A stretch of 58,366 nucleotides of DNA from Nitrososphaerota archaeon (lineage in GTDB: Archaea; Thermoproteota; EX4484-205; JAAOZP01), in the NCBI GenBank assembly GCA_011605725.1, contig JAAOZP010000007.1, positions 1 through 58,366 on the forward strand, written 5' to 3'. The position numbers were made by a program, and so were the translations under genes. This document shows, one piece after another, positions 1 through 58,366 of the stretch (the first letter of the stretch is position 1; each line of letters begins with the position of its first letter). The notes under the pieces were generated by a model. It saw only the letters and a list, made by a program, of their open reading frames with translations. It was not told the DNA's origin and did not search any database.

Positions 1-146
1 ATCAAATCTTCACAAAGCTCCTCCTCTATGGCCTCTTCAACAGCCTTGCTAAGTCCCTTTAAGCCTTTCTCGCCTACAACTTTAGTCTTGAACCTCTCCC
101 AGAGATCTCCATCAATAACTATGCTTGTCTTTATCTTCCTAGTCAT
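1..146 (-). CDS. Ribbon-helix-helix/VapB-like antitoxin or CopG-family protein (partial, runs off the window)
   Basis: Manual translation from the ATG at 146: MTRKIKTSIVIDGDLWERFKTKVVGEKGLKGLSKAVEEAIEEELCEDL..., a beta-strand plus two helices pattern. Not in the ORF track. Confidence 0.65.
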   Translation of the reverse strand, partial: MTRKIKTSIVIDGDLWERFKTKVVGEKGLKGLSKAVEEAIEEELCEDL

Positions 147-235
147 ACTCCAATCCCTAAATAATCTCTACAGTAAAAGAGTATATAAAGTTTTTGCTCA
201 TTATAACGCGCTCTGTTAACTTTATGCCATCATCC

Positions 236-243
236 GCGCGCGC
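236..243. repeat. (GC)4 palindromic tract at a fragment junction
   Basis: tccGCGCGCGCtatg. Confidence 0.9.
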
Positions 244-406
244 TATGCTTAAGGGAGAGGCTCCTAAAGACATAATACTGCACTACACTTGGTCAAGGTT
301 AGACGATCCTTATGGAGTCTTCTGCTGCTGGGAGGCGCCGAGCAAAGAAGCTCTGGTTAAGCTGTTCGAAAAATACTTGCCTACACTGTTGAAATACACT
401 GAGTTT

Positions 407-414
407 GCGCGCGC
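407..414. repeat. (GC)4 palindromic tract at a fragment junction
   Basis: tttGCGCGCGCtaaaaa. Confidence 0.9.
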
Positions 415-627
415 TAAAAATAGGAGTGTTCAACACAAGCATGCCTAGAATACCCAGTAGCCAGAGGTCAAATCAAATACGAGTTCAACCATCTCTTGGA
501 GAAGCTCTCGGAAAGAGACGAAGAGCTATACGTTAGGCTAAGGATGGTGAAGGGAATCCAGCAACACCCGGTCTTCTACATTACTGAAGGCCCGATAGAG
601 GAATGGGGAAAATCAAACTCTTCATAG
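415..627 (+). pseudogene. C-terminal fragment of pyrimidine dimer DNA glycosylase/endonuclease V family gene, frameshifted
   Basis: KIGVFNTSMPRIP, then a +1 shift at CCC 453-455, then VARGQIKYEFNHLLEKLSERDEELYVRLRMVKGIQQHPVFYITEGPIEEWGK...stop. This matches the family C-terminus (IPVTxGQxxYExxHLxxKL...HPxF...GxxExWE). The N-terminal half is absent. Confidence 0.7.
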
Positions 628-632
628 CGCGC
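627..632. repeat. (GC)3 tract at the end of the glycosylase fragment
   Basis: catAGCGCGCTaaac; TAGCGCGCTA is a palindrome. Confidence 0.8.
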
Positions 633-644
633 TAAACCTCTCCG

Positions 645-660
645 CAATATTTAAAAAGCT
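645..660 (+). promoter_or_regulatory. Archaeal TATA box for a probably leaderless mtaB transcript
   Basis: aatatTTAAAAag about 25 nt upstream of the ATG at 682. Confidence 0.55.
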
Positions 661-681
661 GTTGAATCGCTTGACTGGAAA

Positions 682-2049
682 ATGCGCGTGTTCAGCCGCT
701 TAGAGTTCAAAGACCCGTCTGAACTGGTCTTCGGATCAGCTAAGCATCCTTTGAACTACGGCTTCGGGCTTAAAGTAGGGCAGGGTGAAGTGGTTCCTGA
801 AGTAAAGTTTTTCCCTAGGGCTCTTTCCGGCAAGGATCCTGCAGGGTTTAAGGCTGAGGTGCAGGCCATAACGAGGGAGGTTCTCGACAGGGCTGTTGAA
901 CTAGGCGTTCCCTCTCTTCAGATAGAGACTGAGCTGACCTTCATGGAGACTAGGAACCCTAGGCTTGCAGGCGAAGTAGTAAGCATGCAGAAATCCCTGA
1001 TGGAGAAATACCATGAGGAGAATGGTTTGAAGCTTGGCTTGAGAGTTACTGTTGCAGACATAAGGGATTTCCGGGAGGGTTTAAGATCAACCGCGAACTA
1101 TAGTCTCATGATGGAGGCTTTCGAGGCTGTTTCCTCTAATGGTGCAGACGTCCTGTCTATAGAGTCTGAAGGCGGTAAAGACGTTTTCAACCATAGCTTG
1201 ATCAGGCAGGATGTTGAGGGAATAGTTTTCTCAGTCCTGCTGGCGTCTTTAGACATGAGCCTCATCTGGAGGGATATTGTTAACGTTGCGAGGAGAAACG
1301 GCTGTATCGCTGGCGGGGATACTGCTTGCGCTATTGCAAACACGGCGATGAAGCTAGCGGGCGATGTGAAATCAATGCTGCTGCCCCACACGCTTGCAGC
1401 CGTTGTGAGAGCCATGTCGGCAGCAAGGTCTCTAGTTGCTTACGAGCAGGGGGCAACAGGTCCAGGGAAGGACTGTGGCTATGAGAACGTGATCCTGAAA
1501 GCGATAACCGGCTTCCCAATGTCGATGGAGGGTAAAAGCAGTGCTTGCGCGCACTCCAGTCTAATAGGTAATGTTGCTTCCGCATGCTGTGACCTCTGGT
1601 CTAACGAGCAGGTTGAAAACCTAAGGCTTTTCGGGGGGTCAGCGCCCCAGGTTTTCCTTGAGGTTCTCCACTATGATTGTAAACTGATGAATAAAGCAGT
1701 AATGCTTGGGAAAGCTCTGGAGCTTAGAGATATGCTTGTCCTGTCGGACAAGTTTGACGATCCTCAAGCCCTTGTTCTCTCCCCGGATGTTGCTGTTAAG
1801 ATTGCGGAAGCAATAGTCTCCGAGCATGGTGATTACTATAGGCGGGTTAAGTCTGCATGCCAAAAAACAGTTGAGATCCTGGAGGGCTCCCGGCTTCTAC
1901 GCTTAAGCCCTCCTGAGCTCCGCTTTCTCTCCCGCTTTAAGAGCATTGCTGATTCTCTTCCGGAGGATGGGGAAGTATTCAGGGAAAGGATGTGTAGGGT
2001 TTTTGCAGGGAGGCTGCCGACCTTCCGGGAGAGGGATTACTGGCCTTAA
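682..2049 (+). CDS. mtaB: Methanol:corrinoid methyltransferase MtaB family
   Basis: MtaB motifs SIESEGGK, GDTACAIANTAM, GPGKDCGYEN, EGKSSACAHS and DLWSNE. The Zn-ligand Glu/Cys/Cys positions are retained. 455 aa. Confidence 0.9.
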   Translation: MRVFSRLEFKDPSELVFGSAKHPLNYGFGLKVGQGEVVPEVKFFPRALSGKDPAGFKAEVQAITREVLDRAVELGVPSLQIETELTFMETRNPRLAGEVVSMQKSLMEKYHEENGLKLGLRVTVADIRDFREGLRSTANYSLMMEAFEAVSSNGADVLSIESEGGKDVFNHSLIRQDVEGIVFSVLLASLDMSLIWRDIVNVARRNGCIAGGDTACAIANTAMKLAGDVKSMLLPHTLAAVVRAMSAARSLVAYEQGATGPGKDCGYENVILKAITGFPMSMEGKSSACAHSSLIGNVASACCDLWSNEQVENLRLFGGSAPQVFLEVLHYDCKLMNKAVMLGKALELRDMLVLSDKFDDPQALVLSPDVAVKIAEAIVSEHGDYYRRVKSACQKTVEILEGSRLLRLSPPELRFLSRFKSIADSLPEDGEVFRERMCRVFAGRLPTFRERDYWP

Positions 2050-3890
2050 TCAAGCAGGGGAGTCCTCATGCTTATAGCCTTCATTACTCTTGGAAACATG
2101 TCTGTCCTCCTATGTGGGAACTGCGTCGCGTCGATAAACTCGTTTTGAAACTCGCGGACCGTGTTTAAATCAATAGCCTTCACTTTCTTAGCTACGGTTT
2201 CAGCCTCCTCCCTAATCCTTCTTGAAAGGAGGCTCATTACCGCTCCCTGGCCTGAGCCGTTCCCTATCTGTATGATCCTGCTTAAGGGGAGCTCAGGCAT
2301 CATGCCGACTATCATCGCCGACCTCGGGTCAATATAGTTTCCGAAGGCTCCTGCAACGTATACTTTAGACACCTGGTTCAAGCTTACTCCGGCAATCCTT
2401 AGGAGAAGCATGCATGCGGTGAATATGGCTGCCTTCGCAAGCTGGAAGCTTCTAACGTCTTTCTGCGTTATGCAGATTCTCCTACCCTCCTTGTTAACAG
2501 CTAGCACGAAAGCCTTTTCTCCATCAGTATTCACGATTCTCGGATTATTCAGGTCAGCAATCCTCCCCTTCTGGTCTAATACTCCAGCTATAAGCATCCA
2601 TGCTACCGCGTCGACAACTCCTGAGCCGCATATTCCTCTCGGATCCGTGTCGCCTATCGTCTTATAGTAGACGTTAAGGGTCTCCACGTCGATGGAAACC
2701 GATTCTATCGCACCGTCCATCCCTCTCATGCCGTTAGAAAGGCCAGCTCCCTCGATGGCTGGTCCAGCCGCCGTGGATGATGCGAGCATCAAGTCTCCTG
2801 CTTTCAAGACGACTTCACCGTTGGTTCCAAGGTCTATCAGCATGGATTTCTCATCCTGCTCATGCATTCCTGAGACAAGTATGTCTGCAACCACGTCTCC
2901 GCCAACATAGCCGCTGATTAAAGGGAAAGTATGGCAGACTGCGGAATCGTTCGCCGTAAGGCCTATCTCTCTCGCTTTGAACACTAGGCTGGACCTGAAG
3001 GGTGGAACATACGGTGCTGTCGCTATCGCTGAAACATCCACTCCATAAAGAAGGCTGGTCATAACAGTGTTTCCGGAGAAGGATAATTCGTAAATCTCTG
3101 AGGGGGAGCATTCAGCCTCGTCAGCCGCCTCCTGAATCAACCTGTTTATTGTCGCCACTACTCTGCTTTGAAGCTCCTTCAGATTCTGGCTTCCCTTCAA
3201 AGCGAAGGTTATCCTGGATATTACGTCGTCACCATACGCTATCTGACCGTTGTAATCTGATTTTACGGATGCTATTCGCCCGGTTTTCAGGTTGACCAGG
3301 TAGGCAACGACGGTAGTTGTACCTATGTCTACAGCGACACCGTAGAAATCCCGGCCGCTCGGTCTAACATCCAGGATCTCGTCTTCATGCAGAATCGCTT
3401 CTAAATCCCATTCTAACTCCCTCAGTTTACCGGGCAGCTTCTTGAGAAGCAGGCTGTCGATTGTTTTCGCGTTTAAAGTCTGAAGAAGGCGTTCAGCATC
3501 AGACCTCTGGTCTGTGAGCGAAGGCTTAGGAATCCTGGCTTTCAAGCTTCTAGTTGCAGGATGGGGCTCGAAATCCTTAACGCGTCCCCATTCAAGTATC
3601 TTGCCCCTGGTCTGTCTAGAAGACTGGGGGATCCTAATGGTGACGTCGCCTATGATTCGTGCTTGACAGGCTAGTCTGAAGGATTTCGACAGGCTTCTCA
3701 CTTCTTTTTCCATTGAAGTCGGCTCATTCAACCCGTTGCTGACGACTTCGACGACGCATTTTTTACAAACGCCACGCCCTCCGCAGACGCTTTCAATATT
3801 AACACCCGCCTCTTTAAGCGTGGCTAGCAGGTTCGACCCGTATGGGGCCTGAATCCTAATGCCTTCGGGTTGAATCGTTACCAGGGGCAC
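2046..3890 (-). CDS. ATP-dependent reductive activator of corrinoid proteins (ASKHA/COG3894, RACo type) with an N-terminal [2Fe-2S] domain
   Basis: CGGRGVCKKC...RLACQ ferredoxin motif; DIGTTT, GDDVISRI, DLGTNGE, AAGPAIEG, GICGSG, AGAFG. Confidence 0.92.
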   Translation of the reverse strand: MPLVTIQPEGIRIQAPYGSNLLATLKEAGVNIESVCGGRGVCKKCVVEVVSNGLNEPTSMEKEVRSLSKSFRLACQARIIGDVTIRIPQSSRQTRGKILEWGRVKDFEPHPATRSLKARIPKPSLTDQRSDAERLLQTLNAKTIDSLLLKKLPGKLRELEWDLEAILHEDEILDVRPSGRDFYGVAVDIGTTTVVAYLVNLKTGRIASVKSDYNGQIAYGDDVISRITFALKGSQNLKELQSRVVATINRLIQEAADEAECSPSEIYELSFSGNTVMTSLLYGVDVSAIATAPYVPPFRSSLVFKAREIGLTANDSAVCHTFPLISGYVGGDVVADILVSGMHEQDEKSMLIDLGTNGEVVLKAGDLMLASSTAAGPAIEGAGLSNGMRGMDGAIESVSIDVETLNVYYKTIGDTDPRGICGSGVVDAVAWMLIAGVLDQKGRIADLNNPRIVNTDGEKAFVLAVNKEGRRICITQKDVRSFQLAKAAIFTACMLLLRIAGVSLNQVSKVYVAGAFGNYIDPRSAMIVGMMPELPLSRIIQIGNGSGQGAVMSLLSRRIREEAETVAKKVKAIDLNTVREFQNEFIDATQFPHRRTDMFPRVMKAISMRTPLLD

Positions 3891-4006
3891 GGGTGCAGCT
3901 CCGTTAAACAGTAAATATAAACTTTAAAAAACGTTTAGCTTTTAACAGTTCGAGTAGCAGGTGTTTCAGCGAAAAGCTTTTACCCGGCTTTTTTAAACAA
4001 GGCTCA

Positions 4007-5122
4007 ATGTTCTTTAAAGAGGATTGGGCGGAGGCTAAGGAACGGCTTTCAGCCTGGTGGGAGAAAGATTCTTTAGACAGGCCGCTTATACAGGTGTATG
4101 CTCCAAGGAGCAAACCCAAGTATGCTTCGGAAGAGGATTTGAAGTTCGACTATGATCATTGGGGTTTTCCGAGAAAAATTAAGGATCCTGCTGCCATAAG
4201 CGGAAACATAAAGGGTTTTCGGAGGCAGTGTGCAGAAACCTATTACGGGGGTGAAGCCTATCCGAACCTCTGGATAAACCTTGGCGCCGGTGTTCTTGGC
4301 GCATACTTAGGCGCGGAACCGGTCTTGGAGAGCGAAACAGTATGGTTTGGAGCTCAGAGAAACAATGCGCTTGGGAAAAGCTGGGAGGAATTACGCCGCT
4401 TAGAGTTCGACCCGGCTAACGAATGGTGGATACTTACGAAGAGAATAACTGAAGCAGCTTCTGAAACCCTGGCGGGGTTCAGCATGGTTGGCATGACTGA
4501 CCTTGGTGGAATACTGGATGTCGCCGCCTCGCTGCGGGGAGCTGAAAACCTTGTCGTCGACCTTGTGAAGAATCCCGCGGACGTTAAATCACTCTCCTCC
4601 AAGATTATAGATTACTGGCACATGTGCTACGAAGAGTTGGACAGGATAATAAGGAGGCGCGTAGAGGGCACGTCTGCCTGGATGGGCATATGGTGTCCTG
4701 AAAGATGGTACCCGATTCAGTGTGATTTCGCCTTCATGCTTTCCCCGAAGCTTTTCGACGAGTTTGTGCTTCCACATGTTGAAGAGCAGTGTGAAAGGCT
4801 TGACAGGGTAATATATCATCTCGACGGTCCCGGTCAAATACAGCATTTAAACTCGCTGCTTAAAGTTGAGAGGCTGGACGGCATCCAGTGGGTACCCGGT
4901 GCGGGAGAAGAGCTGCAGGGGAATGACTGTGGGTCGCAAAAATGGATTCCCCTTTACAGGAAGATCCTGGAAGCCGGGAAGCTTTTAGTGCTTTACATGC
5001 CCAGGGAAAAGGTTATTCCAATGCTTAAGGCGCTTGGCTCTAGGAAAGTATTAGTCCAGACTTTCTGCGTTTCCGAAACGGATGCTAGGAAGCTTTTGAC
5101 TGAGGCTGAAAACCTGATGTAG
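4007..5122 (+). CDS. Uroporphyrinogen decarboxylase/MtaA-CmuA-like TIM-barrel protein (putative corrinoid-dependent methyltransferase)
   Basis: DVAASLRGAENL, QCDFAFMLSP, YHLDGPG, IQWVPGAG; divergent from the activase gene. Confidence 0.75.
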   Translation: MFFKEDWAEAKERLSAWWEKDSLDRPLIQVYAPRSKPKYASEEDLKFDYDHWGFPRKIKDPAAISGNIKGFRRQCAETYYGGEAYPNLWINLGAGVLGAYLGAEPVLESETVWFGAQRNNALGKSWEELRRLEFDPANEWWILTKRITEAASETLAGFSMVGMTDLGGILDVAASLRGAENLVVDLVKNPADVKSLSSKIIDYWHMCYEELDRIIRRRVEGTSAWMGIWCPERWYPIQCDFAFMLSPKLFDEFVLPHVEEQCERLDRVIYHLDGPGQIQHLNSLLKVERLDGIQWVPGAGEELQGNDCGSQKWIPLYRKILEAGKLLVLYMPREKVIPMLKALGSRKVLVQTFCVSETDARKLLTEAENLM

Positions 5123-5190
5123 GGTTTGGAAGCCTGTTTACGACGCGTGCTTTCCATCCAGGGTGAAAAGAATCTTCGCAAGCGGTTTGA

Positions 5191-6993
5191 CTACTTTGCC
5201 TTTATTTCAGGAGCTGCACCGAATTGAAGCTCGTAAAGCTTAGCATACGCGCCGCCTTTCTTCATCAGTTCCTCGTGAGTCCCCTCCTCGATTATTCTCC
5301 CGTTCTCTAGAAACACTATTCTCTGTGCAAGCTTAACGGTTGAAAGCCTGTGGGCGATAATTATGCATGTTCTCCCCTTCATGAGTTTCACCATTGCTTT
5401 CTGGAGCAGCGACTCAGTGTATGAGTCTAGGCTGCTCGTAGCCTCGTCCAGTATAAGTATCTTCGGATCCTTAAGCATTGCTCTTGCGAAGCTTATTAAC
5501 TGTCTCTCCCCGAGCGACAGGTTGCTTCCTCCGGGGGATACTGCTGTCTCATACTTCTGCGGCATCCTGTTTATCAGCTCCTCTAACCCAAGCTCTGAAG
5601 CAACCTTCTTAACATCCTCATCTGAAGCCTCCGTGTTTCCCAGCCTTATGTTCTCCATGATCGTGCCGTTAAAAAGCACTGGTTCCTGCGGGACAAGTGC
5701 TACCTGTCTCCTGAGGGATTTGAACGTGAAATCCTTAACATTATAGCCGTCTATAAGAACCTCTCCAGCCTTAGGGTCGTAAAGCCTCAGTATAAGGTTT
5801 GTCAAGGTTGTTTTACCCGCTCCCGTTGGACCGACTACTGCAACTATCTCGCCCGGGTTGACTTGGAAGTTCAACCCTTGGAAAACAGTGTTCCCATCGT
5901 AGTCGAAATAAACGTTTCTCAACTCGATTCTACCTGTTTTTATCTCTATCCATCTTGCTCCTTCAGACTCTACAACTTTAGGCTTCACCTGGAGGAAAAG
6001 ATAGACTCTTTCAGCCGCCGCCAACGCTGCCTGCAACGTGCTGTAGAAGGTTGTTAGAGTGATTATCGGCCGGTAAAGCATCTCGGCATAGCTGTAGAAT
6101 GCAACTAGAATCCCGATGCTGATTTCTCCGGATACGACTAGGCTTCCACCGTAAAGTATCAGTATAATGTAGGAGATGGTTCTAACAGCGTCGAGCGAAG
6201 GCCTGATCATTGCGAAAACAATTCTGGCTCGAAGGTTTGTCTTCATCGTTTCATTACTCAGCCTGTCGAACGAAGCAATGTCAACGTTTCTCCTCTCTGC
6301 GAAAGATTGGGAGACCCTTGAGCCTGAGACGCTCTGCTCAACGCTGCTCGTCAACTCGCTAAGCTTCTCCCTGGTCTGCCTATAGGCCTGTCTCGTCTTG
6401 ACCGCGAAATACCTTGAGAGAAGCAGCATTAAAGGTATTGCGGTGAGTGTTGCTAGACTCAGCCCCACGTGTAGGGTGAGCATGACATAGAGTGAGCCGA
6501 GGAGTGTTGCTGAGCCTATGAGTACTTCTATTGTTCCTGAAGTCGTAACATCCCCAATAGCATTTATATCGTTTATTATTAGTGAAATGATTTTACCGGT
6601 TCTCTCAACGTTAACATGCGCAATATCCATCTCCTCCATGTGTTTGAAAACGGTGCTTCTCATGCTGTAAAGAAGCCTCTGGTTTATCCTACCGGTTAAA
6701 CTGCCCCTTGCGAAACCCAACACCCATCCTCCTGCAGCAACCCCCACCAGCATGAGGGCATATTTCCCTAAGCTGTCTGGATTACCCTGCATAATGCCCT
6801 CGTCTATAAGAAGCCTGCCAACATACGGGCTCACAACGTTAACCCCTATTGAGGCTAGTGCTACGATGATAAGCATGAGTACGCTGAGCTTCATCGGAGC
6901 CAACCATCGTAGGAGCCATGCGATGAGCGTTCTGGAAGCTATCTCCCTAGGTTTCCCCTCGGCTTCAGCAGCTTGACGGAAATGCCAACCCAT
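5191..6993 (-). CDS. ABC exporter, fused TMD-NBD (type IV)
   Basis: Six TM segments; GPTGAGKT, LSLGERQ, ILDEATS. Confidence 0.93.
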   Translation of the reverse strand: MGWHFRQAAEAEGKPREIASRTLIAWLLRWLAPMKLSVLMLIIVALASIGVNVVSPYVGRLLIDEGIMQGNPDSLGKYALMLVGVAAGGWVLGFARGSLTGRINQRLLYSMRSTVFKHMEEMDIAHVNVERTGKIISLIINDINAIGDVTTSGTIEVLIGSATLLGSLYVMLTLHVGLSLATLTAIPLMLLLSRYFAVKTRQAYRQTREKLSELTSSVEQSVSGSRVSQSFAERRNVDIASFDRLSNETMKTNLRARIVFAMIRPSLDAVRTISYIILILYGGSLVVSGEISIGILVAFYSYAEMLYRPIITLTTFYSTLQAALAAAERVYLFLQVKPKVVESEGARWIEIKTGRIELRNVYFDYDGNTVFQGLNFQVNPGEIVAVVGPTGAGKTTLTNLILRLYDPKAGEVLIDGYNVKDFTFKSLRRQVALVPQEPVLFNGTIMENIRLGNTEASDEDVKKVASELGLEELINRMPQKYETAVSPGGSNLSLGERQLISFARAMLKDPKILILDEATSSLDSYTESLLQKAMVKLMKGRTCIIIAHRLSTVKLAQRIVFLENGRIIEEGTHEELMKKGGAYAKLYELQFGAAPEIKAK

Positions 6994-6994
6994 G

Positions 6995-8755
6995 CTACGG
7001 TTTCACCTCCTGAAAAGCATACTGTGAAACATACAGCTTAGCATAGACTCCTCCTTTACTCATGAGTTCCTCATGCGTCCCGTCCTCAACAACCTTTCCG
7101 TCTTCAATAACAATTATCCTTTCGCTGAGCTTCAGTGTTGAAAGCCTCTGAGTAACTATGAAGACAGTCTTATTCTTAACGAGCTCCTTCAACGATTCGT
7201 ATATTTCCTTCTCTGTTTCCACATCCACGCTTGAAGTCGAATCGTCCAGAATTAGTATTGAAGGGTTTACAAGCAGGGCTCGCGCAATAGCTAGCCTCTG
7301 CCTCTGCCCGCCTGAAAGAGTAACCCCTCTCTCTCCTATTACAGTGTCGTATCCTTTCGGGAGGCTTGTTATGAAGTCGTGTATCCTCGCCGCCTTCGCA
7401 GCCCTCTCTATCTCATCCTGAGTAGCGTTAGGCTTTCCATACGCGATGTTCTCCCTTATAGTTGTCGGGAATAGGAAAACATCTTGATGCACTATGCCTA
7501 TGTTTCTCCTGAGCGAGCTTATCTTTACGTCCCTAATGTCTACACCATCTATCAGAATGCAGCCTTCCTGAGGATCGTAAAACCTTGGTATCAGCTTGAT
7601 CACGGTGCTTTTCCCAGATCCTGTTGCCCCGACTAAAGCTACTTTTTCCCCAGGCTTCACTGTAAAACTCATCCCCTTAAGTATTGGCTTATCCTTATCG
7701 TAGCCGAACACTACGTTCTTGAAACATACTTCCCCCCTAACGTTTTTCAGCTCTATTGCATCAGGCTTCTCCTTAACCTCGGGTTCAGTATCAAGGATTT
7801 CAAATATTCTTCGTGCTGACACCATTGCTTCCGCATATCTTGACAATACGAATCCTATTGACATTATTGGCCAAACAAGCATGCCGAGATACATCGTGAA
7901 GGTAACGAGCTGGCCCAGGCTAATACTGCCCATAATAGTCTGGAGGCCTCCATACCAGTATACGACTGCAGAGCCGACTCCGATTATCAATCCCAGCGAA
8001 GGCCATGTTAGTGAGCTTAGGAAGACGCTCCTCATGCCTATGCTATATATCTCCCTGTTTTTCGCCTCAAACCTTTTAAACATCTCTTCTTCAGCGCCAA
8101 GCGTCTTCAAAACTTTAAATCCTGAAACAGCCTCCTGAATCATAGCGCTCATATCGCTCGTCTCCCTCCAGATTCTTTCGAACAAGGGTCTTACGAAACG
8201 GTTGAAAGAAAGGGAAACAATACCGATGAAAGGTGTTAGTGCTAGCGCTATTAAGGCTAGGTTAAGATTTATCGTTAAAAGGATTGTGATGACGATTATC
8301 AGTGTGGCTGTTGAACCTATTATGTTTGGAAGCGCGAAGCCAAGCAGCCTACCTATGTTTTCAGTATCCCGGGTTACTCTAGTTATGATCTGTCCGGAGT
8401 CAACTCTATCGTAGAAGCTGTACGATAAGTCTTGAAGATGCCGGTAAATGCTTACTCTAATCCTGTAAACTATTCTCTGTGCTAATGATTCGCTTAAATA
8501 TTCATTCAGAAACGATATTCCTCCTGCTAAAAGCGTCAACACCATTATTGCCGCCGCGTAAAACCATAGTTCTGACAATGCTTTCACAATCGTTATGTCG
8601 ATAACTCTCCCCGCTATTATTGGGCTGACTATGTTAACCAGGGCTCCGAGAATTATCATGACTAGTGTTAACGCTAATATTGTTTTTTCCTGCTTAACAT
8701 ATTCCAGGATCCTTAGGAACGGGTGTTTACTGCTGTCAGGCATTTTTAAAACCAC
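6995..8755 (-). CDS. ABC exporter, fused TMD-NBD (degenerate-site partner of a heterodimer)
   Basis: GATGSGKS, LSGGQRQ, degenerate Walker B ILDDSTS, and Q in place of the switch His (VTQR). Confidence 0.93.
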   Translation of the reverse strand: MVLKMPDSSKHPFLRILEYVKQEKTILALTLVMIILGALVNIVSPIIAGRVIDITIVKALSELWFYAAAIMVLTLLAGGISFLNEYLSESLAQRIVYRIRVSIYRHLQDLSYSFYDRVDSGQIITRVTRDTENIGRLLGFALPNIIGSTATLIIVITILLTINLNLALIALALTPFIGIVSLSFNRFVRPLFERIWRETSDMSAMIQEAVSGFKVLKTLGAEEEMFKRFEAKNREIYSIGMRSVFLSSLTWPSLGLIIGVGSAVVYWYGGLQTIMGSISLGQLVTFTMYLGMLVWPIMSIGFVLSRYAEAMVSARRIFEILDTEPEVKEKPDAIELKNVRGEVCFKNVVFGYDKDKPILKGMSFTVKPGEKVALVGATGSGKSTVIKLIPRFYDPQEGCILIDGVDIRDVKISSLRRNIGIVHQDVFLFPTTIRENIAYGKPNATQDEIERAAKAARIHDFITSLPKGYDTVIGERGVTLSGGQRQRLAIARALLVNPSILILDDSTSSVDVETEKEIYESLKELVKNKTVFIVTQRLSTLKLSERIIVIEDGKVVEDGTHEELMSKGGVYAKLYVSQYAFQEVKP

Positions 8756-8831
8756 TCTGCATAACGCTATTTAAAAATTACTAAGCATCTATTTTCAGCC
8801 AAAGCTTAAGCTGGCTCATGGGAAGAGGGCT

Positions 8832-9356
8832 TTAAGTTACTGTTTCAAGAAGCATCCTGCTATGCTCGTCGACTTTACTAATATCCTCAACAATGTAAAC
8901 ATTATCGTTAGTATCGATGATAACGATCTTTTCTCCAGACCTGTTTACACTCCTCCTCCCCCTTGTCTTGAACTCCCTCGATCCTCTATTAGTTTCAACA
9001 TGCCATATGAATTCGTCTCCGCTTGTCTCCAGCTTCCTAACCCTTCTAATCACAGGTATGAAGTAGAGTTTTTCCAATGTTTCTTCAAGGTTTTTCCTCG
9101 ACTCAGCATCCGTTTCTCTATAATCTTCCATTACGCATACTTCGTTTCCCTGAACATCGGTGAATATCAGGAAATAAGGGTTGCTTATTGGGAATGGCTT
9201 CTTAGGAACTACTTCGAGAAACTCCCCGTTGCTTCCCACTATCTTTACAGTATTCGGCTTCTCTCCCTTAAGGATCCTTGTCTTTTTCACATCCAGAACC
9301 CACGTCTTGCTAAGGAAGTCTTCAAGCAACGGCAACCTGTTTCTCAGCCTCCGCAA
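8832..9356 (-). CDS. DUF1854 domain protein
   Basis: PFPISNP, YFIPVIRRV, WHVETNRG, IDTNDNVY motifs; lies downstream of a long ABC transporter gene. Confidence 0.8.
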   Translation of the reverse strand: MRRLRNRLPLLEDFLSKTWVLDVKKTRILKGEKPNTVKIVGSNGEFLEVVPKKPFPISNPYFLIFTDVQGNEVCVMEDYRETDAESRKNLEETLEKLYFIPVIRRVRKLETSGDEFIWHVETNRGSREFKTRGRRSVNRSGEKIVIIDTNDNVYIVEDISKVDEHSRMLLETVT

Positions 9357-11517
9357 ACTGTGCTTTATATATTTTAGCGTACAGCCCGTTCAGCCTCAAA
9401 AGCTCCTCATGCGTACCGGTTTCAACAATCCTACCCTTATCCATCACAACTATCTTGTTTGATCTTTGAAGGGTTGAGAGCCTGTGCGCAATAACTATTG
9501 TGGTTCTCTCCTTCGAGATATTGTCTAAGGCCTGCTGTATCTGTCTCTCCGCAAGCGTGTCCACAGAGGATGTTGCTTCATCCATTATTAGAATTTTAGG
9601 CTCAAGAATTATTGCTCTCGCTATCGCGATCCTCTGTCTCTCTCCCCCTGAGAGTCTTGAGCCTCTCTCTCCAACAGGCGAATCGTAGGCTAAGGGGAGG
9701 TTCATTATTGTCTCATGAATATTCGCAGCCTTGGCTGCAGCTATCACTTTCTTCAAATCCACTTTTTCAAGGCCGTATGTTATGTTGAACAATACGGAGT
9801 TGTCGAAGAGAAACGGGTCCTGAGCAACTATCCCTATGCTTTTCCTCAACCTTTCCAGCCTGATTTTCCTAATGTCGACACCGTCTATCAGAATCCTGCC
9901 TTCATTTACGTCGTAGAATCTTAACAGTAGTTTCGTCAGTGTTGTCTTGCCTGAGCCGCTTTGCCCAACTATTCCAACCATCTCGCCCCTTCTTATTTCA
10001 AGGTTTATGTTTTTCAAAACCGGGATGAACGGTTCATAACCGAACGTAACGTTTTCAAACCTTATGTCCCCCATGATCTCGAAATCCTGGGCGTCAGGAG
10101 CATCTTTAATCGCAGGGTCGATCCTTAGGATTTCAAGAATCCTTTCCCCGGAGGTTACTGCTTGCTGCAGTGGCTCAGCAAGGTTTGTTACTGTTTGAAT
10201 CGGACCGTAAAACATCCACATGTAGCTGACGAATGCGACAAGTGTGCCGGGAGAAATATCTCCACTTATAACGTGTAATCCGCCAACGTACCATACTATC
10301 GCTGCTCCCGCGGAGCTGACGAAGCCTAGGATTGGGAAAAAGCTAAGGTGTAGTCTCGTTATGTCCAGGTTTGCCTTAACAACCTCGTTCATTCTCTCAA
10401 TAAACCTGTTGACCTCTCCTTTCTCCTTAGCGAAAGACTTCACAACAGATATTCCGGGTATCGTGTCTACGAGTAGAGAGCTTACGTCAGCCCATTTTCG
10501 CCAAGCCTTATGGTAGACAAGCCGGGCTTTAGACCTGAACCGTGGTATTCCAAGGATTATGAGTGGAAAAGGCAGTAGTGCGAAAAGAGAGAGCCTGTAA
10601 TCCATAGTGAATATTATGATGCCTATTCCAATTATGGAGAGGACGTTTATGATTAGGCTTGGTATCCCCCAAACCAGGAACCATTGGACCCTGCCAATAT
10701 CATCAGTTATTCTTGAAATAACCCTGCCGGTGCTCATCTTGTCGTAGAACGACATTGAGAGTTCCTGGACATGACTGTAGAGGTCTCTCCTCATGCTGTA
10801 AACCAGTTTCTGGCTTAAAAGTGAAAGCGAATAGTTTTGAAGTATTCCGAGAAGAGTGTTCAACGCGTAGATAGTTATTAGGAGGGCAGTTAGGTTTAGA
10901 AGCGTGGTTTCCTGTTTCTGGGTTGCTATTTGATCTATGAGTGTCCTAAGCAGGGAGGGAGGCACTAGGTTTAATCCTGTGATTACGACGGATAGGGTTA
11001 AACCAGTCAACACGAGATACCAATGGGGCTTGAGATAAGACATTAGCCAGATTATTGCGCTCTTCCTGCTCTTCCCGTTTTTTTCAAAGTATAGCTTGAA
11101 CTCTATCTCCCTAGGGTCTTTATACTGGAGAAGCGCGTTTACCACTCCTGCCGCATGTCTAAACTCGCTTATCTTGTCTTTCGAAAACCTCGCTACAGGG
11201 ACTTCTCTACCATCGACAACCAGAATGAGCTCGCTGTTTCCAAGGTAATCGTTGAAGACTACTTGCGTAATCCTTCCTATCTCTAATTCCACCTGCTTAA
11301 GCCCTTTCTCATCCAGCTTCAAAACCCTTTTGTTTGTAACTATGAATAAGTATTTAGAGTAGTTGCCATCGTCACTCAGGTCGCCTGTTGCGATCGATAG
11401 AATTGTTTCTTCAGGCCTCGTTTCCTTCTCGACCAGTTTCCTTTCTTCTTCGCCGAGTTTCTCTAGAATGATTCCGCTGGTTTCAACATGCTCCAACCTT
11501 AAAAGTGCTGCTTGCAC
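9322..11517 (-). CDS. ABC exporter with an N-terminal PH-like extension (DUF1854-associated type)
   Basis: About 150 aa N-terminal domain (GDLSDDG..LFIVTNKRV), then a TMD, GQSGSGKT, LSGGERQ, IMDEATSSVD. Confidence 0.9.
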   Translation of the reverse strand: MQAALLRLEHVETSGIILEKLGEEERKLVEKETRPEETILSIATGDLSDDGNYSKYLFIVTNKRVLKLDEKGLKQVELEIGRITQVVFNDYLGNSELILVVDGREVPVARFSKDKISEFRHAAGVVNALLQYKDPREIEFKLYFEKNGKSRKSAIIWLMSYLKPHWYLVLTGLTLSVVITGLNLVPPSLLRTLIDQIATQKQETTLLNLTALLITIYALNTLLGILQNYSLSLLSQKLVYSMRRDLYSHVQELSMSFYDKMSTGRVISRITDDIGRVQWFLVWGIPSLIINVLSIIGIGIIIFTMDYRLSLFALLPFPLIILGIPRFRSKARLVYHKAWRKWADVSSLLVDTIPGISVVKSFAKEKGEVNRFIERMNEVVKANLDITRLHLSFFPILGFVSSAGAAIVWYVGGLHVISGDISPGTLVAFVSYMWMFYGPIQTVTNLAEPLQQAVTSGERILEILRIDPAIKDAPDAQDFEIMGDIRFENVTFGYEPFIPVLKNINLEIRRGEMVGIVGQSGSGKTTLTKLLLRFYDVNEGRILIDGVDIRKIRLERLRKSIGIVAQDPFLFDNSVLFNITYGLEKVDLKKVIAAAKAANIHETIMNLPLAYDSPVGERGSRLSGGERQRIAIARAIILEPKILIMDEATSSVDTLAERQIQQALDNISKERTTIVIAHRLSTLQRSNKIVVMDKGRIVETGTHEELLRLNGLYAKIYKAQFAEAEKQVAVA

Positions 11518-11637
11518 GCGGTTCTCTATTTAAGGCTTTTTGATTTAACAATGTAAAAACTTATTTAAGCCCTATGGTTCCGTTTCCCCGTTTCCACTCG
11601 TGAACGCTTAAATAACGCTGGGGAAAACATTAGTCGT

Positions 11638-12615
11638 ATGAGAAGTCTTAAAACGGTTGGGCTTATCGTTGCCGTAATTGTCATCCTGGTATTGTTCATC
11701 CTCTACGGTAGAACAGTGATACCTTTCCTACCGCCGATTTTCACCGTTGAAATTGAGCCGGGGACTTTCATTCAAGCCATGCTGGTTGCAGCAGGCATCT
11801 ACATAATGTATGTAATAATATCCTACGCGATTTCCTCCACGGTAGTGCGTGCCGGCGGAAAGCGTGGGGACGTGAAGATGCTGACGAGCTTTCTGCGTTC
11901 AATCATGTTTTTCATCGGAGTCCTGCTGATTATAAGCATATTCACCGGAGGCGGGTTAACATTCGCCACAGCCCTCGGAGCCTTCGGAGGAATGTTTCTA
12001 GGATGGTCTCTGCAGCAGCCCGTCACCGGGCTTGCAGCATGGTTCCTGATAAACATAAGGCGTCCGTTTAAAGTTGGTGACCGTATTTTCCTTCCCGCAT
12101 GGGGTCTGATAGGCGATGTCTTAGACGTTGGAATGATGTATACGACGCTTAACCAGGTTGGTGGAACTATAGGAAGCGAGGAGCCTTCTGGAAGAAGAAT
12201 TCTAATACCCAATGCGATACTTTTCTCAAACGTTATTATAAACTATACGAGCGAGATTAAGACGACTCAGCCATATATACTGGATGAGGTTGTCGTCAGG
12301 ATAACTTACGATTCTGACTGGGAGGAGGCGGAGAGGATAATGAAGAAGGTTGCGACAGAGGTTACTATGGACATAATAAAGGAGACTGGTGTTGAGCCGT
12401 ATGTTAGGTCTGATTTCTACGATTATGGAGTATACCTTAGGCTCAGGTACATGACGCTTGCTGTGGACCGTCCTAGGATAGCTCACGAGATAAACAAGAA
12501 AATATTCGAAGAGTTCCAGAAGAACGAGAAAGTAGACTTCGCCATTCCATTCATATATTCCTACAAGAAGGGTGAGAAGGCCTTTAAAGTACTTGGCGAC
12601 TCGACAGCGGATTAA
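11638..12615 (+). CDS. mscS: Small-conductance mechanosensitive channel (MscS family)
   Basis: Three TM segments, RRPFKVGDRI, ILIPNA, ITYDSD. Confidence 0.88.
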   Translation: MRSLKTVGLIVAVIVILVLFILYGRTVIPFLPPIFTVEIEPGTFIQAMLVAAGIYIMYVIISYAISSTVVRAGGKRGDVKMLTSFLRSIMFFIGVLLIISIFTGGGLTFATALGAFGGMFLGWSLQQPVTGLAAWFLINIRRPFKVGDRIFLPAWGLIGDVLDVGMMYTTLNQVGGTIGSEEPSGRRILIPNAILFSNVIINYTSEIKTTQPYILDEVVVRITYDSDWEEAERIMKKVATEVTMDIIKETGVEPYVRSDFYDYGVYLRLRYMTLAVDRPRIAHEINKKIFEEFQKNEKVDFAIPFIYSYKKGEKAFKVLGDSTAD

Positions 12616-12653
12616 AGCTTTTAACCAAGAAGCCTGGAAATACGTGTGAAGCC

Positions 12654-13358
12654 TTGGATTACAGCGAGCTCCTGAGAAAGAGTCTACACTTCCTCCTCTC
12701 GCTAATACTCCTCCTACCGTTCTTGTTAAACCGGTTTGAAATAGTTTTAGACACAAGGGTTTTCTACTCTGTTTTAAGCATCGTGGCCCTGACGCTGAAC
12801 GCGATCCAGATTAAGCGGCCCCTCTTAAGAAGCGAGGTTAAGGGCTTCATGAGAGAGAAGAGGGAGAAATTCTTCAACGATATTAGAAACTACCTGCCCT
12901 TGAGAAGCAGGGTTACTGCTCAGGTTATAGACAGGGTTGAGGAGAAGATTAGGGGGATAGAGGACCTTATAGACCACCAATTATCAACTGTTGAGAGAGA
13001 CTACGAGAAGAGAGGAGGATATATAGGTTTAACCTATGGAATACTTGGAGTAACCTTATCATACTTCCTGTTCGAGGATTACGCTTTCTACGGGGTTGTT
13101 TCACTGGCTACGACGGATGCTGTAGCGACACTCGTGGGTGGTCTAACTGGTGTTCACAGGCTTCCGTTGACAAGCAAGACTTTTGAAGGAAGTGTTTCAG
13201 GCTTCGCAGCGTTTTTCACAGTCTTGCTTTTAACAGGTGTTTCCCCGTTGAGCGCCCTCATGCTTTCAATCATGGCAGCGATTGTTGAAGCCTACACGGT
13301 AGAGGATAATTTGCTTCTACCCATAGCCGTATCGTTCCTCTCAACCTTTACCGTTTAA
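12654..13358 (+). CDS. Dolichol/phytol kinase (SEC59/CTP transferase family) membrane protein
   Basis: ELLRKSLH, DAVATLVG, KTFEGS, EDNLLLP. Confidence 0.8.
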   Translation: MDYSELLRKSLHFLLSLILLLPFLLNRFEIVLDTRVFYSVLSIVALTLNAIQIKRPLLRSEVKGFMREKREKFFNDIRNYLPLRSRVTAQVIDRVEEKIRGIEDLIDHQLSTVERDYEKRGGYIGLTYGILGVTLSYFLFEDYAFYGVVSLATTDAVATLVGGLTGVHRLPLTSKTFEGSVSGFAAFFTVLLLTGVSPLSALMLSIMAAIVEAYTVEDNLLLPIAVSFLSTFTV

Positions 13359-14125
13359 AGGTTTTTCTTAAACCATTCCGTCGTAATCTCGATAACTCTA
13401 TCCTCATACTCTCTCCCGGTGAAAGTATGGTCTGCCCCATCTATTATTACGAGCCTCTTGGGTTCCCCCGCTTTCTCATAAAGCATGTGCGCGTGTTTAA
13501 CTGGGACAACAGTGTCTCCTGAACCATGCATAATAAGAATCGGCCTTGGAGTGATCTTTGAACAGGCATCCAGTACATCGTGCTTCAAAATGTCCGTGAA
13601 AAAGTCTTTACCCACTCTGAAGCCGCTCGGCAGGTCCACGTAGCCTTTTTCCGTGACTGTTTTCAAATCGGCTCCGAAAGCTTTCAAGCCGTCTGACATG
13701 ATTCTGAATTCAGCCGGCGAGGACCAGCTGCATACTGCCTTCACCATCTGGTTTCGTGCAGCAGTCAGGATAGAGACTGCTCCTCCAAGGCTTAACCCTA
13801 CTACGCCGATTTTATCGCGCGCAACCTCGTTCCTTTCAAGCAGGAAGCTTAAAACAGAGTTAAGATCAGTTATCTCTGAGGAGACCGTCATGTTTTCAAA
13901 CTCGCCCTCGCTCTCGCCGGATCCTCTGAAGTCGAATCTAACGGCTGCGATGCCCTCTCTACTCATTTTCCTAGCTGCGCGTACGAACAGCCTGTGGGCT
14001 TCAACCCTGTTTCCAGTGAAACCATGGCAGAAAACTACTGTCGGAGCAGGCGTTTCATCGGGAACATGCATAACGCCGTGTATTCTCTCTCCTATTACGG
14101 TTACAAATATGGGTTTTTCCTCCAT
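13355..14125 (-). CDS. Alpha/beta-fold hydrolase (esterase/peptidase S9-like)
   Basis: HGFTG, FDFRGSGES, GLSLGG nucleophile, HGSGD, GADH. Confidence 0.9.
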   Translation of the reverse strand: MEEKPIFVTVIGERIHGVMHVPDETPAPTVVFCHGFTGNRVEAHRLFVRAARKMSREGIAAVRFDFRGSGESEGEFENMTVSSEITDLNSVLSFLLERNEVARDKIGVVGLSLGGAVSILTAARNQMVKAVCSWSSPAEFRIMSDGLKAFGADLKTVTEKGYVDLPSGFRVGKDFFTDILKHDVLDACSKITPRPILIMHGSGDTVVPVKHAHMLYEKAGEPKRLVIIDGADHTFTGREYEDRVIEITTEWFKKNL

Positions 14126-14186
14126 TTCTGAGATCAGTCTGCAAACGCTATTTATAAATATGGGTGTTAAGAAAGCTTAGCAAGGT

Positions 14187-15131
14187 TTATTCAAACTCTA
14201 TTGTTGCAGGAGGCTTGTCAGAAATATCGTAAAGCACCCTTGAGACTTCAGGAAGACTACTGATTATCATGTCCCTCACCCTGTCAAGCCTAGCCCAGTC
14301 GAGCCTAACATACTTCGCAGTAATAGCGTCTTCAGACTTGACGATTCTCAGGGCAATCATGTACCCGTACTTCCTTGTCGAATCCTTCTCCACTCCCGTA
14401 GCCCTCCCTTCGAGAAGAACTGGGAAGGCTTGGAAACACTCTATGTCCGCAAGCTCGTCGTCAACTATGGCTGTAGCCTTCTTTATTACTGAAAGCTTCT
14501 CCTCAGTGACTTCACCGAGTACCCTGATTGCCAGCCCGGGTCCTGGGAACGGTCTACGGTTAACTATTTCATCCGGAAGCCCCAGTTCCCTTGCAACCAT
14601 CCTGACCTGATTCTTGTAAAGCTCTTTCAAGGGTTCAACTATTTTAAAACCGTATTTCTCAAGCGGGTTTATGCCTATCTGCTCCAGAACATTATGCTGT
14701 GTTTTCACTCCTCCGGCGGTTTCAACTATGTCCGCCGCTATCGTTCCCTGCAGAACGATTTTTGCACCAGCCTGCTTAGCTATTTTCGAAAAAGTCTCGT
14801 AGAAGGTTTCTCGGAAAGCCTTTCTCTTCTCCTCAGCGTCCCTGATTCCTTTTAAAGCCTTTAAAAAATCTTTTTGAACATCATGCACCTCTACGCTTAT
14901 CCCTAGGTTTCTGAAGACCCTGCTAGTCTTCTCAGCCTCCCCTATTCTCATGAAACCGTCATCCAGGAAGACGGCTCTAAGGTTTCCGCCAACCGCTTTA
15001 AAACCCAGTACAGCCACTACGGAGCTGTCGACCCCGCCGGATAAGGCGACGATAGCTGTCTCGCCGCCGACCTCTCTTCTTAAAAAACCTGTTTTTTCCT
15101 CTATGAATTCTCTGGCGTTGAACTGTTTCAT
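14187..15131 (-). CDS. guaAB: GMP synthase subunit B (ATP pyrophosphatase subunit, archaeal split type)
   Basis: SGGVDSS, QGTI, KTQHNV, PFPGPGLAIR, KPPATIEFE; no GATase domain. Confidence 0.93.
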   Translation of the reverse strand: MKQFNAREFIEEKTGFLRREVGGETAIVALSGGVDSSVVAVLGFKAVGGNLRAVFLDDGFMRIGEAEKTSRVFRNLGISVEVHDVQKDFLKALKGIRDAEEKRKAFRETFYETFSKIAKQAGAKIVLQGTIAADIVETAGGVKTQHNVLEQIGINPLEKYGFKIVEPLKELYKNQVRMVARELGLPDEIVNRRPFPGPGLAIRVLGEVTEEKLSVIKKATAIVDDELADIECFQAFPVLLEGRATGVEKDSTRKYGYMIALRIVKSEDAITAKYVRLDWARLDRVRDMIISSLPEVSRVLYDISDKPPATIEFE

Positions 15132-15378
15132 GCCTCAGCCCGTTTAAAGCCATTATTTAAGCTTTATCACGGTTCTTCAAGATTTTAAGCAAGAGTATTT
15201 TTCAAATGCTGAACTTTTTCAGAAACGCTTGTAAACCGTTGTAACGCGCTAAACTTTCACGGCTGTCTATATTTGCTTCAGCCAGTGGAATCCGCTTATC
15301 AAGCATGTTGACGACGCGTAAGACCATGCTTGCTACATCATCTTTCTACAGCATGTGAGGAGGAATCCGAGTAATCCA

Positions 15379-16377
15379 TTATTTTGCAGGCTTGTTAAAA
15401 ACCTTGGAGAAACCTATCTTCAAAAGAGAAGGTAAACCTATGAAGTCAGTCACCGTGTAGAAGAATCGGAAAAGCAGCGATATGGATACGCCTTGTGAAA
15501 GAGGAACTCCGAAAAGCTGTAGCAACGCTGCTAAAACACCCTCCTGCACCCCTAGACCCGCTAGTGTTAAAGGCAAGTATGTGAAGCTCGACACGAGCGA
15601 GTATATGAAGATGAATAACACAGGGCTCAGCTTAACGCCGACGGAAAGAGAGAAAAAACAGAGGGCCGCCGAGTCCAGAATGGATGTCGACAACATGGAT
15701 AAAACAACTGGTCCCAGAGCCTTCTTCGCTTTAACACCTTCTCTCTGAAAGTTTTCGATCCTATTCAAGTAGGGGTTTAGAACTCTACCTATCAACCTGA
15801 ACGAGCTGAGCCTCCGTGCAAGCTTCCTAGGCTTATCGGACCAGAGGATTGTTGCGAAGCATAGGGCGCTGGCTGCCAGAATGATGGCGCTTAAAGCAAC
15901 AATCCATTGGACTCCAGAAATAGTTTCCACTGGGCCGATTAGATACGTTACTGAAATTACTGTTAGGAAAGCCCTTACGATGAAGTCAACCATGCCCGAC
16001 AGGATTGTCGCCACTAAGCATGCTTCGAAAGGGGTTTTGCTGAGCGCCTCCATTACGAAGGGAGTTATGAAGTATCCTGAACGCCCAGGTGTAAGGTCAC
16101 TCGCCAACTGGCCTGCGAAGTTCGCCTGAATACAGCTTAAAAGCCCAGCCTTATGTTTTAAGGATGACAGGATAAAGTAGAAGGATAGCGCTATCATTGT
16201 TGAGGCAGCCAGTATCAGGAGGGAGCCGGCTAAAACGTATTTAGCATCAGCGTAAAGCAGGGTTTTAAAAGTCTCTTCAAAGTTTGCCTGCTGAAGCAGG
16301 ATTACCAGGATGAGTAGGCCTATTGCTAGCTGAAAAACTATTAAAACCCACTTTCCCGCTTTCTTCTCCTGCTTCAT
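15379..16377 (-). CDS. Lysylphosphatidylglycerol synthase TM/UPF0104 flippase-like membrane protein
   Basis: LTPGRSG, PLTLAGLGVQEG, multiple TM segments. Confidence 0.8.
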   Translation of the reverse strand: MKQEKKAGKWVLIVFQLAIGLLILVILLQQANFEETFKTLLYADAKYVLAGSLLILAASTMIALSFYFILSSLKHKAGLLSCIQANFAGQLASDLTPGRSGYFITPFVMEALSKTPFEACLVATILSGMVDFIVRAFLTVISVTYLIGPVETISGVQWIVALSAIILAASALCFATILWSDKPRKLARRLSSFRLIGRVLNPYLNRIENFQREGVKAKKALGPVVLSMLSTSILDSAALCFFSLSVGVKLSPVLFIFIYSLVSSFTYLPLTLAGLGVQEGVLAALLQLFGVPLSQGVSISLLFRFFYTVTDFIGLPSLLKIGFSKVFNKPAK

Positions 16378-16522
16378 GCTTCTATTACCCTTGGGGAAAA
16401 GGAATTATTAATGGTTGCCGGTTTTACGCCTGCGAGATCACTGTCAGCCTGCGGGCTCAAGAATCACATTCCTCTCCTCCGGCAAACGGTTTCCGGTTGC
16501 CGACTGCTATACCGGTTAAGAG

Positions 16523-17317
16523 TCAGCCCTGATGGGGGGAGCCTTTCTCGCTCAACTTTTCCAGCATGATTTTTCTTTCAGCTTCCAGCTCGTCAAGAAT
16601 TCTCCGGAGCCTTGCAGTCAGCCTATCGTAGGCTCCTCCAGATATTATGTTATCCTTCTTCTCATCCTCTAAAACAACCAGAAAAGCCCTTACTCTAGTA
16701 ATCTCCTCCTCTATAATGTTCAGGCTGACCGGTAGGGGGGGCGTGCCGGCTGTCGACTCGGATGCTGAAGAGGATTCCTCCTGAATGGTTCGCGTCTCCT
16801 CCTCGCCTGATAATGGTTTAAAAAGATCCAGAGGCGGGCTGGATGTTTCAACAACCTCCTCCGCAGGGGGTTGCGAAACTACTGCGGCGACTTTTCTCCT
16901 CGCACTGGGTCTAAACTTTCCTATTACTATTGCTGCTACGGAGGCTCCCCAGACTGTGAAGTAGCCAGCTCCGTAGCTCGGCATGTTGAAGCCCAGTACA
17001 GGGTTGAAGACTGTTACTGTGGTTAAGAGGATTACTCCAAGGATGCTTATGACGCCGGAGCGCAAAGGATATAGCCCGAGGGCTCCAGCAGCAATCAGAA
17101 TTATGAATGATACTAGGATGATTATTTCGTAGATTATGAGGCTCATGGGCTGCTGCACGCCGTTTGCAATGTTTTGAACGAATTGAACCACCATGTTGAA
17201 CAAGGTTGTTTCTCCAGTCTGGCCTGAGGGAAGCATGAAGGAGCCGAACGGGAGTAGGAACGTTGCTAGAATAGTAACCAGGCCCAGCGCTATGCCTGCA
17301 ACCCTGTCCGTATCCAT
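16523..17317 (-). CDS. Hypothetical membrane protein (4 TM, low-complexity linker, C-terminal coiled coil)
   Basis: Hydrophobic N-terminal half, S/E/P-rich linker, charged helical tail. Confidence 0.6.
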   Translation of the reverse strand: MDTDRVAGIALGLVTILATFLLPFGSFMLPSGQTGETTLFNMVVQFVQNIANGVQQPMSLIIYEIIILVSFIILIAAGALGLYPLRSGVISILGVILLTTVTVFNPVLGFNMPSYGAGYFTVWGASVAAIVIGKFRPSARRKVAAVVSQPPAEEVVETSSPPLDLFKPLSGEEETRTIQEESSSASESTAGTPPLPVSLNIIEEEITRVRAFLVVLEDEKKDNIISGGAYDRLTARLRRILDELEAERKIMLEKLSEKGSPHQG

Positions 17318-17427
17318 CTCTACGTTATTTTGTCTTGTTAAAACATATATTAACCTTCCTTTTCAGCATTTTTCACAGTTAAGACTAGGTATTCCGGTTT
17401 TACAGCGTCCAGGGTTTTGGCGAAGAG

Positions 17428-20151
17428 CTATCTGGGAGGGGGAGGTGGTGGAGGAAGCGTTTGAACGTAAGCAGGCTTTCTTCTTCTCAATAGTAGCGCA
17501 ACCGTAACTATGACGATTAGGGCTAAGACGGCAATGTAGAGCCATACGGGTATGTTGACTGTGTATTTTGAAACAGGCGTCCTAGTCTCGTTTCCAGCGT
17601 TGTCCACCGCTTTAACATAGTACTGGACTTCTGTGAAAGGCATTTGAGAAGGTATTGAGCAAGCGTAGGCTCCTCCTTGAAAAGTCATGGCAACCTCCGT
17701 CCACGAGGAGCCTCCGTTTGTAGAATAGTATAGTTTAACCTCCTTAACGCCTGAAAGCGCGTCTGAAACCTGGCATGTTATTGTTGTCGATTCTCCGAAA
17801 ACAGGGTTTGATGATGTTGACAAGCCTGAGACCGCGGGGGGAGCAGTGTCGACAGTAAGCGTGAAGGAGCCGCTCCATGTTGCAGTGTTATCCACATTGT
17901 CAACAGCCTCAACGCTCCAAGTGTGAGAGCCTGCTGAAAGGCTTATCGTCTTAGAGTAGTCGCTGCCAGCAGTCATAGTGCCTTGGGAAACACCGTCGAC
18001 CATTAGCCTAACCTCCTTAACTCCTGATCCGGAGTCTTCAACCCTGACGATGAACCTTACTAGGGACGAGTTCAGAATAAGGCTCCCTGTGGGTGAAGCC
18101 CCGCTTATCACTGGTGGAGTTTTATCCAGAATAACGGGTATTGTTTTCTCAGCCTCACTGTTTCCAGCCTTGTCACTACTGCAGTAGCCTATTGTATGGG
18201 CGCCGTCGGCGAAGCTTGAAAGAGTGAAGCCTGCTGTGTAAGTGTTCCACGGGCCGCCGTCAACCCTATACTTGGTCTCTTTCACTCCACTTGCCTCGTC
18301 GCTTGCTGAAAGCTCGAACAGCGTGGAGCCTGAGACGAAGGTTGTCGCGCCGCTTAAATACTTCGGGGAACCGATTGTTACCGCTGTAACGGGCGGGGTT
18401 GTGTCTGGAATCACGTTCACCGTCGCGGTTGCGGAGGTTAAGCCTGTGGCTGAGGCTGTCAACGTCTGTCTTCCTCCTCTAACATCGTAGTAGTCAACCC
18501 TAACAGTGCTTGAGCCAGCTGGAATAGTGATGCTTGTTATCCTTCTTGCTGTTCCGAACTCCCTGAACTCGCCGTCAGGAGATGTTGTTGAAAGACTCAC
18601 GATTATGCTGGAGGTGTGGGTTGTTTCAAAATTGTTAGCGTCCCTGAGCGAAATGTTAATGTAGGAATAGGTTACTCCCGCAGCCATCGTGAAGCTTGAA
18701 GGCTCTATGAGGAGCTTAGCGGGTGGACCAGCCTTAACGTCGAAAAAGTTGCTCTCGCCGGTCTTCGGAGATACCAGTAAGCCTCCGCTGGTAGTTATCT
18801 TAATATTTTTCCCTATCTTGTTTATTATAACCATTCCGGTCCACTTCCCGTTTACAAAGGCGCCGGTTACGGTTGGGCTTATTGTTCCAGTTGTGTCTGA
18901 AAGCGAGTTCGACCCAGTATAGTCTGTCTTAACGTTTCCAAAAGCATCGTAAGCAGTAATCGTTATGGAGAACGGTACTGCAACCTGCTTCGGAGAGGAT
19001 ATTGTGTCGAAGGCGAAGCGTTCAAGCGGACCGGGTGTAACGGTCAACTGCTTTTTATCGTCACCATAGTTCGGCACTGCCACGAGAAAGCCTCCGCTCC
19101 AAGCCCAATACATATAGTCGTCCGTCCAAACCTGAATATTCCATGTCCCCGCCTTATCATCGTAATAGTAGAAATCCGCATGGTCTTGACCATTAGGTAT
19201 CGTAAGCTCGGTTATCTCCGCCCCACCCTGGGTTAGAGAAAACTTTTTGTTAGTCGAGGTGGAGGTTGAGCTAAGCCTAACCTTAAGGTCTCCGCGCGTC
19301 ACAGCCTCGTTATCCTTAGTCTTCCTGTAGACACTCATCTTAACCCATTTACCGGCTTCAAGCGTAGTGCTTTCAAGACTAAGCTCTAAATGCGGAGGAT
19401 AATACTTAACCTCAAGATATGGTCGTTTACTCGGGTCATCATATTCTTTCGACCTCATATAGAATCTAATCGTGGAGGGAGCTGACTCAGCGCTGTCTTT
19501 CAACATCCAACCGTAGTTCGGCACGTAGGTGTCTTTAGATGCAAACTTTACAACCGAACCTTTTACGTCTAAAATAAGCCAAACATTCGGATTAATGCCG
19601 ACTGTTACAGAGGTTACAAAAACATCTGCAGTAGGCTGATTGCTCCATTTGATCGTTGATTCAGACCAGTCGCTTCCGGTGACACGATAGACACTCATCG
19701 TCCTGCTTGAAGAAGGAGCCTCATACATGAATAGTTTAATGAAGGCAGAATCTATGACGGAGCCGGGAGGTATGTTGCTAAGATCGAACTTTATGAAACT
19801 ACGTCCATTTTTATCAGCTAGACTTTGAATGTACAGGTAATCAAGGTTGTCAGTCCTATTCGGGTCTCCCTCCCAAACAGAGGCATCATCAGTCGGTGGG
19901 AAAGTTCTGGAGAGCAGAATTGCCCCGTCTCCAGTCACTCTCGTAACGCAGGGTATTGTTGAGCATACGATTGTTATGATTGCTAAGAAGCCTAATAATA
20001 TTCCTGTTCTACTCAACGTTTTCCACGTTAAGGTTACTCTCCCTCGTGATATAAACTTTTTGTTTCGAATAACCATTTTGCTACTAGTTTCGACACGTAA
20101 TCGTAAGCTCCTCGTAATCTTCCGAGCGGCTAAGCAATCTCCTTCAACCAT
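17428..20151 (-). CDS. Large cell-surface protein: DNRLRE/CBM96-like domain, Ig-like repeats, C-terminal TM anchor and poly-Pro tail (true start probably downstream)
   Basis: RSFIKFDLSNIP..SA.IKL, W.E.TI.W.NQP, NYGWML, RPYLEV; DTTPP/DKTPP/DTAPP and A.D.AGN repeats; TM followed by RRRK and PPPPPPP. Confidence 0.8.
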   Translation of the reverse strand: MVEGDCLAARKITRSLRLRVETSSKMVIRNKKFISRGRVTLTWKTLSRTGILLGFLAIITIVCSTIPCVTRVTGDGAILLSRTFPPTDDASVWEGDPNRTDNLDYLYIQSLADKNGRSFIKFDLSNIPPGSVIDSAFIKLFMYEAPSSSRTMSVYRVTGSDWSESTIKWSNQPTADVFVTSVTVGINPNVWLILDVKGSVVKFASKDTYVPNYGWMLKDSAESAPSTIRFYMRSKEYDDPSKRPYLEVKYYPPHLELSLESTTLEAGKWVKMSVYRKTKDNEAVTRGDLKVRLSSTSTSTNKKFSLTQGGAEITELTIPNGQDHADFYYYDDKAGTWNIQVWTDDYMYWAWSGGFLVAVPNYGDDKKQLTVTPGPLERFAFDTISSPKQVAVPFSITITAYDAFGNVKTDYTGSNSLSDTTGTISPTVTGAFVNGKWTGMVIINKIGKNIKITTSGGLLVSPKTGESNFFDVKAGPPAKLLIEPSSFTMAAGVTYSYINISLRDANNFETTHTSSIIVSLSTTSPDGEFREFGTARRITSITIPAGSSTVRVDYYDVRGGRQTLTASATGLTSATATVNVIPDTTPPVTAVTIGSPKYLSGATTFVSGSTLFELSASDEASGVKETKYRVDGGPWNTYTAGFTLSSFADGAHTIGYCSSDKAGNSEAEKTIPVILDKTPPVISGASPTGSLILNSSLVRFIVRVEDSGSGVKEVRLMVDGVSQGTMTAGSDYSKTISLSAGSHTWSVEAVDNVDNTATWSGSFTLTVDTAPPAVSGLSTSSNPVFGESTTITCQVSDALSGVKEVKLYYSTNGGSSWTEVAMTFQGGAYACSIPSQMPFTEVQYYVKAVDNAGNETRTPVSKYTVNIPVWLYIAVLALIVIVTVALLLRRRKPAYVQTLPPPPPPPR

Positions 20152-20228
20152 TAGACTTTCTCAGAACCAGATCCTTCATTCCTTAGCTTGAAAAAGTTAA
20201 ATAACTCCTTGACGAGTCGAAAATCCAA

Positions 20229-23210
20229 ATGATAGATGAGAATAAGTTTAGAAAACCCGATTCAAAATTTAAGGGTGTTCCGTTCTGGTCTATAAACGAC
20301 CTTCTTACTGAGGACAGGGTTAAAAAGGAGGTTCAGCTATTAGGAGGGGCAGGGTACGGCGGCGCCTTCTTTCACGCTAGGGAGGGCCTCGTCACACCGT
20401 TCCTAGGCAAGGAGTGGTTCAACGCTTTCAGAGCTGCTGTTGAAGAGGCTGAGAGAAACAACATGTTCATATGGATTTACGACGAGCTCTGGTGGCCCTC
20501 AGGGTTCGCCGGGGGACTAGTTCCTTACTCAAGCTCAAAGCATAGGGCTAAAGCACTGGTCATGGCGATGGATACGCGGAACTATTTTGGAGAAGACGTT
20601 ATTGCGAGCTTCGAATGCGTGGCGGATGAAAACGGGGTTCCCAAAGATTTTAAAAGGGTCTTCGAGGAGAAGGCAGACTCGGGAAAACTCTACCTGACTT
20701 TCATAAGGTATGTTGCACCGCTGGGAGAAGCCTGGTATAATGCGACGTGTTACGTCGACCTGCTTGACCACGAGACTGTTAAGCAATTCCTAAACACGGC
20801 TTACAAGCCTTATGTCGATGTTTTCAGGAATCATATTGGGGGAACGGTTCCAGGGGTTTTCACTGATGAGCCGAACTTCTCCTCCAGCAGGCCGCCTCCG
20901 AGGCAAGCAATGCCTCCAAGGGGGCCGAGAATACCCCCGTTCTCAATACCATGGACAGACAGGCTTCCGGAGAAGTTCCGGGAGGTCAACGGGTATGATT
21001 TGATAGATCATCTTCCGAAGCTTTTCTTCGATTTTGGCGACTACATGAAGGTGCGGTATGACTTCTGGAGGACTGTCACCCTGCTTTTCCTAGAATCCTT
21101 CTCGAAACAAATATATGAGTGGTGCGACAATAATAGTCTAGAGTTCACTGGCCATTATTTGAGCGAGGATGATCTTCTCGGCCAAACAATCCGGATAGGT
21201 GCAGCCATGCCTCATTACGAGTATCAGCATGTTCCAGGAATAGACCACTTGGGGATGCATGTCTGGGGAAGCCTATTAACCGCTAAACAGGTTTCCTCCG
21301 TGGCTAATCAGCTTGGAAAAGAGAGGGTTCTTTGCGAAGTCTATGGTTGCACTGGGAATTACCCGTCATTCGAAGATAGGAAGTGGATTGGCGACTGGCT
21401 GATAACAATGGGTGTGAACCTGATGTGTCATCATCTTGTTCCGTATTCGATGAGAGGCAGGAGGAAAAGAGATTACGGGTTAAACTTTCACTGGGGGCAA
21501 CCATGGTGGGGTTACAACGAGTACATAGAGGATCATTTCTCTAGACTGTGCTACGTGCTTTCTAGGGGGAGGAGAATTGTAAAAGTGCTTGTTATCCATC
21601 CTATAGGAAGTGCCTGGGCAAGCTATTCTCCGCTAAACGATTCTAGACTAAAGACGCTGGATAATCAGCTTAAAGAATTACTAATGTCCCTTTTGAAGAT
21701 GCATGTTGACTTCGATCTTGGTGACGAAATCATTATGGAGAAACATGCGGTTGTCGAGGGCTCTAGTCTAAAGATCGGGCACTCTTCGTACGATGTTGTC
21801 GTCGTACCTCCTTGCTTAACGCTTTCACGAAGCACGGTTAAACTTTTAAAGGAGTTTAAAGACTCCGGGGGAGAACTGGTTTTCGTTAAACCGCTTCCAA
21901 GCCTGGTTGACGGGAAGCCGAGCATAGAGTTGACTAAGCTCATAGAGAGATGCTTGGTTAAAGAGGATGCTAGCGCAAAGTCTCTGAGCAGTATTCTACC
22001 GGATAGTCGTAAGCCTTTGAAAATAGATGGGGATGAGGATGGTTGTCTCCTCTATCATTTAAGGAGGGATGATTCGGGAGACATGACTCTATTCGTTTTC
22101 AACGCGAGCAGGGATAAGGCTGTGAACGCCAGAATCGGGCTGCCCGGTTCATACAGTATTAAGCTTTTAGATACTTTAAGCGGCTCCATATCGGAGTTTG
22201 AAGGCTACGTGGAGAACGGATGGACGTTTCTCGAGCACGTTTTTGAACCCGTCTCCTCGCTCCTGCTTGTCTTCTCGCCGGGGACGCCGAAAAACAGGGC
22301 TTCTAAACCTAGAAAAGCCTCGGAAATATTCTTGTCCAGAGGCTGGAAGGTTAAGCGAGTAGATCCTAACGTGCTGGTTTTAGACTATTGTAGGTACAGG
22401 ACTAGTGGCGATTGGAGCGAGAAAATGCCTCTTTGCAGGGCTAGAAAACAGATAGTTGCAGAGGGTGTTGGAACAAGGTTTACTTTAAAGTTCCAGTTTG
22501 AACTGGAGAAGCTCCCGTCAGGTGAAGGGATTAAGCTGGCAATGGAGACTCCACGCTTGTTCAGGATTAGGATAAACGGGAAAGACGTAGCATGGAGGGA
22601 TGAGGGAAACTGGGTTGACGACTGTCTCAGAATGACGAGTGTAACAGACTATTTGAAAGAAGGCTTAAACGAGATTGAGCTTGAGGGAACCGTAGGCATC
22701 GAGCCTGAGCTGGAGAACATGTTTCTAATCGGAGACTTCGGGGTTAAGCTTCCTGCTGGCGGAAACCCGGTGATTGTTGAAGAGCATGCCCCAGCTGAAA
22801 CCAGGGATCTGACTAAACACGGCTACCCGTTTTACGTCGGCTCTTTCGAATTGAGCAACGAGTTTCAATATGGTGAGAACCCCTGCGGGAAAAAGGTTAC
22901 CATAAGGCTAGACGGTTTAAAGGCTTCGCTTGCAATAGTCTATCTGAATGGTCAGGAGGCCGGTAGGGTTTTCATGCATCCGTTCACGCTGGATTTGACT
23001 AGGCTTGTGAGAAAGGGGAGTAACGAGCTTAAGATCAGGATCGTGGGGACTCTGAGAAACGCTTTCGGGCCGCTGCACTATGCTGGGGGAGACCCTCTCT
23101 ACATAGGGCCGGAGAGTTTTGAAGACGAGAGGCATTGGACAGACGAGTACGTGTTAAAACCCTTTGGACTAGAGAAGGCGGAAATAATTATTTACGAGGA
23201 AAATTCTTAA
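20229..23210 (+). CDS. Glycoside hydrolase, GH106 (alpha-L-rhamnosidase)-like, with C-terminal beta-sandwich domains
   Basis: PFWSIND, HAREGL, WIYDE..WPSGFAGG, FTDEP, PGIDHL, CEVYG. Confidence 0.8.
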   Translation: MIDENKFRKPDSKFKGVPFWSINDLLTEDRVKKEVQLLGGAGYGGAFFHAREGLVTPFLGKEWFNAFRAAVEEAERNNMFIWIYDELWWPSGFAGGLVPYSSSKHRAKALVMAMDTRNYFGEDVIASFECVADENGVPKDFKRVFEEKADSGKLYLTFIRYVAPLGEAWYNATCYVDLLDHETVKQFLNTAYKPYVDVFRNHIGGTVPGVFTDEPNFSSSRPPPRQAMPPRGPRIPPFSIPWTDRLPEKFREVNGYDLIDHLPKLFFDFGDYMKVRYDFWRTVTLLFLESFSKQIYEWCDNNSLEFTGHYLSEDDLLGQTIRIGAAMPHYEYQHVPGIDHLGMHVWGSLLTAKQVSSVANQLGKERVLCEVYGCTGNYPSFEDRKWIGDWLITMGVNLMCHHLVPYSMRGRRKRDYGLNFHWGQPWWGYNEYIEDHFSRLCYVLSRGRRIVKVLVIHPIGSAWASYSPLNDSRLKTLDNQLKELLMSLLKMHVDFDLGDEIIMEKHAVVEGSSLKIGHSSYDVVVVPPCLTLSRSTVKLLKEFKDSGGELVFVKPLPSLVDGKPSIELTKLIERCLVKEDASAKSLSSILPDSRKPLKIDGDEDGCLLYHLRRDDSGDMTLFVFNASRDKAVNARIGLPGSYSIKLLDTLSGSISEFEGYVENGWTFLEHVFEPVSSLLLVFSPGTPKNRASKPRKASEIFLSRGWKVKRVDPNVLVLDYCRYRTSGDWSEKMPLCRARKQIVAEGVGTRFTLKFQFELEKLPSGEGIKLAMETPRLFRIRINGKDVAWRDEGNWVDDCLRMTSVTDYLKEGLNEIELEGTVGIEPELENMFLIGDFGVKLPAGGNPVIVEEHAPAETRDLTKHGYPFYVGSFELSNEFQYGENPCGKKVTIRLDGLKASLAIVYLNGQEAGRVFMHPFTLDLTRLVRKGSNELKIRIVGTLRNAFGPLHYAGGDPLYIGPESFEDERHWTDEYVLKPFGLEKAEIIIYEENS

Positions 23211-23335
23211 CCGGAAATACTTGCTTAACGCTTTTTCTCGGCATTCTCAATCCAGCTGGACTCTAGAACGGAGTAGGATTCTAAATGGAAGGTTTAAAAA
23301 CCTCTTTAAAAACCTCCGTCCTGTTAAAACAGTTG

Positions 23336-24127
23336 TTGAACATAATTGTTCTCGTAAAGCAGGTTCCGGATATTGAGAGGGTGAAGTTCGACGTGGAGAC
23401 AGGCCGGATAGACAGGAGTTCAGCGCCGGCAGAGATAAACCCTTTTGACCTGAACGCTATAGAGGCGGCTGTACAGATTAAGGAGAAGATGGGGGGCTTC
23501 ATCACTGCTTTAAGCATGGGCCCCATGCAGGCTGTAAGCTCCCTGAGGGACGCTGTGGCCAGGGGTGTTGACGACGCGATTCTCCTCGAGGACAGGAGGT
23601 TCGCAGGAGCCGATACGCTAGCAACTTCCCATACGCTTGCAGCCGCTATCAGGAAGATCGGCTCCTACGATATTATTCTCTGCGGGGAGAAGACTGTAGA
23701 CGGTGACACGGGGCAGGTTGGCGCTGAGGTTGCTCAGCTGCTTGAAATACCACATATCTACTATGTTTCAAGAATTATCCGTGTTTCTGAAAACTCTATT
23801 ACAGTTGTATCGGAGGCTGAGAATGCTTCCTACACTTTAGAATCGGGTTTCCCCGTCTTGCTCAGCGTCACAAGGGATGTCAACAAGCCTAGGCTGCCTA
23901 CTTTAAAGAGCAAGATGAAGGCTATGAAAAGCGAGGTTAAAATCTGGCATGCGGAGGATTTGAGTGGTTTTCTCGACCTGGATAAGGCTGGCTACGCTGG
24001 TTCCCCAACCTGGGTTCAGAAAGTGATTGTTCAGAAGGAGAAGACTAGGCAGTGCAGGATCCACAGGCAGGTTGAAGACGGACTTCAGGAATTAATGCGT
24101 CTTTTAGAGGCTAAAGGGCTGGTTTAA
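23336..24127 (+). CDS. etfB: Electron transfer flavoprotein subunit beta
   Basis: IIVLVKQVPD, INPFD, GADTLAT, DGDTGQVG, GSPT; TTG start at 23336, about 25 nt after a TTTAAAA box. Confidence 0.93.
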   Translation: MNIIVLVKQVPDIERVKFDVETGRIDRSSAPAEINPFDLNAIEAAVQIKEKMGGFITALSMGPMQAVSSLRDAVARGVDDAILLEDRRFAGADTLATSHTLAAAIRKIGSYDIILCGEKTVDGDTGQVGAEVAQLLEIPHIYYVSRIIRVSENSITVVSEAENASYTLESGFPVLLSVTRDVNKPRLPTLKSKMKAMKSEVKIWHAEDLSGFLDLDKAGYAGSPTWVQKVIVQKEKTRQCRIHRQVEDGLQELMRLLEAKGLV

Positions 24128-24129
24128 AA

Positions 24130-25134
24130 ATGGGGGATAAGGCTCAGGGGAGAAAAATACTCGTGGTTGCGGAGCTCAGGGGGGAGACAATACATCCTGT
24201 TACTTTCGAGCTTCTCGGGAAAAGCAGAGAGATAGTGGAGCATACTGGTGGAGAGGTCTACAGCGTGGTTTTCGGAAGCAGCATAGATAAGGCTAAGGCT
24301 TCAGAACTAATACATTACGGTGCAGACAGGGTTTTCCTCTTCAAGGATCCTGTTTTCTCCGTTTTAAACCCGATGCTTTACGCGTATAACCTGGTGAAGC
24401 TTTGCAGGGAGGAGAAGCCAGACATAATCCTGATGGGAGCAACATGCTTCGGAAGGTCTCTGGGTCCAAGGGTTGCAGCCGCGCTTAAAACAGGTTTAAC
24501 AGCGGACTGTATAGATTTAAGGATTGATGAGAACGGTGAGCTGATACAGGTAAGGCCAGCATTCGTTGGAAACATCTTGGCACACATTAAGACTAAGACT
24601 AAACCAGTCATGTCCACAGTCCGTTACAGAGTTATGAAGGCCAGGGAGAAGGATGAGAGTAGAAGCGGGCTGATTATTGAAAAAACCGCTGAGAAGCTGT
24701 TTCAAGACAGGATCCGGCTTGTTGGGGAAGCAGTCCCAAAGAGGCTTAACATAACGGATGCTGAAATAATAGTTGCAGGCGGCAGAGGACTGGGTTCAGC
24801 GGAAGGATTTAAACTGCTAGGGGAGCTTGCCAGCCTGCTTGGAGGAGTGGTTGGCTCAAGCAGGCCGCCTGTGGATGACGGATGGATAAGGAAGGAGCAT
24901 CAAGTCGGTTATAGTGGGAGCATTGTTAAGCCTAGGCTGTACATTGCTTGCGGAATCTCGGGCTCACCGCAACACTTGTTCGGCATGAAGGATGCTGAAA
25001 CCATAGTGGCGATTAACAGTGATCCTTCAGCACCGATATTCAGGGTTGCTGACTACGGTATTGTTGGAGACCTTTATCAAGTCATACCCCTAATGATAAA
25101 AGAGATAAAAGCCAGGAGGAGTAGTGTTGGTTGA
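24130..25134 (+). CDS. etfA: Electron transfer flavoprotein subunit alpha
   Basis: GLTADC, AGGRG, QVGYSG..VKP, GISGSPQH, AINSDP. Confidence 0.93.
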   Translation: MGDKAQGRKILVVAELRGETIHPVTFELLGKSREIVEHTGGEVYSVVFGSSIDKAKASELIHYGADRVFLFKDPVFSVLNPMLYAYNLVKLCREEKPDIILMGATCFGRSLGPRVAAALKTGLTADCIDLRIDENGELIQVRPAFVGNILAHIKTKTKPVMSTVRYRVMKAREKDESRSGLIIEKTAEKLFQDRIRLVGEAVPKRLNITDAEIIVAGGRGLGSAEGFKLLGELASLLGGVVGSSRPPVDDGWIRKEHQVGYSGSIVKPRLYIACGISGSPQHLFGMKDAETIVAINSDPSAPIFRVADYGIVGDLYQVIPLMIKEIKARRSSVG

Positions 25135-26495
25135 TGGAGAGTCTAGTGGAGCAGCTTGAGGGAATCGTCGGCAGGGAGGCTGTGGTAAGCAGCAGGGAAA
25201 AGATGGAGAGCTACTTGTTCGACGAAACATGTATCCCTGTGAGGCCTTCCGCCGTACCAGACTGCATACTGGTTAAGCCTGTGAACAGCATGGAGGTTTC
25301 GAAAATCCTTAGGCTCGCTAACGAGAAAAAGGTTCCAGTATACCCTAGGGGGGGCGGAACAGGCCTCGTAGGAGGAGCTGTTCCAACTAGAAGCGGTATA
25401 ATCGTCTCTCTGGAAAGGATGAATCGGGTTGAAATAGACGTGGAAAACCTGATGGCTGTCGCTGAAGCAGGGGCGACACTGGGAGGGCTTTTGAAGGCTG
25501 CTGAGGAAGCAGGCCTCTCTTTCCCGCCTCATCCAGGGGACGAGGGTGCGCAGATAGGCGGCCTCGTAGCCTGCAACGCTGGTGGAGCCAGGGCTGTTAA
25601 GTACGGCGTTATGAGGAGCTTCGTAAAGGGCCTAGAGGTTGTTCTGCCAACTGGGGAAATCCTAACTCTCGGCGGCAAGCTTCTGAAAGACAACATGGGT
25701 TACAACTTGATGCATCTGATTATAGGCAGCGAGGGCACACTCGGTATAATAACTAAAGTTGTTTTAAGGCTTAATCCTAAGGCTCCATACTCTTTCACCC
25801 TGCTGCTCCCATTCAACTCGAGGCATGACGCTCTTAATACTGTTCCGAGAATACTGCGCTCCGGAGTAACTCCTCTCGCTCTGGAGTATGTCGAGAAAGA
25901 GTTGATGGAGCGGTCTGCTGAACACTTGGGTGAGAAATGGGTTTTCAACGGAAAAGTCTTTCTCATAGCGATACTGGCTGGGGAGGAGAACGTTGTATAC
26001 TCTGAAGCTGAAAAGCTTTCCCAGATATGTGTTGAGAATAATGGGCTCGAGCCTTCAGTGGCGGAGAGGAGGGATGAGCAGGAATCAATTTTGAGGATTA
26101 GAAGCAATATTTATACTGCTCTTAAACACGACTCCATGGATATTCTCGACACTACAGTCCCGCCATCTGAAGTTGGAAAGCTGGCTGACGCTATCGACGC
26201 TATTGCTGAGAATCATGACGCGTATATTCCTGTTTACGGCCATGCTGCAGACGGGAATGTTCACTCCCACATTATGAAGAGGGATGCTGAAAAATACGAG
26301 GTGTTGAAAAGAGAAATATACGAGGCTACGGTGAGCCTCGGGGGAACTATTACCGGAGAACATGGAGTTGGGAAAATAAGGGTTAAGGAGCTTTACAGGT
26401 TTACGCATCCGAAAAGCATCGAGCTTATGAAAGGAATAAAAAGGCTTTTCGACCCAAATAATATTCTAAACCCTTACACAGTGTTAGAGGTCTAG
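25131..26495 (+). CDS. FAD-linked 2-hydroxyacid dehydrogenase (GlcD/LctD D-lactate dehydrogenase family)
   Basis: PRGGGTG, NAGGARAVKYG, GSEGTLG, GHAADGNVH, TGEHGVG, DPNNILNP. Confidence 0.88.
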   Translation: MMESLVEQLEGIVGREAVVSSREKMESYLFDETCIPVRPSAVPDCILVKPVNSMEVSKILRLANEKKVPVYPRGGGTGLVGGAVPTRSGIIVSLERMNRVEIDVENLMAVAEAGATLGGLLKAAEEAGLSFPPHPGDEGAQIGGLVACNAGGARAVKYGVMRSFVKGLEVVLPTGEILTLGGKLLKDNMGYNLMHLIIGSEGTLGIITKVVLRLNPKAPYSFTLLLPFNSRHDALNTVPRILRSGVTPLALEYVEKELMERSAEHLGEKWVFNGKVFLIAILAGEENVVYSEAEKLSQICVENNGLEPSVAERRDEQESILRIRSNIYTALKHDSMDILDTTVPPSEVGKLADAIDAIAENHDAYIPVYGHAADGNVHSHIMKRDAEKYEVLKREIYEATVSLGGTITGEHGVGKIRVKELYRFTHPKSIELMKGIKRLFDPNNILNPYTVLEV

Positions 26496-26615
26496 CGGTC
26501 GACAGCGTGTGAAACATTAAGCATGTAGCGCATGCCCAGTTCCAGTATTAAATGATCATGCTACCGCACGGTATTCTGCTTTCACACGCGTTGAAACCGA
26601 TGTTTCAGCCAACAA

Positions 26616-27752
26616 CTATTTTTCCAACGGGATGCCCCCTATGAAAGTCGTTCTAACGCTGAAATCCTCCCTTATCGCAACCATGTCCGCATCCTTCCCC
26701 TCCTCTATGCTTCCCTTATGCTTTTCAACACCGAGCAGTCTAGCAGGATTGTACGATGCCACCTTAGCAACAGTGCTCAAACGCATGCCTGTAAACCTTA
26801 TAAAACGTTTAGCCAGCTCATTCATTCCTGCGGATGTTCCGATCAACATGCCATTCAAGTATCTCGCAGCACCTTCTGAAGATATGAATTCCACACCGTC
26901 GTAAACATACTTGCCATCAGGCAAGCCAGTCGACCTAACACCGTCCGTTATCAGTATGATTCTTTCTTCACCCAAAGCCTTCGTCGCGAACCTCAGCATG
27001 GACGGGTGGATGTGAACACCGTCAGGTATTATCTGCACCGTCACATCATTAGATTCTAATATGGCTAGCACAGGGCCAGGAGCCCTATGGTGAATAGGCG
27101 GCATAGCGTTGAAGAAATGGGTAACATGCTTAACTCCCATTCTTATAGCCTTCAGCGTCTGCTCATAGTCTGCTGAAGAATGCCCGAAGGAAACTATAAC
27201 ATTGTTTTCAACCAGAAGCCTTATTACTTCGTCAGAGCCCTCGAGCTCAGGAGCCACAGTCATCATCCTAAGCCAACCCCCGCATCTACCAATTATTTCC
27301 GAAAGGATTTTCACAGAGGGTTTGCAGACTGAGGATTCCTGAATCATCCCCCTCTTCTCCATCGAGATGAACGGGCCCTCCAAATGGAATCCTAGAAACC
27401 TCGCTCCCCTTAGGCCCTTAGAAGCTCCTTTCAACGCTTTCTCCAAATGCCTGTTCTCCAGCCCAGGCTTGTAAACAGTTGTTGCGAGAAAGCCAGTAAC
27501 CCCGCACCCGGCGCATGCTTCAGACACGATTCTAACTGCCTCCTCGTCTTCGTCAAGAATGTCGGCTCCCCCAGCCCCCTGTATGTGAACATCTATGAAG
27601 CCTGGGAGTAAAAAGTCTCCCTCTAAATCAATAATCTCACTGCCAGTGTAACCGTGAATCTTGCCTACCCTCTTTATCTTACCATGCTCGATCAGAACAT
27701 CCCCGAAGGATTCGCCCCACGGGTTGACAATCCTAGCGTTTTTAACCAGCAT
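26616..27752 (-). CDS. nagA: N-acetylglucosamine-6-phosphate deacetylase
   Basis: PGFIDVHIQG, HLEGPF, APE, GHS, THFFNAM, DGVHIHP, LITD. Confidence 0.9.
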   Translation of the reverse strand: MLVKNARIVNPWGESFGDVLIEHGKIKRVGKIHGYTGSEIIDLEGDFLLPGFIDVHIQGAGGADILDEDEEAVRIVSEACAGCGVTGFLATTVYKPGLENRHLEKALKGASKGLRGARFLGFHLEGPFISMEKRGMIQESSVCKPSVKILSEIIGRCGGWLRMMTVAPELEGSDEVIRLLVENNVIVSFGHSSADYEQTLKAIRMGVKHVTHFFNAMPPIHHRAPGPVLAILESNDVTVQIIPDGVHIHPSMLRFATKALGEERIILITDGVRSTGLPDGKYVYDGVEFISSEGAARYLNGMLIGTSAGMNELAKRFIRFTGMRLSTVAKVASYNPARLLGVEKHKGSIEEGKDADMVAIREDFSVRTTFIGGIPLEK

Positions 27753-27812
27753 CCCTCGGGCTCATGGCTTTTAAACTAATAAACCTTCTCTTCGAAGGCT
27801 AAACTCGTTTGG

Positions 27813-28889
27813 CTAAAGGTTGAAAATTGAAGCGGACTCTTTAGAATCAAGCACTTCTATACTGATCCCCTTCCCCGCCTTCTTAAACCTCATCCAGTAA
27901 TTGTAGCCTCCTTGGAGCTCCAGCTCGTTCAACGTTTTCAACCGTGTTTCCAGAAAGCCTTCAGTAAGGTTTAAGCCGAAAAGCCTAATCCTCACGCCTC
28001 TTACAGCAACATGGTTTCCGGAGAACCTTACAGTAGCAGTTCTAGGCACGTACAGGCTTATTCTTATCGAGTTGAACTTGTTCTCCTGAATAAGGCTGAT
28101 GCTTGAAGAAACACTCCATAAGTCAACACAGTCCTTCTTAACCAGGTACAGCCTGTCCTCCTCGATTTTCCCCAGAGTGAACTCAACCATTTTCCCAGCG
28201 TCAATCAGGATGCTTCTCGCCCTACCGATGTAGCCGATTCTGGCTATTCCATGCTTCAAGAGTTCCCCCTCTTTCTCGTCGAAGGCCCTAGGAGTCCCGT
28301 AGGCATGTAGAAAACAATTTTTTTCAACGACATTTCCATTCATCTCGATCCTGCAACGCGTCGGCTCAGGCTGCAAATGATAGTAGAGCCTAGCCAGCTC
28401 CTCCACAGAATGGAAACTCGTATTGCTTTCTAACGATGCTCCGATAAACAGTATTTTCCCGCCGAGCTCAGGTATTTTCAAGTATGGAGTTCCTCTGCCG
28501 CAAGGAGTCTCAGCCTCCTCATGCCCCTCTATTATTTTCCTAGCCATTCTTCCAATGGCTGCAACAGAATGGGTCGGGTGCCTGCTCCTATAGGCTTCTT
28601 TTCTTTTTCTAAAGGATTCCGGAACCACTCCTGTCCAGCAAGGCTTGTTCTCGGAGAAACTCGGAGGATTGTCAGGGGAGTCGAATATTTGACCGGTTAT
28701 TGTTGGAACAACTATCGTACCGTCCTCTCCAACGCTTTCAAGCAGAGCATCTATAAGTGTTTCCGCCCCACCAGGCACGTATCCGATGCTGCTTAAAGAA
28801 CTGTGGACAAGAACCACGTCTCCACTCTCTATCCCTGTTTTTGTTAAGTCTCTAACGATTTCCTCCTTTGTATACTCAAACTTCTGCAT
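27813..28889 (-). CDS. AAC(3)/YokD family N-acetyltransferase with a C-terminal extension of about 100 aa
   Basis: VLVHSSLSSIG, RSRHPTHS, NTSFHSVEE. Confidence 0.85.
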   Translation of the reverse strand: MQKFEYTKEEIVRDLTKTGIESGDVVLVHSSLSSIGYVPGGAETLIDALLESVGEDGTIVVPTITGQIFDSPDNPPSFSENKPCWTGVVPESFRKRKEAYRSRHPTHSVAAIGRMARKIIEGHEEAETPCGRGTPYLKIPELGGKILFIGASLESNTSFHSVEELARLYYHLQPEPTRCRIEMNGNVVEKNCFLHAYGTPRAFDEKEGELLKHGIARIGYIGRARSILIDAGKMVEFTLGKIEEDRLYLVKKDCVDLWSVSSSISLIQENKFNSIRISLYVPRTATVRFSGNHVAVRGVRIRLFGLNLTEGFLETRLKTLNELELQGGYNYWMRFKKAGKGISIEVLDSKESASIFNL

Positions 28890-28959
28890 GACAGCTACAA
28901 ATAGGTAGTCAAATATTTAGGCTTTTAGAGTCAATTTTCATGCCGCTTTACTCGTCTCA

Positions 28960-30252
28960 CTAGGCCAGTTTTTTGGCTCTTTCAGCTAGTTCCGCATGCT
29001 TCCACATTATGTCCTTGGGCAGGGTTAACGCGGCGGAGGTTAAAAACACGGCGCATATGGACCATGTTACGGTTATTATCACCACCATTCCCCATTCTAG
29101 TCCAATAGAGTCTGCCAAGTAGCCTGTGATCAGTGGTGCGAAAGCAGAGCCGGCGTTTTCAACAAAAACCTGTATCGAGTGAGTCGTGCTCCTGACCTCC
29201 GGTAGAGTTATGTCTTGGAGGGAGGCTGATACTGCTGGGCCAGCCATGGGTATGAAGAACCCGGTTAAGGCTCCGAATATGAGGAATAGTTCTACTCCAC
29301 CCCTTGTCAGAAGCGTCAGGTCGAAGAATACTAGTCCAATAGCAACAGAGACTCCTGCGAAAATCGCTCTTCCCTTCAATGTCTTCCTGAATGCCCAGTC
29401 GCTCACCAGACCAGCAACCACATTGCCAATAACCATGGCTAAAATTGCAACCATCATGATGAGCAGCCGAGACTCCTCGTCGAAACCCCTAATTTTCTCC
29501 ATGTATAGGAAGAGCCAGTAGGTTATTATTTGCCATGGGAAAACTCCGAAGAAACCCTGTACGAAAAGGAAGGCCATCGACTTTCTTTTGAGCACTTTAA
29601 ACAAGGATTCTTTTTTAAACCTGTCTTTCAACCTGTCTCTCACAGCCACTAGCTCAGGTTCAGTGGATCCTCTAGGCTTATCTTTCAACGTGACCAGGAT
29701 TAGGACCGCTAGAAGTAAGCCGGGTACTCCGGTTATCATGAAGGCGCTGCGCCACCCAAGCGCGCTGCCCACGATAGTTCCAATAAGGGTGCCGATTAAG
29801 GCTCCGATCGCGCTTGAAGTGTTCAGCACGCCGAATGCAGTAGACCTTTTCTCCGGGGGGAAAGAGTCTCCCAGGAACGAGTATATCCCGCTGTAGGATT
29901 CGTTATCTATTCCCGTCAGGGCTCTCGTGAAAGCAAGCTCCAAATAGTTGGTTGAGAAGGTGGAGAGGATCGTTGTTCCACCCCAGATTGCGCTGGCTAG
30001 GGCTGCTAGTGGAGGCCTAGCGTACCTGTCGAAAAGGTAGCCCCAGACAGGCATGAATATAACTGCTACTATTGCAGCACCCGTCTGTATCGTGCCAAGC
30101 TGTGTATATGTAAGCCTGAACTCTTCCTGTATTGAGGTTAAGAGGGGCGAGATTAAGAATTTATCGGCGTTATGAAGCACCATGAAAAGGAAGAATACGA
30201 AGACAGCATACCAGGCTCCACGCGGTATTCTATACGGCTGGGTTGACACCAT
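28960..30252 (-). CDS. MFS transporter (spinster-like)
   Basis: About 12 TM segments; WGYLFDRYAR, GLVSDW motifs. Confidence 0.88.
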   Translation of the reverse strand: MVSTQPYRIPRGAWYAVFVFFLFMVLHNADKFLISPLLTSIQEEFRLTYTQLGTIQTGAAIVAVIFMPVWGYLFDRYARPPLAALASAIWGGTTILSTFSTNYLELAFTRALTGIDNESYSGIYSFLGDSFPPEKRSTAFGVLNTSSAIGALIGTLIGTIVGSALGWRSAFMITGVPGLLLAVLILVTLKDKPRGSTEPELVAVRDRLKDRFKKESLFKVLKRKSMAFLFVQGFFGVFPWQIITYWLFLYMEKIRGFDEESRLLIMMVAILAMVIGNVVAGLVSDWAFRKTLKGRAIFAGVSVAIGLVFFDLTLLTRGGVELFLIFGALTGFFIPMAGPAVSASLQDITLPEVRSTTHSIQVFVENAGSAFAPLITGYLADSIGLEWGMVVIITVTWSICAVFLTSAALTLPKDIMWKHAELAERAKKLA

Positions 30253-30256
30253 TTTA

Positions 30257-31141
30257 TCACCACCCTTCCTTCAAGTCCTTCCAGCCTACAAGCGTGAAGC
30301 CAAGTGTTTCAACGATTTCCCTGGCTTCTCTAGAGGTAACCAGTTGGTAGTCCAGATACCTGTCTATATGGCTTGTGACGCCTTGGCTCGGTATTATCGC
30401 CTTCATCTCCTCATCAGGCAGGCCTAGGTGAACAATTATCTGAGTTAAGGTTCCCGGCTTAACGTCCTTCAACACGTTTTTAAACCATTTTATTCTTTCC
30501 TGAAGGTCTGAGCCGAAGGTCATTCCGATGAAATTATCCAGCATGGGCGTCCCGGATTTCAGAATTCTGCTCACAAGGTCTTCAGATATCATTATGCCCA
30601 TCTGCTTAGCCGCTTCAAACGCGCTGTCCGTAGGCTTAATCAACATTGGTATGAGCCTGTTGTCCAGAGCAACTTTAACATATGTTTCCAAGAGATCCGG
30701 CCTGAAGAAGACTGTACCCATATGAGTATCAAGATGGGAAGGCCGCATGCCAAGGCTGAAAGCCTTTTTGACCTGGGCCCTCAGTTCAGCCTCAACCTCT
30801 TCTCTAGAGGCTTTCGCCGCATCCTTAGCCTCCTTATGCAGGTATCCCTGCTCATCCAGGAGGCTTGGAACTTCGCTTTTTGAACTCACCGGGCCCCATC
30901 TGTAGAGTCTCCACTCGCTAGTCAGCGTTGAATGCACACCGTGATCATAACCCGGATTCTCCTTGAAGAACTCTGCTGCCTCAAGTATCCATGGGCATGG
31001 CATCATAAGGCTGCAGCTTGAAACCACGCCGTTTTGAAAACCTAGGAAAGTTGCCTTATTCTCCGTGTGACACATGCCAACATCATCAGCGTGAATAATA
31101 AGCAGCTTATCATTCCTGTCGAAGCCGCTTGTCAACGGCAT
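30257..31141 (-). CDS. YdjC/ChbG family carbohydrate deacetylase
   Basis: IIHADDVG, GVHSTL, SHLDTHMG. Confidence 0.88.
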   Translation of the reverse strand: MPLTSGFDRNDKLLIIHADDVGMCHTENKATFLGFQNGVVSSCSLMMPCPWILEAAEFFKENPGYDHGVHSTLTSEWRLYRWGPVSSKSEVPSLLDEQGYLHKEAKDAAKASREEVEAELRAQVKKAFSLGMRPSHLDTHMGTVFFRPDLLETYVKVALDNRLIPMLIKPTDSAFEAAKQMGIMISEDLVSRILKSGTPMLDNFIGMTFGSDLQERIKWFKNVLKDVKPGTLTQIIVHLGLPDEEMKAIIPSQGVTSHIDRYLDYQLVTSREAREIVETLGFTLVGWKDLKEGW

Positions 31142-31480
31142 ACTTTTAAATTAGGGATGCTAAAATATAAATTTTTAAAACACAAGGTAGTTTCTCACAA
31201 GTATAACGTAAATTCAAGCCTCAATACTCTCCGTTTCAGATGGTTGAATAATCCGTACGCGTTATCGGTTCGCCGCGCATCCCCTGGGCACAGTTCCATT
31301 TCAACCAAGCGTTTAGCCTAAGATGCTAAAATATTTGGTTTTATAAGACGGGTAGGATTATGCTTCGATACGTTAGTAGCGTGCTATTACCGTTAGCCAG
31401 GGATATGACGGTGGTTGAAGATACGAGGTTTTTATACGCGTCGAGCGCGCTTAAGCATCGCGTCCTTCAGCAGTTATTCC

Positions 31481-31984
31481 TCATCTTCTCGCTTCTCTAA
31501 CCATGTGGCCAATTTCCGGGAGTATCAGCCTCCTTATCGCCAGCTCAACCGCGTTTCTCGAGCCTGGCAGACATATCAGTATCTTTCCCTTTGCAACGCC
31601 TGCGAAAGCTCTCGTAAGCATTGCTGCCGTACCTATTTCACTGTAGCTGAGGAACCTGAAAAGCTCTCCGAACCCTTCAACCCTCTTCTCAACCGTTTTA
31701 GAGACTGTTTCAACAGTAACGTCCCTCGTGCTCAACCCGGTTCCTCCAATAGTCAGTATGACATCTATTTCCCCGCTGTTAAGCAACCCTTCAATAATCC
31801 TCCTTATCTCATCCTCATCGTTCCGGATTATCAGCCTCCTGCAAACCTCGTGCCCACTATTCTTCAAAATATCTTCAGCAATCGCGCCGGATTCATCTGT
31901 TTCAAAAGTCCTAGAGTCGCTCACCGTAACCACTGCGAACACGAGGCTTCTGGGGGAAGCCTTCCTATGCTCTAAATAGTCCAA
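31481..31984 (-). CDS. moaB: Molybdopterin adenylyltransferase MoaB/Mog
   Basis: TVSDSR, DESG, GGTG..RDVT, GFGELFR, LPGS. Confidence 0.92.
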   Translation of the reverse strand: MDYLEHRKASPRSLVFAVVTVSDSRTFETDESGAIAEDILKNSGHEVCRRLIIRNDEDEIRRIIEGLLNSGEIDVILTIGGTGLSTRDVTVETVSKTVEKRVEGFGELFRFLSYSEIGTAAMLTRAFAGVAKGKILICLPGSRNAVELAIRRLILPEIGHMVREARR

Positions 31985-32433
31985 CCCTTAACCTTCTCCT
32001 CGACAACTATGCTCTCTATCGCTGTAAACGGGTACTGCCCCTTCTCATCCTTCTCAATCTCCTTAACCATGTCCCAGATGGTTAGCAAGGCTGCAGCAAC
32101 CCCGGTTAAAGCCTCCATCTCTACACCCGTCTTAGACTCTGAGGCGACGCTGCAGACCACCGAGACCCGGTCGTCCTCCGTTTGAAACTCGACAGCAATA
32201 TGGGTTAGTGGAATCGGGTGGCAGCCAGGTATCAGCTCAGGAGTCTTCTTAACCGCGAGGATTGCTGAAACCCTTGCGACTGTTAAAACATCGCCTTTCG
32301 CAACCCTACCGTTTTTTATCGCTTCCACGGTTTCACGCCTAAGCCTTATCCAGCCCTTCGCCACAGCCCTCCTACGGGAAACCTCCTTCCCGCTTATGTC
32401 AACCATCTCCAGCCCCTTGTCTTTCCAGTTCAA
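31972..32433 (-). CDS. moaC: Cyclic pyranopterin monophosphate synthase
   Basis: MVDISGK, KGDVL, IPGCHP, TGVEMEALT. Confidence 0.95.
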   Translation of the reverse strand: MNWKDKGLEMVDISGKEVSRRRAVAKGWIRLRRETVEAIKNGRVAKGDVLTVARVSAILAVKKTPELIPGCHPIPLTHIAVEFQTEDDRVSVVCSVASESKTGVEMEALTGVAAALLTIWDMVKEIEKDEKGQYPFTAIESIVVEEKVKGWTI

Positions 32434-32846
32434 GGCTTAACCGTCTCCCTAACCCATCTCCACCCTCTTGCAGTATTCTCCTTCTTCCAGATGGGTGCGC
32501 GCGCCTTAACCTTGTTTATCATCCAGCTGCAGGCTTCGAAAGCCTCCGCCCTGTTTCTCGCTGAAGCCGCTACTAGAACTATGTTTTCAGCCGGCTTAAG
32601 TCTTCCAACCCTATGGATTATGGCTGCATCAATTATTCCGAACCTCTCCAGAGCCTCGCTCCTTATTTTTTCAAGCTCAGCCTCAGCAGCCTCCCTGTAT
32701 GCTTCGACAATCATTTCACTAACATCCTCGCCCTCTCTAAACCCTTTTACAACACCTAGGAAAAACACTACCGCGCCGACTTCCTTTCCCTTGAGGATTG
32801 AAGCAACCTCGTCTATCGAGAAATCCTTCTCAGTAACACGGATCAT
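32430..32846 (-). CDS. moaE: Molybdopterin synthase catalytic subunit
   Basis: GAVVFFLGVV, HRVG.L, APIWKKE. Confidence 0.93.
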   Translation of the reverse strand: MIRVTEKDFSIDEVASILKGKEVGAVVFFLGVVKGFREGEDVSEMIVEAYREAAEAELEKIRSEALERFGIIDAAIIHRVGRLKPAENIVLVAASARNRAEAFEACSWMINKVKARAPIWKKENTARGWRWVRETVKP

Positions 32847-32847
32847 T

Positions 32848-33087
32848 CTAACCTCCTCCTGCAGGAGGGAACACGGCCACTAGATCCCCGTCTTTTAAAC
32901 AAGTGTTTAAGTCTACTGTTCTCCCGTTCACCGCGATAAGGAAGTTCTCCCCAGCCAGCTCAGCATGCTTCTCCCTGAGTTTCTCAACGATTTCTCTAAC
33001 GGTTGCCCCGTCATCAGCCTCCAGCATCTCCCTCTCACCGATCTTCTCCCTGATCCAGGCATAATATTTTACTTCAATCCTCATCAT
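32848..33087 (-). CDS. moaD: MoaD/ThiS/SAMP ubiquitin-like sulfur carrier
   Basis: AVNG, DGD.VAVFPPAGGG with C-terminal GG. Confidence 0.9.
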   Translation of the reverse strand: MMRIEVKYYAWIREKIGEREMLEADDGATVREIVEKLREKHAELAGENFLIAVNGRTVDLNTCLKDGDLVAVFPPAGGG

Positions 33088-33162
33088 TATTCCTCGACCA
33101 GCGAATAGGTTTATTCAAGCCGGCTATAAAAGGTTTCCAGTGGAAAAACGTTTAAAACCGTC

Positions 33163-35622
33163 CTAGTAGTGCGATACTGTTATTCTCTTCATGAGCTCGG
33201 TTTTTGAAAGCGGCTTCTCCAGCGTTACGAGGATCCTTTTTTCAAAGCCGGGGGGAAGGTCGAAGAAGTTGTCGCTAAACTCTGCTTTCACCCCTCTAAT
33301 CCTTATTTCACAGGCTTTTGCAACATTGTTCGAAACTAGGCTGAGCTCAAAGGTTGCACCATCCTTTTTACTAAGCTTAACTCTAATTCTAGGCTTGGGA
33401 AGCTTAATGTATTTCACTTTTTCAAAGAATACGACATCATACCTGGGCTCACCATCTTCAGGCTCGAAAACACACGCTAGAAAACTGCTGAACCTGTCTT
33501 TCACGCTTAGCTCGCTTAGGCTTAGCTCCATGCAGGGTTTTGAAGAATTCGCCTCCACAACGATCTCCTTCTTCATCATCCTCCTCCTGTTCCCCTTCAC
33601 GTCGAAAGACATGAGCCTAAGCCTGCCCTTCACTGGTTTAAGAAGATCGTTGCAAACCCAGGCCTCCACCCTATCCTGTTTAACAAGAAGGCTAACGTTA
33701 ACCGGGTCGAACGCTCTCTTCACATAATAGTATGAAGCCTTAAGGTTACCGTAGTAGTCGATCAGGCTCCAGCTGAGAACCGGCCAACAATCGTTAAGCT
33801 GCCATACCAGGGTTCCTCCAGTCTTAAACTTCCTCCTCCTCCAATGCTCTATTCCTGTTTTCATGGCTTCCCCCTGGTTTATTTGAGTCAGGTAGACAAA
33901 CCTGCCCAGGTTTACAGCCAGCTTGAAATGCGCTAGAATGAAAAACCAGAGTCTCTCCTGCCCCATAGTCTGCTTGTTATGGAATTCGATGACTCTGCTC
34001 TGCGGATTCCTGTCTTCGGGAAGAGTAAACCTTCTAATTGTTTCCGTTGAGGGTGCTGACTGGAAGCCGAATTCACTTATGAACCTGCCCTTATCGTTAA
34101 GATACTCCGTGTAGTCTTTAAGCATAGACCAAACCTCCCAGTTATGCCTGTCGCCTTCGCTTTGAGAATTAGGATCATCTCCCCCATATGGGCTACTCGG
34201 CCAGTAGAAGGTTGCAGGATCAAGTTTAGAACAAGCCTCGGGAAGTATCTTATGATATATCGTCTCACCGTAGAATCTATCCTTCACGCCGAACCAGTGC
34301 GCCTTAAACCCCCAGTGATTCTCATTATTTCCACACCATATCGCTAGGCAAGCATGATTCCTGAGCCTCTTTACCACTTTCTCAGCCTCCTTTCTAACCA
34401 GTTCGAAGAACCATTCCTCCTCAGGGTATTCTGCGCATGCGAACATGAAGTCCTGCCAGACAAGTATCCCTTTCTCGTCGCAAAGCTCGTAGAAGGCTTC
34501 ATCCTCATAGACCCCGCCGCCCCAAACCCTTATCATGTTCATATGTGCCTGCTTCGCCTTGCTTAGGAGAAAATCGTAAACCTGCCTGCTCACCCTAGGG
34601 AGGAAGGAGTCTGCAGGAACCCAGTTGACTCCTTTGCAGAAAACTGGGACATTGTTTACTCTGAAGAAGAACGTTTTACCCTCTTCATCCTTCTCCTGAA
34701 CTACTTCAATCCTCCTTATGCCGACTTTCTTTCCAACCGTGTCTAGAACACCGTTCGAGCCCTCGACAACTATCTCTAAATCGTAAAGGTTCTGCTCCCC
34801 ATAGCCGTTGGGCCACCATAGCTTCGGGTTCTGAATATTAAACTCGCTTTTGAAAACGTTTAATCCTGGCGAAACATTCACGTGTTCCTCTTTAACCTGG
34901 TTTTCTCCGAAACCGCTTACCCGTGTCCTCAGCTTCACACACTCTGTTTGAAAGGCTTCTATGGAGACGCTTATACATATTCTTGCGCTCTTAAGGCCAT
35001 TGCTAAGCTCGCTGGAAAAATAGAAGCTTTCAATCTTACACACATCGTAAGCTTTAAGCTCCACGCTTCTCCATATCCCTGAGGTTCCCAGCCTCGGGCC
35101 CCAATCCCAGCCGAAAGAGTATTGAGCTTTCCTGCCGTAGGCAACCGGGGGATAAAATGCTCCCCACAGCTTAACACTGCTCTTGTTATACGTTTCCTCA
35201 AGAATCCTTTTAGGCGAGTCAAGCCTCACTACTAGTATGTTTTCCCCTTCCTTTAAAAAGTCTTTAACGTTGAACTCGTGCTCGTGAAACATGTTGGCCG
35301 TCTTACCGACCTCTTTTCCATTAAGCCAGATTGTTGCAAAAGTATCTAAGCCGTGAAACTTGAGTTCCACGCGACCATGGTTGAGAAAACCTTTGTCTAA
35401 GTGAAACTTTTTCATGTACCACCAATCCTTCTCCTCAACCCAAGCAACCTCGAGCTCGTTCATTCTGAAGAAAGGGTCTGGAATCTTTCTGTTCCTTAAA
35501 AGGTCAAGATGGACAGTACCTGGCACCGTTGCCTTCAACCATGGGCCTGAGCTCGGCGGCGTCTCCTCATCCTTCCCGCATTCTTTAAAAAACCATTCCC
35601 CGTTAAGGCTTATAGTTTCCAT
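33163..35622 (-). CDS. GH2 beta-mannosidase
   Basis: RKAQYSFGWDWGP, WWPNGYG, KGVNWVP, RVWGGG, WCGNNE, ISEFG; likely start at the ATG 35622. Confidence 0.9.
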   Translation of the reverse strand: METISLNGEWFFKECGKDEETPPSSGPWLKATVPGTVHLDLLRNRKIPDPFFRMNELEVAWVEEKDWWYMKKFHLDKGFLNHGRVELKFHGLDTFATIWLNGKEVGKTANMFHEHEFNVKDFLKEGENILVVRLDSPKRILEETYNKSSVKLWGAFYPPVAYGRKAQYSFGWDWGPRLGTSGIWRSVELKAYDVCKIESFYFSSELSNGLKSARICISVSIEAFQTECVKLRTRVSGFGENQVKEEHVNVSPGLNVFKSEFNIQNPKLWWPNGYGEQNLYDLEIVVEGSNGVLDTVGKKVGIRRIEVVQEKDEEGKTFFFRVNNVPVFCKGVNWVPADSFLPRVSRQVYDFLLSKAKQAHMNMIRVWGGGVYEDEAFYELCDEKGILVWQDFMFACAEYPEEEWFFELVRKEAEKVVKRLRNHACLAIWCGNNENHWGFKAHWFGVKDRFYGETIYHKILPEACSKLDPATFYWPSSPYGGDDPNSQSEGDRHNWEVWSMLKDYTEYLNDKGRFISEFGFQSAPSTETIRRFTLPEDRNPQSRVIEFHNKQTMGQERLWFFILAHFKLAVNLGRFVYLTQINQGEAMKTGIEHWRRRKFKTGGTLVWQLNDCWPVLSWSLIDYYGNLKASYYYVKRAFDPVNVSLLVKQDRVEAWVCNDLLKPVKGRLRLMSFDVKGNRRRMMKKEIVVEANSSKPCMELSLSELSVKDRFSSFLACVFEPEDGEPRYDVVFFEKVKYIKLPKPRIRVKLSKKDGATFELSLVSNNVAKACEIRIRGVKAEFSDNFFDLPPGFEKRILVTLEKPLSKTELMKRITVSHY

Positions 35623-35799
35623 CGCATGTTTCCAACATTTCGGCAAATATAAAACTTTATGTCTTCGGTTTAAGGCTTCAAATAAATATGGTTTGCGAGC
35701 CTTTTATCTGATTTTACTGTTTAATTGAACTGAGGATCCGGATGGAAAACGCATATATACTGTGAGCCTGGAAGGGAGGAAGGCTAACGGGAATGGAAA

Positions 35800-37344
35800 T
35801 TGCTTGGAAAAGCCTTTTCAGAAAGAGAGGGCGGCGGGAAGAAAATAGTGTTAACCGCGTCTGCAGTGGAAATGAGCGATTTTAACAAAAATCCGTTCAT
35901 AGCTTTTTCAGCAGGGTTTCCGATACCGTTTTCCAAAAGGGTTCTCAGGGAAAGGCTTTATCCTCCACCGCCTTTAAACGATGATGGAACCGTTAAACAG
36001 GCTCCATACGGTTTGAGAAAAATAGAGTCTCTACTCATAGATGAATTTGGCGAGGAGAATGTTGCAACCGTTTACCCAAGCATGCTTGAAGCGTTCGTCG
36101 GAAGGAAGACGAAAGTCATAGGGATCTCCACTATGGACCCGTTGGGAATAGGCTTTGTAAGCAGGACGTACACGGGAATTATCGGTATGAACGGTAAGCC
36201 CGTCACTAGAATAGAGTTTGAAAACCTCCTCTCCAACCCTGTTTTCAAGAAGTATAGGCCTAGAGTAGTGTTGGGCGGGAGTGGTGCTTGGCAAGTTGTT
36301 AAGGCAGGGATTCAGCAGGAGCTCGGTATAGATAGTGTGGTGATGGGAGAGGCTGAAGAGGATGTTGTAAAACTCTTCAGAAAAGCTTTAAACGGTGAGG
36401 AGCTTCCGAAGCAGCTGGTTTGCAGCAAGCCTAGGCTTGAAAACGTTCCATGCATTAAGAAAGCATCGTTATTCGGTGTTGTTGAGGTTACACGTGGATG
36501 CGGAAGAGGCTGTCAATTCTGCTCTCCAACACTTAGACAGAGATACTCTTTCCCGTTGCAACACATACTGAAAGAGGTTGACTTGAACGCTAGAAGCGGA
36601 ACCGGAATGATAACTCTTCAGACGGACGATATGTTTCTGTATAATGTGAATTCTGATTTCACGCCTAACGGGGAGGCAGTGTTCAAGCTAATCGATTCAG
36701 TGGCTAAAGTTGAAGGAGTCCAGTATGTTCAGGTGGCGCATGCTGCTCTTACACCAGTAGTTTATGATCGTAAGCTTGTCGAAAAAGTAGCACCCATACT
36801 CGTCGAGAAATCAAGGTGGACCTATTTAAACAATCAGAAGTACGCGACTTTCGAAATAGGTATTGAAACTGGAAGCGTCAGGCTGATAGAGAAATACATG
36901 AGGGGGAAAGCGTTGCCGTATACGCCTGAACAGTGGCCCGATATTGTGGTTCAAGCACTCGAAATGCTTAACGACAGCCAGATATATCCTTTAGCAACAC
37001 TCGTAACCGGTCTTCCAACGGAAAACGAGAAAGACGTTATTGAAACCCTCGAGCTGCTCGACAGGTTGAAGAATAATAAGGTGTTCTTCGTGCCGCTGCT
37101 CTTCACGTCTGAAGAGGATTGCATCTTAAACAGGGAGAGACATGCAGATCTGCATGGTTTATCAGATCTTCAATGGGATGTTTTCTCAACATGCTGGAGA
37201 CATAATGTTAAAACATGGAGGGGAAACGGTTTTCAACACTTGATCAGAATCGGAGGATTATTCTCCTACCTTGTTTACTACAGGTGGCTACACGGGCCTA
37301 AGGTTTTAAAACATATTCTAAAGGTTTCAGGCTGGGGGGAGTAA
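35800..37344 (+). CDS. B12-binding-like/radical SAM protein (archaeal family)
   Basis: APYGLRKIE, EVTRGCGRGCQFC (CxxxCxxC), GIETGS. Confidence 0.85.
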   Translation: MLGKAFSEREGGGKKIVLTASAVEMSDFNKNPFIAFSAGFPIPFSKRVLRERLYPPPPLNDDGTVKQAPYGLRKIESLLIDEFGEENVATVYPSMLEAFVGRKTKVIGISTMDPLGIGFVSRTYTGIIGMNGKPVTRIEFENLLSNPVFKKYRPRVVLGGSGAWQVVKAGIQQELGIDSVVMGEAEEDVVKLFRKALNGEELPKQLVCSKPRLENVPCIKKASLFGVVEVTRGCGRGCQFCSPTLRQRYSFPLQHILKEVDLNARSGTGMITLQTDDMFLYNVNSDFTPNGEAVFKLIDSVAKVEGVQYVQVAHAALTPVVYDRKLVEKVAPILVEKSRWTYLNNQKYATFEIGIETGSVRLIEKYMRGKALPYTPEQWPDIVVQALEMLNDSQIYPLATLVTGLPTENEKDVIETLELLDRLKNNKVFFVPLLFTSEEDCILNRERHADLHGLSDLQWDVFSTCWRHNVKTWRGNGFQHLIRIGGLFSYLVYYRWLHGPKVLKHILKVSGWGE

Positions 37345-37354
37345 CTACTAGTTT

Positions 37355-37639
37355 TTAAGGGTCTGCACCCATGTCTCTAAGCGCCTTGTCAACTATTCTT
37401 GCTATCTCAACCAGCCCAATCAGTATGCAGGGCACTCCTTTAAGCCTCGCCAAATCGGCTGTCACCTGGTCCTGAGTGATGATTACAAGGCTGTTTCTAG
37501 CAGCATGTTCAACTATCACCTCGTCCTCCGCCCCTTTTAAACCGAGGTCGTCAACAGACTGAGCGTCCCATCCAAGTATTTTCATATATGGCTTTAAACC
37601 GGAGTACATCTCATCCAGCAGTATCTTAACGTTTTTCAC
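37355..37639 (-). CDS. DUF5615/Mut7-C PIN-like protein
   Basis: KILLDEM, G.EDEVI, IITQD. Confidence 0.75.
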   Translation of the reverse strand: MKNVKILLDEMYSGLKPYMKILGWDAQSVDDLGLKGAEDEVIVEHAARNSLVIITQDQVTADLARLKGVPCILIGLVEIARIVDKALRDMGADP

Positions 37640-37744
37640 GAGCAGTGTTTCTCTTCAGCTTTTTCTTTAATCTTTCTAATAGGCCTGAACAATCTTAAAC
37701 GGCAAAAGTCTTATAAAAGAGAGGCTATTTTCATTATTCGGCGA

Positions 37745-38863
37745 ATGTGGGTTCTCAGAAGTGATGCAATAACCGTGTGGAACAATAAGGATGTTCAGAA
37801 AAGGCTTTCATGGTATAGGGCTGTTATGAAGAACCTTAAGCCAGCGAAATTCCTTATAGCTAAAAGCATCCCGGCGCAGGTCAGCGCTAGGGATCTTAAT
37901 AGTATGAAGGAGGAGGAGCTTTGGAGGCTCCATGAGGATCTCAGCTTAGATTTCAGGAGGGCTTACGAGTCTGTAAAGAACAGTAGGGCTGGAGAGGTAA
38001 ACCCTGCGGAAGTGAGCTTCTTAGATGTAAAGATAATGCTTTCTGAAAGACTTGTTGAACACTGCGAGTTTTGCGAGAGGAGATGCAGAGTGAATCGGAG
38101 AGAGGGGAAACTGGGATTCTGCAGAGTAGGGTATGTAAGCAGGGTTTCAACATGGTTCCACCATTTCGGCGAGGAAGGCCCTTTAATAGGTGAAGGAGGG
38201 TCTGGAACAATATTCTTCGCAGGCTGCAACTTCGGGCCTTGCGTCTACTGTCAGAACTGGGATATCTCTTCAGACCCTGAGAACGGTGGCGAGGTTAATC
38301 CGAGGACGCTGGCGCTAATAAGCAGGAGACTTAGCTCTGGGAAAGCTGCAAACATAAACTACGTGGGGGGAGACCCGACGCCGAATATTCATACAATACT
38401 CTCCTCCCTTAAACACCTGGATGTAAACATTCCGCAGCTCTGGAACAGCAACATGTATTGCAGTATTGAGGCCATGAGGCTTCTCGCTGAAGTCATAGAC
38501 ATATGGCTTCCCGACTTCAAGTATGGCAGCGACGATTGTGCGAGAAGGCTTTCAAAGGTTGAGAATTATTTCGAAGTGGTGGCGAGGAACCATAGGATTG
38601 CCTATGAAAACGGGGATATGATAATAAGACACCTTGTTCTGCCGAACCATCTTGAGTGCTGCACTAAGCCTGTTTTAAAATGGATATCTGAAAACACTCC
38701 TAACGTTCTCGTAAACATAATGAGCCAGTATCATCCGGATTACTTGGTGGCGAGAAACCCTGAAGCCTATCCGGATATTGCTAGAAGACCCAGCATGAGA
38801 GAAATGCAGGATGCCTACGATTACGCTAGAAGGCTTAACATAGTTTTCGAACCAGTATCCTAG
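37745..38863 (+). CDS. PflX-like radical SAM protein
   Basis: CEFCERRCRVNR, HHFGEE, SGTIFFAGCNFGPCVYCQN, PDFKYG, IRHLVLP. Confidence 0.88.
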   Translation: MWVLRSDAITVWNNKDVQKRLSWYRAVMKNLKPAKFLIAKSIPAQVSARDLNSMKEEELWRLHEDLSLDFRRAYESVKNSRAGEVNPAEVSFLDVKIMLSERLVEHCEFCERRCRVNRREGKLGFCRVGYVSRVSTWFHHFGEEGPLIGEGGSGTIFFAGCNFGPCVYCQNWDISSDPENGGEVNPRTLALISRRLSSGKAANINYVGGDPTPNIHTILSSLKHLDVNIPQLWNSNMYCSIEAMRLLAEVIDIWLPDFKYGSDDCARRLSKVENYFEVVARNHRIAYENGDMIIRHLVLPNHLECCTKPVLKWISENTPNVLVNIMSQYHPDYLVARNPEAYPDIARRPSMREMQDAYDYARRLNIVFEPVS

Positions 38864-39786
38864 GTAACCGGTTTCTCCCAATATGGTTTTTTCAACATAA
38901 CTGCCTCCATAAACCTCTTCCTTAAAACATCATCACCTCCGCCTGCACGGATCAACCCAACTATGTCGACCAGATTATCGTTCCTCAGCAAGCAGGGCTT
39001 CAGCTTCCCGTCGCACGTAACCCTGAGCTTAGAGCAACGGGAGCAGAAATCCGGGTTCCCGGTGGGCGAGACTATTTCAACAAGAACATCCTTCCCGTTT
39101 CTGTTGAGCCTGTATACGGGGCGTTGACCAGTCTGGTTAAGCATTCTCCCAGCGGACTTTGAAGCAACATGTTTTTCAACAATGTCTAAACTTGCGTGAA
39201 ACTCTTCGAAAACCCGGTTGCCGCCTGGAATCGGCTGAAGCTCTATAAGCTGGAGAACAGCGCCTACGGAGCTCGCGTAATCCATCATTTCTTCAACATC
39301 CTCCTCGTTAACTCCTTTCAGAACAACCATGTTTATCTTAACTGGGTTTAAACCAGTCTCTAAAGCAGCGTTTATCCCGTTTAAAACCCTTGAAACATCT
39401 CCACCCCCGGTTATCCGGCTGTACTTTGAAGAATCGAGGCTGGGAAGGTTAACGTTGACCCTTGCCAGCCCTGCATCCTTAAGATCCGCCGCGTATTCCT
39501 CAAGCAGGACGCCGTTTGTAACGAGTGAGACCTCTCTGACGAGTGGTGAGACTGCTTTCACAATGTTAACAACGTCTTCCCTCACTAACGGTTCTCCACC
39601 TGTTATCTTAACAGTCTCAACACCTATGCTGCTGGCTACCTCGACGATTTTTCTAACCTCGTTTATAGTCATACTCCTGCTGGGAAGAGGGTTCCATTCC
39701 CTGTGGCAGAAGAAGCAATTAAGATTACAGTTGTCCGTAATGGATATTCTCAGGTTTCTCAATGGCCTGCCGGCCTGTTGAAGCAT
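38860..39786 (-). CDS. moaA: GTP 3',8-cyclase
   Basis: LRISITDNCNLNCFFCH, TGGEPL, FCSRC..LRVT.DGKLKPCL. Confidence 0.93.
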   Translation of the reverse strand: MLQQAGRPLRNLRISITDNCNLNCFFCHREWNPLPSRSMTINEVRKIVEVASSIGVETVKITGGEPLVREDVVNIVKAVSPLVREVSLVTNGVLLEEYAADLKDAGLARVNVNLPSLDSSKYSRITGGGDVSRVLNGINAALETGLNPVKINMVVLKGVNEEDVEEMMDYASSVGAVLQLIELQPIPGGNRVFEEFHASLDIVEKHVASKSAGRMLNQTGQRPVYRLNRNGKDVLVEIVSPTGNPDFCSRCSKLRVTCDGKLKPCLLRNDNLVDIVGLIRAGGGDDVLRKRFMEAVMLKKPYWEKPVT

Positions 39787-39919
39787 TGCTGAAAACGTTA
39801 AAACCCTGTTATAAAAAACTTTTTACCGCAAAATAACAGTAACTTCCTCGAAACAATGCTTTTTAAATGAATAAGTCTAATTTTCTTTATCACGCTAAAA
39901 CTTTATAAGCTTGTAAAAA

Positions 39920-39929
39920 GCGCGCGCGC
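39920..39929. repeat. (GC)5 tract between a TATA promoter and a 5'-truncated ORF
   Basis: aaactttataagcttgtaaaaaGCGCGCGCGCtaaacgagATG. Confidence 0.9.
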
Positions 39930-39937
39930 TAAACGAG

Positions 39938-41512
39938 ATGCTTTCTCAGCATCAGAAAGGAACGTTCGCAAGCTACATGAAGAAGCTCCCGTTCTTGGCG
40001 GGGATAGTGCTGGGATGCATAATAGGCATACTGGGAGCGTTAAACTACATTATCAAGTTCACGACAGTATTCTTCGCATTCGGCCAGTTTTACCAGCAGT
40101 GGTTCGCCGACCTTATGAACTCAATATCCCGGAACACGATACAATCCTGGTGGATGTTCATACCTGCAGACGCTGCGATAATGTACCTCGCCCCCTTAGA
40201 CGTGCTTTCCTCAATAGTCATCTGGCTATTCATATTCCAAATACTGTTCCCGCTGATACTCGTCAACACGGGGATGATAACACCCAATACTAATCCGTGC
40301 TGGACAGGGCCGTTCCCTTGGAGCGCTTTCAGCTATTACTGGGCTCCGCGCGCGCTTTTCGCGGTCGGAACCGATATTGCTCAATACATGGTGGGATGGC
40401 TTATCCCGTTCAACGCTGCGGTATGGATGTTCATCGGCTCAGTGGCAGTCTGGGTCTTCGGAAACTCTATAGCGCTCAGGATAGACCATCCCTACTTCAG
40501 CATGTGGCAGAGAGAATGGACTTACGGTGCGTCAATCCAATGGTGGTGGCAGAGGGCAATCTATGACCTGTGGGCAAGCCCGCAGGTGGGTTTAACACTC
40601 GGAATCGCGCTTGGAATACTTGCAGTCGGAGCAAAAAACATTGCGAGAGCAATCCTCTCTTTAAGGCATCTTTCAGCAGAGCAGCTTAAAACGTCATACT
40701 TGCCTTTCGGCTGGATAATCGCTTTAATCGCCGCCGGGTCTATAGGCGGTCTGCTAGTCTCAGTCTCGCTTGCTCCAGAATTATGGTTCGTCTGGGTGGT
40801 GACTTGGACGATAGTTCCGTTTATTCAAGGCATACTTACAGCGAGGGCGACGGCTGAAACAGGGTTGTCTGTCACCATACCCTACATTAGGGAAGCGTTC
40901 TTCGTATCTTTCACAAGGCCTGGGGACGTGATTCCATGGGTGGTTCCAACTCACGTGACTAGCAGCGCTGGGATAATTACTCACAGGGTTTACGTGGCTA
41001 AGCTCCTGAAGGTCAGGCCCCTAGACTACTACAAGGCCTACCTCATATTCTTCATAGTGGCTATTCTCCTATCCCTGCTGTATGTTTCAATATTTTGGGC
41101 GATGACGCCCATACCGTCTGCCTTCTACCCTTACGCCAGCTACTCTTGGCCTATTTCAGCCCTATACTTCTCCCTATGGGTTTCCAGGTCGATCGAGATC
41201 TTCAAGGTTGACGTGATAGCTATCTCAAGCATCTTATCCTTCATAATGGTTGTCGCCTCCTCCCGCTTCCCAACGCAATACTTCTCTCCAATAGGCTTCC
41301 TATATGGTTTTCAAAACATTCCTGCTTACACGCTTCCACCGTTAATCGGGGCCCTGATCGGAAAATGGCTTGAGAGAAGAATGGGTAAGGATAAATGGGT
41401 TGTGCGGAGAGGAGTGATAATCGCAGGAACCTTCTGCGGAATCACGCTTGCAGTCGCAGCCGCAGTCGCAATAACCATAATGGGGAGAGCGATAACAGCT
41501 AAACCATTCTAG
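39938..41512 (+). CDS. OPT/YSL-like oligopeptide transporter, apparently an N-truncated chimera of two paralogs joined at a (GC)4 tract
   Basis: Polytopic membrane ORF with an OPT-like C-terminal half (GTD..GWLIPF, WASPQVG, ARATAETG, PIPSAFYP). It lacks the N-terminal part with the LxFP motif. GCGCGCGC at 40348-40355. Confidence 0.6.
   Translation: MLSQHQKGTFASYMKKLPFLAGIVLGCIIGILGALNYIIKFTTVFFAFGQFYQQWFADLMNSISRNTIQSWWMFIPADAAIMYLAPLDVLSSIVIWLFIFQILFPLILVNTGMITPNTNPCWTGPFPWSAFSYYWAPRALFAVGTDIAQYMVGWLIPFNAAVWMFIGSVAVWVFGNSIALRIDHPYFSMWQREWTYGASIQWWWQRAIYDLWASPQVGLTLGIALGILAVGAKNIARAILSLRHLSAEQLKTSYLPFGWIIALIAAGSIGGLLVSVSLAPELWFVWVVTWTIVPFIQGILTARATAETGLSVTIPYIREAFFVSFTRPGDVIPWVVPTHVTSSAGIITHRVYVAKLLKVRPLDYYKAYLIFFIVAILLSLLYVSIFWAMTPIPSAFYPYASYSWPISALYFSLWVSRSIEIFKVDVIAISSILSFIMVVASSRFPTQYFSPIGFLYGFQNIPAYTLPPLIGALIGKWLERRMGKDKWVVRRGVIIAGTFCGITLAVAAAVAITIMGRAITAKPF
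40348..40355. repeat. (GC)4 tract at the putative in-frame fusion point
   Basis: tccGCGCGCGCtttt; the 12-mer TCCGCGCGCGCT is identical to 233-244. Confidence 0.85.
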
Positions 41513-41522
41513 AGTTAACATG

Positions 41523-42557
41523 CTACACTTGTTTCCTCCTTATCTCAGAAGTGTAGAGGAGTAGTCTGTCTACCTCTGTGCTCCATCCAAGCTCCTTAGT
41601 GTGGTCCGGATCCACTGCTTCAATCCATATCAACCATCTGTCACCCCTTATCTCGTCGAATAAGACTTGAGCATAAGTGTGAATCGGGTACTCGCTATGT
41701 TCGAAACGTGAAAGCGGAGTCCAAATCGTTTCGAAAACAGTTTCTAGATTCAACTTTTCTAAATCTATATGGTAGGCGACGAATTTTTTAGTAAGCGCGT
41801 TCCCATTTATCACGTCTAGCGTTTTAGTACCTATGAAAAACATGCCTGTTGCCCCAGGGATTATTGAACCGCTGAGAAGGAAGTAATCCGGCTGATTCTT
41901 GCCGTCAACAGTCGGTATTCCGAGCTTAACCCAGTTCTTCCCGTTGGTACTGACGGCCAGCGCAGTCTTCACGATACCTGTGCCTGCTTTCCTGGCTTTG
42001 TAGAGGCAGAAATACCTGCCGTCAACTATGTCGATAGTCGTGTCTCTCGACTCTCCATCATCGTATTCTTCGCTCCCCCTGATTACGAAGCCTTCAGGTT
42101 CCCATGGGCCTGAAGGGTCTTCCGAAGTCAGTAGAAACGTCTCCCACCTGCTTTCCATGAAAGCCCTTCCCTCGACAATCAGGCTCTCCCTTGAAACGTT
42201 CAGCGAAAGATAAAGATGGTACCTCCCTGTTGAAGGGTCTTTTAAAAACTGCTGGTTTTCTATGCTTAGGATTCGGGTTCCAATCATCCCGCTCAACTCC
42301 TCCTTCGTAATCCATGTCACTAAACCATAGTTCTCACCATCCTTCGACCTGTATATTTCTACAGCGTAACCCCTTCTCATGTCCCTCATTTCTCTCGGCC
42401 TGCTCGTCAACCAGTATTCTCCGTTCTCCTCGTCAACCCATATTTTCCCAGCTCCGCACCAGGAACCAGGGTTGAAGTTAGGAGGGTTGAGAATCACCCT
42501 GTTAAACCTTCTTTTAGAGAAGACGGCTTGAGGCGGGTAAAGACCATGCCAGCTCAT
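41523..42557 (-). CDS. Five-bladed beta-propeller glycosidase-like protein (GH43/32/130 clan-like)
   Basis: SKDGENY, DPSGPW, RDTTI, YKAR, STNGKNW. Confidence 0.55.
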   Translation of the reverse strand: MSWHGLYPPQAVFSKRRFNRVILNPPNFNPGSWCGAGKIWVDEENGEYWLTSRPREMRDMRRGYAVEIYRSKDGENYGLVTWITKEELSGMIGTRILSIENQQFLKDPSTGRYHLYLSLNVSRESLIVEGRAFMESRWETFLLTSEDPSGPWEPEGFVIRGSEEYDDGESRDTTIDIVDGRYFCLYKARKAGTGIVKTALAVSTNGKNWVKLGIPTVDGKNQPDYFLLSGSIIPGATGMFFIGTKTLDVINGNALTKKFVAYHIDLEKLNLETVFETIWTPLSRFEHSEYPIHTYAQVLFDEIRGDRWLIWIEAVDPDHTKELGWSTEVDRLLLYTSEIRRKQV

Positions 42558-42721
42558 GACAAAACTTGGAAAAAATAATTATTTAAGGCTTCGTTTCTCG
42601 AGAAGTGAAGCATCAAGGCTCCAACCAATAAATGCTACGGTTAGAATGATTTGGAGTGCTAATGCCCTTTTTTCCCTTACAATAAAACTGGGAATAAAGA
42701 TTGTTCACATCTCTAGTGAGT

Positions 42722-43795
42722 TCAAACTGAGAATACGTCTTCTGTGTAGGAAACGCCTGCTGCATGTATGCCCCATTCCCGGTATTTTAAGCATGTTGCA
42801 GAATAATACGCCGTATAGATTGTTCCGTCGTCAAGCTGAACGCTACTCGGATACCCGCAATCAGCGTCTGTCGCATAGGAGACTAGAGCAACCCTCTTGT
42901 TAAACATCCATGATTGACCGTCATCAGGGCTTATCACTGCATGCACCCCGTAAGGTACTCTCCGGTGTCCAAAGGTTAACAAGATGTTTCCGCTCCTAAG
43001 GTAACAGAGGTCCCCAGGGTGTTCACCGCAAACAGTTACCTGTCTAGGCTCAGACCATGTGTACCCCATGTCTCGCGAACGGCTGATAGCAACGCATTCG
43101 CCACCACCCTGAGCACAGGGTCCGCGGAGGGCTGCCAGCAAGTCTCCATCCGGCAATTGTAAAAGAGCGGTTTCATTATATCCTTTAGCAACTATGGTTA
43201 AATCCTTCCATGTGAAACCATTATCCTCAGAGCGTAGAATGTAGCTGTTTTCCATCGAGCCTTCTACAGAATATTCTTGAGAGTAAACAGACATGAGAAT
43301 AGTTCCGTCATCCGTCTGAAGCATCTTCCCATAGGGGGAAACTGCCCCTTCGAACGGAACCTCTATGAGCTCGGGCTTACTCCACTCCCTGCCCTCGTTG
43401 GTCGATCTTGTTACTAAAATTTGCCACTTCATTCCACCCTTCTTCCACAATCCATTCTCGTAGCCCCAAACTCTTGCGAAGGCAACCAGCAGGGTGCCGT
43501 CCTTTAATTGGCAGAAGGCGGGGTTCCTGTCATCAGTCTGGGACGCGGTTACGGTTCGAGGCATTGTCCAGGTCTTCCCACCGTCTTTAGATAACGAAAG
43601 TTCTAAGCGGCCTCTCTGACCAACATGATAATCCCCCATACGGAAGACAGCTGCCAGCTTCCCGTTTCGAAGCCTTGTTAAAACTGGGAAATATCCGCCC
43701 ATAGGAGTTATGAGGTGTCTTCTAACCTGCTTGAGAGAGCCTACCATCACCTCGTCTACGAACTGCATTCCGTATTCTAATTCATCGTCCCTCAT
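42722..43795 (-). CDS. Sialidase/BNR-repeat (Asp-box) glycosidase-like protein
   Basis: Asp boxes SKDGGKTW, STNEGREW, SEDNGFTW, SRDMGYTW, SPDDGQSW; DCGYPS. Confidence 0.85.
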   Translation of the reverse strand: MRDDELEYGMQFVDEVMVGSLKQVRRHLITPMGGYFPVLTRLRNGKLAAVFRMGDYHVGQRGRLELSLSKDGGKTWTMPRTVTASQTDDRNPAFCQLKDGTLLVAFARVWGYENGLWKKGGMKWQILVTRSTNEGREWSKPELIEVPFEGAVSPYGKMLQTDDGTILMSVYSQEYSVEGSMENSYILRSEDNGFTWKDLTIVAKGYNETALLQLPDGDLLAALRGPCAQGGGECVAISRSRDMGYTWSEPRQVTVCGEHPGDLCYLRSGNILLTFGHRRVPYGVHAVISPDDGQSWMFNKRVALVSYATDADCGYPSSVQLDDGTIYTAYYSATCLKYREWGIHAAGVSYTEDVFSV

Positions 43796-43888
43796 GCTCC
43801 ATGTTTTAAAAACGGCTACTTATTAATTTGATACGTGCACGTGTCATTGCTACCGTATGCTGACGGGCATAGTCTTAAGCTACGCTTG

Positions 43889-44971
43889 CTAAGGCATGTA
43901 TGCTCCGTATTTTCTAATTAGCTTTATGTATTCTTGGAATGCGCTGAATGACACGTCAGGCGGGACACTGTGGTCTGAGCAAGCTACGTATCCCCCACCT
44001 TTTTTCGCAACAGGTATTTTTCGAGAGATTTCCTCCTCTATTTCCCTAGGGTTGGCTATCTTCCTAGCGTCAAGGTTCCCTATGAGGGAAAGGGTCTCCC
44101 CGTATTTTTCTTTCAGCTCAACAACATCCATTCCCGCCTTAACCTCTAACGGCTGTATCGCTGTGAATCCTGCCTCAATCAGTTTAGGGATAAGCAGGTT
44201 CACATTACCATCCGTATGTATTATGACCGGCATGTTTCTTGCCCTGTAGGCAGAGGTCATTTGAACATGCGCCGGCTTCACGAACTCCTCGTAAATCCTC
44301 GGGGAGAAAAACGGCCCCTTACTGTAAGCCATGTCCTCCCAAACCCATAATCCGTCAACCCCCAGCCTGAGATAAGTCTCCACGATTCTAGAGAAATAGT
44401 GGCCCAAGTGTCTGAAAACATATTTTACGAGACTAGGGTTCCTATGGATGGCGATCAAAACCTTGTCCACGCTTTCCCCAAGTATGTGTCTAGTTGTTTC
44501 GAAAGGCCCTATTATGGAGCAGAAAACCGCGTAACGCTCCTTAAGCTTCCTTATGCCTTTCTCAAGCTCCCCTTTGAAAGGGTACCTGCTGCTTGAAACC
44601 CTGTTCGGCAGCTCAGGATCCAGGAGTGGCTCAAGCTTCTCTTTAAACTCTTCAATCGTTGAAACCGACGGGGGGCCAGCAGGATGAGGGGTGCCGCTTC
44701 TACCGATCCAGGCCTTAACCGTTACACCCCACGAGTCTATGTACGTTCTGAACTTATCGTTCTCCTCGATTATGATGGTGTCATACTTAGGGCTGACATC
44801 CGGACCTATCAAGTAAATATCGTAGCCGAAATATTCGTGTAGAGAAACCCCTCGCGGCAAGCCTTCGCTATACCATCTCTCCAGGGTCTCGCCCCATGGG
44901 AAGTCTATGAAGGGAACCCTGTCCGCTTCCTCATGGTTTAATACTCTTAACACTCGTTCCCTGGAATCCAT
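43889..44971 (-). CDS. Uroporphyrinogen decarboxylase/MtaA-like family protein
   Basis: SRERV..L.HEEADRVP, DSWGV, EDMAY..GPFFSP, HTDGN, QPLE, SDHSVP. Confidence 0.82.
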   Translation of the reverse strand: MDSRERVLRVLNHEEADRVPFIDFPWGETLERWYSEGLPRGVSLHEYFGYDIYLIGPDVSPKYDTIIIEENDKFRTYIDSWGVTVKAWIGRSGTPHPAGPPSVSTIEEFKEKLEPLLDPELPNRVSSSRYPFKGELEKGIRKLKERYAVFCSIIGPFETTRHILGESVDKVLIAIHRNPSLVKYVFRHLGHYFSRIVETYLRLGVDGLWVWEDMAYSKGPFFSPRIYEEFVKPAHVQMTSAYRARNMPVIIHTDGNVNLLIPKLIEAGFTAIQPLEVKAGMDVVELKEKYGETLSLIGNLDARKIANPREIEEEISRKIPVAKKGGGYVACSDHSVPPDVSFSAFQEYIKLIRKYGAYMP

Positions 44972-45039
44972 GCATTCAACACTTGGCTTAATTACTTAAG
45001 TTTTTAGCATCGAGATGGAAAACGGGTCGTCGATCGGCT

Positions 45040-46224
45040 TCACACTGTCCTCCTCATCATTAAAAATAATGCTGTTGAAAAAAGCGTTAGAACGCTCGCC
45101 GCGTAAAATATGGATGCTGGTCCAAAACGCTCCCAGAGAAGACCTCCCGCTATTCCGCCGAAAACCCCGCCTAAACCGTTGCTGAGCTCTATGAATCCCA
45201 TTGCCTCTCCAAGGTTTTCGCCTTGGCAAATCTCTGCTGTAAGCGTCCTCCTAGCGGGGAGATCCATTGCTCCAGTGATTCCGAAAATGAAAATATAGAA
45301 CCCCATGGATGCGAAGTTATCGGATAAAGCAAGGAGAATCCAGGCTGGCGAGGATATCGCTAGATGTGTCAGCATCATCCTCCAGCTTCCCTTTCTTGTT
45401 GTGACCCATGCCCAGGGAAGGAAGCCGACGGCAAGCCCAATGTTCCAAATAGCTATGATCATTCCAACCCCCGCCATATCTAGGCCAACTACCTTCTGGG
45501 CGAAAAGGCTGATGTATGGAGAGATGACGAAGAATCCTAGTTCGTGAAAGAAGATTGAGAAACCGTAGAAGACTAGGCGCTGATTCCGCCTAAGCATCTG
45601 TAACGTTGTTTTAATGTCGACTGAGCGTGTTAAAACATCCAGCCTGTTGCCCGTAGTTCTTCTTCCTCTCGAGACATAGAGGTAGTAAATCGGGATCGAT
45701 AAGAGGAAGAGTGTTGAAGCCGTGAAGAACGGGAGTTCTGGTGCGAAAAACTTTGACAGCCAGCCGGCTAGGAGCGAGCTTACCGAGGAACCCGTGAGTG
45801 TTGCAAGATAGAAAACGGCGAAGAAGAGTGGAGCTTTAGAGGGCTCCGTGTTTTCGAATATTAGGGCGTTAGCATTAGGCGTGAACAAGGCTGTTGAGAA
45901 ACCAATTAGAACATATAGGGATAAGGCTGTGAAAATATTTGTTTTTAAAAACACCAGTATGCACGCTATCGCGCCTAGGAGGCTCGAAAGCATGAGGGGG
46001 GTACGCCTGCCGGTGAAGTCTGAGAGTCTGCCTAAAGGCATGGAGGAGAAACTGATGATGCTCCAGCTGATCGAGTTCAACATGCCTATTTGACCCGGGG
46101 AGACTCCTCTGCTGTTGAAGAAGGGAGCTGCTATTGCTCCCTGCATGGAGGAGGCTGATTGATGAACCAGCCCGCCTAAAAGAACTCCTTCAAAATTTCT
46201 GTTTTTCCACTGTTTAAGGCTCAT
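45040..46224 (-). CDS. MFS transporter
   Basis: GRLSDFTGRR motif A; about 12 TM segments. Confidence 0.88.
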   Translation of the reverse strand: MSLKQWKNRNFEGVLLGGLVHQSASSMQGAIAAPFFNSRGVSPGQIGMLNSISWSIISFSSMPLGRLSDFTGRRTPLMLSSLLGAIACILVFLKTNIFTALSLYVLIGFSTALFTPNANALIFENTEPSKAPLFFAVFYLATLTGSSVSSLLAGWLSKFFAPELPFFTASTLFLLSIPIYYLYVSRGRRTTGNRLDVLTRSVDIKTTLQMLRRNQRLVFYGFSIFFHELGFFVISPYISLFAQKVVGLDMAGVGMIIAIWNIGLAVGFLPWAWVTTRKGSWRMMLTHLAISSPAWILLALSDNFASMGFYIFIFGITGAMDLPARRTLTAEICQGENLGEAMGFIELSNGLGGVFGGIAGGLLWERFGPASIFYAASVLTLFSTALFLMMRRTV

Positions 46225-46225
46225 A

Positions 46226-46233
46226 GCGCGCGC
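46226..46233. repeat. (GC)4 tract in the 15-bp spacer between the DUF6485 and MFS genes
   Basis: catAGCGCGCGCTtg. Confidence 0.85.
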
Positions 46234-46239
46234 TTGACC

Positions 46240-46449
46240 CTATCTGAGTCTTAAATTTGGAAACTTGTCTCGCACGAAGTTTTCCACAGACCTGTCGTAT
46301 GTTCTCTCAGCCTCCTTTGAGAAGAAGCATGCTGGAAGCTCACCATGCGCCCTATGGTAGCTTATGCATTCACAGCAGATTCCCTTCCTAGGGCAGTTAG
46401 GCCAGGTGCACGGGCAATTCTTAAGGTTTCTGTCCTTCTTGCATTCCAT
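46240..46449 (-). CDS. DUF6485 family small Cys-rich protein
   Basis: CPCT..NCPRKGICCECISYH..GELPACFF..EAERTYDRS. Confidence 0.8.
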   Translation of the reverse strand: MECKKDRNLKNCPCTWPNCPRKGICCECISYHRAHGELPACFFSKEAERTYDRSVENFVRDKFPNLRLR

Positions 46450-46553
46450 GCTGGAGGCAAGCCGAGTTCCAAGTATTTTAATTTTTGGTTAAAAGTCTGG
46501 AGGCTTAAGCATAGGTTTATAATAATCTGAATAGGATGTGGAAACGAGTAGCC

Positions 46554-47918
46554 ATGGTGAAGATAACTGTTATCGGCGCGGGAAGCCTAGCTTGGTCGGC
46601 AACGCTCGTTCGGGACCTGTGTTTAACTCCGAGCCTAAAGGGATCGGTGGTTACGTTCATGGATATAAACGAGGAGAGACTTAGCCTTATACATGCTTTT
46701 GCTAAGAGATATGCTTCTGAGGTTAAGGCTAGCCTGGTTTTTGAGAAGACAAGCGACAGGAAGACAGCGTTGAGAGATTCTGACGTTGTGATAAACACTG
46801 CCATGGCTGGAGGCCACCACTACTATGAGAATATGAGAAAGGTCTCTGAGAAGCATGGCTATTACAGGGGTATCAACAGTGTCGAATGGAACATGGTTTC
46901 GGACTACCATACGATATGGGGTTACTACCAGTTTAAGCTTGCCCTAGACATCGCTAGGGACATCGAAGATTTAAGCCCAGAAGCCTGGCTTCTACAACTT
47001 GGCAACCCAGTTTTCGAGCTGACTACTCTCATAAGCAGAGAGACTAGGACGAAGACTATAGGACTCTGCCACGGGCACCTCGGATGCTTAGAGATATCCA
47101 GCACCCTGGGGCTTAATCCTAAGAATATCGATTTCGAGGCGATAGGCTTCAACCACGTTATCTGGTTAACCAGGTTTAGGTACAACGGTGAAGACGCTTA
47201 CAGTCTCATAGATGACTGGATCAGGAATAAGGCTGAACAATACTGGAAGGTGTGGCGCGAAGACCAGGTGAACCCGTTTGACATACAGATGTCCCCGGCG
47301 GCTGTCGACATGTATAGGACATACGGGCTTTTTCCAGTCGGGGATACGGTTAGAGGAGGAACTTGGAAATACCACTGGAATCTAGAGACGAAGAGGAAAT
47401 GGTACGGGTCGCTGGCTGGCCCGGACTCTGAAACAGGTTGGGAAGTATACTTGAAAATGCTGCAGTACAATTTTGACACAATAGCCTCGGCGATAAAGGA
47501 CCCGGCGCCTTTGACAAGCATACTTCCCCCACAGCTCAGCCGGGAATCAGTTGTTCCGATAATAGATTCGTTGATGAACGATAAGGAGGGAGTCTATCAG
47601 GTTAACGTTTTGAACAATGGCGTGATAAACGGCTTGCCTGACAATGTAGCTGTCGAAATGCCTGCAAGGGTTGACGGTAAAGGCGTGCACAGGATGAGGG
47701 TTGAAAGACTTCCAAGACGCATCTTGAACTATGTTCTTCACCCTAGAATGATGAGGATGGAGTGGGCTTTAGAAGCATTCTTAGAGGGCGGTAGAGATAC
47801 TCTTTTCGAATGGCTGATAACGGACCCCAGGACAAAATCCACGGACCAGGTTAACCAAGTAATAGACGATCTTCTTTCAATGCCGGAGAACTTGGAGATG
47901 GCAAAACATTTTAAATGA
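46554..47918 (+). CDS. GH4 NAD+-dependent alpha-glucosidase/alpha-glucuronidase/alpha-galactosidase
   Basis: KITVIGAGS, GNPV, GLCHG, GFNH, VEMP; likely start at the ATG 46554. Confidence 0.9.
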   Translation: MVKITVIGAGSLAWSATLVRDLCLTPSLKGSVVTFMDINEERLSLIHAFAKRYASEVKASLVFEKTSDRKTALRDSDVVINTAMAGGHHYYENMRKVSEKHGYYRGINSVEWNMVSDYHTIWGYYQFKLALDIARDIEDLSPEAWLLQLGNPVFELTTLISRETRTKTIGLCHGHLGCLEISSTLGLNPKNIDFEAIGFNHVIWLTRFRYNGEDAYSLIDDWIRNKAEQYWKVWREDQVNPFDIQMSPAAVDMYRTYGLFPVGDTVRGGTWKYHWNLETKRKWYGSLAGPDSETGWEVYLKMLQYNFDTIASAIKDPAPLTSILPPQLSRESVVPIIDSLMNDKEGVYQVNVLNNGVINGLPDNVAVEMPARVDGKGVHRMRVERLPRRILNYVLHPRMMRMEWALEAFLEGGRDTLFEWLITDPRTKSTDQVNQVIDDLLSMPENLEMAKHFK

Positions 47919-47983
47919 TTCTTCCAAAGCCTCGAACAAGGGGTTAGTCAGTATTCTGAACTACTAGTGCCCGCTGCGGGTAG

Positions 47984-48790
47984 TTATGCTAGAGCAAGTC
48001 CTTCCTTCTTCGCTTTCCTCTCAAGATAGAATGTTGATGCTTTAGCCACTAGGCCAATGCCGATTATGAATACGAATAGCATTCCCAGCTCCACCTCCAC
48101 GGGCCAAACGGTGCTGGTTCCAAGTATGAAATGGCGTGAAAGATCTATTCCATGAGTTATGGGTATGAGAAATGCGAGGATCCTTATAGGGTCCGGCATA
48201 AACTGGAGGGGAACAAACATTCCCGTGGCTATTTGAAAGAGAAAGTTAAGGATGGACATTACTGCAGAGATGTCTTTGAAAATCAGTATTGCACTGGACA
48301 TTATCACACCTATTTGACATAGGGCAAGAAAGGTTAGAAATAGTGAAACACAGGTCATTAAGAGTGCCGACGGAGAAGGTAGACTGCCGAGGAGGATGAA
48401 CGCTGTGGCAAACATGGGGATTATGCCGAAAAGCGTTCCGACGACAGCCTGGGAGAAGGATGAGGAAAGCATGTATACGTATCTTGAAACTGGTGATGCG
48501 AAAGTGTATTCTATCTGTCCTCTCGTCAATTCGTCCTTTATCTCCCAGGCTCCCCAGGTTGCAGCACCCTGGTAGTTTTGAAAAGCAACCCCGATTAGTA
48601 GAAACACGGCATAATTTGAGCTTCCTATTGATCCGAGTTTTGCAGGATCTATGATGAATCCGAATATCATGAGGCCTAGCCCCCATATGAAACTCATTAT
48701 CAATTCCACCGTGAAGTTCAGCTTGTAACGCGTTATCTCCTTTATTCTTCTCCAAACGGCCATTCTAAATATCGCTGCAATATTGCTCAT
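47984..48790 (-). CDS. ABC-2 type permease
   Basis: GQIEYTFASPVSR, TGMFVP, PITHGID.SR. Confidence 0.88.
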   Translation of the reverse strand: MSNIAAIFRMAVWRRIKEITRYKLNFTVELIMSFIWGLGLMIFGFIIDPAKLGSIGSSNYAVFLLIGVAFQNYQGAATWGAWEIKDELTRGQIEYTFASPVSRYVYMLSSSFSQAVVGTLFGIIPMFATAFILLGSLPSPSALLMTCVSLFLTFLALCQIGVIMSSAILIFKDISAVMSILNFLFQIATGMFVPLQFMPDPIRILAFLIPITHGIDLSRHFILGTSTVWPVEVELGMLFVFIIGIGLVAKASTFYLERKAKKEGLALA

Positions 48791-49797
48791 TGCGCCTCAC
48801 CTTCAACCATTATCTTGAAAGCTTCTTCAAGCGTTAGGCTCTCTATTCTTATTGCGGGCCTCTGCCCGCTGTTTTTCAGAATGTTCACGACTGCTGGCAG
48901 GGTTTCGTAAGCATCTTTACAGTAAATCCTGAGGTCAGAATTCTCCCGTTGAACACCTATAACTCCCTCTAAACGAGCCAACTGGTTTCTAACATCTTCC
49001 TGAACATTGTTCCCGTTTATCTGAATGACTTCTGTTCTAGTTACGGATTCCCTCATTTCCTCAGGAGTCCCGTCGAAAATGATCCTGCCCTTGTTCATCA
49101 TGATTACCCTGTCGCCTATCTCTTCAGCCTCCCTCATGTTGTGCGTGGTTACAATTATAGCGGCCCCCTTCGCCCGAGCATAATCCTTCAAGTATTTTCT
49201 AACTTTAGAAGCAGTAAGCGGATCAAGGGATTTAGAAGGCTCGTCCATGAACACGATCCTCGGCTGGGTGATTAAAGACCTCATTATTACGAAAGTCTGC
49301 TTCTGGCCTCCTGAGAGTGCGATGAAATACTTGTCCAGGCAATCTTTGAAATCAAATTCTCTAGCCATTTCCTCAATCCTCTTGTTGACTTCCGGCTTAC
49401 GTAACCCGTGGAAAGCAGTGGCGAAGAAAATCAGGTTCTCCCTAGCCGTCAACCTGAAGAAAGCTGATCTCTCGCTATCCTGCCCCGCGTAGCCAATTAT
49501 TCTCCTAACCTTATCAGCCTGAGAAACCACGTCGTAGCCAGCGACCAATGCTTGTCCCTCGTCAGGGAAAAGGAGGGTACTCAAAATCTTTACCAACGTA
49601 GTCTTGCCTGCCCCGTTGGGCCCTAGAAGACAGACTATTTCACCCTCCTTAACACTGAAGCTGACACCTTGAAGCGCAACCGTCTGCTTACCTCCCGACC
49701 TGTAGGTTTTCCGAAGACCCATGGCCTGAACTAGGGTTTTCCATGTTCCGGCTTCTACAGGAACCGTCTTCACCGCAAAACTCGTTTCAAAACTCAT
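48787..49797 (-). CDS. ABC transporter ATP-binding protein (DrrA-like)
   Basis: GPNGAGKT, LSGGQKQ, FMDEP, TTHNMREAE. Confidence 0.92.
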   Translation of the reverse strand: MSFETSFAVKTVPVEAGTWKTLVQAMGLRKTYRSGGKQTVALQGVSFSVKEGEIVCLLGPNGAGKTTLVKILSTLLFPDEGQALVAGYDVVSQADKVRRIIGYAGQDSERSAFFRLTARENLIFFATAFHGLRKPEVNKRIEEMAREFDFKDCLDKYFIALSGGQKQTFVIMRSLITQPRIVFMDEPSKSLDPLTASKVRKYLKDYARAKGAAIIVTTHNMREAEEIGDRVIMMNKGRIIFDGTPEEMRESVTRTEVIQINGNNVQEDVRNQLARLEGVIGVQRENSDLRIYCKDAYETLPAVVNILKNSGQRPAIRIESLTLEEAFKIMVEGEAQ

Positions 49798-50037
49798 GCT
49801 TTCATCACCATGTCTATGGGAAACATATTTAAAAATGACTCGCTGAATGTGAATTCTGAATGTAATCGCCTGAGGAGAGTTAACCCCCTGTCTTCCACGT
49901 TTTTCCTAGACATTTCAGTCAATCTGTATCCGAAACATTTTTAAGATTTTTGCAACTTTTTGCCCAAGTATCTACCCATCTTAGCTTTCCATGAGAAAGA
50001 TATGGGTGAAAAGACTGTGTTAACGACCCGGCTTAAT

Positions 50038-51450
50038 CTAAAATATTTGTCTCTCTTCTATGAGCGTTAACTCCTCATCCTTTTTAACAACTACGAATAA
50101 TGCTCCCAAAGCAGTGAAGAGGGATAGTGCCCCAGTGTATCTTGTGAGACCCGTTAGGTCAATCGTCTGAGACGCTATTTTAAATACGTAAGTAATAGGC
50201 TCGCTCTCCACTAGCCGGTAGAGTTGCCCATATAGGATCACGCTTACTGCGCGCGTCGTCAAACTTCCCTCAGCATGGTTCAGGAACCCGTCTGAGTCGT
50301 ATGTTCCACTGAAATAATGTATCATCGTATCCACGTTGACAACCCTTACTGACGAATCTGTTATTACTCTTACCGGGAGTTTAGTGCTCCAGTTGTTTAA
50401 AACTATCTCGCTGTTGGAATTAGCCTCGTTATAAAGCAATCCTGCCGCGTTCAACCTGTTTAACAATATTTTCGTAGTGTCGAGAGGCGCGCTCGCGATC
50501 TGAGACTCAAGGTTAGGCAGCTGCACACCCACGTAGTCGACGTAGGGAACATCTTCACAAGTATATTGGATTGTGGTTGACTTAATAGCGCCTTGGACAG
50601 CTAATCCTGATGAAGCATAGGCTGCTCCGGCTGAAAGCAGGGCTATGAGTATGGCTGCAATAGTCTTAGAGAAAAAACCTAAACCTCTCGTCTTCAAGTT
50701 TATGGGCGTCAAGTAGGGGAGGAGACTGTATGCTCGCATTATCTTAAGCCTTACAATCTTTTCTTTATCGACGAGTAATGGGAGTAACGCTAGTCCAGCT
50801 ACAAATCCTCCTGCGTGAGCAAATACTGCTGTGCTTCCAGCGGTCCTAGTGAAGCCGTAAATCACCTGTGTTGCAAACCAGAATATAATGTAGTAGGATG
50901 CCTTCAACCTGAAAAACATCGGGAATATTATGAAGCTCCAGCCTACTAACAGATATGTTCCGGGGTAAAGTATGAGATATACTCCTAGGATTCCGCTAAT
51001 TGCTCCGGATGCGCCGATGGCGGGAACAGTGTAGGCTGAAAGCCCCCCTATAAAGCTGAACGCGGTGTGGAATATGGAGGCGAAGACTCCTGCTACCAAG
51101 TATAACAGTAGAAACCTCAGCTTGCCTAGGGTGCTTTCAACAGCCCTACCGAAAACATAGAGGAAATACATGTTGAAGAGTATGTGGAAGAAATCCGCGT
51201 GGAGAAACATGGATGTGAAAACCCGATACCATTGAGACGGTGTTTCTGCAAGTGAGGGGATGAAGCCGCATAGGCTCACCCAGTAGTCGTTAGCCTCTAT
51301 GAAAAAGTTCTCGTAAGAGGTTAAGGCGTATATTAGAACGTTAACCAGTATTATGATTATCGTGGCTCTCGACCTAGCTTTAAAAACTGTTGGACTACCC
51401 ATAGGTATACCTAGGCTTCTAAACCCGTCGTTAGCCATTTTACTACTCAT
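50038..51450 (-). CDS. Rhomboid intramembrane serine protease with a C-terminal extracellular domain and extra TM
   Basis: TSMFLH..FHILFNM, GASGAISG, AHAGG catalytic dyad. Confidence 0.9.
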   Translation of the reverse strand: MSSKMANDGFRSLGIPMGSPTVFKARSRATIIIILVNVLIYALTSYENFFIEANDYWVSLCGFIPSLAETPSQWYRVFTSMFLHADFFHILFNMYFLYVFGRAVESTLGKLRFLLLYLVAGVFASIFHTAFSFIGGLSAYTVPAIGASGAISGILGVYLILYPGTYLLVGWSFIIFPMFFRLKASYYIIFWFATQVIYGFTRTAGSTAVFAHAGGFVAGLALLPLLVDKEKIVRLKIMRAYSLLPYLTPINLKTRGLGFFSKTIAAILIALLSAGAAYASSGLAVQGAIKSTTIQYTCEDVPYVDYVGVQLPNLESQIASAPLDTTKILLNRLNAAGLLYNEANSNSEIVLNNWSTKLPVRVITDSSVRVVNVDTMIHYFSGTYDSDGFLNHAEGSLTTRAVSVILYGQLYRLVESEPITYVFKIASQTIDLTGLTRYTGALSLFTALGALFVVVKKDEELTLIEERQIF

Positions 51451-52717
51451 ACCTTAACGCCTCAACCGGTTTAAGTTTTGCGGCTATCCACGCAGGGTAT
51501 AGTGCGAACAGCATTGTGACCGCCAAGCCGAAGACTATAGCTCCCAGTATAACGGTGGGGGTTAAAACCGGTGTTATGGTGGTGCCGTTCGAAACTACCG
51601 CTTGACCCGCCTGCCGTAAGCCGCCTGCACCACTCGAGGAACCGAATATTCTTACAACTATTTGCGCCAGGCTCCATCCCGCTCCGATGCCGATTAGAGT
51701 ACCTAGGAAACCTATTATGGCTGCCTCGCACAGGAATATCAGTAGCACTTGGCGATTCTTCATGCCCAAGGCCTTTAGAATACCTATTTCTCTCGTACGT
51801 TCCATCACGGATACGATCATGATGTTCATTATACCTATTCCTGCTACCAGGAGCGAGATTGCTGCAATTCCCGCTAGGAAGAGTTCTATCGTTGAGAAGA
51901 CGTTTGAAATTATGTTTAACACGGCTGTTGAAGAAGTCACCGTCACCCCGCTTCCTAAAGCTTCCCTAATGGCTTTCGCAGTACTGTCAATCATGGCTTT
52001 ATCATCACTTTTCAATTTAACGATTATCAGCTCGCAGGTTTCAGTCCCGAAGAAGCTTTGAGCTTTTGAAATCGGAATGTATACTCTGCTGTCTGAGGGG
52101 CCGCCTACTGTGAAACCCCCTACCTCGCGGAGAACAGCCACTACTCTGCCCGTGTACGTTTCGTTTCTAAGCGGGCGTGCAGTCGTGTTAGTCCAAATTA
52201 TCTCAAGAGTATCGCCAGTTGTGCAGAAGAGTGTCCCGTTGTTCCAAGGGTCGCTAACCTGTTTTCCAACGATGACAGCATCCTCTTCAGGGTTAAGCGG
52301 GATTTCCCCGTCTTCAGCTACGAACGTGCTGCTGTAAATATCCCTGTAGGCAACGAAGTCGACACCGATTACTGTTACTCGGCGCGTCAACCCGCTAGAT
52401 TTCACGTAACATATTCTTTGAATCACTGCAATCGAAGCCGTAACATTCTCTAATTCTCTTATTGTCTGAGCGTCTTTAACCAGCAGGTTGAATTCGTTAC
52501 CGCCGCCTAAGCCTCCTCCGGCTGAAACAATTAGGGTGTCTGTTGCAAAACCTCTTTGGAGTTGAGAGGATATTGCTGTTTGAAGCCCCTGAGTTATTGA
52601 GAGCAGCGCCACTATGGCTGCTATCCCTATTACTACGCCTAATGTTGTTAAACCGGCTCTGAGCTTCCGCAGTCTTATCGCGCTGAAAGCGTATGAAAAC
52701 ATGTCGATTATCCTCAT
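51443..52717 (-). CDS. MacB/FtsX-type ABC permease
   Basis: LTTLGVVIGIAA, GIMNIM.VSV.ERTREIGILKALG, PVEALRYE. Confidence 0.92.
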   Translation of the reverse strand: MRIIDMFSYAFSAIRLRKLRAGLTTLGVVIGIAAIVALLSITQGLQTAISSQLQRGFATDTLIVSAGGGLGGGNEFNLLVKDAQTIRELENVTASIAVIQRICYVKSSGLTRRVTVIGVDFVAYRDIYSSTFVAEDGEIPLNPEEDAVIVGKQVSDPWNNGTLFCTTGDTLEIIWTNTTARPLRNETYTGRVVAVLREVGGFTVGGPSDSRVYIPISKAQSFFGTETCELIIVKLKSDDKAMIDSTAKAIREALGSGVTVTSSTAVLNIISNVFSTIELFLAGIAAISLLVAGIGIMNIMIVSVMERTREIGILKALGMKNRQVLLIFLCEAAIIGFLGTLIGIGAGWSLAQIVVRIFGSSSGAGGLRQAGQAVVSNGTTITPVLTPTVILGAIVFGLAVTMLFALYPAWIAAKLKPVEALRYE

Positions 52718-52718
52718 T

Positions 52719-53411
52719 TCAATTCACCGTCTCACTGACGATCATACCGTCAAGCATATGGACTGTTCGCCTAGCTTCCGCGGCCAGGCGCTGATCATGA
52801 GTAACCATGATTATCGTCACTCCCTTCTCCTCGTTAAGCTTTTTTACGAGCTGCATTATTTCGAAAGCGTTCTTAGAATCTATGTTTCCAGTGGGCTCAT
52901 CCATAAGCAGGAACCTAGGGTTGTTTGCTAATGCTCTGGCAATCGCGACGCGTTGCTGCTCTCCTCCACTTAGCTCCGTCGGCTTATGGTTCATCCTGCT
53001 GGCTAAACCAACCATCTCCAAGAGTTCCTCGGCACGTTTTCCCCTCACACCTTTGCTTAAGCCAGCTATCGCCATGGGTAGTTCAACGTTCTCCTTCGCC
53101 GTGAATCTCGGAATAAGGTTGAAGAATTGGAAGACGAAACCTATTTTCATTCTTAAATCAGCAAGCTGATTATCGTTTAAGGTTGACACGTCAATGTTTT
53201 CGATGAAAAGCCTCCCGCCGGTTGGCTTGTCTAAGGCTCCTATCAGGTTTAAAAGGGTTGACTTTCCACTTCCCGAGGGCCCTAGTATTGAAAGAAACTC
53301 GCCCTCTTCAACTTCAAGGTTTACGCTGCGAAGAGCCTCAACCGGAATCTTGCCCTGCATATAGGTTTTCCTCAGGTCAACAGTTTTAATAATGGTCTTG
53401 GCCATTTTCAA
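52719..53411 (-). CDS. LolD/MacB-type ABC ATPase
   Basis: GPSGSGKST, LSGGEQQRVAIARAL, DEPTGN. Confidence 0.93.
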   Translation of the reverse strand: MKMAKTIIKTVDLRKTYMQGKIPVEALRSVNLEVEEGEFLSILGPSGSGKSTLLNLIGALDKPTGGRLFIENIDVSTLNDNQLADLRMKIGFVFQFFNLIPRFTAKENVELPMAIAGLSKGVRGKRAEELLEMVGLASRMNHKPTELSGGEQQRVAIARALANNPRFLLMDEPTGNIDSKNAFEIMQLVKKLNEEKGVTIIMVTHDQRLAAEARRTVHMLDGMIVSETVN

Positions 53412-53418
53412 CTTCAGC

Positions 53419-54378
53419 CTACTTAGATAGATACCTCCAGGAAAGCATTATTCCTATTGAGGAAAGCACGGCGGCGAAGAAACCAAGGTAGATGAAGTCT
53501 GTAATGAGCTTAGAAGGGTTTAAAGCCAGGATTGTCAACTGTCTTAAAGCATCCGTCAGATAGCTAAGCGGATTTACATAGGCTACTGCCTGCAACCAGT
53601 CCGGCATTAAAGAGATTGGGAACAAAGTGTTGCTTGCAAACATCAGCGGCATAGTGATTAAGCTTATGAATTGCATGGGTCTCTCCAACCTAGTTGACCT
53701 TATGGAGAATGCTAGAAAAACTGATGAAAGCCCTACGCTGAGCAGGAATATCGCAGCGTAAACCCCAAGTATGTTAAACAGGGTGAAGCTTGGACTCAAC
53801 TGCAATCCGAATATCATTGCGAGAAACAGGATTATCGTGGCCTGAAGCATTGCTCTTAAGGTCGCGTTAAGAACCTTTGAAAAGATTATCGCGCCACGCG
53901 GCACAGGTGTGCTTAAAACCTTGTCTAAGAACCCTAGACGCCTATCCCAAACTATAGACATTCCGCTGAACATTGTTGTGGTCATAACTATCATGGAGAT
54001 CATGCCGATGGACATGTAGCTGAAGTAATCTGTCACTCCAAAAATATTCCTCATAACGTTTGGGCCAATATCTGAAACCGTCTGCTGGATTATTTGGGAG
54101 AACATTGTGCCACTAACGTATATTATTCCGCTAGTAGGAGGAATAACGTAGCTTCCAGGTATTGGAATCTTCTCCGGAACCTGAATTTCACCAAGATTGC
54201 TTGCAGAGAACATCGCACCCAGGTTCATTGACTTCCCTAGAAGCCCCATCCAGATTAAAGGCTGGATTACGAGCATGAGAAGCATCACGGGGTCGTTTAA
54301 CCATTTTTTAAGCTCCCTGACGGTTAAAGCCCATAGGCCGCGGATAAGGCTCGGATGATACTCGTTTACACTGCTCAT
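53419..54378 (-). CDS. ABC-2 type permease (DrrB-like)
   Basis: WDRRLGFLDKVLSTPVPR, FAS..LFP, NPLSY..DA.R. Confidence 0.9.
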   Translation of the reverse strand: MSSVNEYHPSLIRGLWALTVRELKKWLNDPVMLLMLVIQPLIWMGLLGKSMNLGAMFSASNLGEIQVPEKIPIPGSYVIPPTSGIIYVSGTMFSQIIQQTVSDIGPNVMRNIFGVTDYFSYMSIGMISMIVMTTTMFSGMSIVWDRRLGFLDKVLSTPVPRGAIIFSKVLNATLRAMLQATIILFLAMIFGLQLSPSFTLFNILGVYAAIFLLSVGLSSVFLAFSIRSTRLERPMQFISLITMPLMFASNTLFPISLMPDWLQAVAYVNPLSYLTDALRQLTILALNPSKLITDFIYLGFFAAVLSSIGIMLSWRYLSK

Positions 54379-55379
54379 CTCGCCCTCGCCCTCCTGATCG
54401 TCATCCTATGTGCTCGAAAAGCCTCTTTAGACTCCTCCGTGTCACGCATAGACCTGCCTGTGTACTCTAGGTAAACATCGTTTAAAGTTGGCTCTGTAAG
54501 CGAAAGCCTGGTCACGGTATAACCGTTCCTCCTGAGGGCCTCGATTACCAGCGGGGCCGTTAACTCCCCTGATTCCACCTTAATCCTATAGGAACCATTC
54601 TCATTCTTAACCTCCTTAACGTTTTCAATGCTACGGATTATGTTGCTGATGTCAGCATCTTCCTTTATGCTTATCGTTATGATGTCGCCGCCTAAACTAT
54701 GTTTCAATTCTTCAGGGTCTCCAGCTACAATGATTTTTCCATAGTCGATTATCGCTATACGATCACATAGAGTGTCAGCCTCCTCCAGATAATGCGTCGT
54801 CATGAAAACAGTCATATCGTATTCCTCTTTCAAACGTTTAATGTAGTTCCATGTCGCAGTCCTGGTTTGAACGTCTAAACCGAGTGTCGGCTCATCTAGG
54901 AAAAGAACCCTCGGCCTGTTTATCAACCCGCATGCAAGCTCGAGCCTCCGCCTCATTCCTCCAGAATAAGTTTCAACCCTCTTGTCTTTGAAGTCGGTGA
55001 GCTCAACGAGCTCCAGCAGTTCAACAGCCCTCTTTCTCGAGACCTCGCGCGGAATACCGTATAGGTCTCCGCATAGAATTATGTTCTCATAGCCTGTTAA
55101 ATCCTCGTCTGCCGTATACTCCTGTGGGACAACACCTATGACTCTCCTAACCTCGTTAGCCTGCTTCACAACGTCATATCCCAGAACGGATGCTGTTCCT
55201 TCAGTAGGTTTTAAAACAGTTATCAGCATGTTTATGGTGGTTGTTTTGCCAGCGCCATTGGGGCCGAGGAAACCAAAGATTTCGCCATGCTTAACGCTGA
55301 AGCTCACATGGTCGACTGCAACCAGATTCCTGTTGAAAACCTTAGTAAGTCCTCTAGCCACTATGACTTCCTCAGTCAT
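54375..55379 (-). CDS. DrrA-like ABC ATPase
   Basis: GPNGAGKTT, YSGGMRRRLE, DEPTLGLD, TTHYLEEAD. Confidence 0.93.
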   Translation of the reverse strand: MTEEVIVARGLTKVFNRNLVAVDHVSFSVKHGEIFGFLGPNGAGKTTTINMLITVLKPTEGTASVLGYDVVKQANEVRRVIGVVPQEYTADEDLTGYENIILCGDLYGIPREVSRKRAVELLELVELTDFKDKRVETYSGGMRRRLELACGLINRPRVLFLDEPTLGLDVQTRTATWNYIKRLKEEYDMTVFMTTHYLEEADTLCDRIAIIDYGKIIVAGDPEELKHSLGGDIITISIKEDADISNIIRSIENVKEVKNENGSYRIKVESGELTAPLVIEALRRNGYTVTRLSLTEPTLNDVYLEYTGRSMRDTEESKEAFRAHRMTIRRARAR

Positions 55380-55386
55380 TCTGAAC

Positions 55387-55920
55387 CTACCCCTTAATCT
55401 TCCTGTTTAATTCCCCTATTTTCTCAGCTGCTTCCTCAAACACCCTGCCGGCTTCCGCAATATCCTCCTTCGTCGCCTTGTCTCTCGAAAGAATCATGAA
55501 ATCTCTGAAGGCTGTGAAAAGACGTTTAATGGGTTCGTGAAGCTCCCTCAACCTGTCTTCTGAAAAACTTCCTGCAAAAGGAGGTGGGATAAGAAGGGGG
55601 AAAGAAACCATTCTTTCGACAAGCCTCTCCCTTATCTTGCTTTTCTCCTCAAGAAGCTTCCTGCCCTTGTCAGTCAACTCGTAACGTTTAATCCCATTCT
55701 CATCCCTGGGAAGGGCCTTTACAAACCCTTTTTCCTGTAGCCATGTGAGCATAGGGTAGATTGAGCCTGGGCTTGGCCTCCAAGCCCCATGGGTCTCCTC
55801 TTCTATCCTGTCCATTATTTCTGAGCCTGACATTGGTTTCTCGCTCAGCATTTCTAAAACTCGATACCTGAGAAGGCCTTTCGGCACGAATGCTGTGTGT
55901 CTCATCCAGTGTCTGAACAT
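55387..55920 (-). CDS. PadR family transcriptional regulator
   Basis: PMSGSEIM, WRPSPGSIYP, YELTDKG. Confidence 0.9.
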   Translation of the reverse strand: MFRHWMRHTAFVPKGLLRYRVLEMLSEKPMSGSEIMDRIEEETHGAWRPSPGSIYPMLTWLQEKGFVKALPRDENGIKRYELTDKGRKLLEEKSKIRERLVERMVSFPLLIPPPFAGSFSEDRLRELHEPIKRLFTAFRDFMILSRDKATKEDIAEAGRVFEEAAEKIGELNRKIKG

Positions 55921-55951
55921 ATCGGTGTCGATATCGATAGTGATATTTAAA
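55919..55951 (-). promoter_or_regulatory. Putative PadR operator (tandem inverted repeats) overlapping a leaderless promoter
   Basis: ATATCG-GTGT-CGATAT (55919-55934) overlaps ATATC-GATAGT-GATAT (55931-55946). Both lie between a minus-strand TTTAAATA box (55951-55944) and the padR ATG. Confidence 0.6.
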
Positions 55952-56033
55952 CTTTATCCAAATATGACTTAAAGCGTTTTCCAATGGGAAACATAGTTAA
56001 AACATATAAAAATCCTGGAAAACAAACTACTTC

Positions 56034-57293
56034 ATGCTGATTAGGATACCTTTCGGCAATGGGGTTGAGGAGTGTGAGGTTGAGGATTCTAGGATCCAAG
56101 CTCTTCTTGAGCCGTCTTGGCCTATGCCGGCTGACCCGGATGCTTGCGTGGAAAGAGCTTTATTAAACCCAGTAGGTTCTAAAAGCCTCAGAGAGCTGGC
56201 TAAGAAAGCGAGTAGAATACTCGTCATCACCAGCGATAACACTAGACCCGTTCCAAGCAAGGTCACTCTTCCACAGCTCATAGGAAAGATAAAGGAAGCA
56301 TCTCCCTCAGCCTCGATACGTCTCCTAATTGCAACTGGCCTACACGAATGGTCTCCAAGTAGAAGCGAGTTAAGCAGTAGGTTCGGCCCAGCGCTGGATC
56401 ATCTAGAGGAAGTTGTTATTCACTCTGCTAAAAATAGTAGTTCACTTCTGAACCTTGGAAAGCTTTCCACTGGAAACAGGCTTTTCGTGAACGAACTCTT
56501 AAGGGAAGTGGATTTGATAATTGCTGAAGGATATATAGAGGGCCATTTCTTCGCTGGATTCACAGGAGGGCCTAAGAGCATTCTCCCAGGGGTTTCAGGG
56601 GTTGATACAATAATGAATAACCATTCTCCGAGAAACATCGACCATCCGAATGCTAGGTGTGGAGTGGCTGAGGGAAACCCTATTTATGAGGAGATGCTGG
56701 AGGCAGCGCGTCTGGCAGGCCTAGACTTCATACTGAACGTGGTGCTGGATGGAAAGAAGAGAATTCTTTCAGCGTTCGCAGGAGACCCTGTTGAGGCCCA
56801 TAGGAGCGGGCGTGTCTTCACCCTGGAATGCTGCAGGGTTAAACCGGTTCCGGGAGACATAGTCGTGACATCAAACGGGGGCTATCCTCTAGACAGAAAC
56901 CTCTACCAGCTTGTCAAAGGCATTTCAAACGGTGCTCTAACAGCCAAAGAGGGTGGGGTCATCATAGCCTGTGGCGAGTGTACGGACGGGGTTGGACACC
57001 AAGGATTCTACGAGATGCTTGCTTCCTCAAGTAGTCCAAGCGAGTTTCTAAGGAGGTTAAGGGCTGGCGAAATATGGCGGGAAGCACAATGGGAGGCTCA
57101 GGTCTTAGCTAAAGTTTTAGAGAAGTTTAGCGTCATAGTGGTTTCGAGGGGCGTGGATTCAAAAACAGTTGAATCAATGCATATGATGCACGCTAAAACT
57201 TTGAAGGAAGGCTTGGAAATTGCTTTGAACCTTAAGCCCCGGGGAAAGATAACTCTTCTTCCAGACGGTCCCTCTGCAATACCTCTTCCATGA
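56034..57293 (+). CDS. larA: Nickel-pincer-dependent lactate racemase family (LarA)
   Basis: SDNTRP, ATGLH, HFFAGFTGGPKSILPG, GGYPLD.NLYQ..K. Confidence 0.88.
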   Translation: MLIRIPFGNGVEECEVEDSRIQALLEPSWPMPADPDACVERALLNPVGSKSLRELAKKASRILVITSDNTRPVPSKVTLPQLIGKIKEASPSASIRLLIATGLHEWSPSRSELSSRFGPALDHLEEVVIHSAKNSSSLLNLGKLSTGNRLFVNELLREVDLIIAEGYIEGHFFAGFTGGPKSILPGVSGVDTIMNNHSPRNIDHPNARCGVAEGNPIYEEMLEAARLAGLDFILNVVLDGKKRILSAFAGDPVEAHRSGRVFTLECCRVKPVPGDIVVTSNGGYPLDRNLYQLVKGISNGALTAKEGGVIIACGECTDGVGHQGFYEMLASSSSPSEFLRRLRAGEIWREAQWEAQVLAKVLEKFSVIVVSRGVDSKTVESMHMMHAKTLKEGLEIALNLKPRGKITLLPDGPSAIPLP

Positions 57294-57310
57294 ATCTCGG
57301 GTAGCGGAAA

Positions 57311-57922
57311 CTACCATCTGGTAAACTCGGCTGTTTTATCTCTCTTCGGGGCAATGCCGGATGTGTGCACAAGATACCTGATCTGGGAAGAAGCCTCTAT
57401 CATACAGGTGACATGGTATGCCTCTTCAAGGAGTTTGGCTGCAGTGAATGTTCCATGCCCCCTTACGACAACACCCTTGTAATGCTTAAGCGCTTCAGAA
57501 ACCTTTTCCTCAAGCTCTTTGGAGCCACTCACCTCTTTAACGACCAGCACAGGTATCTTCCTTAGCACGTAGTCCCCTTCAGCATCCATCGGTATTATCT
57601 CGTCGAAAATCAGTGAACAGACTATGGAGTATGGCGGATGCGCATGTACAACAGCCAAGGCTGAAGTATTCAGGTAAATGGCCCTGTGAACCATTGTTTC
57701 AGAGGAGCTTAAAAGTATGGAGCTATCATCCTCGAAAAGATCAACCTCCACAACATCTTCAGGGCCTATCTCGTCCGCAGCCGCACCCCTCCTCTTTATG
57801 TACATCTTGTCCCCTACTCTCACACTTATATTCCCACTATGACTAACCATGTAGCCCTTGTCGAAAAGCTTTTTCCCATACTTGGCGATTTCTCTCCAAA
57901 TCTCGCCCGAATTAGACTGCAT
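57311..57922 (-). CDS. Class II aldolase/adducin family (fuculose-1-phosphate aldolase-like)
   Basis: SGNIS.R, SSE..HRAIY, VHAHPPY, RGHG; likely start at the ATG 57922. Confidence 0.85.
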   Translation of the reverse strand: MQSNSGEIWREIAKYGKKLFDKGYMVSHSGNISVRVGDKMYIKRRGAAADEIGPEDVVEVDLFEDDSSILLSSSETMVHRAIYLNTSALAVVHAHPPYSIVCSLIFDEIIPMDAEGDYVLRKIPVLVVKEVSGSKELEEKVSEALKHYKGVVVRGHGTFTAAKLLEEAYHVTCMIEASSQIRYLVHTSGIAPKRDKTAEFTRW

Positions 57923-58170
57923 ACTTCCCTTCCCCCAACTCTGATTTACGGCAGATGCCATGGGGAATTAAACTTTAGCCTCAGCTAAACCAATTTGTCA
58001 ATATCGAAAATACTGCCTACGCTTTGGCTAGAACTGGAAAATCCTGATTCATAGCCTTAAGGCTTCTTAGCACGCTCCACATGAGAATGGGTGGAAGGGC
58101 TGAAGAGTGCGAGTTAGCTCATGAGCAACAGTATATGCTTAAATATGATTTTCTCCTATTCTTCTTGGAA

Positions 58171-58366
58171 ATGAAAGTTGAAGACACTGAGCTCAAGAAG
58201 CTCTTCCTAGAGCTCCTTGATAAGGACGAGGAGTTCCGTTACGCCGTGTCTGGAAGACTAGGGTTATCCGAGATCTTGAAGAAGCTCGATACGCTTTGGG
58301 AGGAGGTTAAGCTGTTGAGAGAGGAGCAGAACAAGCTTTGGGAAGGTCAAAACAGGCTTTGGGAGG
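58171..58366 (+). CDS. Archaeal coiled-coil heptad-repeat protein (DUF3782/PD-(D/E)XK-associated family), partial
   Basis: Manual translation: MKVEDTELKKLFLELLDKDEEFRYAVSGRLGLSEILKKLDTLWEEVKLLREEQNKLWEGQNRLWE; DEEFRYAV.G.LG is a hallmark. Confidence 0.75.
   Translation, partial: MKVEDTELKKLFLELLDKDEEFRYAVSGRLGLSEILKKLDTLWEEVKLLREEQNKLWEGQNRLWE

Follow-up and report, generated by a model that had tools for sequence, protein, structure and literature searches.

In the window, a 58,366-nt stretch of the genome of a hot-spring archaeon, short (GC)n tracts at gene-fragment junctions are filler that the ancestral DNA lacks. Across lineages, the scar sequence follows a segment of a structured RNA encoded after a stand-alone PriS-like primase (AEP) gene. 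These observations incline us, with some reserve, to the view that RNA-templated, self-complementary tails join DNA ends in these archaea. No biochemistry supports this view as yet, and RNA-templated DNA synthesis by the AEP is inferred.

The source genome (G000, 2.23 Mb) is a 20-contig metagenome-type assembly, and four to five sister species (G002, G016, G007 and G008 among the named relatives) served for comparison with the window tracts. GCGCGCGC has seven overlapping matches in the window versus a mean of 0.35 (maximum 2) in 100 dinucleotide-preserving shuffles, and GCGCGC occurs 20 times versus 7.8 expected. An earlier note, made from the sequence alone, had given coordinates for the tracts that were all correct, and the flanks GCGCGCTA, GCGCGCTAAAC and TCCGCGCGCGCT that it described were confirmed. 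The features of the window are collected in Table 1.

Table 1. Tracts, joints and gene fragments in the window
Feature	Position	Strand	Evidence or comparison
GCGCGCGC sites	236, 407, 32497, 39920/39922 (10-mer), 40348, 46226
(GC)4 joint, left border of captured fragment 1	236..243		Parent copy without tract
Captured fragment 1, internal piece of small gene	244..406	+	Self-BLAST and side-by-side reading
(GC)4 joint, captured fragment 1 to captured fragment 2	407..414		Parent comparison
Captured fragment 2, 3' part of second, unrelated gene	416..626	+	BLAST
(GC)3 joint	627..632		G002 synteny begins at 632
(GC)3 within micro-replacement	31445..31450		11 nt of G007/G008 replaced by 6 nt
Not a scar: GCGCGCGC inside intact moaE	32497..32504	-	Full-length MoaE Pfam match
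(GC)5 plus TA, joint of ~0.62-kb deletion	39920..39931		Relatives compared
Remaining middle part of membrane-protein gene A	39932..40347	+	82-86% identity to G016:C4:28231-28646, G007:C42:65251-65667, G008:C8:91212-91627 and G002:C26:12417-12832
(GC)4 joint of ~6.4-kb deletion, in frame	40348..40355		Relatives compared
3' part of downstream gene B	40356..41512	+	85-89% identity to G016:C4:20470-21815 and orthologous stretches of G007, G008 and G002
A(GC)4 in place of about 23-30 bp of spacer	46225..46233		Four relatives compared

Genome-wide, GCGCGCGC occurs 229 times, with A at -1 in 144 copies and T at +1 in 143. They share the consensus (T)A(GC)nT(A), with nothing conserved beyond the TA on either side. 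Most scars are edged by TA on both sides and are thus perfect palindromes; they measure 6-16 bp overall, with tract lengths up to 12 and 16, and decayed copies exist. Measured against crude ORF calls that cover 86% of the genome, 171 of the 229 copies (75%) lie outside genes, in 14% of the DNA. The tracts concentrate in variable regions. They are present in all four intergenic orientations; convergent, divergent and tandem spacers hold them at the same density, their distance from gene starts is not fixed, and three window copies fall after a TATA box and ahead of a start codon. Across the genome, 39 of 621 within-genome duplication ends adjoin a tract versus 7.6 in shifted controls (maximum 17). 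The genome also holds many captured fragments of 50-180 bp whose parent copies carry no tracts.

At 39920, a membrane-protein gene lost its 5' end, about 200 codons, in a deletion that spared its TATA box; the locus spans about 727 bp in G016, G007 and G008 versus 110 bp in G000. At 40348, the flanks are separated by 6391-6418 bp in the same three relatives, where the left flank runs on as ...gggctcc/cttggc and the right flank is preceded by ...ggagctg/ttttt. Both breakpoints of each deletion were inspected in these three genomes, and neither a tract nor GCGCGC was found. The 40348 scar has no added A or T, and its deletion fuses gene A with the 3' part of gene B, giving a 524-aa chimeric ORF (39938-40347 plus the gene B part) that matched no family in a Pfam search. 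At 31445, G007 reads tatacgcgtc/ctctcaatatc/gcttaag and G000 reads tatacgcgtc/gagcgc/gcttaag, and G002, G016 and G008 have tracts of their own at other places in this spacer, either intact or decayed. One scar is common to G002 (intact) and G016 (decayed) at an orthologous position. The spacer at 46225 lies directly upstream of the start codon of an MFS transporter gene (minus strand); four relatives read CAT/tagtgagaacacatctctaaatt.../ttgaacc and G000 reads CAT/agcgcgcgc/ttgacc. The tracts at 40348, 39920, 46226 and 31445 are de novo filler, the undeleted DNA being kept without the tract in two to four sister genomes.

The tracts at 236, 407 and 627 are joints of two captured gene fragments and are absent from the parental or intact DNA. 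The match of fragment 1 (242-410, 169 bp) is 98% identical to G000:C1:24871-25039, a parent in which neither flanking tract is present; its gene has a weak SCO4226-like match (PF14026, under the curated Pfam cut-off). Read side by side, the window at 236 has ...tcc/GCGCGCGC/t/atgctt and the parent ...acagcc/atgctt; at 407 the parent has ...gagttt/gtgccag and the window ...gagttt/GCGCGCGC/t/aaaaatagg. Fragment 2 (416-617) shares 86% identity with G000:C1:30192-30392 (minus strand) and 85% with G002:C2, and a Pfam search found no family for its gene. A shorter copy at C1:28337-28408 is bounded by one tract and one decayed tract. At 627, the closest relative, G002, reads ...ggaactaagccttctcc without a tract and G000 reads GCGCGCtaaacctctcc; in more distant relatives mtaC lies immediately upstream of mtaB.

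Several tracts were rejected as scars. At 32497, the collinear sequence of five relatives shows gtgcgtgcgcc, gtgcatgcgcc and similar variants, so that GCGTGCGC or GCATGCGC becomes GCGCGCGC by one substitution, and the A...T flanks are missing. The 6-mer at 13817 is ordinary coding sequence, collinear in relatives, and those at 1547, 29760, 50249 and 50487 are ordinary sequence within long collinear blocks.

The proposal that the tracts mark fragment junctions therefore held for 236, 407, 627, 39920, 40348 and 46226 and failed for 32497; it is also true of the 6-mer at 31445, which had not been listed. The further claim, that a (GC)n linker heals deletions and joins, was directly supported: in the alignments with relatives that the earlier note had called for, the ancestral DNA has no tract at the breakpoints, which identifies the tract as added filler. 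Among the four mechanisms offered, BssHII-like cutting and religation failed. The parental breakpoints of 39920, 40348 and the 242-410 fragment lack GCGCGC, and tract lengths to 12 and 16 and the AGCT and GATC repeats of relatives also speak against it. Recombination at pre-existing tracts was unsupported at every junction examined; it and cutting with religation are rejected because the parental breakpoints carry no tract. A mobile-element footprint found no support, the flanks being random gene pieces. A palindrome of the REP/REPIN-RAYT or MITE type was likewise rejected, there being no flank conservation beyond TA (a RAYT search was not included). The remaining mechanism, in which a primase adds GC repeats that self-anneal, is favoured, and we refine it to RNA-templated addition.

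The stand-alone AEP gene is present in 7 of 401 genomes of the phylum. The G000 copy is intact (C7:378918-379796) and keeps all invariant residues of the family alignment (D112, D114, C132, C135, S162, G166, H168, H170 and D220 in G000 numbering), which align to the same motifs in PriS 9f26; the family conserves the catalytic acidic motif (DxD), the SGxRGxH motif, the third Asp and the Zn-binding Cys pair. The protein scores 31.8 bits against PF01896 (cut-off 26.8), its sole family match, and a whole-genome scan also placed it over the cut-off. All 18 aligned homologues match PF01896, and one of them has a stray Zn-ribbon match. Among solved structures, archaeal PriS comes closest (E about 1e-11), and a canonical PriS is encoded elsewhere in G000 (C11). 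At the 18 AEP loci, only the AEP and the RNA are conserved and the neighbouring genes vary; no neighbouring gene, be it a PriL or a recombinase, is conserved across them.

The AEP gene and the tracts co-occur. Counts of AGCGCGCGCT are 88 in G000, 70 in G002, 118 in G016, 32 in G007, 33 in G008, 18 in G006 and 16 in G009, versus zero in seven other genomes of the genus, three of them >90% complete. The AEP, intact or decayed, was found in G000, G002, G016, G006, G007, G008 and G012 and in none of the nine genus members with <=3 tracts; it was not found in G009 (16 tracts, genome 89% complete). This co-occurrence lies within one genus and is confounded by shared ancestry.

A conserved structured RNA lies at or directly after the AEP stop codon and consists of a GAUGA box, a template-like segment, an A-rich spacer and a hairpin. 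The hairpin has 14 pairs, with 93.9% of cells paired and compensatory changes in 11 of the 14; none of 500 shuffles reached this level, and slid controls gave 37-54%. No match was found in Rfam. The G000 RNA with GCGCUA (C12, about 18845-18935) differs from its G002 ortholog by 1 nt in 67, with the pair kept. This well-preserved copy adjoins an AEP pseudogene, on a contig other than that of the intact AEP. The RNA adjoining the intact AEP has diverged: it reads ACGCUA, has no recognisable hairpin and is followed immediately by a HEPN-MNT pair. Because the intact AEP and the good RNA are on separate contigs, the two would have to act in trans.

The single-stranded segment of the RNA covaries with the local scar sequence across lineages, in four sequence classes. 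Loci with GCGCUA have A(GC)nT scars, with 19 overlapping GCGCGCGC in 20.7 kb at L077, and L064, with GCGCGUA, has phase-shifted TA(CG)nTA scars. At L054, with AGCUAGCUA, AGCTAGCT occurs 8 times in 13.5 kb, always at gene ends or intergenic, and L066, with GCGAUCA, has GATC/TCGA repeats ((GATC)n; 16 overlapping matches in 20.7 kb). No clear matching scar was found in the 9.9 kb of L065, with the template ACGCAUA. Each locus contributes few motif copies (2-19), and the template window was chosen after the alignment had been seen.

In the mechanism that we propose, DNA ends arise and each 3' end would be lengthened by a few nucleotides copied from the template 5'-GCGCUA-3', carried in the small structured RNA; the copying enzyme is inferred to be the stand-alone AEP. 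The tail, 5'-TAGCGC(GC)n-3', would be self-complementary, so that any two tailed ends could anneal through their GC parts; after fill-in and ligation, (T)A(GC)nT(A) would remain at the joint. Tailing of both ends, reiterative copying as the source of the (GC)n length and sealing by a host ligase are all inferred. Such joining would heal deletions (39920, 40348) and small gaps (31445, 46226) and trap loose fragments (236-632).

The rival that survives best, although we consider it unlikely, is that the AEP-RNA module, like defence-associated reverse transcriptases, uses its RNA to produce free repeat DNA with some other role, such as defence; when a general pathway joins breaks, pieces of this DNA would be passively trapped as filler, the scars being a by-product. 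It accounts just as well for the template-scar covariation and the co-occurrence; the captured genomic fragments show that loose DNA gets trapped at joints, bacterial DRT systems produce repeat DNA from an ncRNA (PMC13213688), and the module moves through diverse gene settings as a self-contained accessory unit would. However, the scars are only 6-16 bp, whereas random capture of long repeat DNA predicts broader lengths and random phase; the UA-derived TA usual on both sides and the perfect palindrome it makes are what tail-to-tail annealing predicts; and a tract lies at nearly every G000 joint examined (5 events in the window).

It is much less probable that the tracts are recombination sites, first seeded at many places, after which a recombinase, or plain homologous or slipped recombination between two tracts, would delete or shuffle the intervening DNA in an integron-, HIP1- or REP-like manner. 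Their clustering in variable regions, the different tracts of different lineages in the same spacer and the cassette-like fragments bounded by tracts on both sides would agree with this. However, at the four deletion or replacement joints of the window, relatives keeping the undeleted DNA have no breakpoint tract; the seeding of tracts and their match to the RNA would be unexplained, and the module has no conserved recombinase at its side. We likewise give little credence to a selected protein-binding or regulatory site (an operator, nucleoid or segregation site). The strong intergenic enrichment and the three copies between TATA box and start codon favour it, but density is equal across spacer types, the distance to starts is not fixed, orthologous positions are not conserved between species, the tract arises together with deletions, and close relatives that have these genes lack it. 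Chimeric joins by amplification or assembly, suggested by the assembly type and by junctions not found in an independent assembly, are practically ruled out by the same scar type in >15 MAGs from unrelated projects and assemblers, the decayed copies, the orthologous scar of G002 and G016, the in-frame joint at 40348 and the fact that an artefact would not follow an RNA template.

RNA-templated tail joining can be compared with known systems. Telomerase (TERT plus telomerase RNA) copies a very short template of its own structured RNA onto DNA 3' ends, including de novo telomere addition at breaks. Likewise, a dedicated polymerase seems here to copy such a template, probably reiteratively, with a product that changes with the template; a structured RNA with a short template is supported by the covariation and the scar match, without data on AEP-RNA association. 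In contrast to telomerase, the enzyme is an AEP/PriS-type primase and not a TERT reverse transcriptase, and the product is self-complementary, just 6-16 bp long and an internal joint in circular archaeal chromosomes rather than a chromosome cap; all tracts examined are internal joints, none an addition at a natural chromosome end. The archaeal replicative primase PriSL(X) performs microhomology-mediated end joining and polymerisation across discontinuous templates (PMC12019639, PMC3333859). It is thus also an archaeal AEP in double-strand-break repair that bridges ends by short complementary stretches, and the module AEP is a PriS homologue. However, PriSL uses microhomology already in the ends, without constant filler, whereas in G000 the ends seem first to receive a constant microhomology, and the module AEP is a separate, rare paralogue with its own RNA and no PriL conserved at its side.

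DRT2, DRT3 and DRT9, bacterial defence-associated reverse transcriptases with ncRNA templates (reviewed in PMC13213688), are also small protein-plus-ncRNA modules writing short repeat DNA from an RNA template, but they act in phage defence, and their products are not known as chromosomal joints. Non-homologous end-joining junctions can hold filler DNA and captured-fragment insertions, resembling the extra nucleotides and stray genomic fragments seen here; ordinary filler varies in sequence, whereas a single palindrome, specific to the lineage, makes up the G000 filler. REP/REPIN elements with RAYT transposases and cyanobacterial HIP1 are, like the tracts, short, highly over-represented, lineage-specific palindromes that are mostly intergenic. 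However, REPs are longer hairpins spreading as units, and the G000 tract appears only with a deletion or join and follows the RNA template.

In a bolder reading, to which we give a slight preference, the primase and its small k-turn-like RNA would constitute telomerase-like, programmable end joining without homology, carried by some Bathyarchaeia and Brockarchaeota-labelled archaea. No published description of RNA-templated tail joining was found in the literature searched, and we propose the end-joining system as undescribed. If this is true, a machine built on a primase fold would write an RNA-specified, self-complementary tail onto any DNA 3' end, and the scars would be a readable record of genome rearrangement history.

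The earlier note had claimed that (GC)n tracts mark gene-fragment junctions, and its tract positions held: GCGCGCGC occurs at 236, 407, 32497, 39920/39922 (a single 10-mer), 40348 and 46226, and the recurring flanks it listed were all found. The window had seven overlapping matches to GCGCGCGC, whereas dinucleotide-preserving shuffles averaged 0.35 and never reached seven; GCGCGC was present in 20 copies against 7.8 expected. The whole assembly of this archaeon (G000; 2.23 Mb in 20 contigs, the window being contig C16) contained 229 copies of GCGCGCGC versus 88 of CGCGCGCG, and each remaining GC-rich palindromic 8-mer had 1-27 copies. Maximal tracts were predominantly (GC)3, (GC)4 or (GC)5; a few were 12 or 16 bases long. 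The consensus was (T)A-GCGCGCGC-T(A): of the 229 copies, 144 are directly preceded by A and 143 directly followed by T, and no flank conservation beyond these T/A positions was found among them. Crude ORF-based calling assigned 86% of the genome to genes, and most copies (171/229) lay outside these calls. Tract density was similar among divergent, convergent and tandem spacers, and no preferred distance to gene starts or ends was found in G000; the tracts are therefore not parts of promoters or terminators, and this candidate was rejected.

The window was aligned with the sister genomes G002, G016, G007, G008 and G003 at DNA identities of 70-90%. It was otherwise collinear with four relatives, and the clear G000-specific structural changes noticed while walking along it were all tract-bearing. 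At 40348, the breakpoints in G016, G007 and G008 read ...gggctcc/cttggc on the left and are preceded by ...ggagctg/ttttt on the right; the G000 joint reads ...gggctcc/GCGCGCGC/ttttcgcgg, a deletion sealed in frame with 8 new bases. At 39920, the distance from the TATA box to ...aacgagatgc is about 727 bp in the same three relatives versus 110 bp in G000, where the joint reads ...gtaaaaa/GCGCGCGCGCta/aacgagatg; the 5' end of the same membrane gene is gone and the promoter is retained. The two joints create a chimeric ORF of 524 aa (39938-41512) without a Pfam match. An exact look-up of this product found nothing on record, and an exact 26-mer across the 40348 joint gave 0 matches in a metagenome collection; both results are uninformative, as near records are possibly missing.

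Features in the window and captured fragments elsewhere in G000
Feature	Position	Reading	Evidence
(GC)4 joint	40348-40355	~6.4-kb deletion	flanks 39932-40347 and 40356 onward are 6391-6418 bp apart in G016, G007 and G008
(GC)5 plus TA joint	39920-39931	~0.62-kb deletion	relative alignment
Tract-bearing spacer replacement	46225-46233	before MFS transporter gene	four relatives compared
Micro-replacement with tract	31445		G007, G008 tatacgcgtc/ctctcaatatc/gcttaag vs G000 tatacgcgtc/gagcgc/gcttaag
GCGCGCGC tract	32497	not a scar; within intact full-length moaE	5/5 relatives collinear, reading GCGTGCGC, GCATGCGC and similar
6-mer	13817	ordinary conserved coding sequence	
Captured fragment	C9:60797-60865		G000 self-BLAST listing
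Captured fragment	C1:25196-25255		G000 self-BLAST listing
Captured fragment	C9:73381-73559		G000 self-BLAST listing
Captured fragment	C12:18273		G000 self-BLAST listing

Two spacers underwent smaller changes. Before the transporter gene, four relatives read CAT/tagtgagaacacatctctaaatt.../ttgaacc versus CAT/agcgcgcgc/ttgacc in G000. In the spacer at 31445, a tract occupies a shared position in G002 (intact) and G016 (decayed), and another lies elsewhere in G008. The tract at 32497 lacks the A/T flanks and is a substitution. The junction claim thus failed at 32497, and it held at 236, 407, 627, 39920, 40348 and 46226. Alignment with relatives, a check the note had proposed, showed that the tract is absent from the undeleted or parental DNA at the window deletions and the captured fragment. 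The window provides outgroup-polarised examples of two deletions, two micro-replacements and two captured fragments. Spacer length also varies elsewhere: the spacer at 26496-26615 ranges from 8 to 585 bp between species, and that at 42592-43893 varies strongly, being longer by up to 1.7 kb in G016 and G008. Only possible decayed tracts, e.g., agcgcatgc at ~26527, were seen in these two G000 spacers. The orthologue of the window gene at 42722-43795 is absent in G002.

The two captured fragments of the window lie upstream of mtaB. Positions 242-410 are a 98%-identical copy of G000:C1:24871-25039, and this parent copy has neither flanking tract. Positions 416-617 duplicate, at 86% identity, a portion of another gene (C1:30192-30392); a third copy of that gene, 73 bp long (C1:28337-28408), is flanked by GCGCGC at one end and by a decayed AGCGCGTGCT at the opposite end. 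Synteny with G002 starts at 632, directly after GCGCGC, and G002 has no tract there. In the more distant relatives G006, G010, G007 and G003, mtaC lies directly upstream of mtaB; it does not in G000 or G002. mtaC has been lost from this position in both genomes, and in G000 captured gene fragments stand in its place, so that MtaB lacks its usual partner here. At the start of the contig, a short open-ended ORF (3-146, minus strand; 48 aa read) has no Pfam match and, by eye, a small ribbon-helix-helix-type look.

The association with breakpoints has genome-wide support from a test on the ends of duplicated segments. In a self-BLAST of G000, 39 of 621 distinct duplicated-segment ends abutted a (GC)3+ tract versus 7.6 in locally shifted controls (n=200, largest 17), and this enrichment was present in every identity band. 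Many captured fragments of 50-180 bp are tract-bounded where the other copy has no tracts. Within the genus, AGCGCGCGCT occurs 88 times in G000, 70 in G002 and 118 in G016, and 33, 32, 18 and 16 times in four other species. The remaining nine members have 0-6 copies, with 0 in three that are >90% complete, and the reversed control pattern gave 0-3 across the genus.

A search for unusual primases, likewise suggested in the note, revealed an archaeo-eukaryotic primase (AEP) gene. G000 has two PF01896 matches: a stronger one to a 377-aa ORF on C11, which we take to be the canonical PriS, and one to a 292-aa PriS-like ORF at C7:378918-379796 that comes after dinB and radA. The 292-aa protein was found in G000, G002, G016, G006 and G012, while G007 has a pseudogene of it and G008 only a fragment; it was not found in the nine genus genomes with three or fewer tracts, nor in G009. 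AEP-free genomes include G003, G004 and G014. It occurs in 7 of 401 sampled genomes of the phylum, and G023 has a 31%-identical homologue. In the one stretch read, upstream of mtaB, G006 and G010 have nearly the same sequence, yet the gene was found in G006 (18 tracts) and not in G010 (3 tracts). This is one AEP-tract contrast that deep ancestry does not account for; the remaining ones are still confounded by kinship. Genomes with the AEP-RNA pair are represented by about 80 protein clusters and 27 genome loci. PF01896 was matched by each of the 18 homologues aligned, the closest structures on record are those of archaeal PriS (9f26, 1g71, 1v33; E ~1e-11), and DxD, SGxRGxH, a third Asp and a Cys pair are invariant in the alignment. 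Across the 18 loci, no conserved neighbour was found besides the AEP gene with its RNA; radA adjoins it only within the genus-level clade. Beta-lactamase-fold genes near two loci did not cluster as a conserved neighbour and were rejected as a partner. In G008, the orthologue of window gene 13355-14125 has undergone a separate 395-bp deletion (G008:C9:68098-68103, window-equivalent 13400-13795), whose joint shows 3 bases of microhomology but no GC tract. This single case may represent tract-free joining where the system was lost.

The structured RNA beside the AEP gene was first visible only in contigs of distant homologues, where a conserved element follows, or slightly overlaps, the AEP stop codon. 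It consists of GG(G)YGAUGAAA, 3-8 nt, a variable 5-9-nt segment, A(A/G)AAC and a hairpin enclosing AACAUAGYGAGGGUAACCRCGAUGAC. In 12 sequences the hairpin had 14 pairs, with 93.9% of cells paired and compensatory changes in 11 pairs; 0/500 shuffles reached it, and slid controls gave 37-54%. The 5' part is predicted to be single-stranded, and no Rfam family was found for the RNA. Its alignment (e.g., locus L078:871-961) has two GAUGA-containing boxes, GYGAUGAAA at the 5' end and CGAUGAC inside the hairpin. By analogy, these are reminiscent of the C-box/k-turn motifs that bind L7Ae in archaeal RNAs, for which we have no binding data.

The G000 genus carries a variant with a longer hairpin, CAGGGCUGYC...GRCAGCCCU. 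Because this hairpin differs, a covariance model built from the distant type had its sole match in the genus at G016:C64 (E 0.019). The RNA was later located on another G000 contig, at C12 ~18845-18935, reading GCGAUGAA-cauga-GCGCUAAAAAC-hairpin next to a fragment of an AEP pseudogene. The G002 ortholog of this RNA has a single difference in 67 bases: C replaces U, converting a G-U pair to G-C. The intact C7 AEP gene is followed by ACGCUAAAAAC without a recognisable hairpin; no conserved hairpin directly downstream of AEP was found in the alignment of G000 and close relatives. As the good RNA is on C12 and the intact enzyme on C7, the pair would act in trans in G000. Two RNA copies with GCGCUA are present in G016, the most tract-rich genome, G010 retains a remnant with GUGCUAACAAC, and L062, a MAG locus whose downstream sequence is the same as in G006, has GGGCUAAAAC. 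C12:18264-18935 is a partial radA-AEP-RNA locus comprising a radA fragment starting at a tract, the AEP pseudogene and the intact RNA. Another partial copy, at C4:117000-117070 (ortholog G002:C29), has an RNA remnant with GUGCUA truncated at a decayed tract. Immediately downstream of the intact AEP gene lies a HEPN and nucleotidyltransferase pair (G000:C7:379845-380751; L033:2032-2938), the latter of which we take, from our own reading of the sequence, to be MNT-like; the pair is present in G000 and G002 where other lineages carry the RNA hairpin.

The template segment and the scar sequence covary across lineages in a comparison that masked the RNA. At nine GCGCUA loci the scars are A(GC)nT and the other motifs are essentially absent, with 19, 13 and 6 overlapping GCGCGCGC matches in L077, L067 and L057, respectively (L057 at 38% G+C). 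In L064, with segment AGCGCGUA, the tracts are shifted in phase: 18 are (CG)n, usually ta/CGCG...CGCG/ta, and there are five A(CG)nT versus two A(GC)nT. In L054, with segment AGCUAGCUA, AGCTAGCT occurs 8 times in 13.5 kb, always at gene ends or between called genes. In L066 (GCGAUCA) the repeats are GATC/TCGA; its 20.7 kb hold 7 tracts, and 16 overlapping matches to the 8-mers were counted. No convincing matching scar was found in the 9.9 kb of L065 (template ACGCAUA). With L065 excepted, the scar is in every covarying case the complement of the RNA segment joined to itself.

We therefore favour, with moderate confidence, a model in which RNA-templated self-complementary tails join DNA ends; copying of the RNA by the AEP, tailing of both ends and sealing by a ligase are inferred. 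Each free 3' end would gain the complement of the template, 5'-TA-GCGC...-3', with extra GC units arising from re-alignment on the short template. Two tails would anneal via their self-complementary part, and fill-in and ligation would give (T)A(GC)nT(A). The tails predicted by the respective templates are TAGCGC(GC)n, TAGCTAGCT or TGATCG. This model would explain the palindrome and the variable tract length, needs nothing at the parental sites, and would trap loose fragments, each tract-bounded. The A/T flanks would be only partly present because microhomology with the end can replace them (39920, 627).

Among the alternatives, passive capture of free repeat DNA made by the AEP-RNA module is consistent with most of the data; however, it is at odds with the short, phase-perfect palindromes and we consider it unlikely. 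Recombination at pre-existing tracts is contradicted by specific results and is very unlikely. Regulatory sites and assembly artefacts are likewise contradicted and are given the least weight. As for the mechanisms listed in the earlier note, tailing by a primase or terminal transferase is favoured, refined to RNA-templated addition; the BssHII-type cutter, the pre-existing tracts and the mobile-element footprint each failed against specific results.

How archaea without Ku/LigD rejoin double-strand breaks is an open question. PriSL-mediated microhomology end joining is known in Saccharolobus (PMC12019639, PMC3333859); it involves the same enzyme superfamily and task as RNA-templated tailing, but no written filler and no RNA. 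Telomerase shares the logic, although enzyme fold and substrate ends differ, and the bacterial DRT systems are RNA-templated repeat writers (PMC13213688) but reverse transcriptases, unlike the primase-type AEP. We found neither the motif nor an AEP that uses a template RNA described in the full-text literature searched. If true, the AEP-RNA system would parallel telomerase and the bacterial DRT systems, having arisen independently, and its enzyme would be the first member of the primase (AEP) superfamily known to us that writes DNA from an RNA template. As the template is short and varies among lineages (GC, CG, AGCT and GATC repeats), the idea is directly testable in vitro, and a compact enzyme adding a chosen sticky tail to DNA ends would be a potential tool. 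For the organism, it would mean an RNA-programmed end-joining route, whose scars preserve, within the genome itself, the history of its deletions, gene fusions and captured fragments. In the window, these scars explain the promoter-retaining chimeric membrane gene and the replaced spacer before the transporter, and they bound the foreign DNA upstream of mtaB, at the place of mtaC in relatives.
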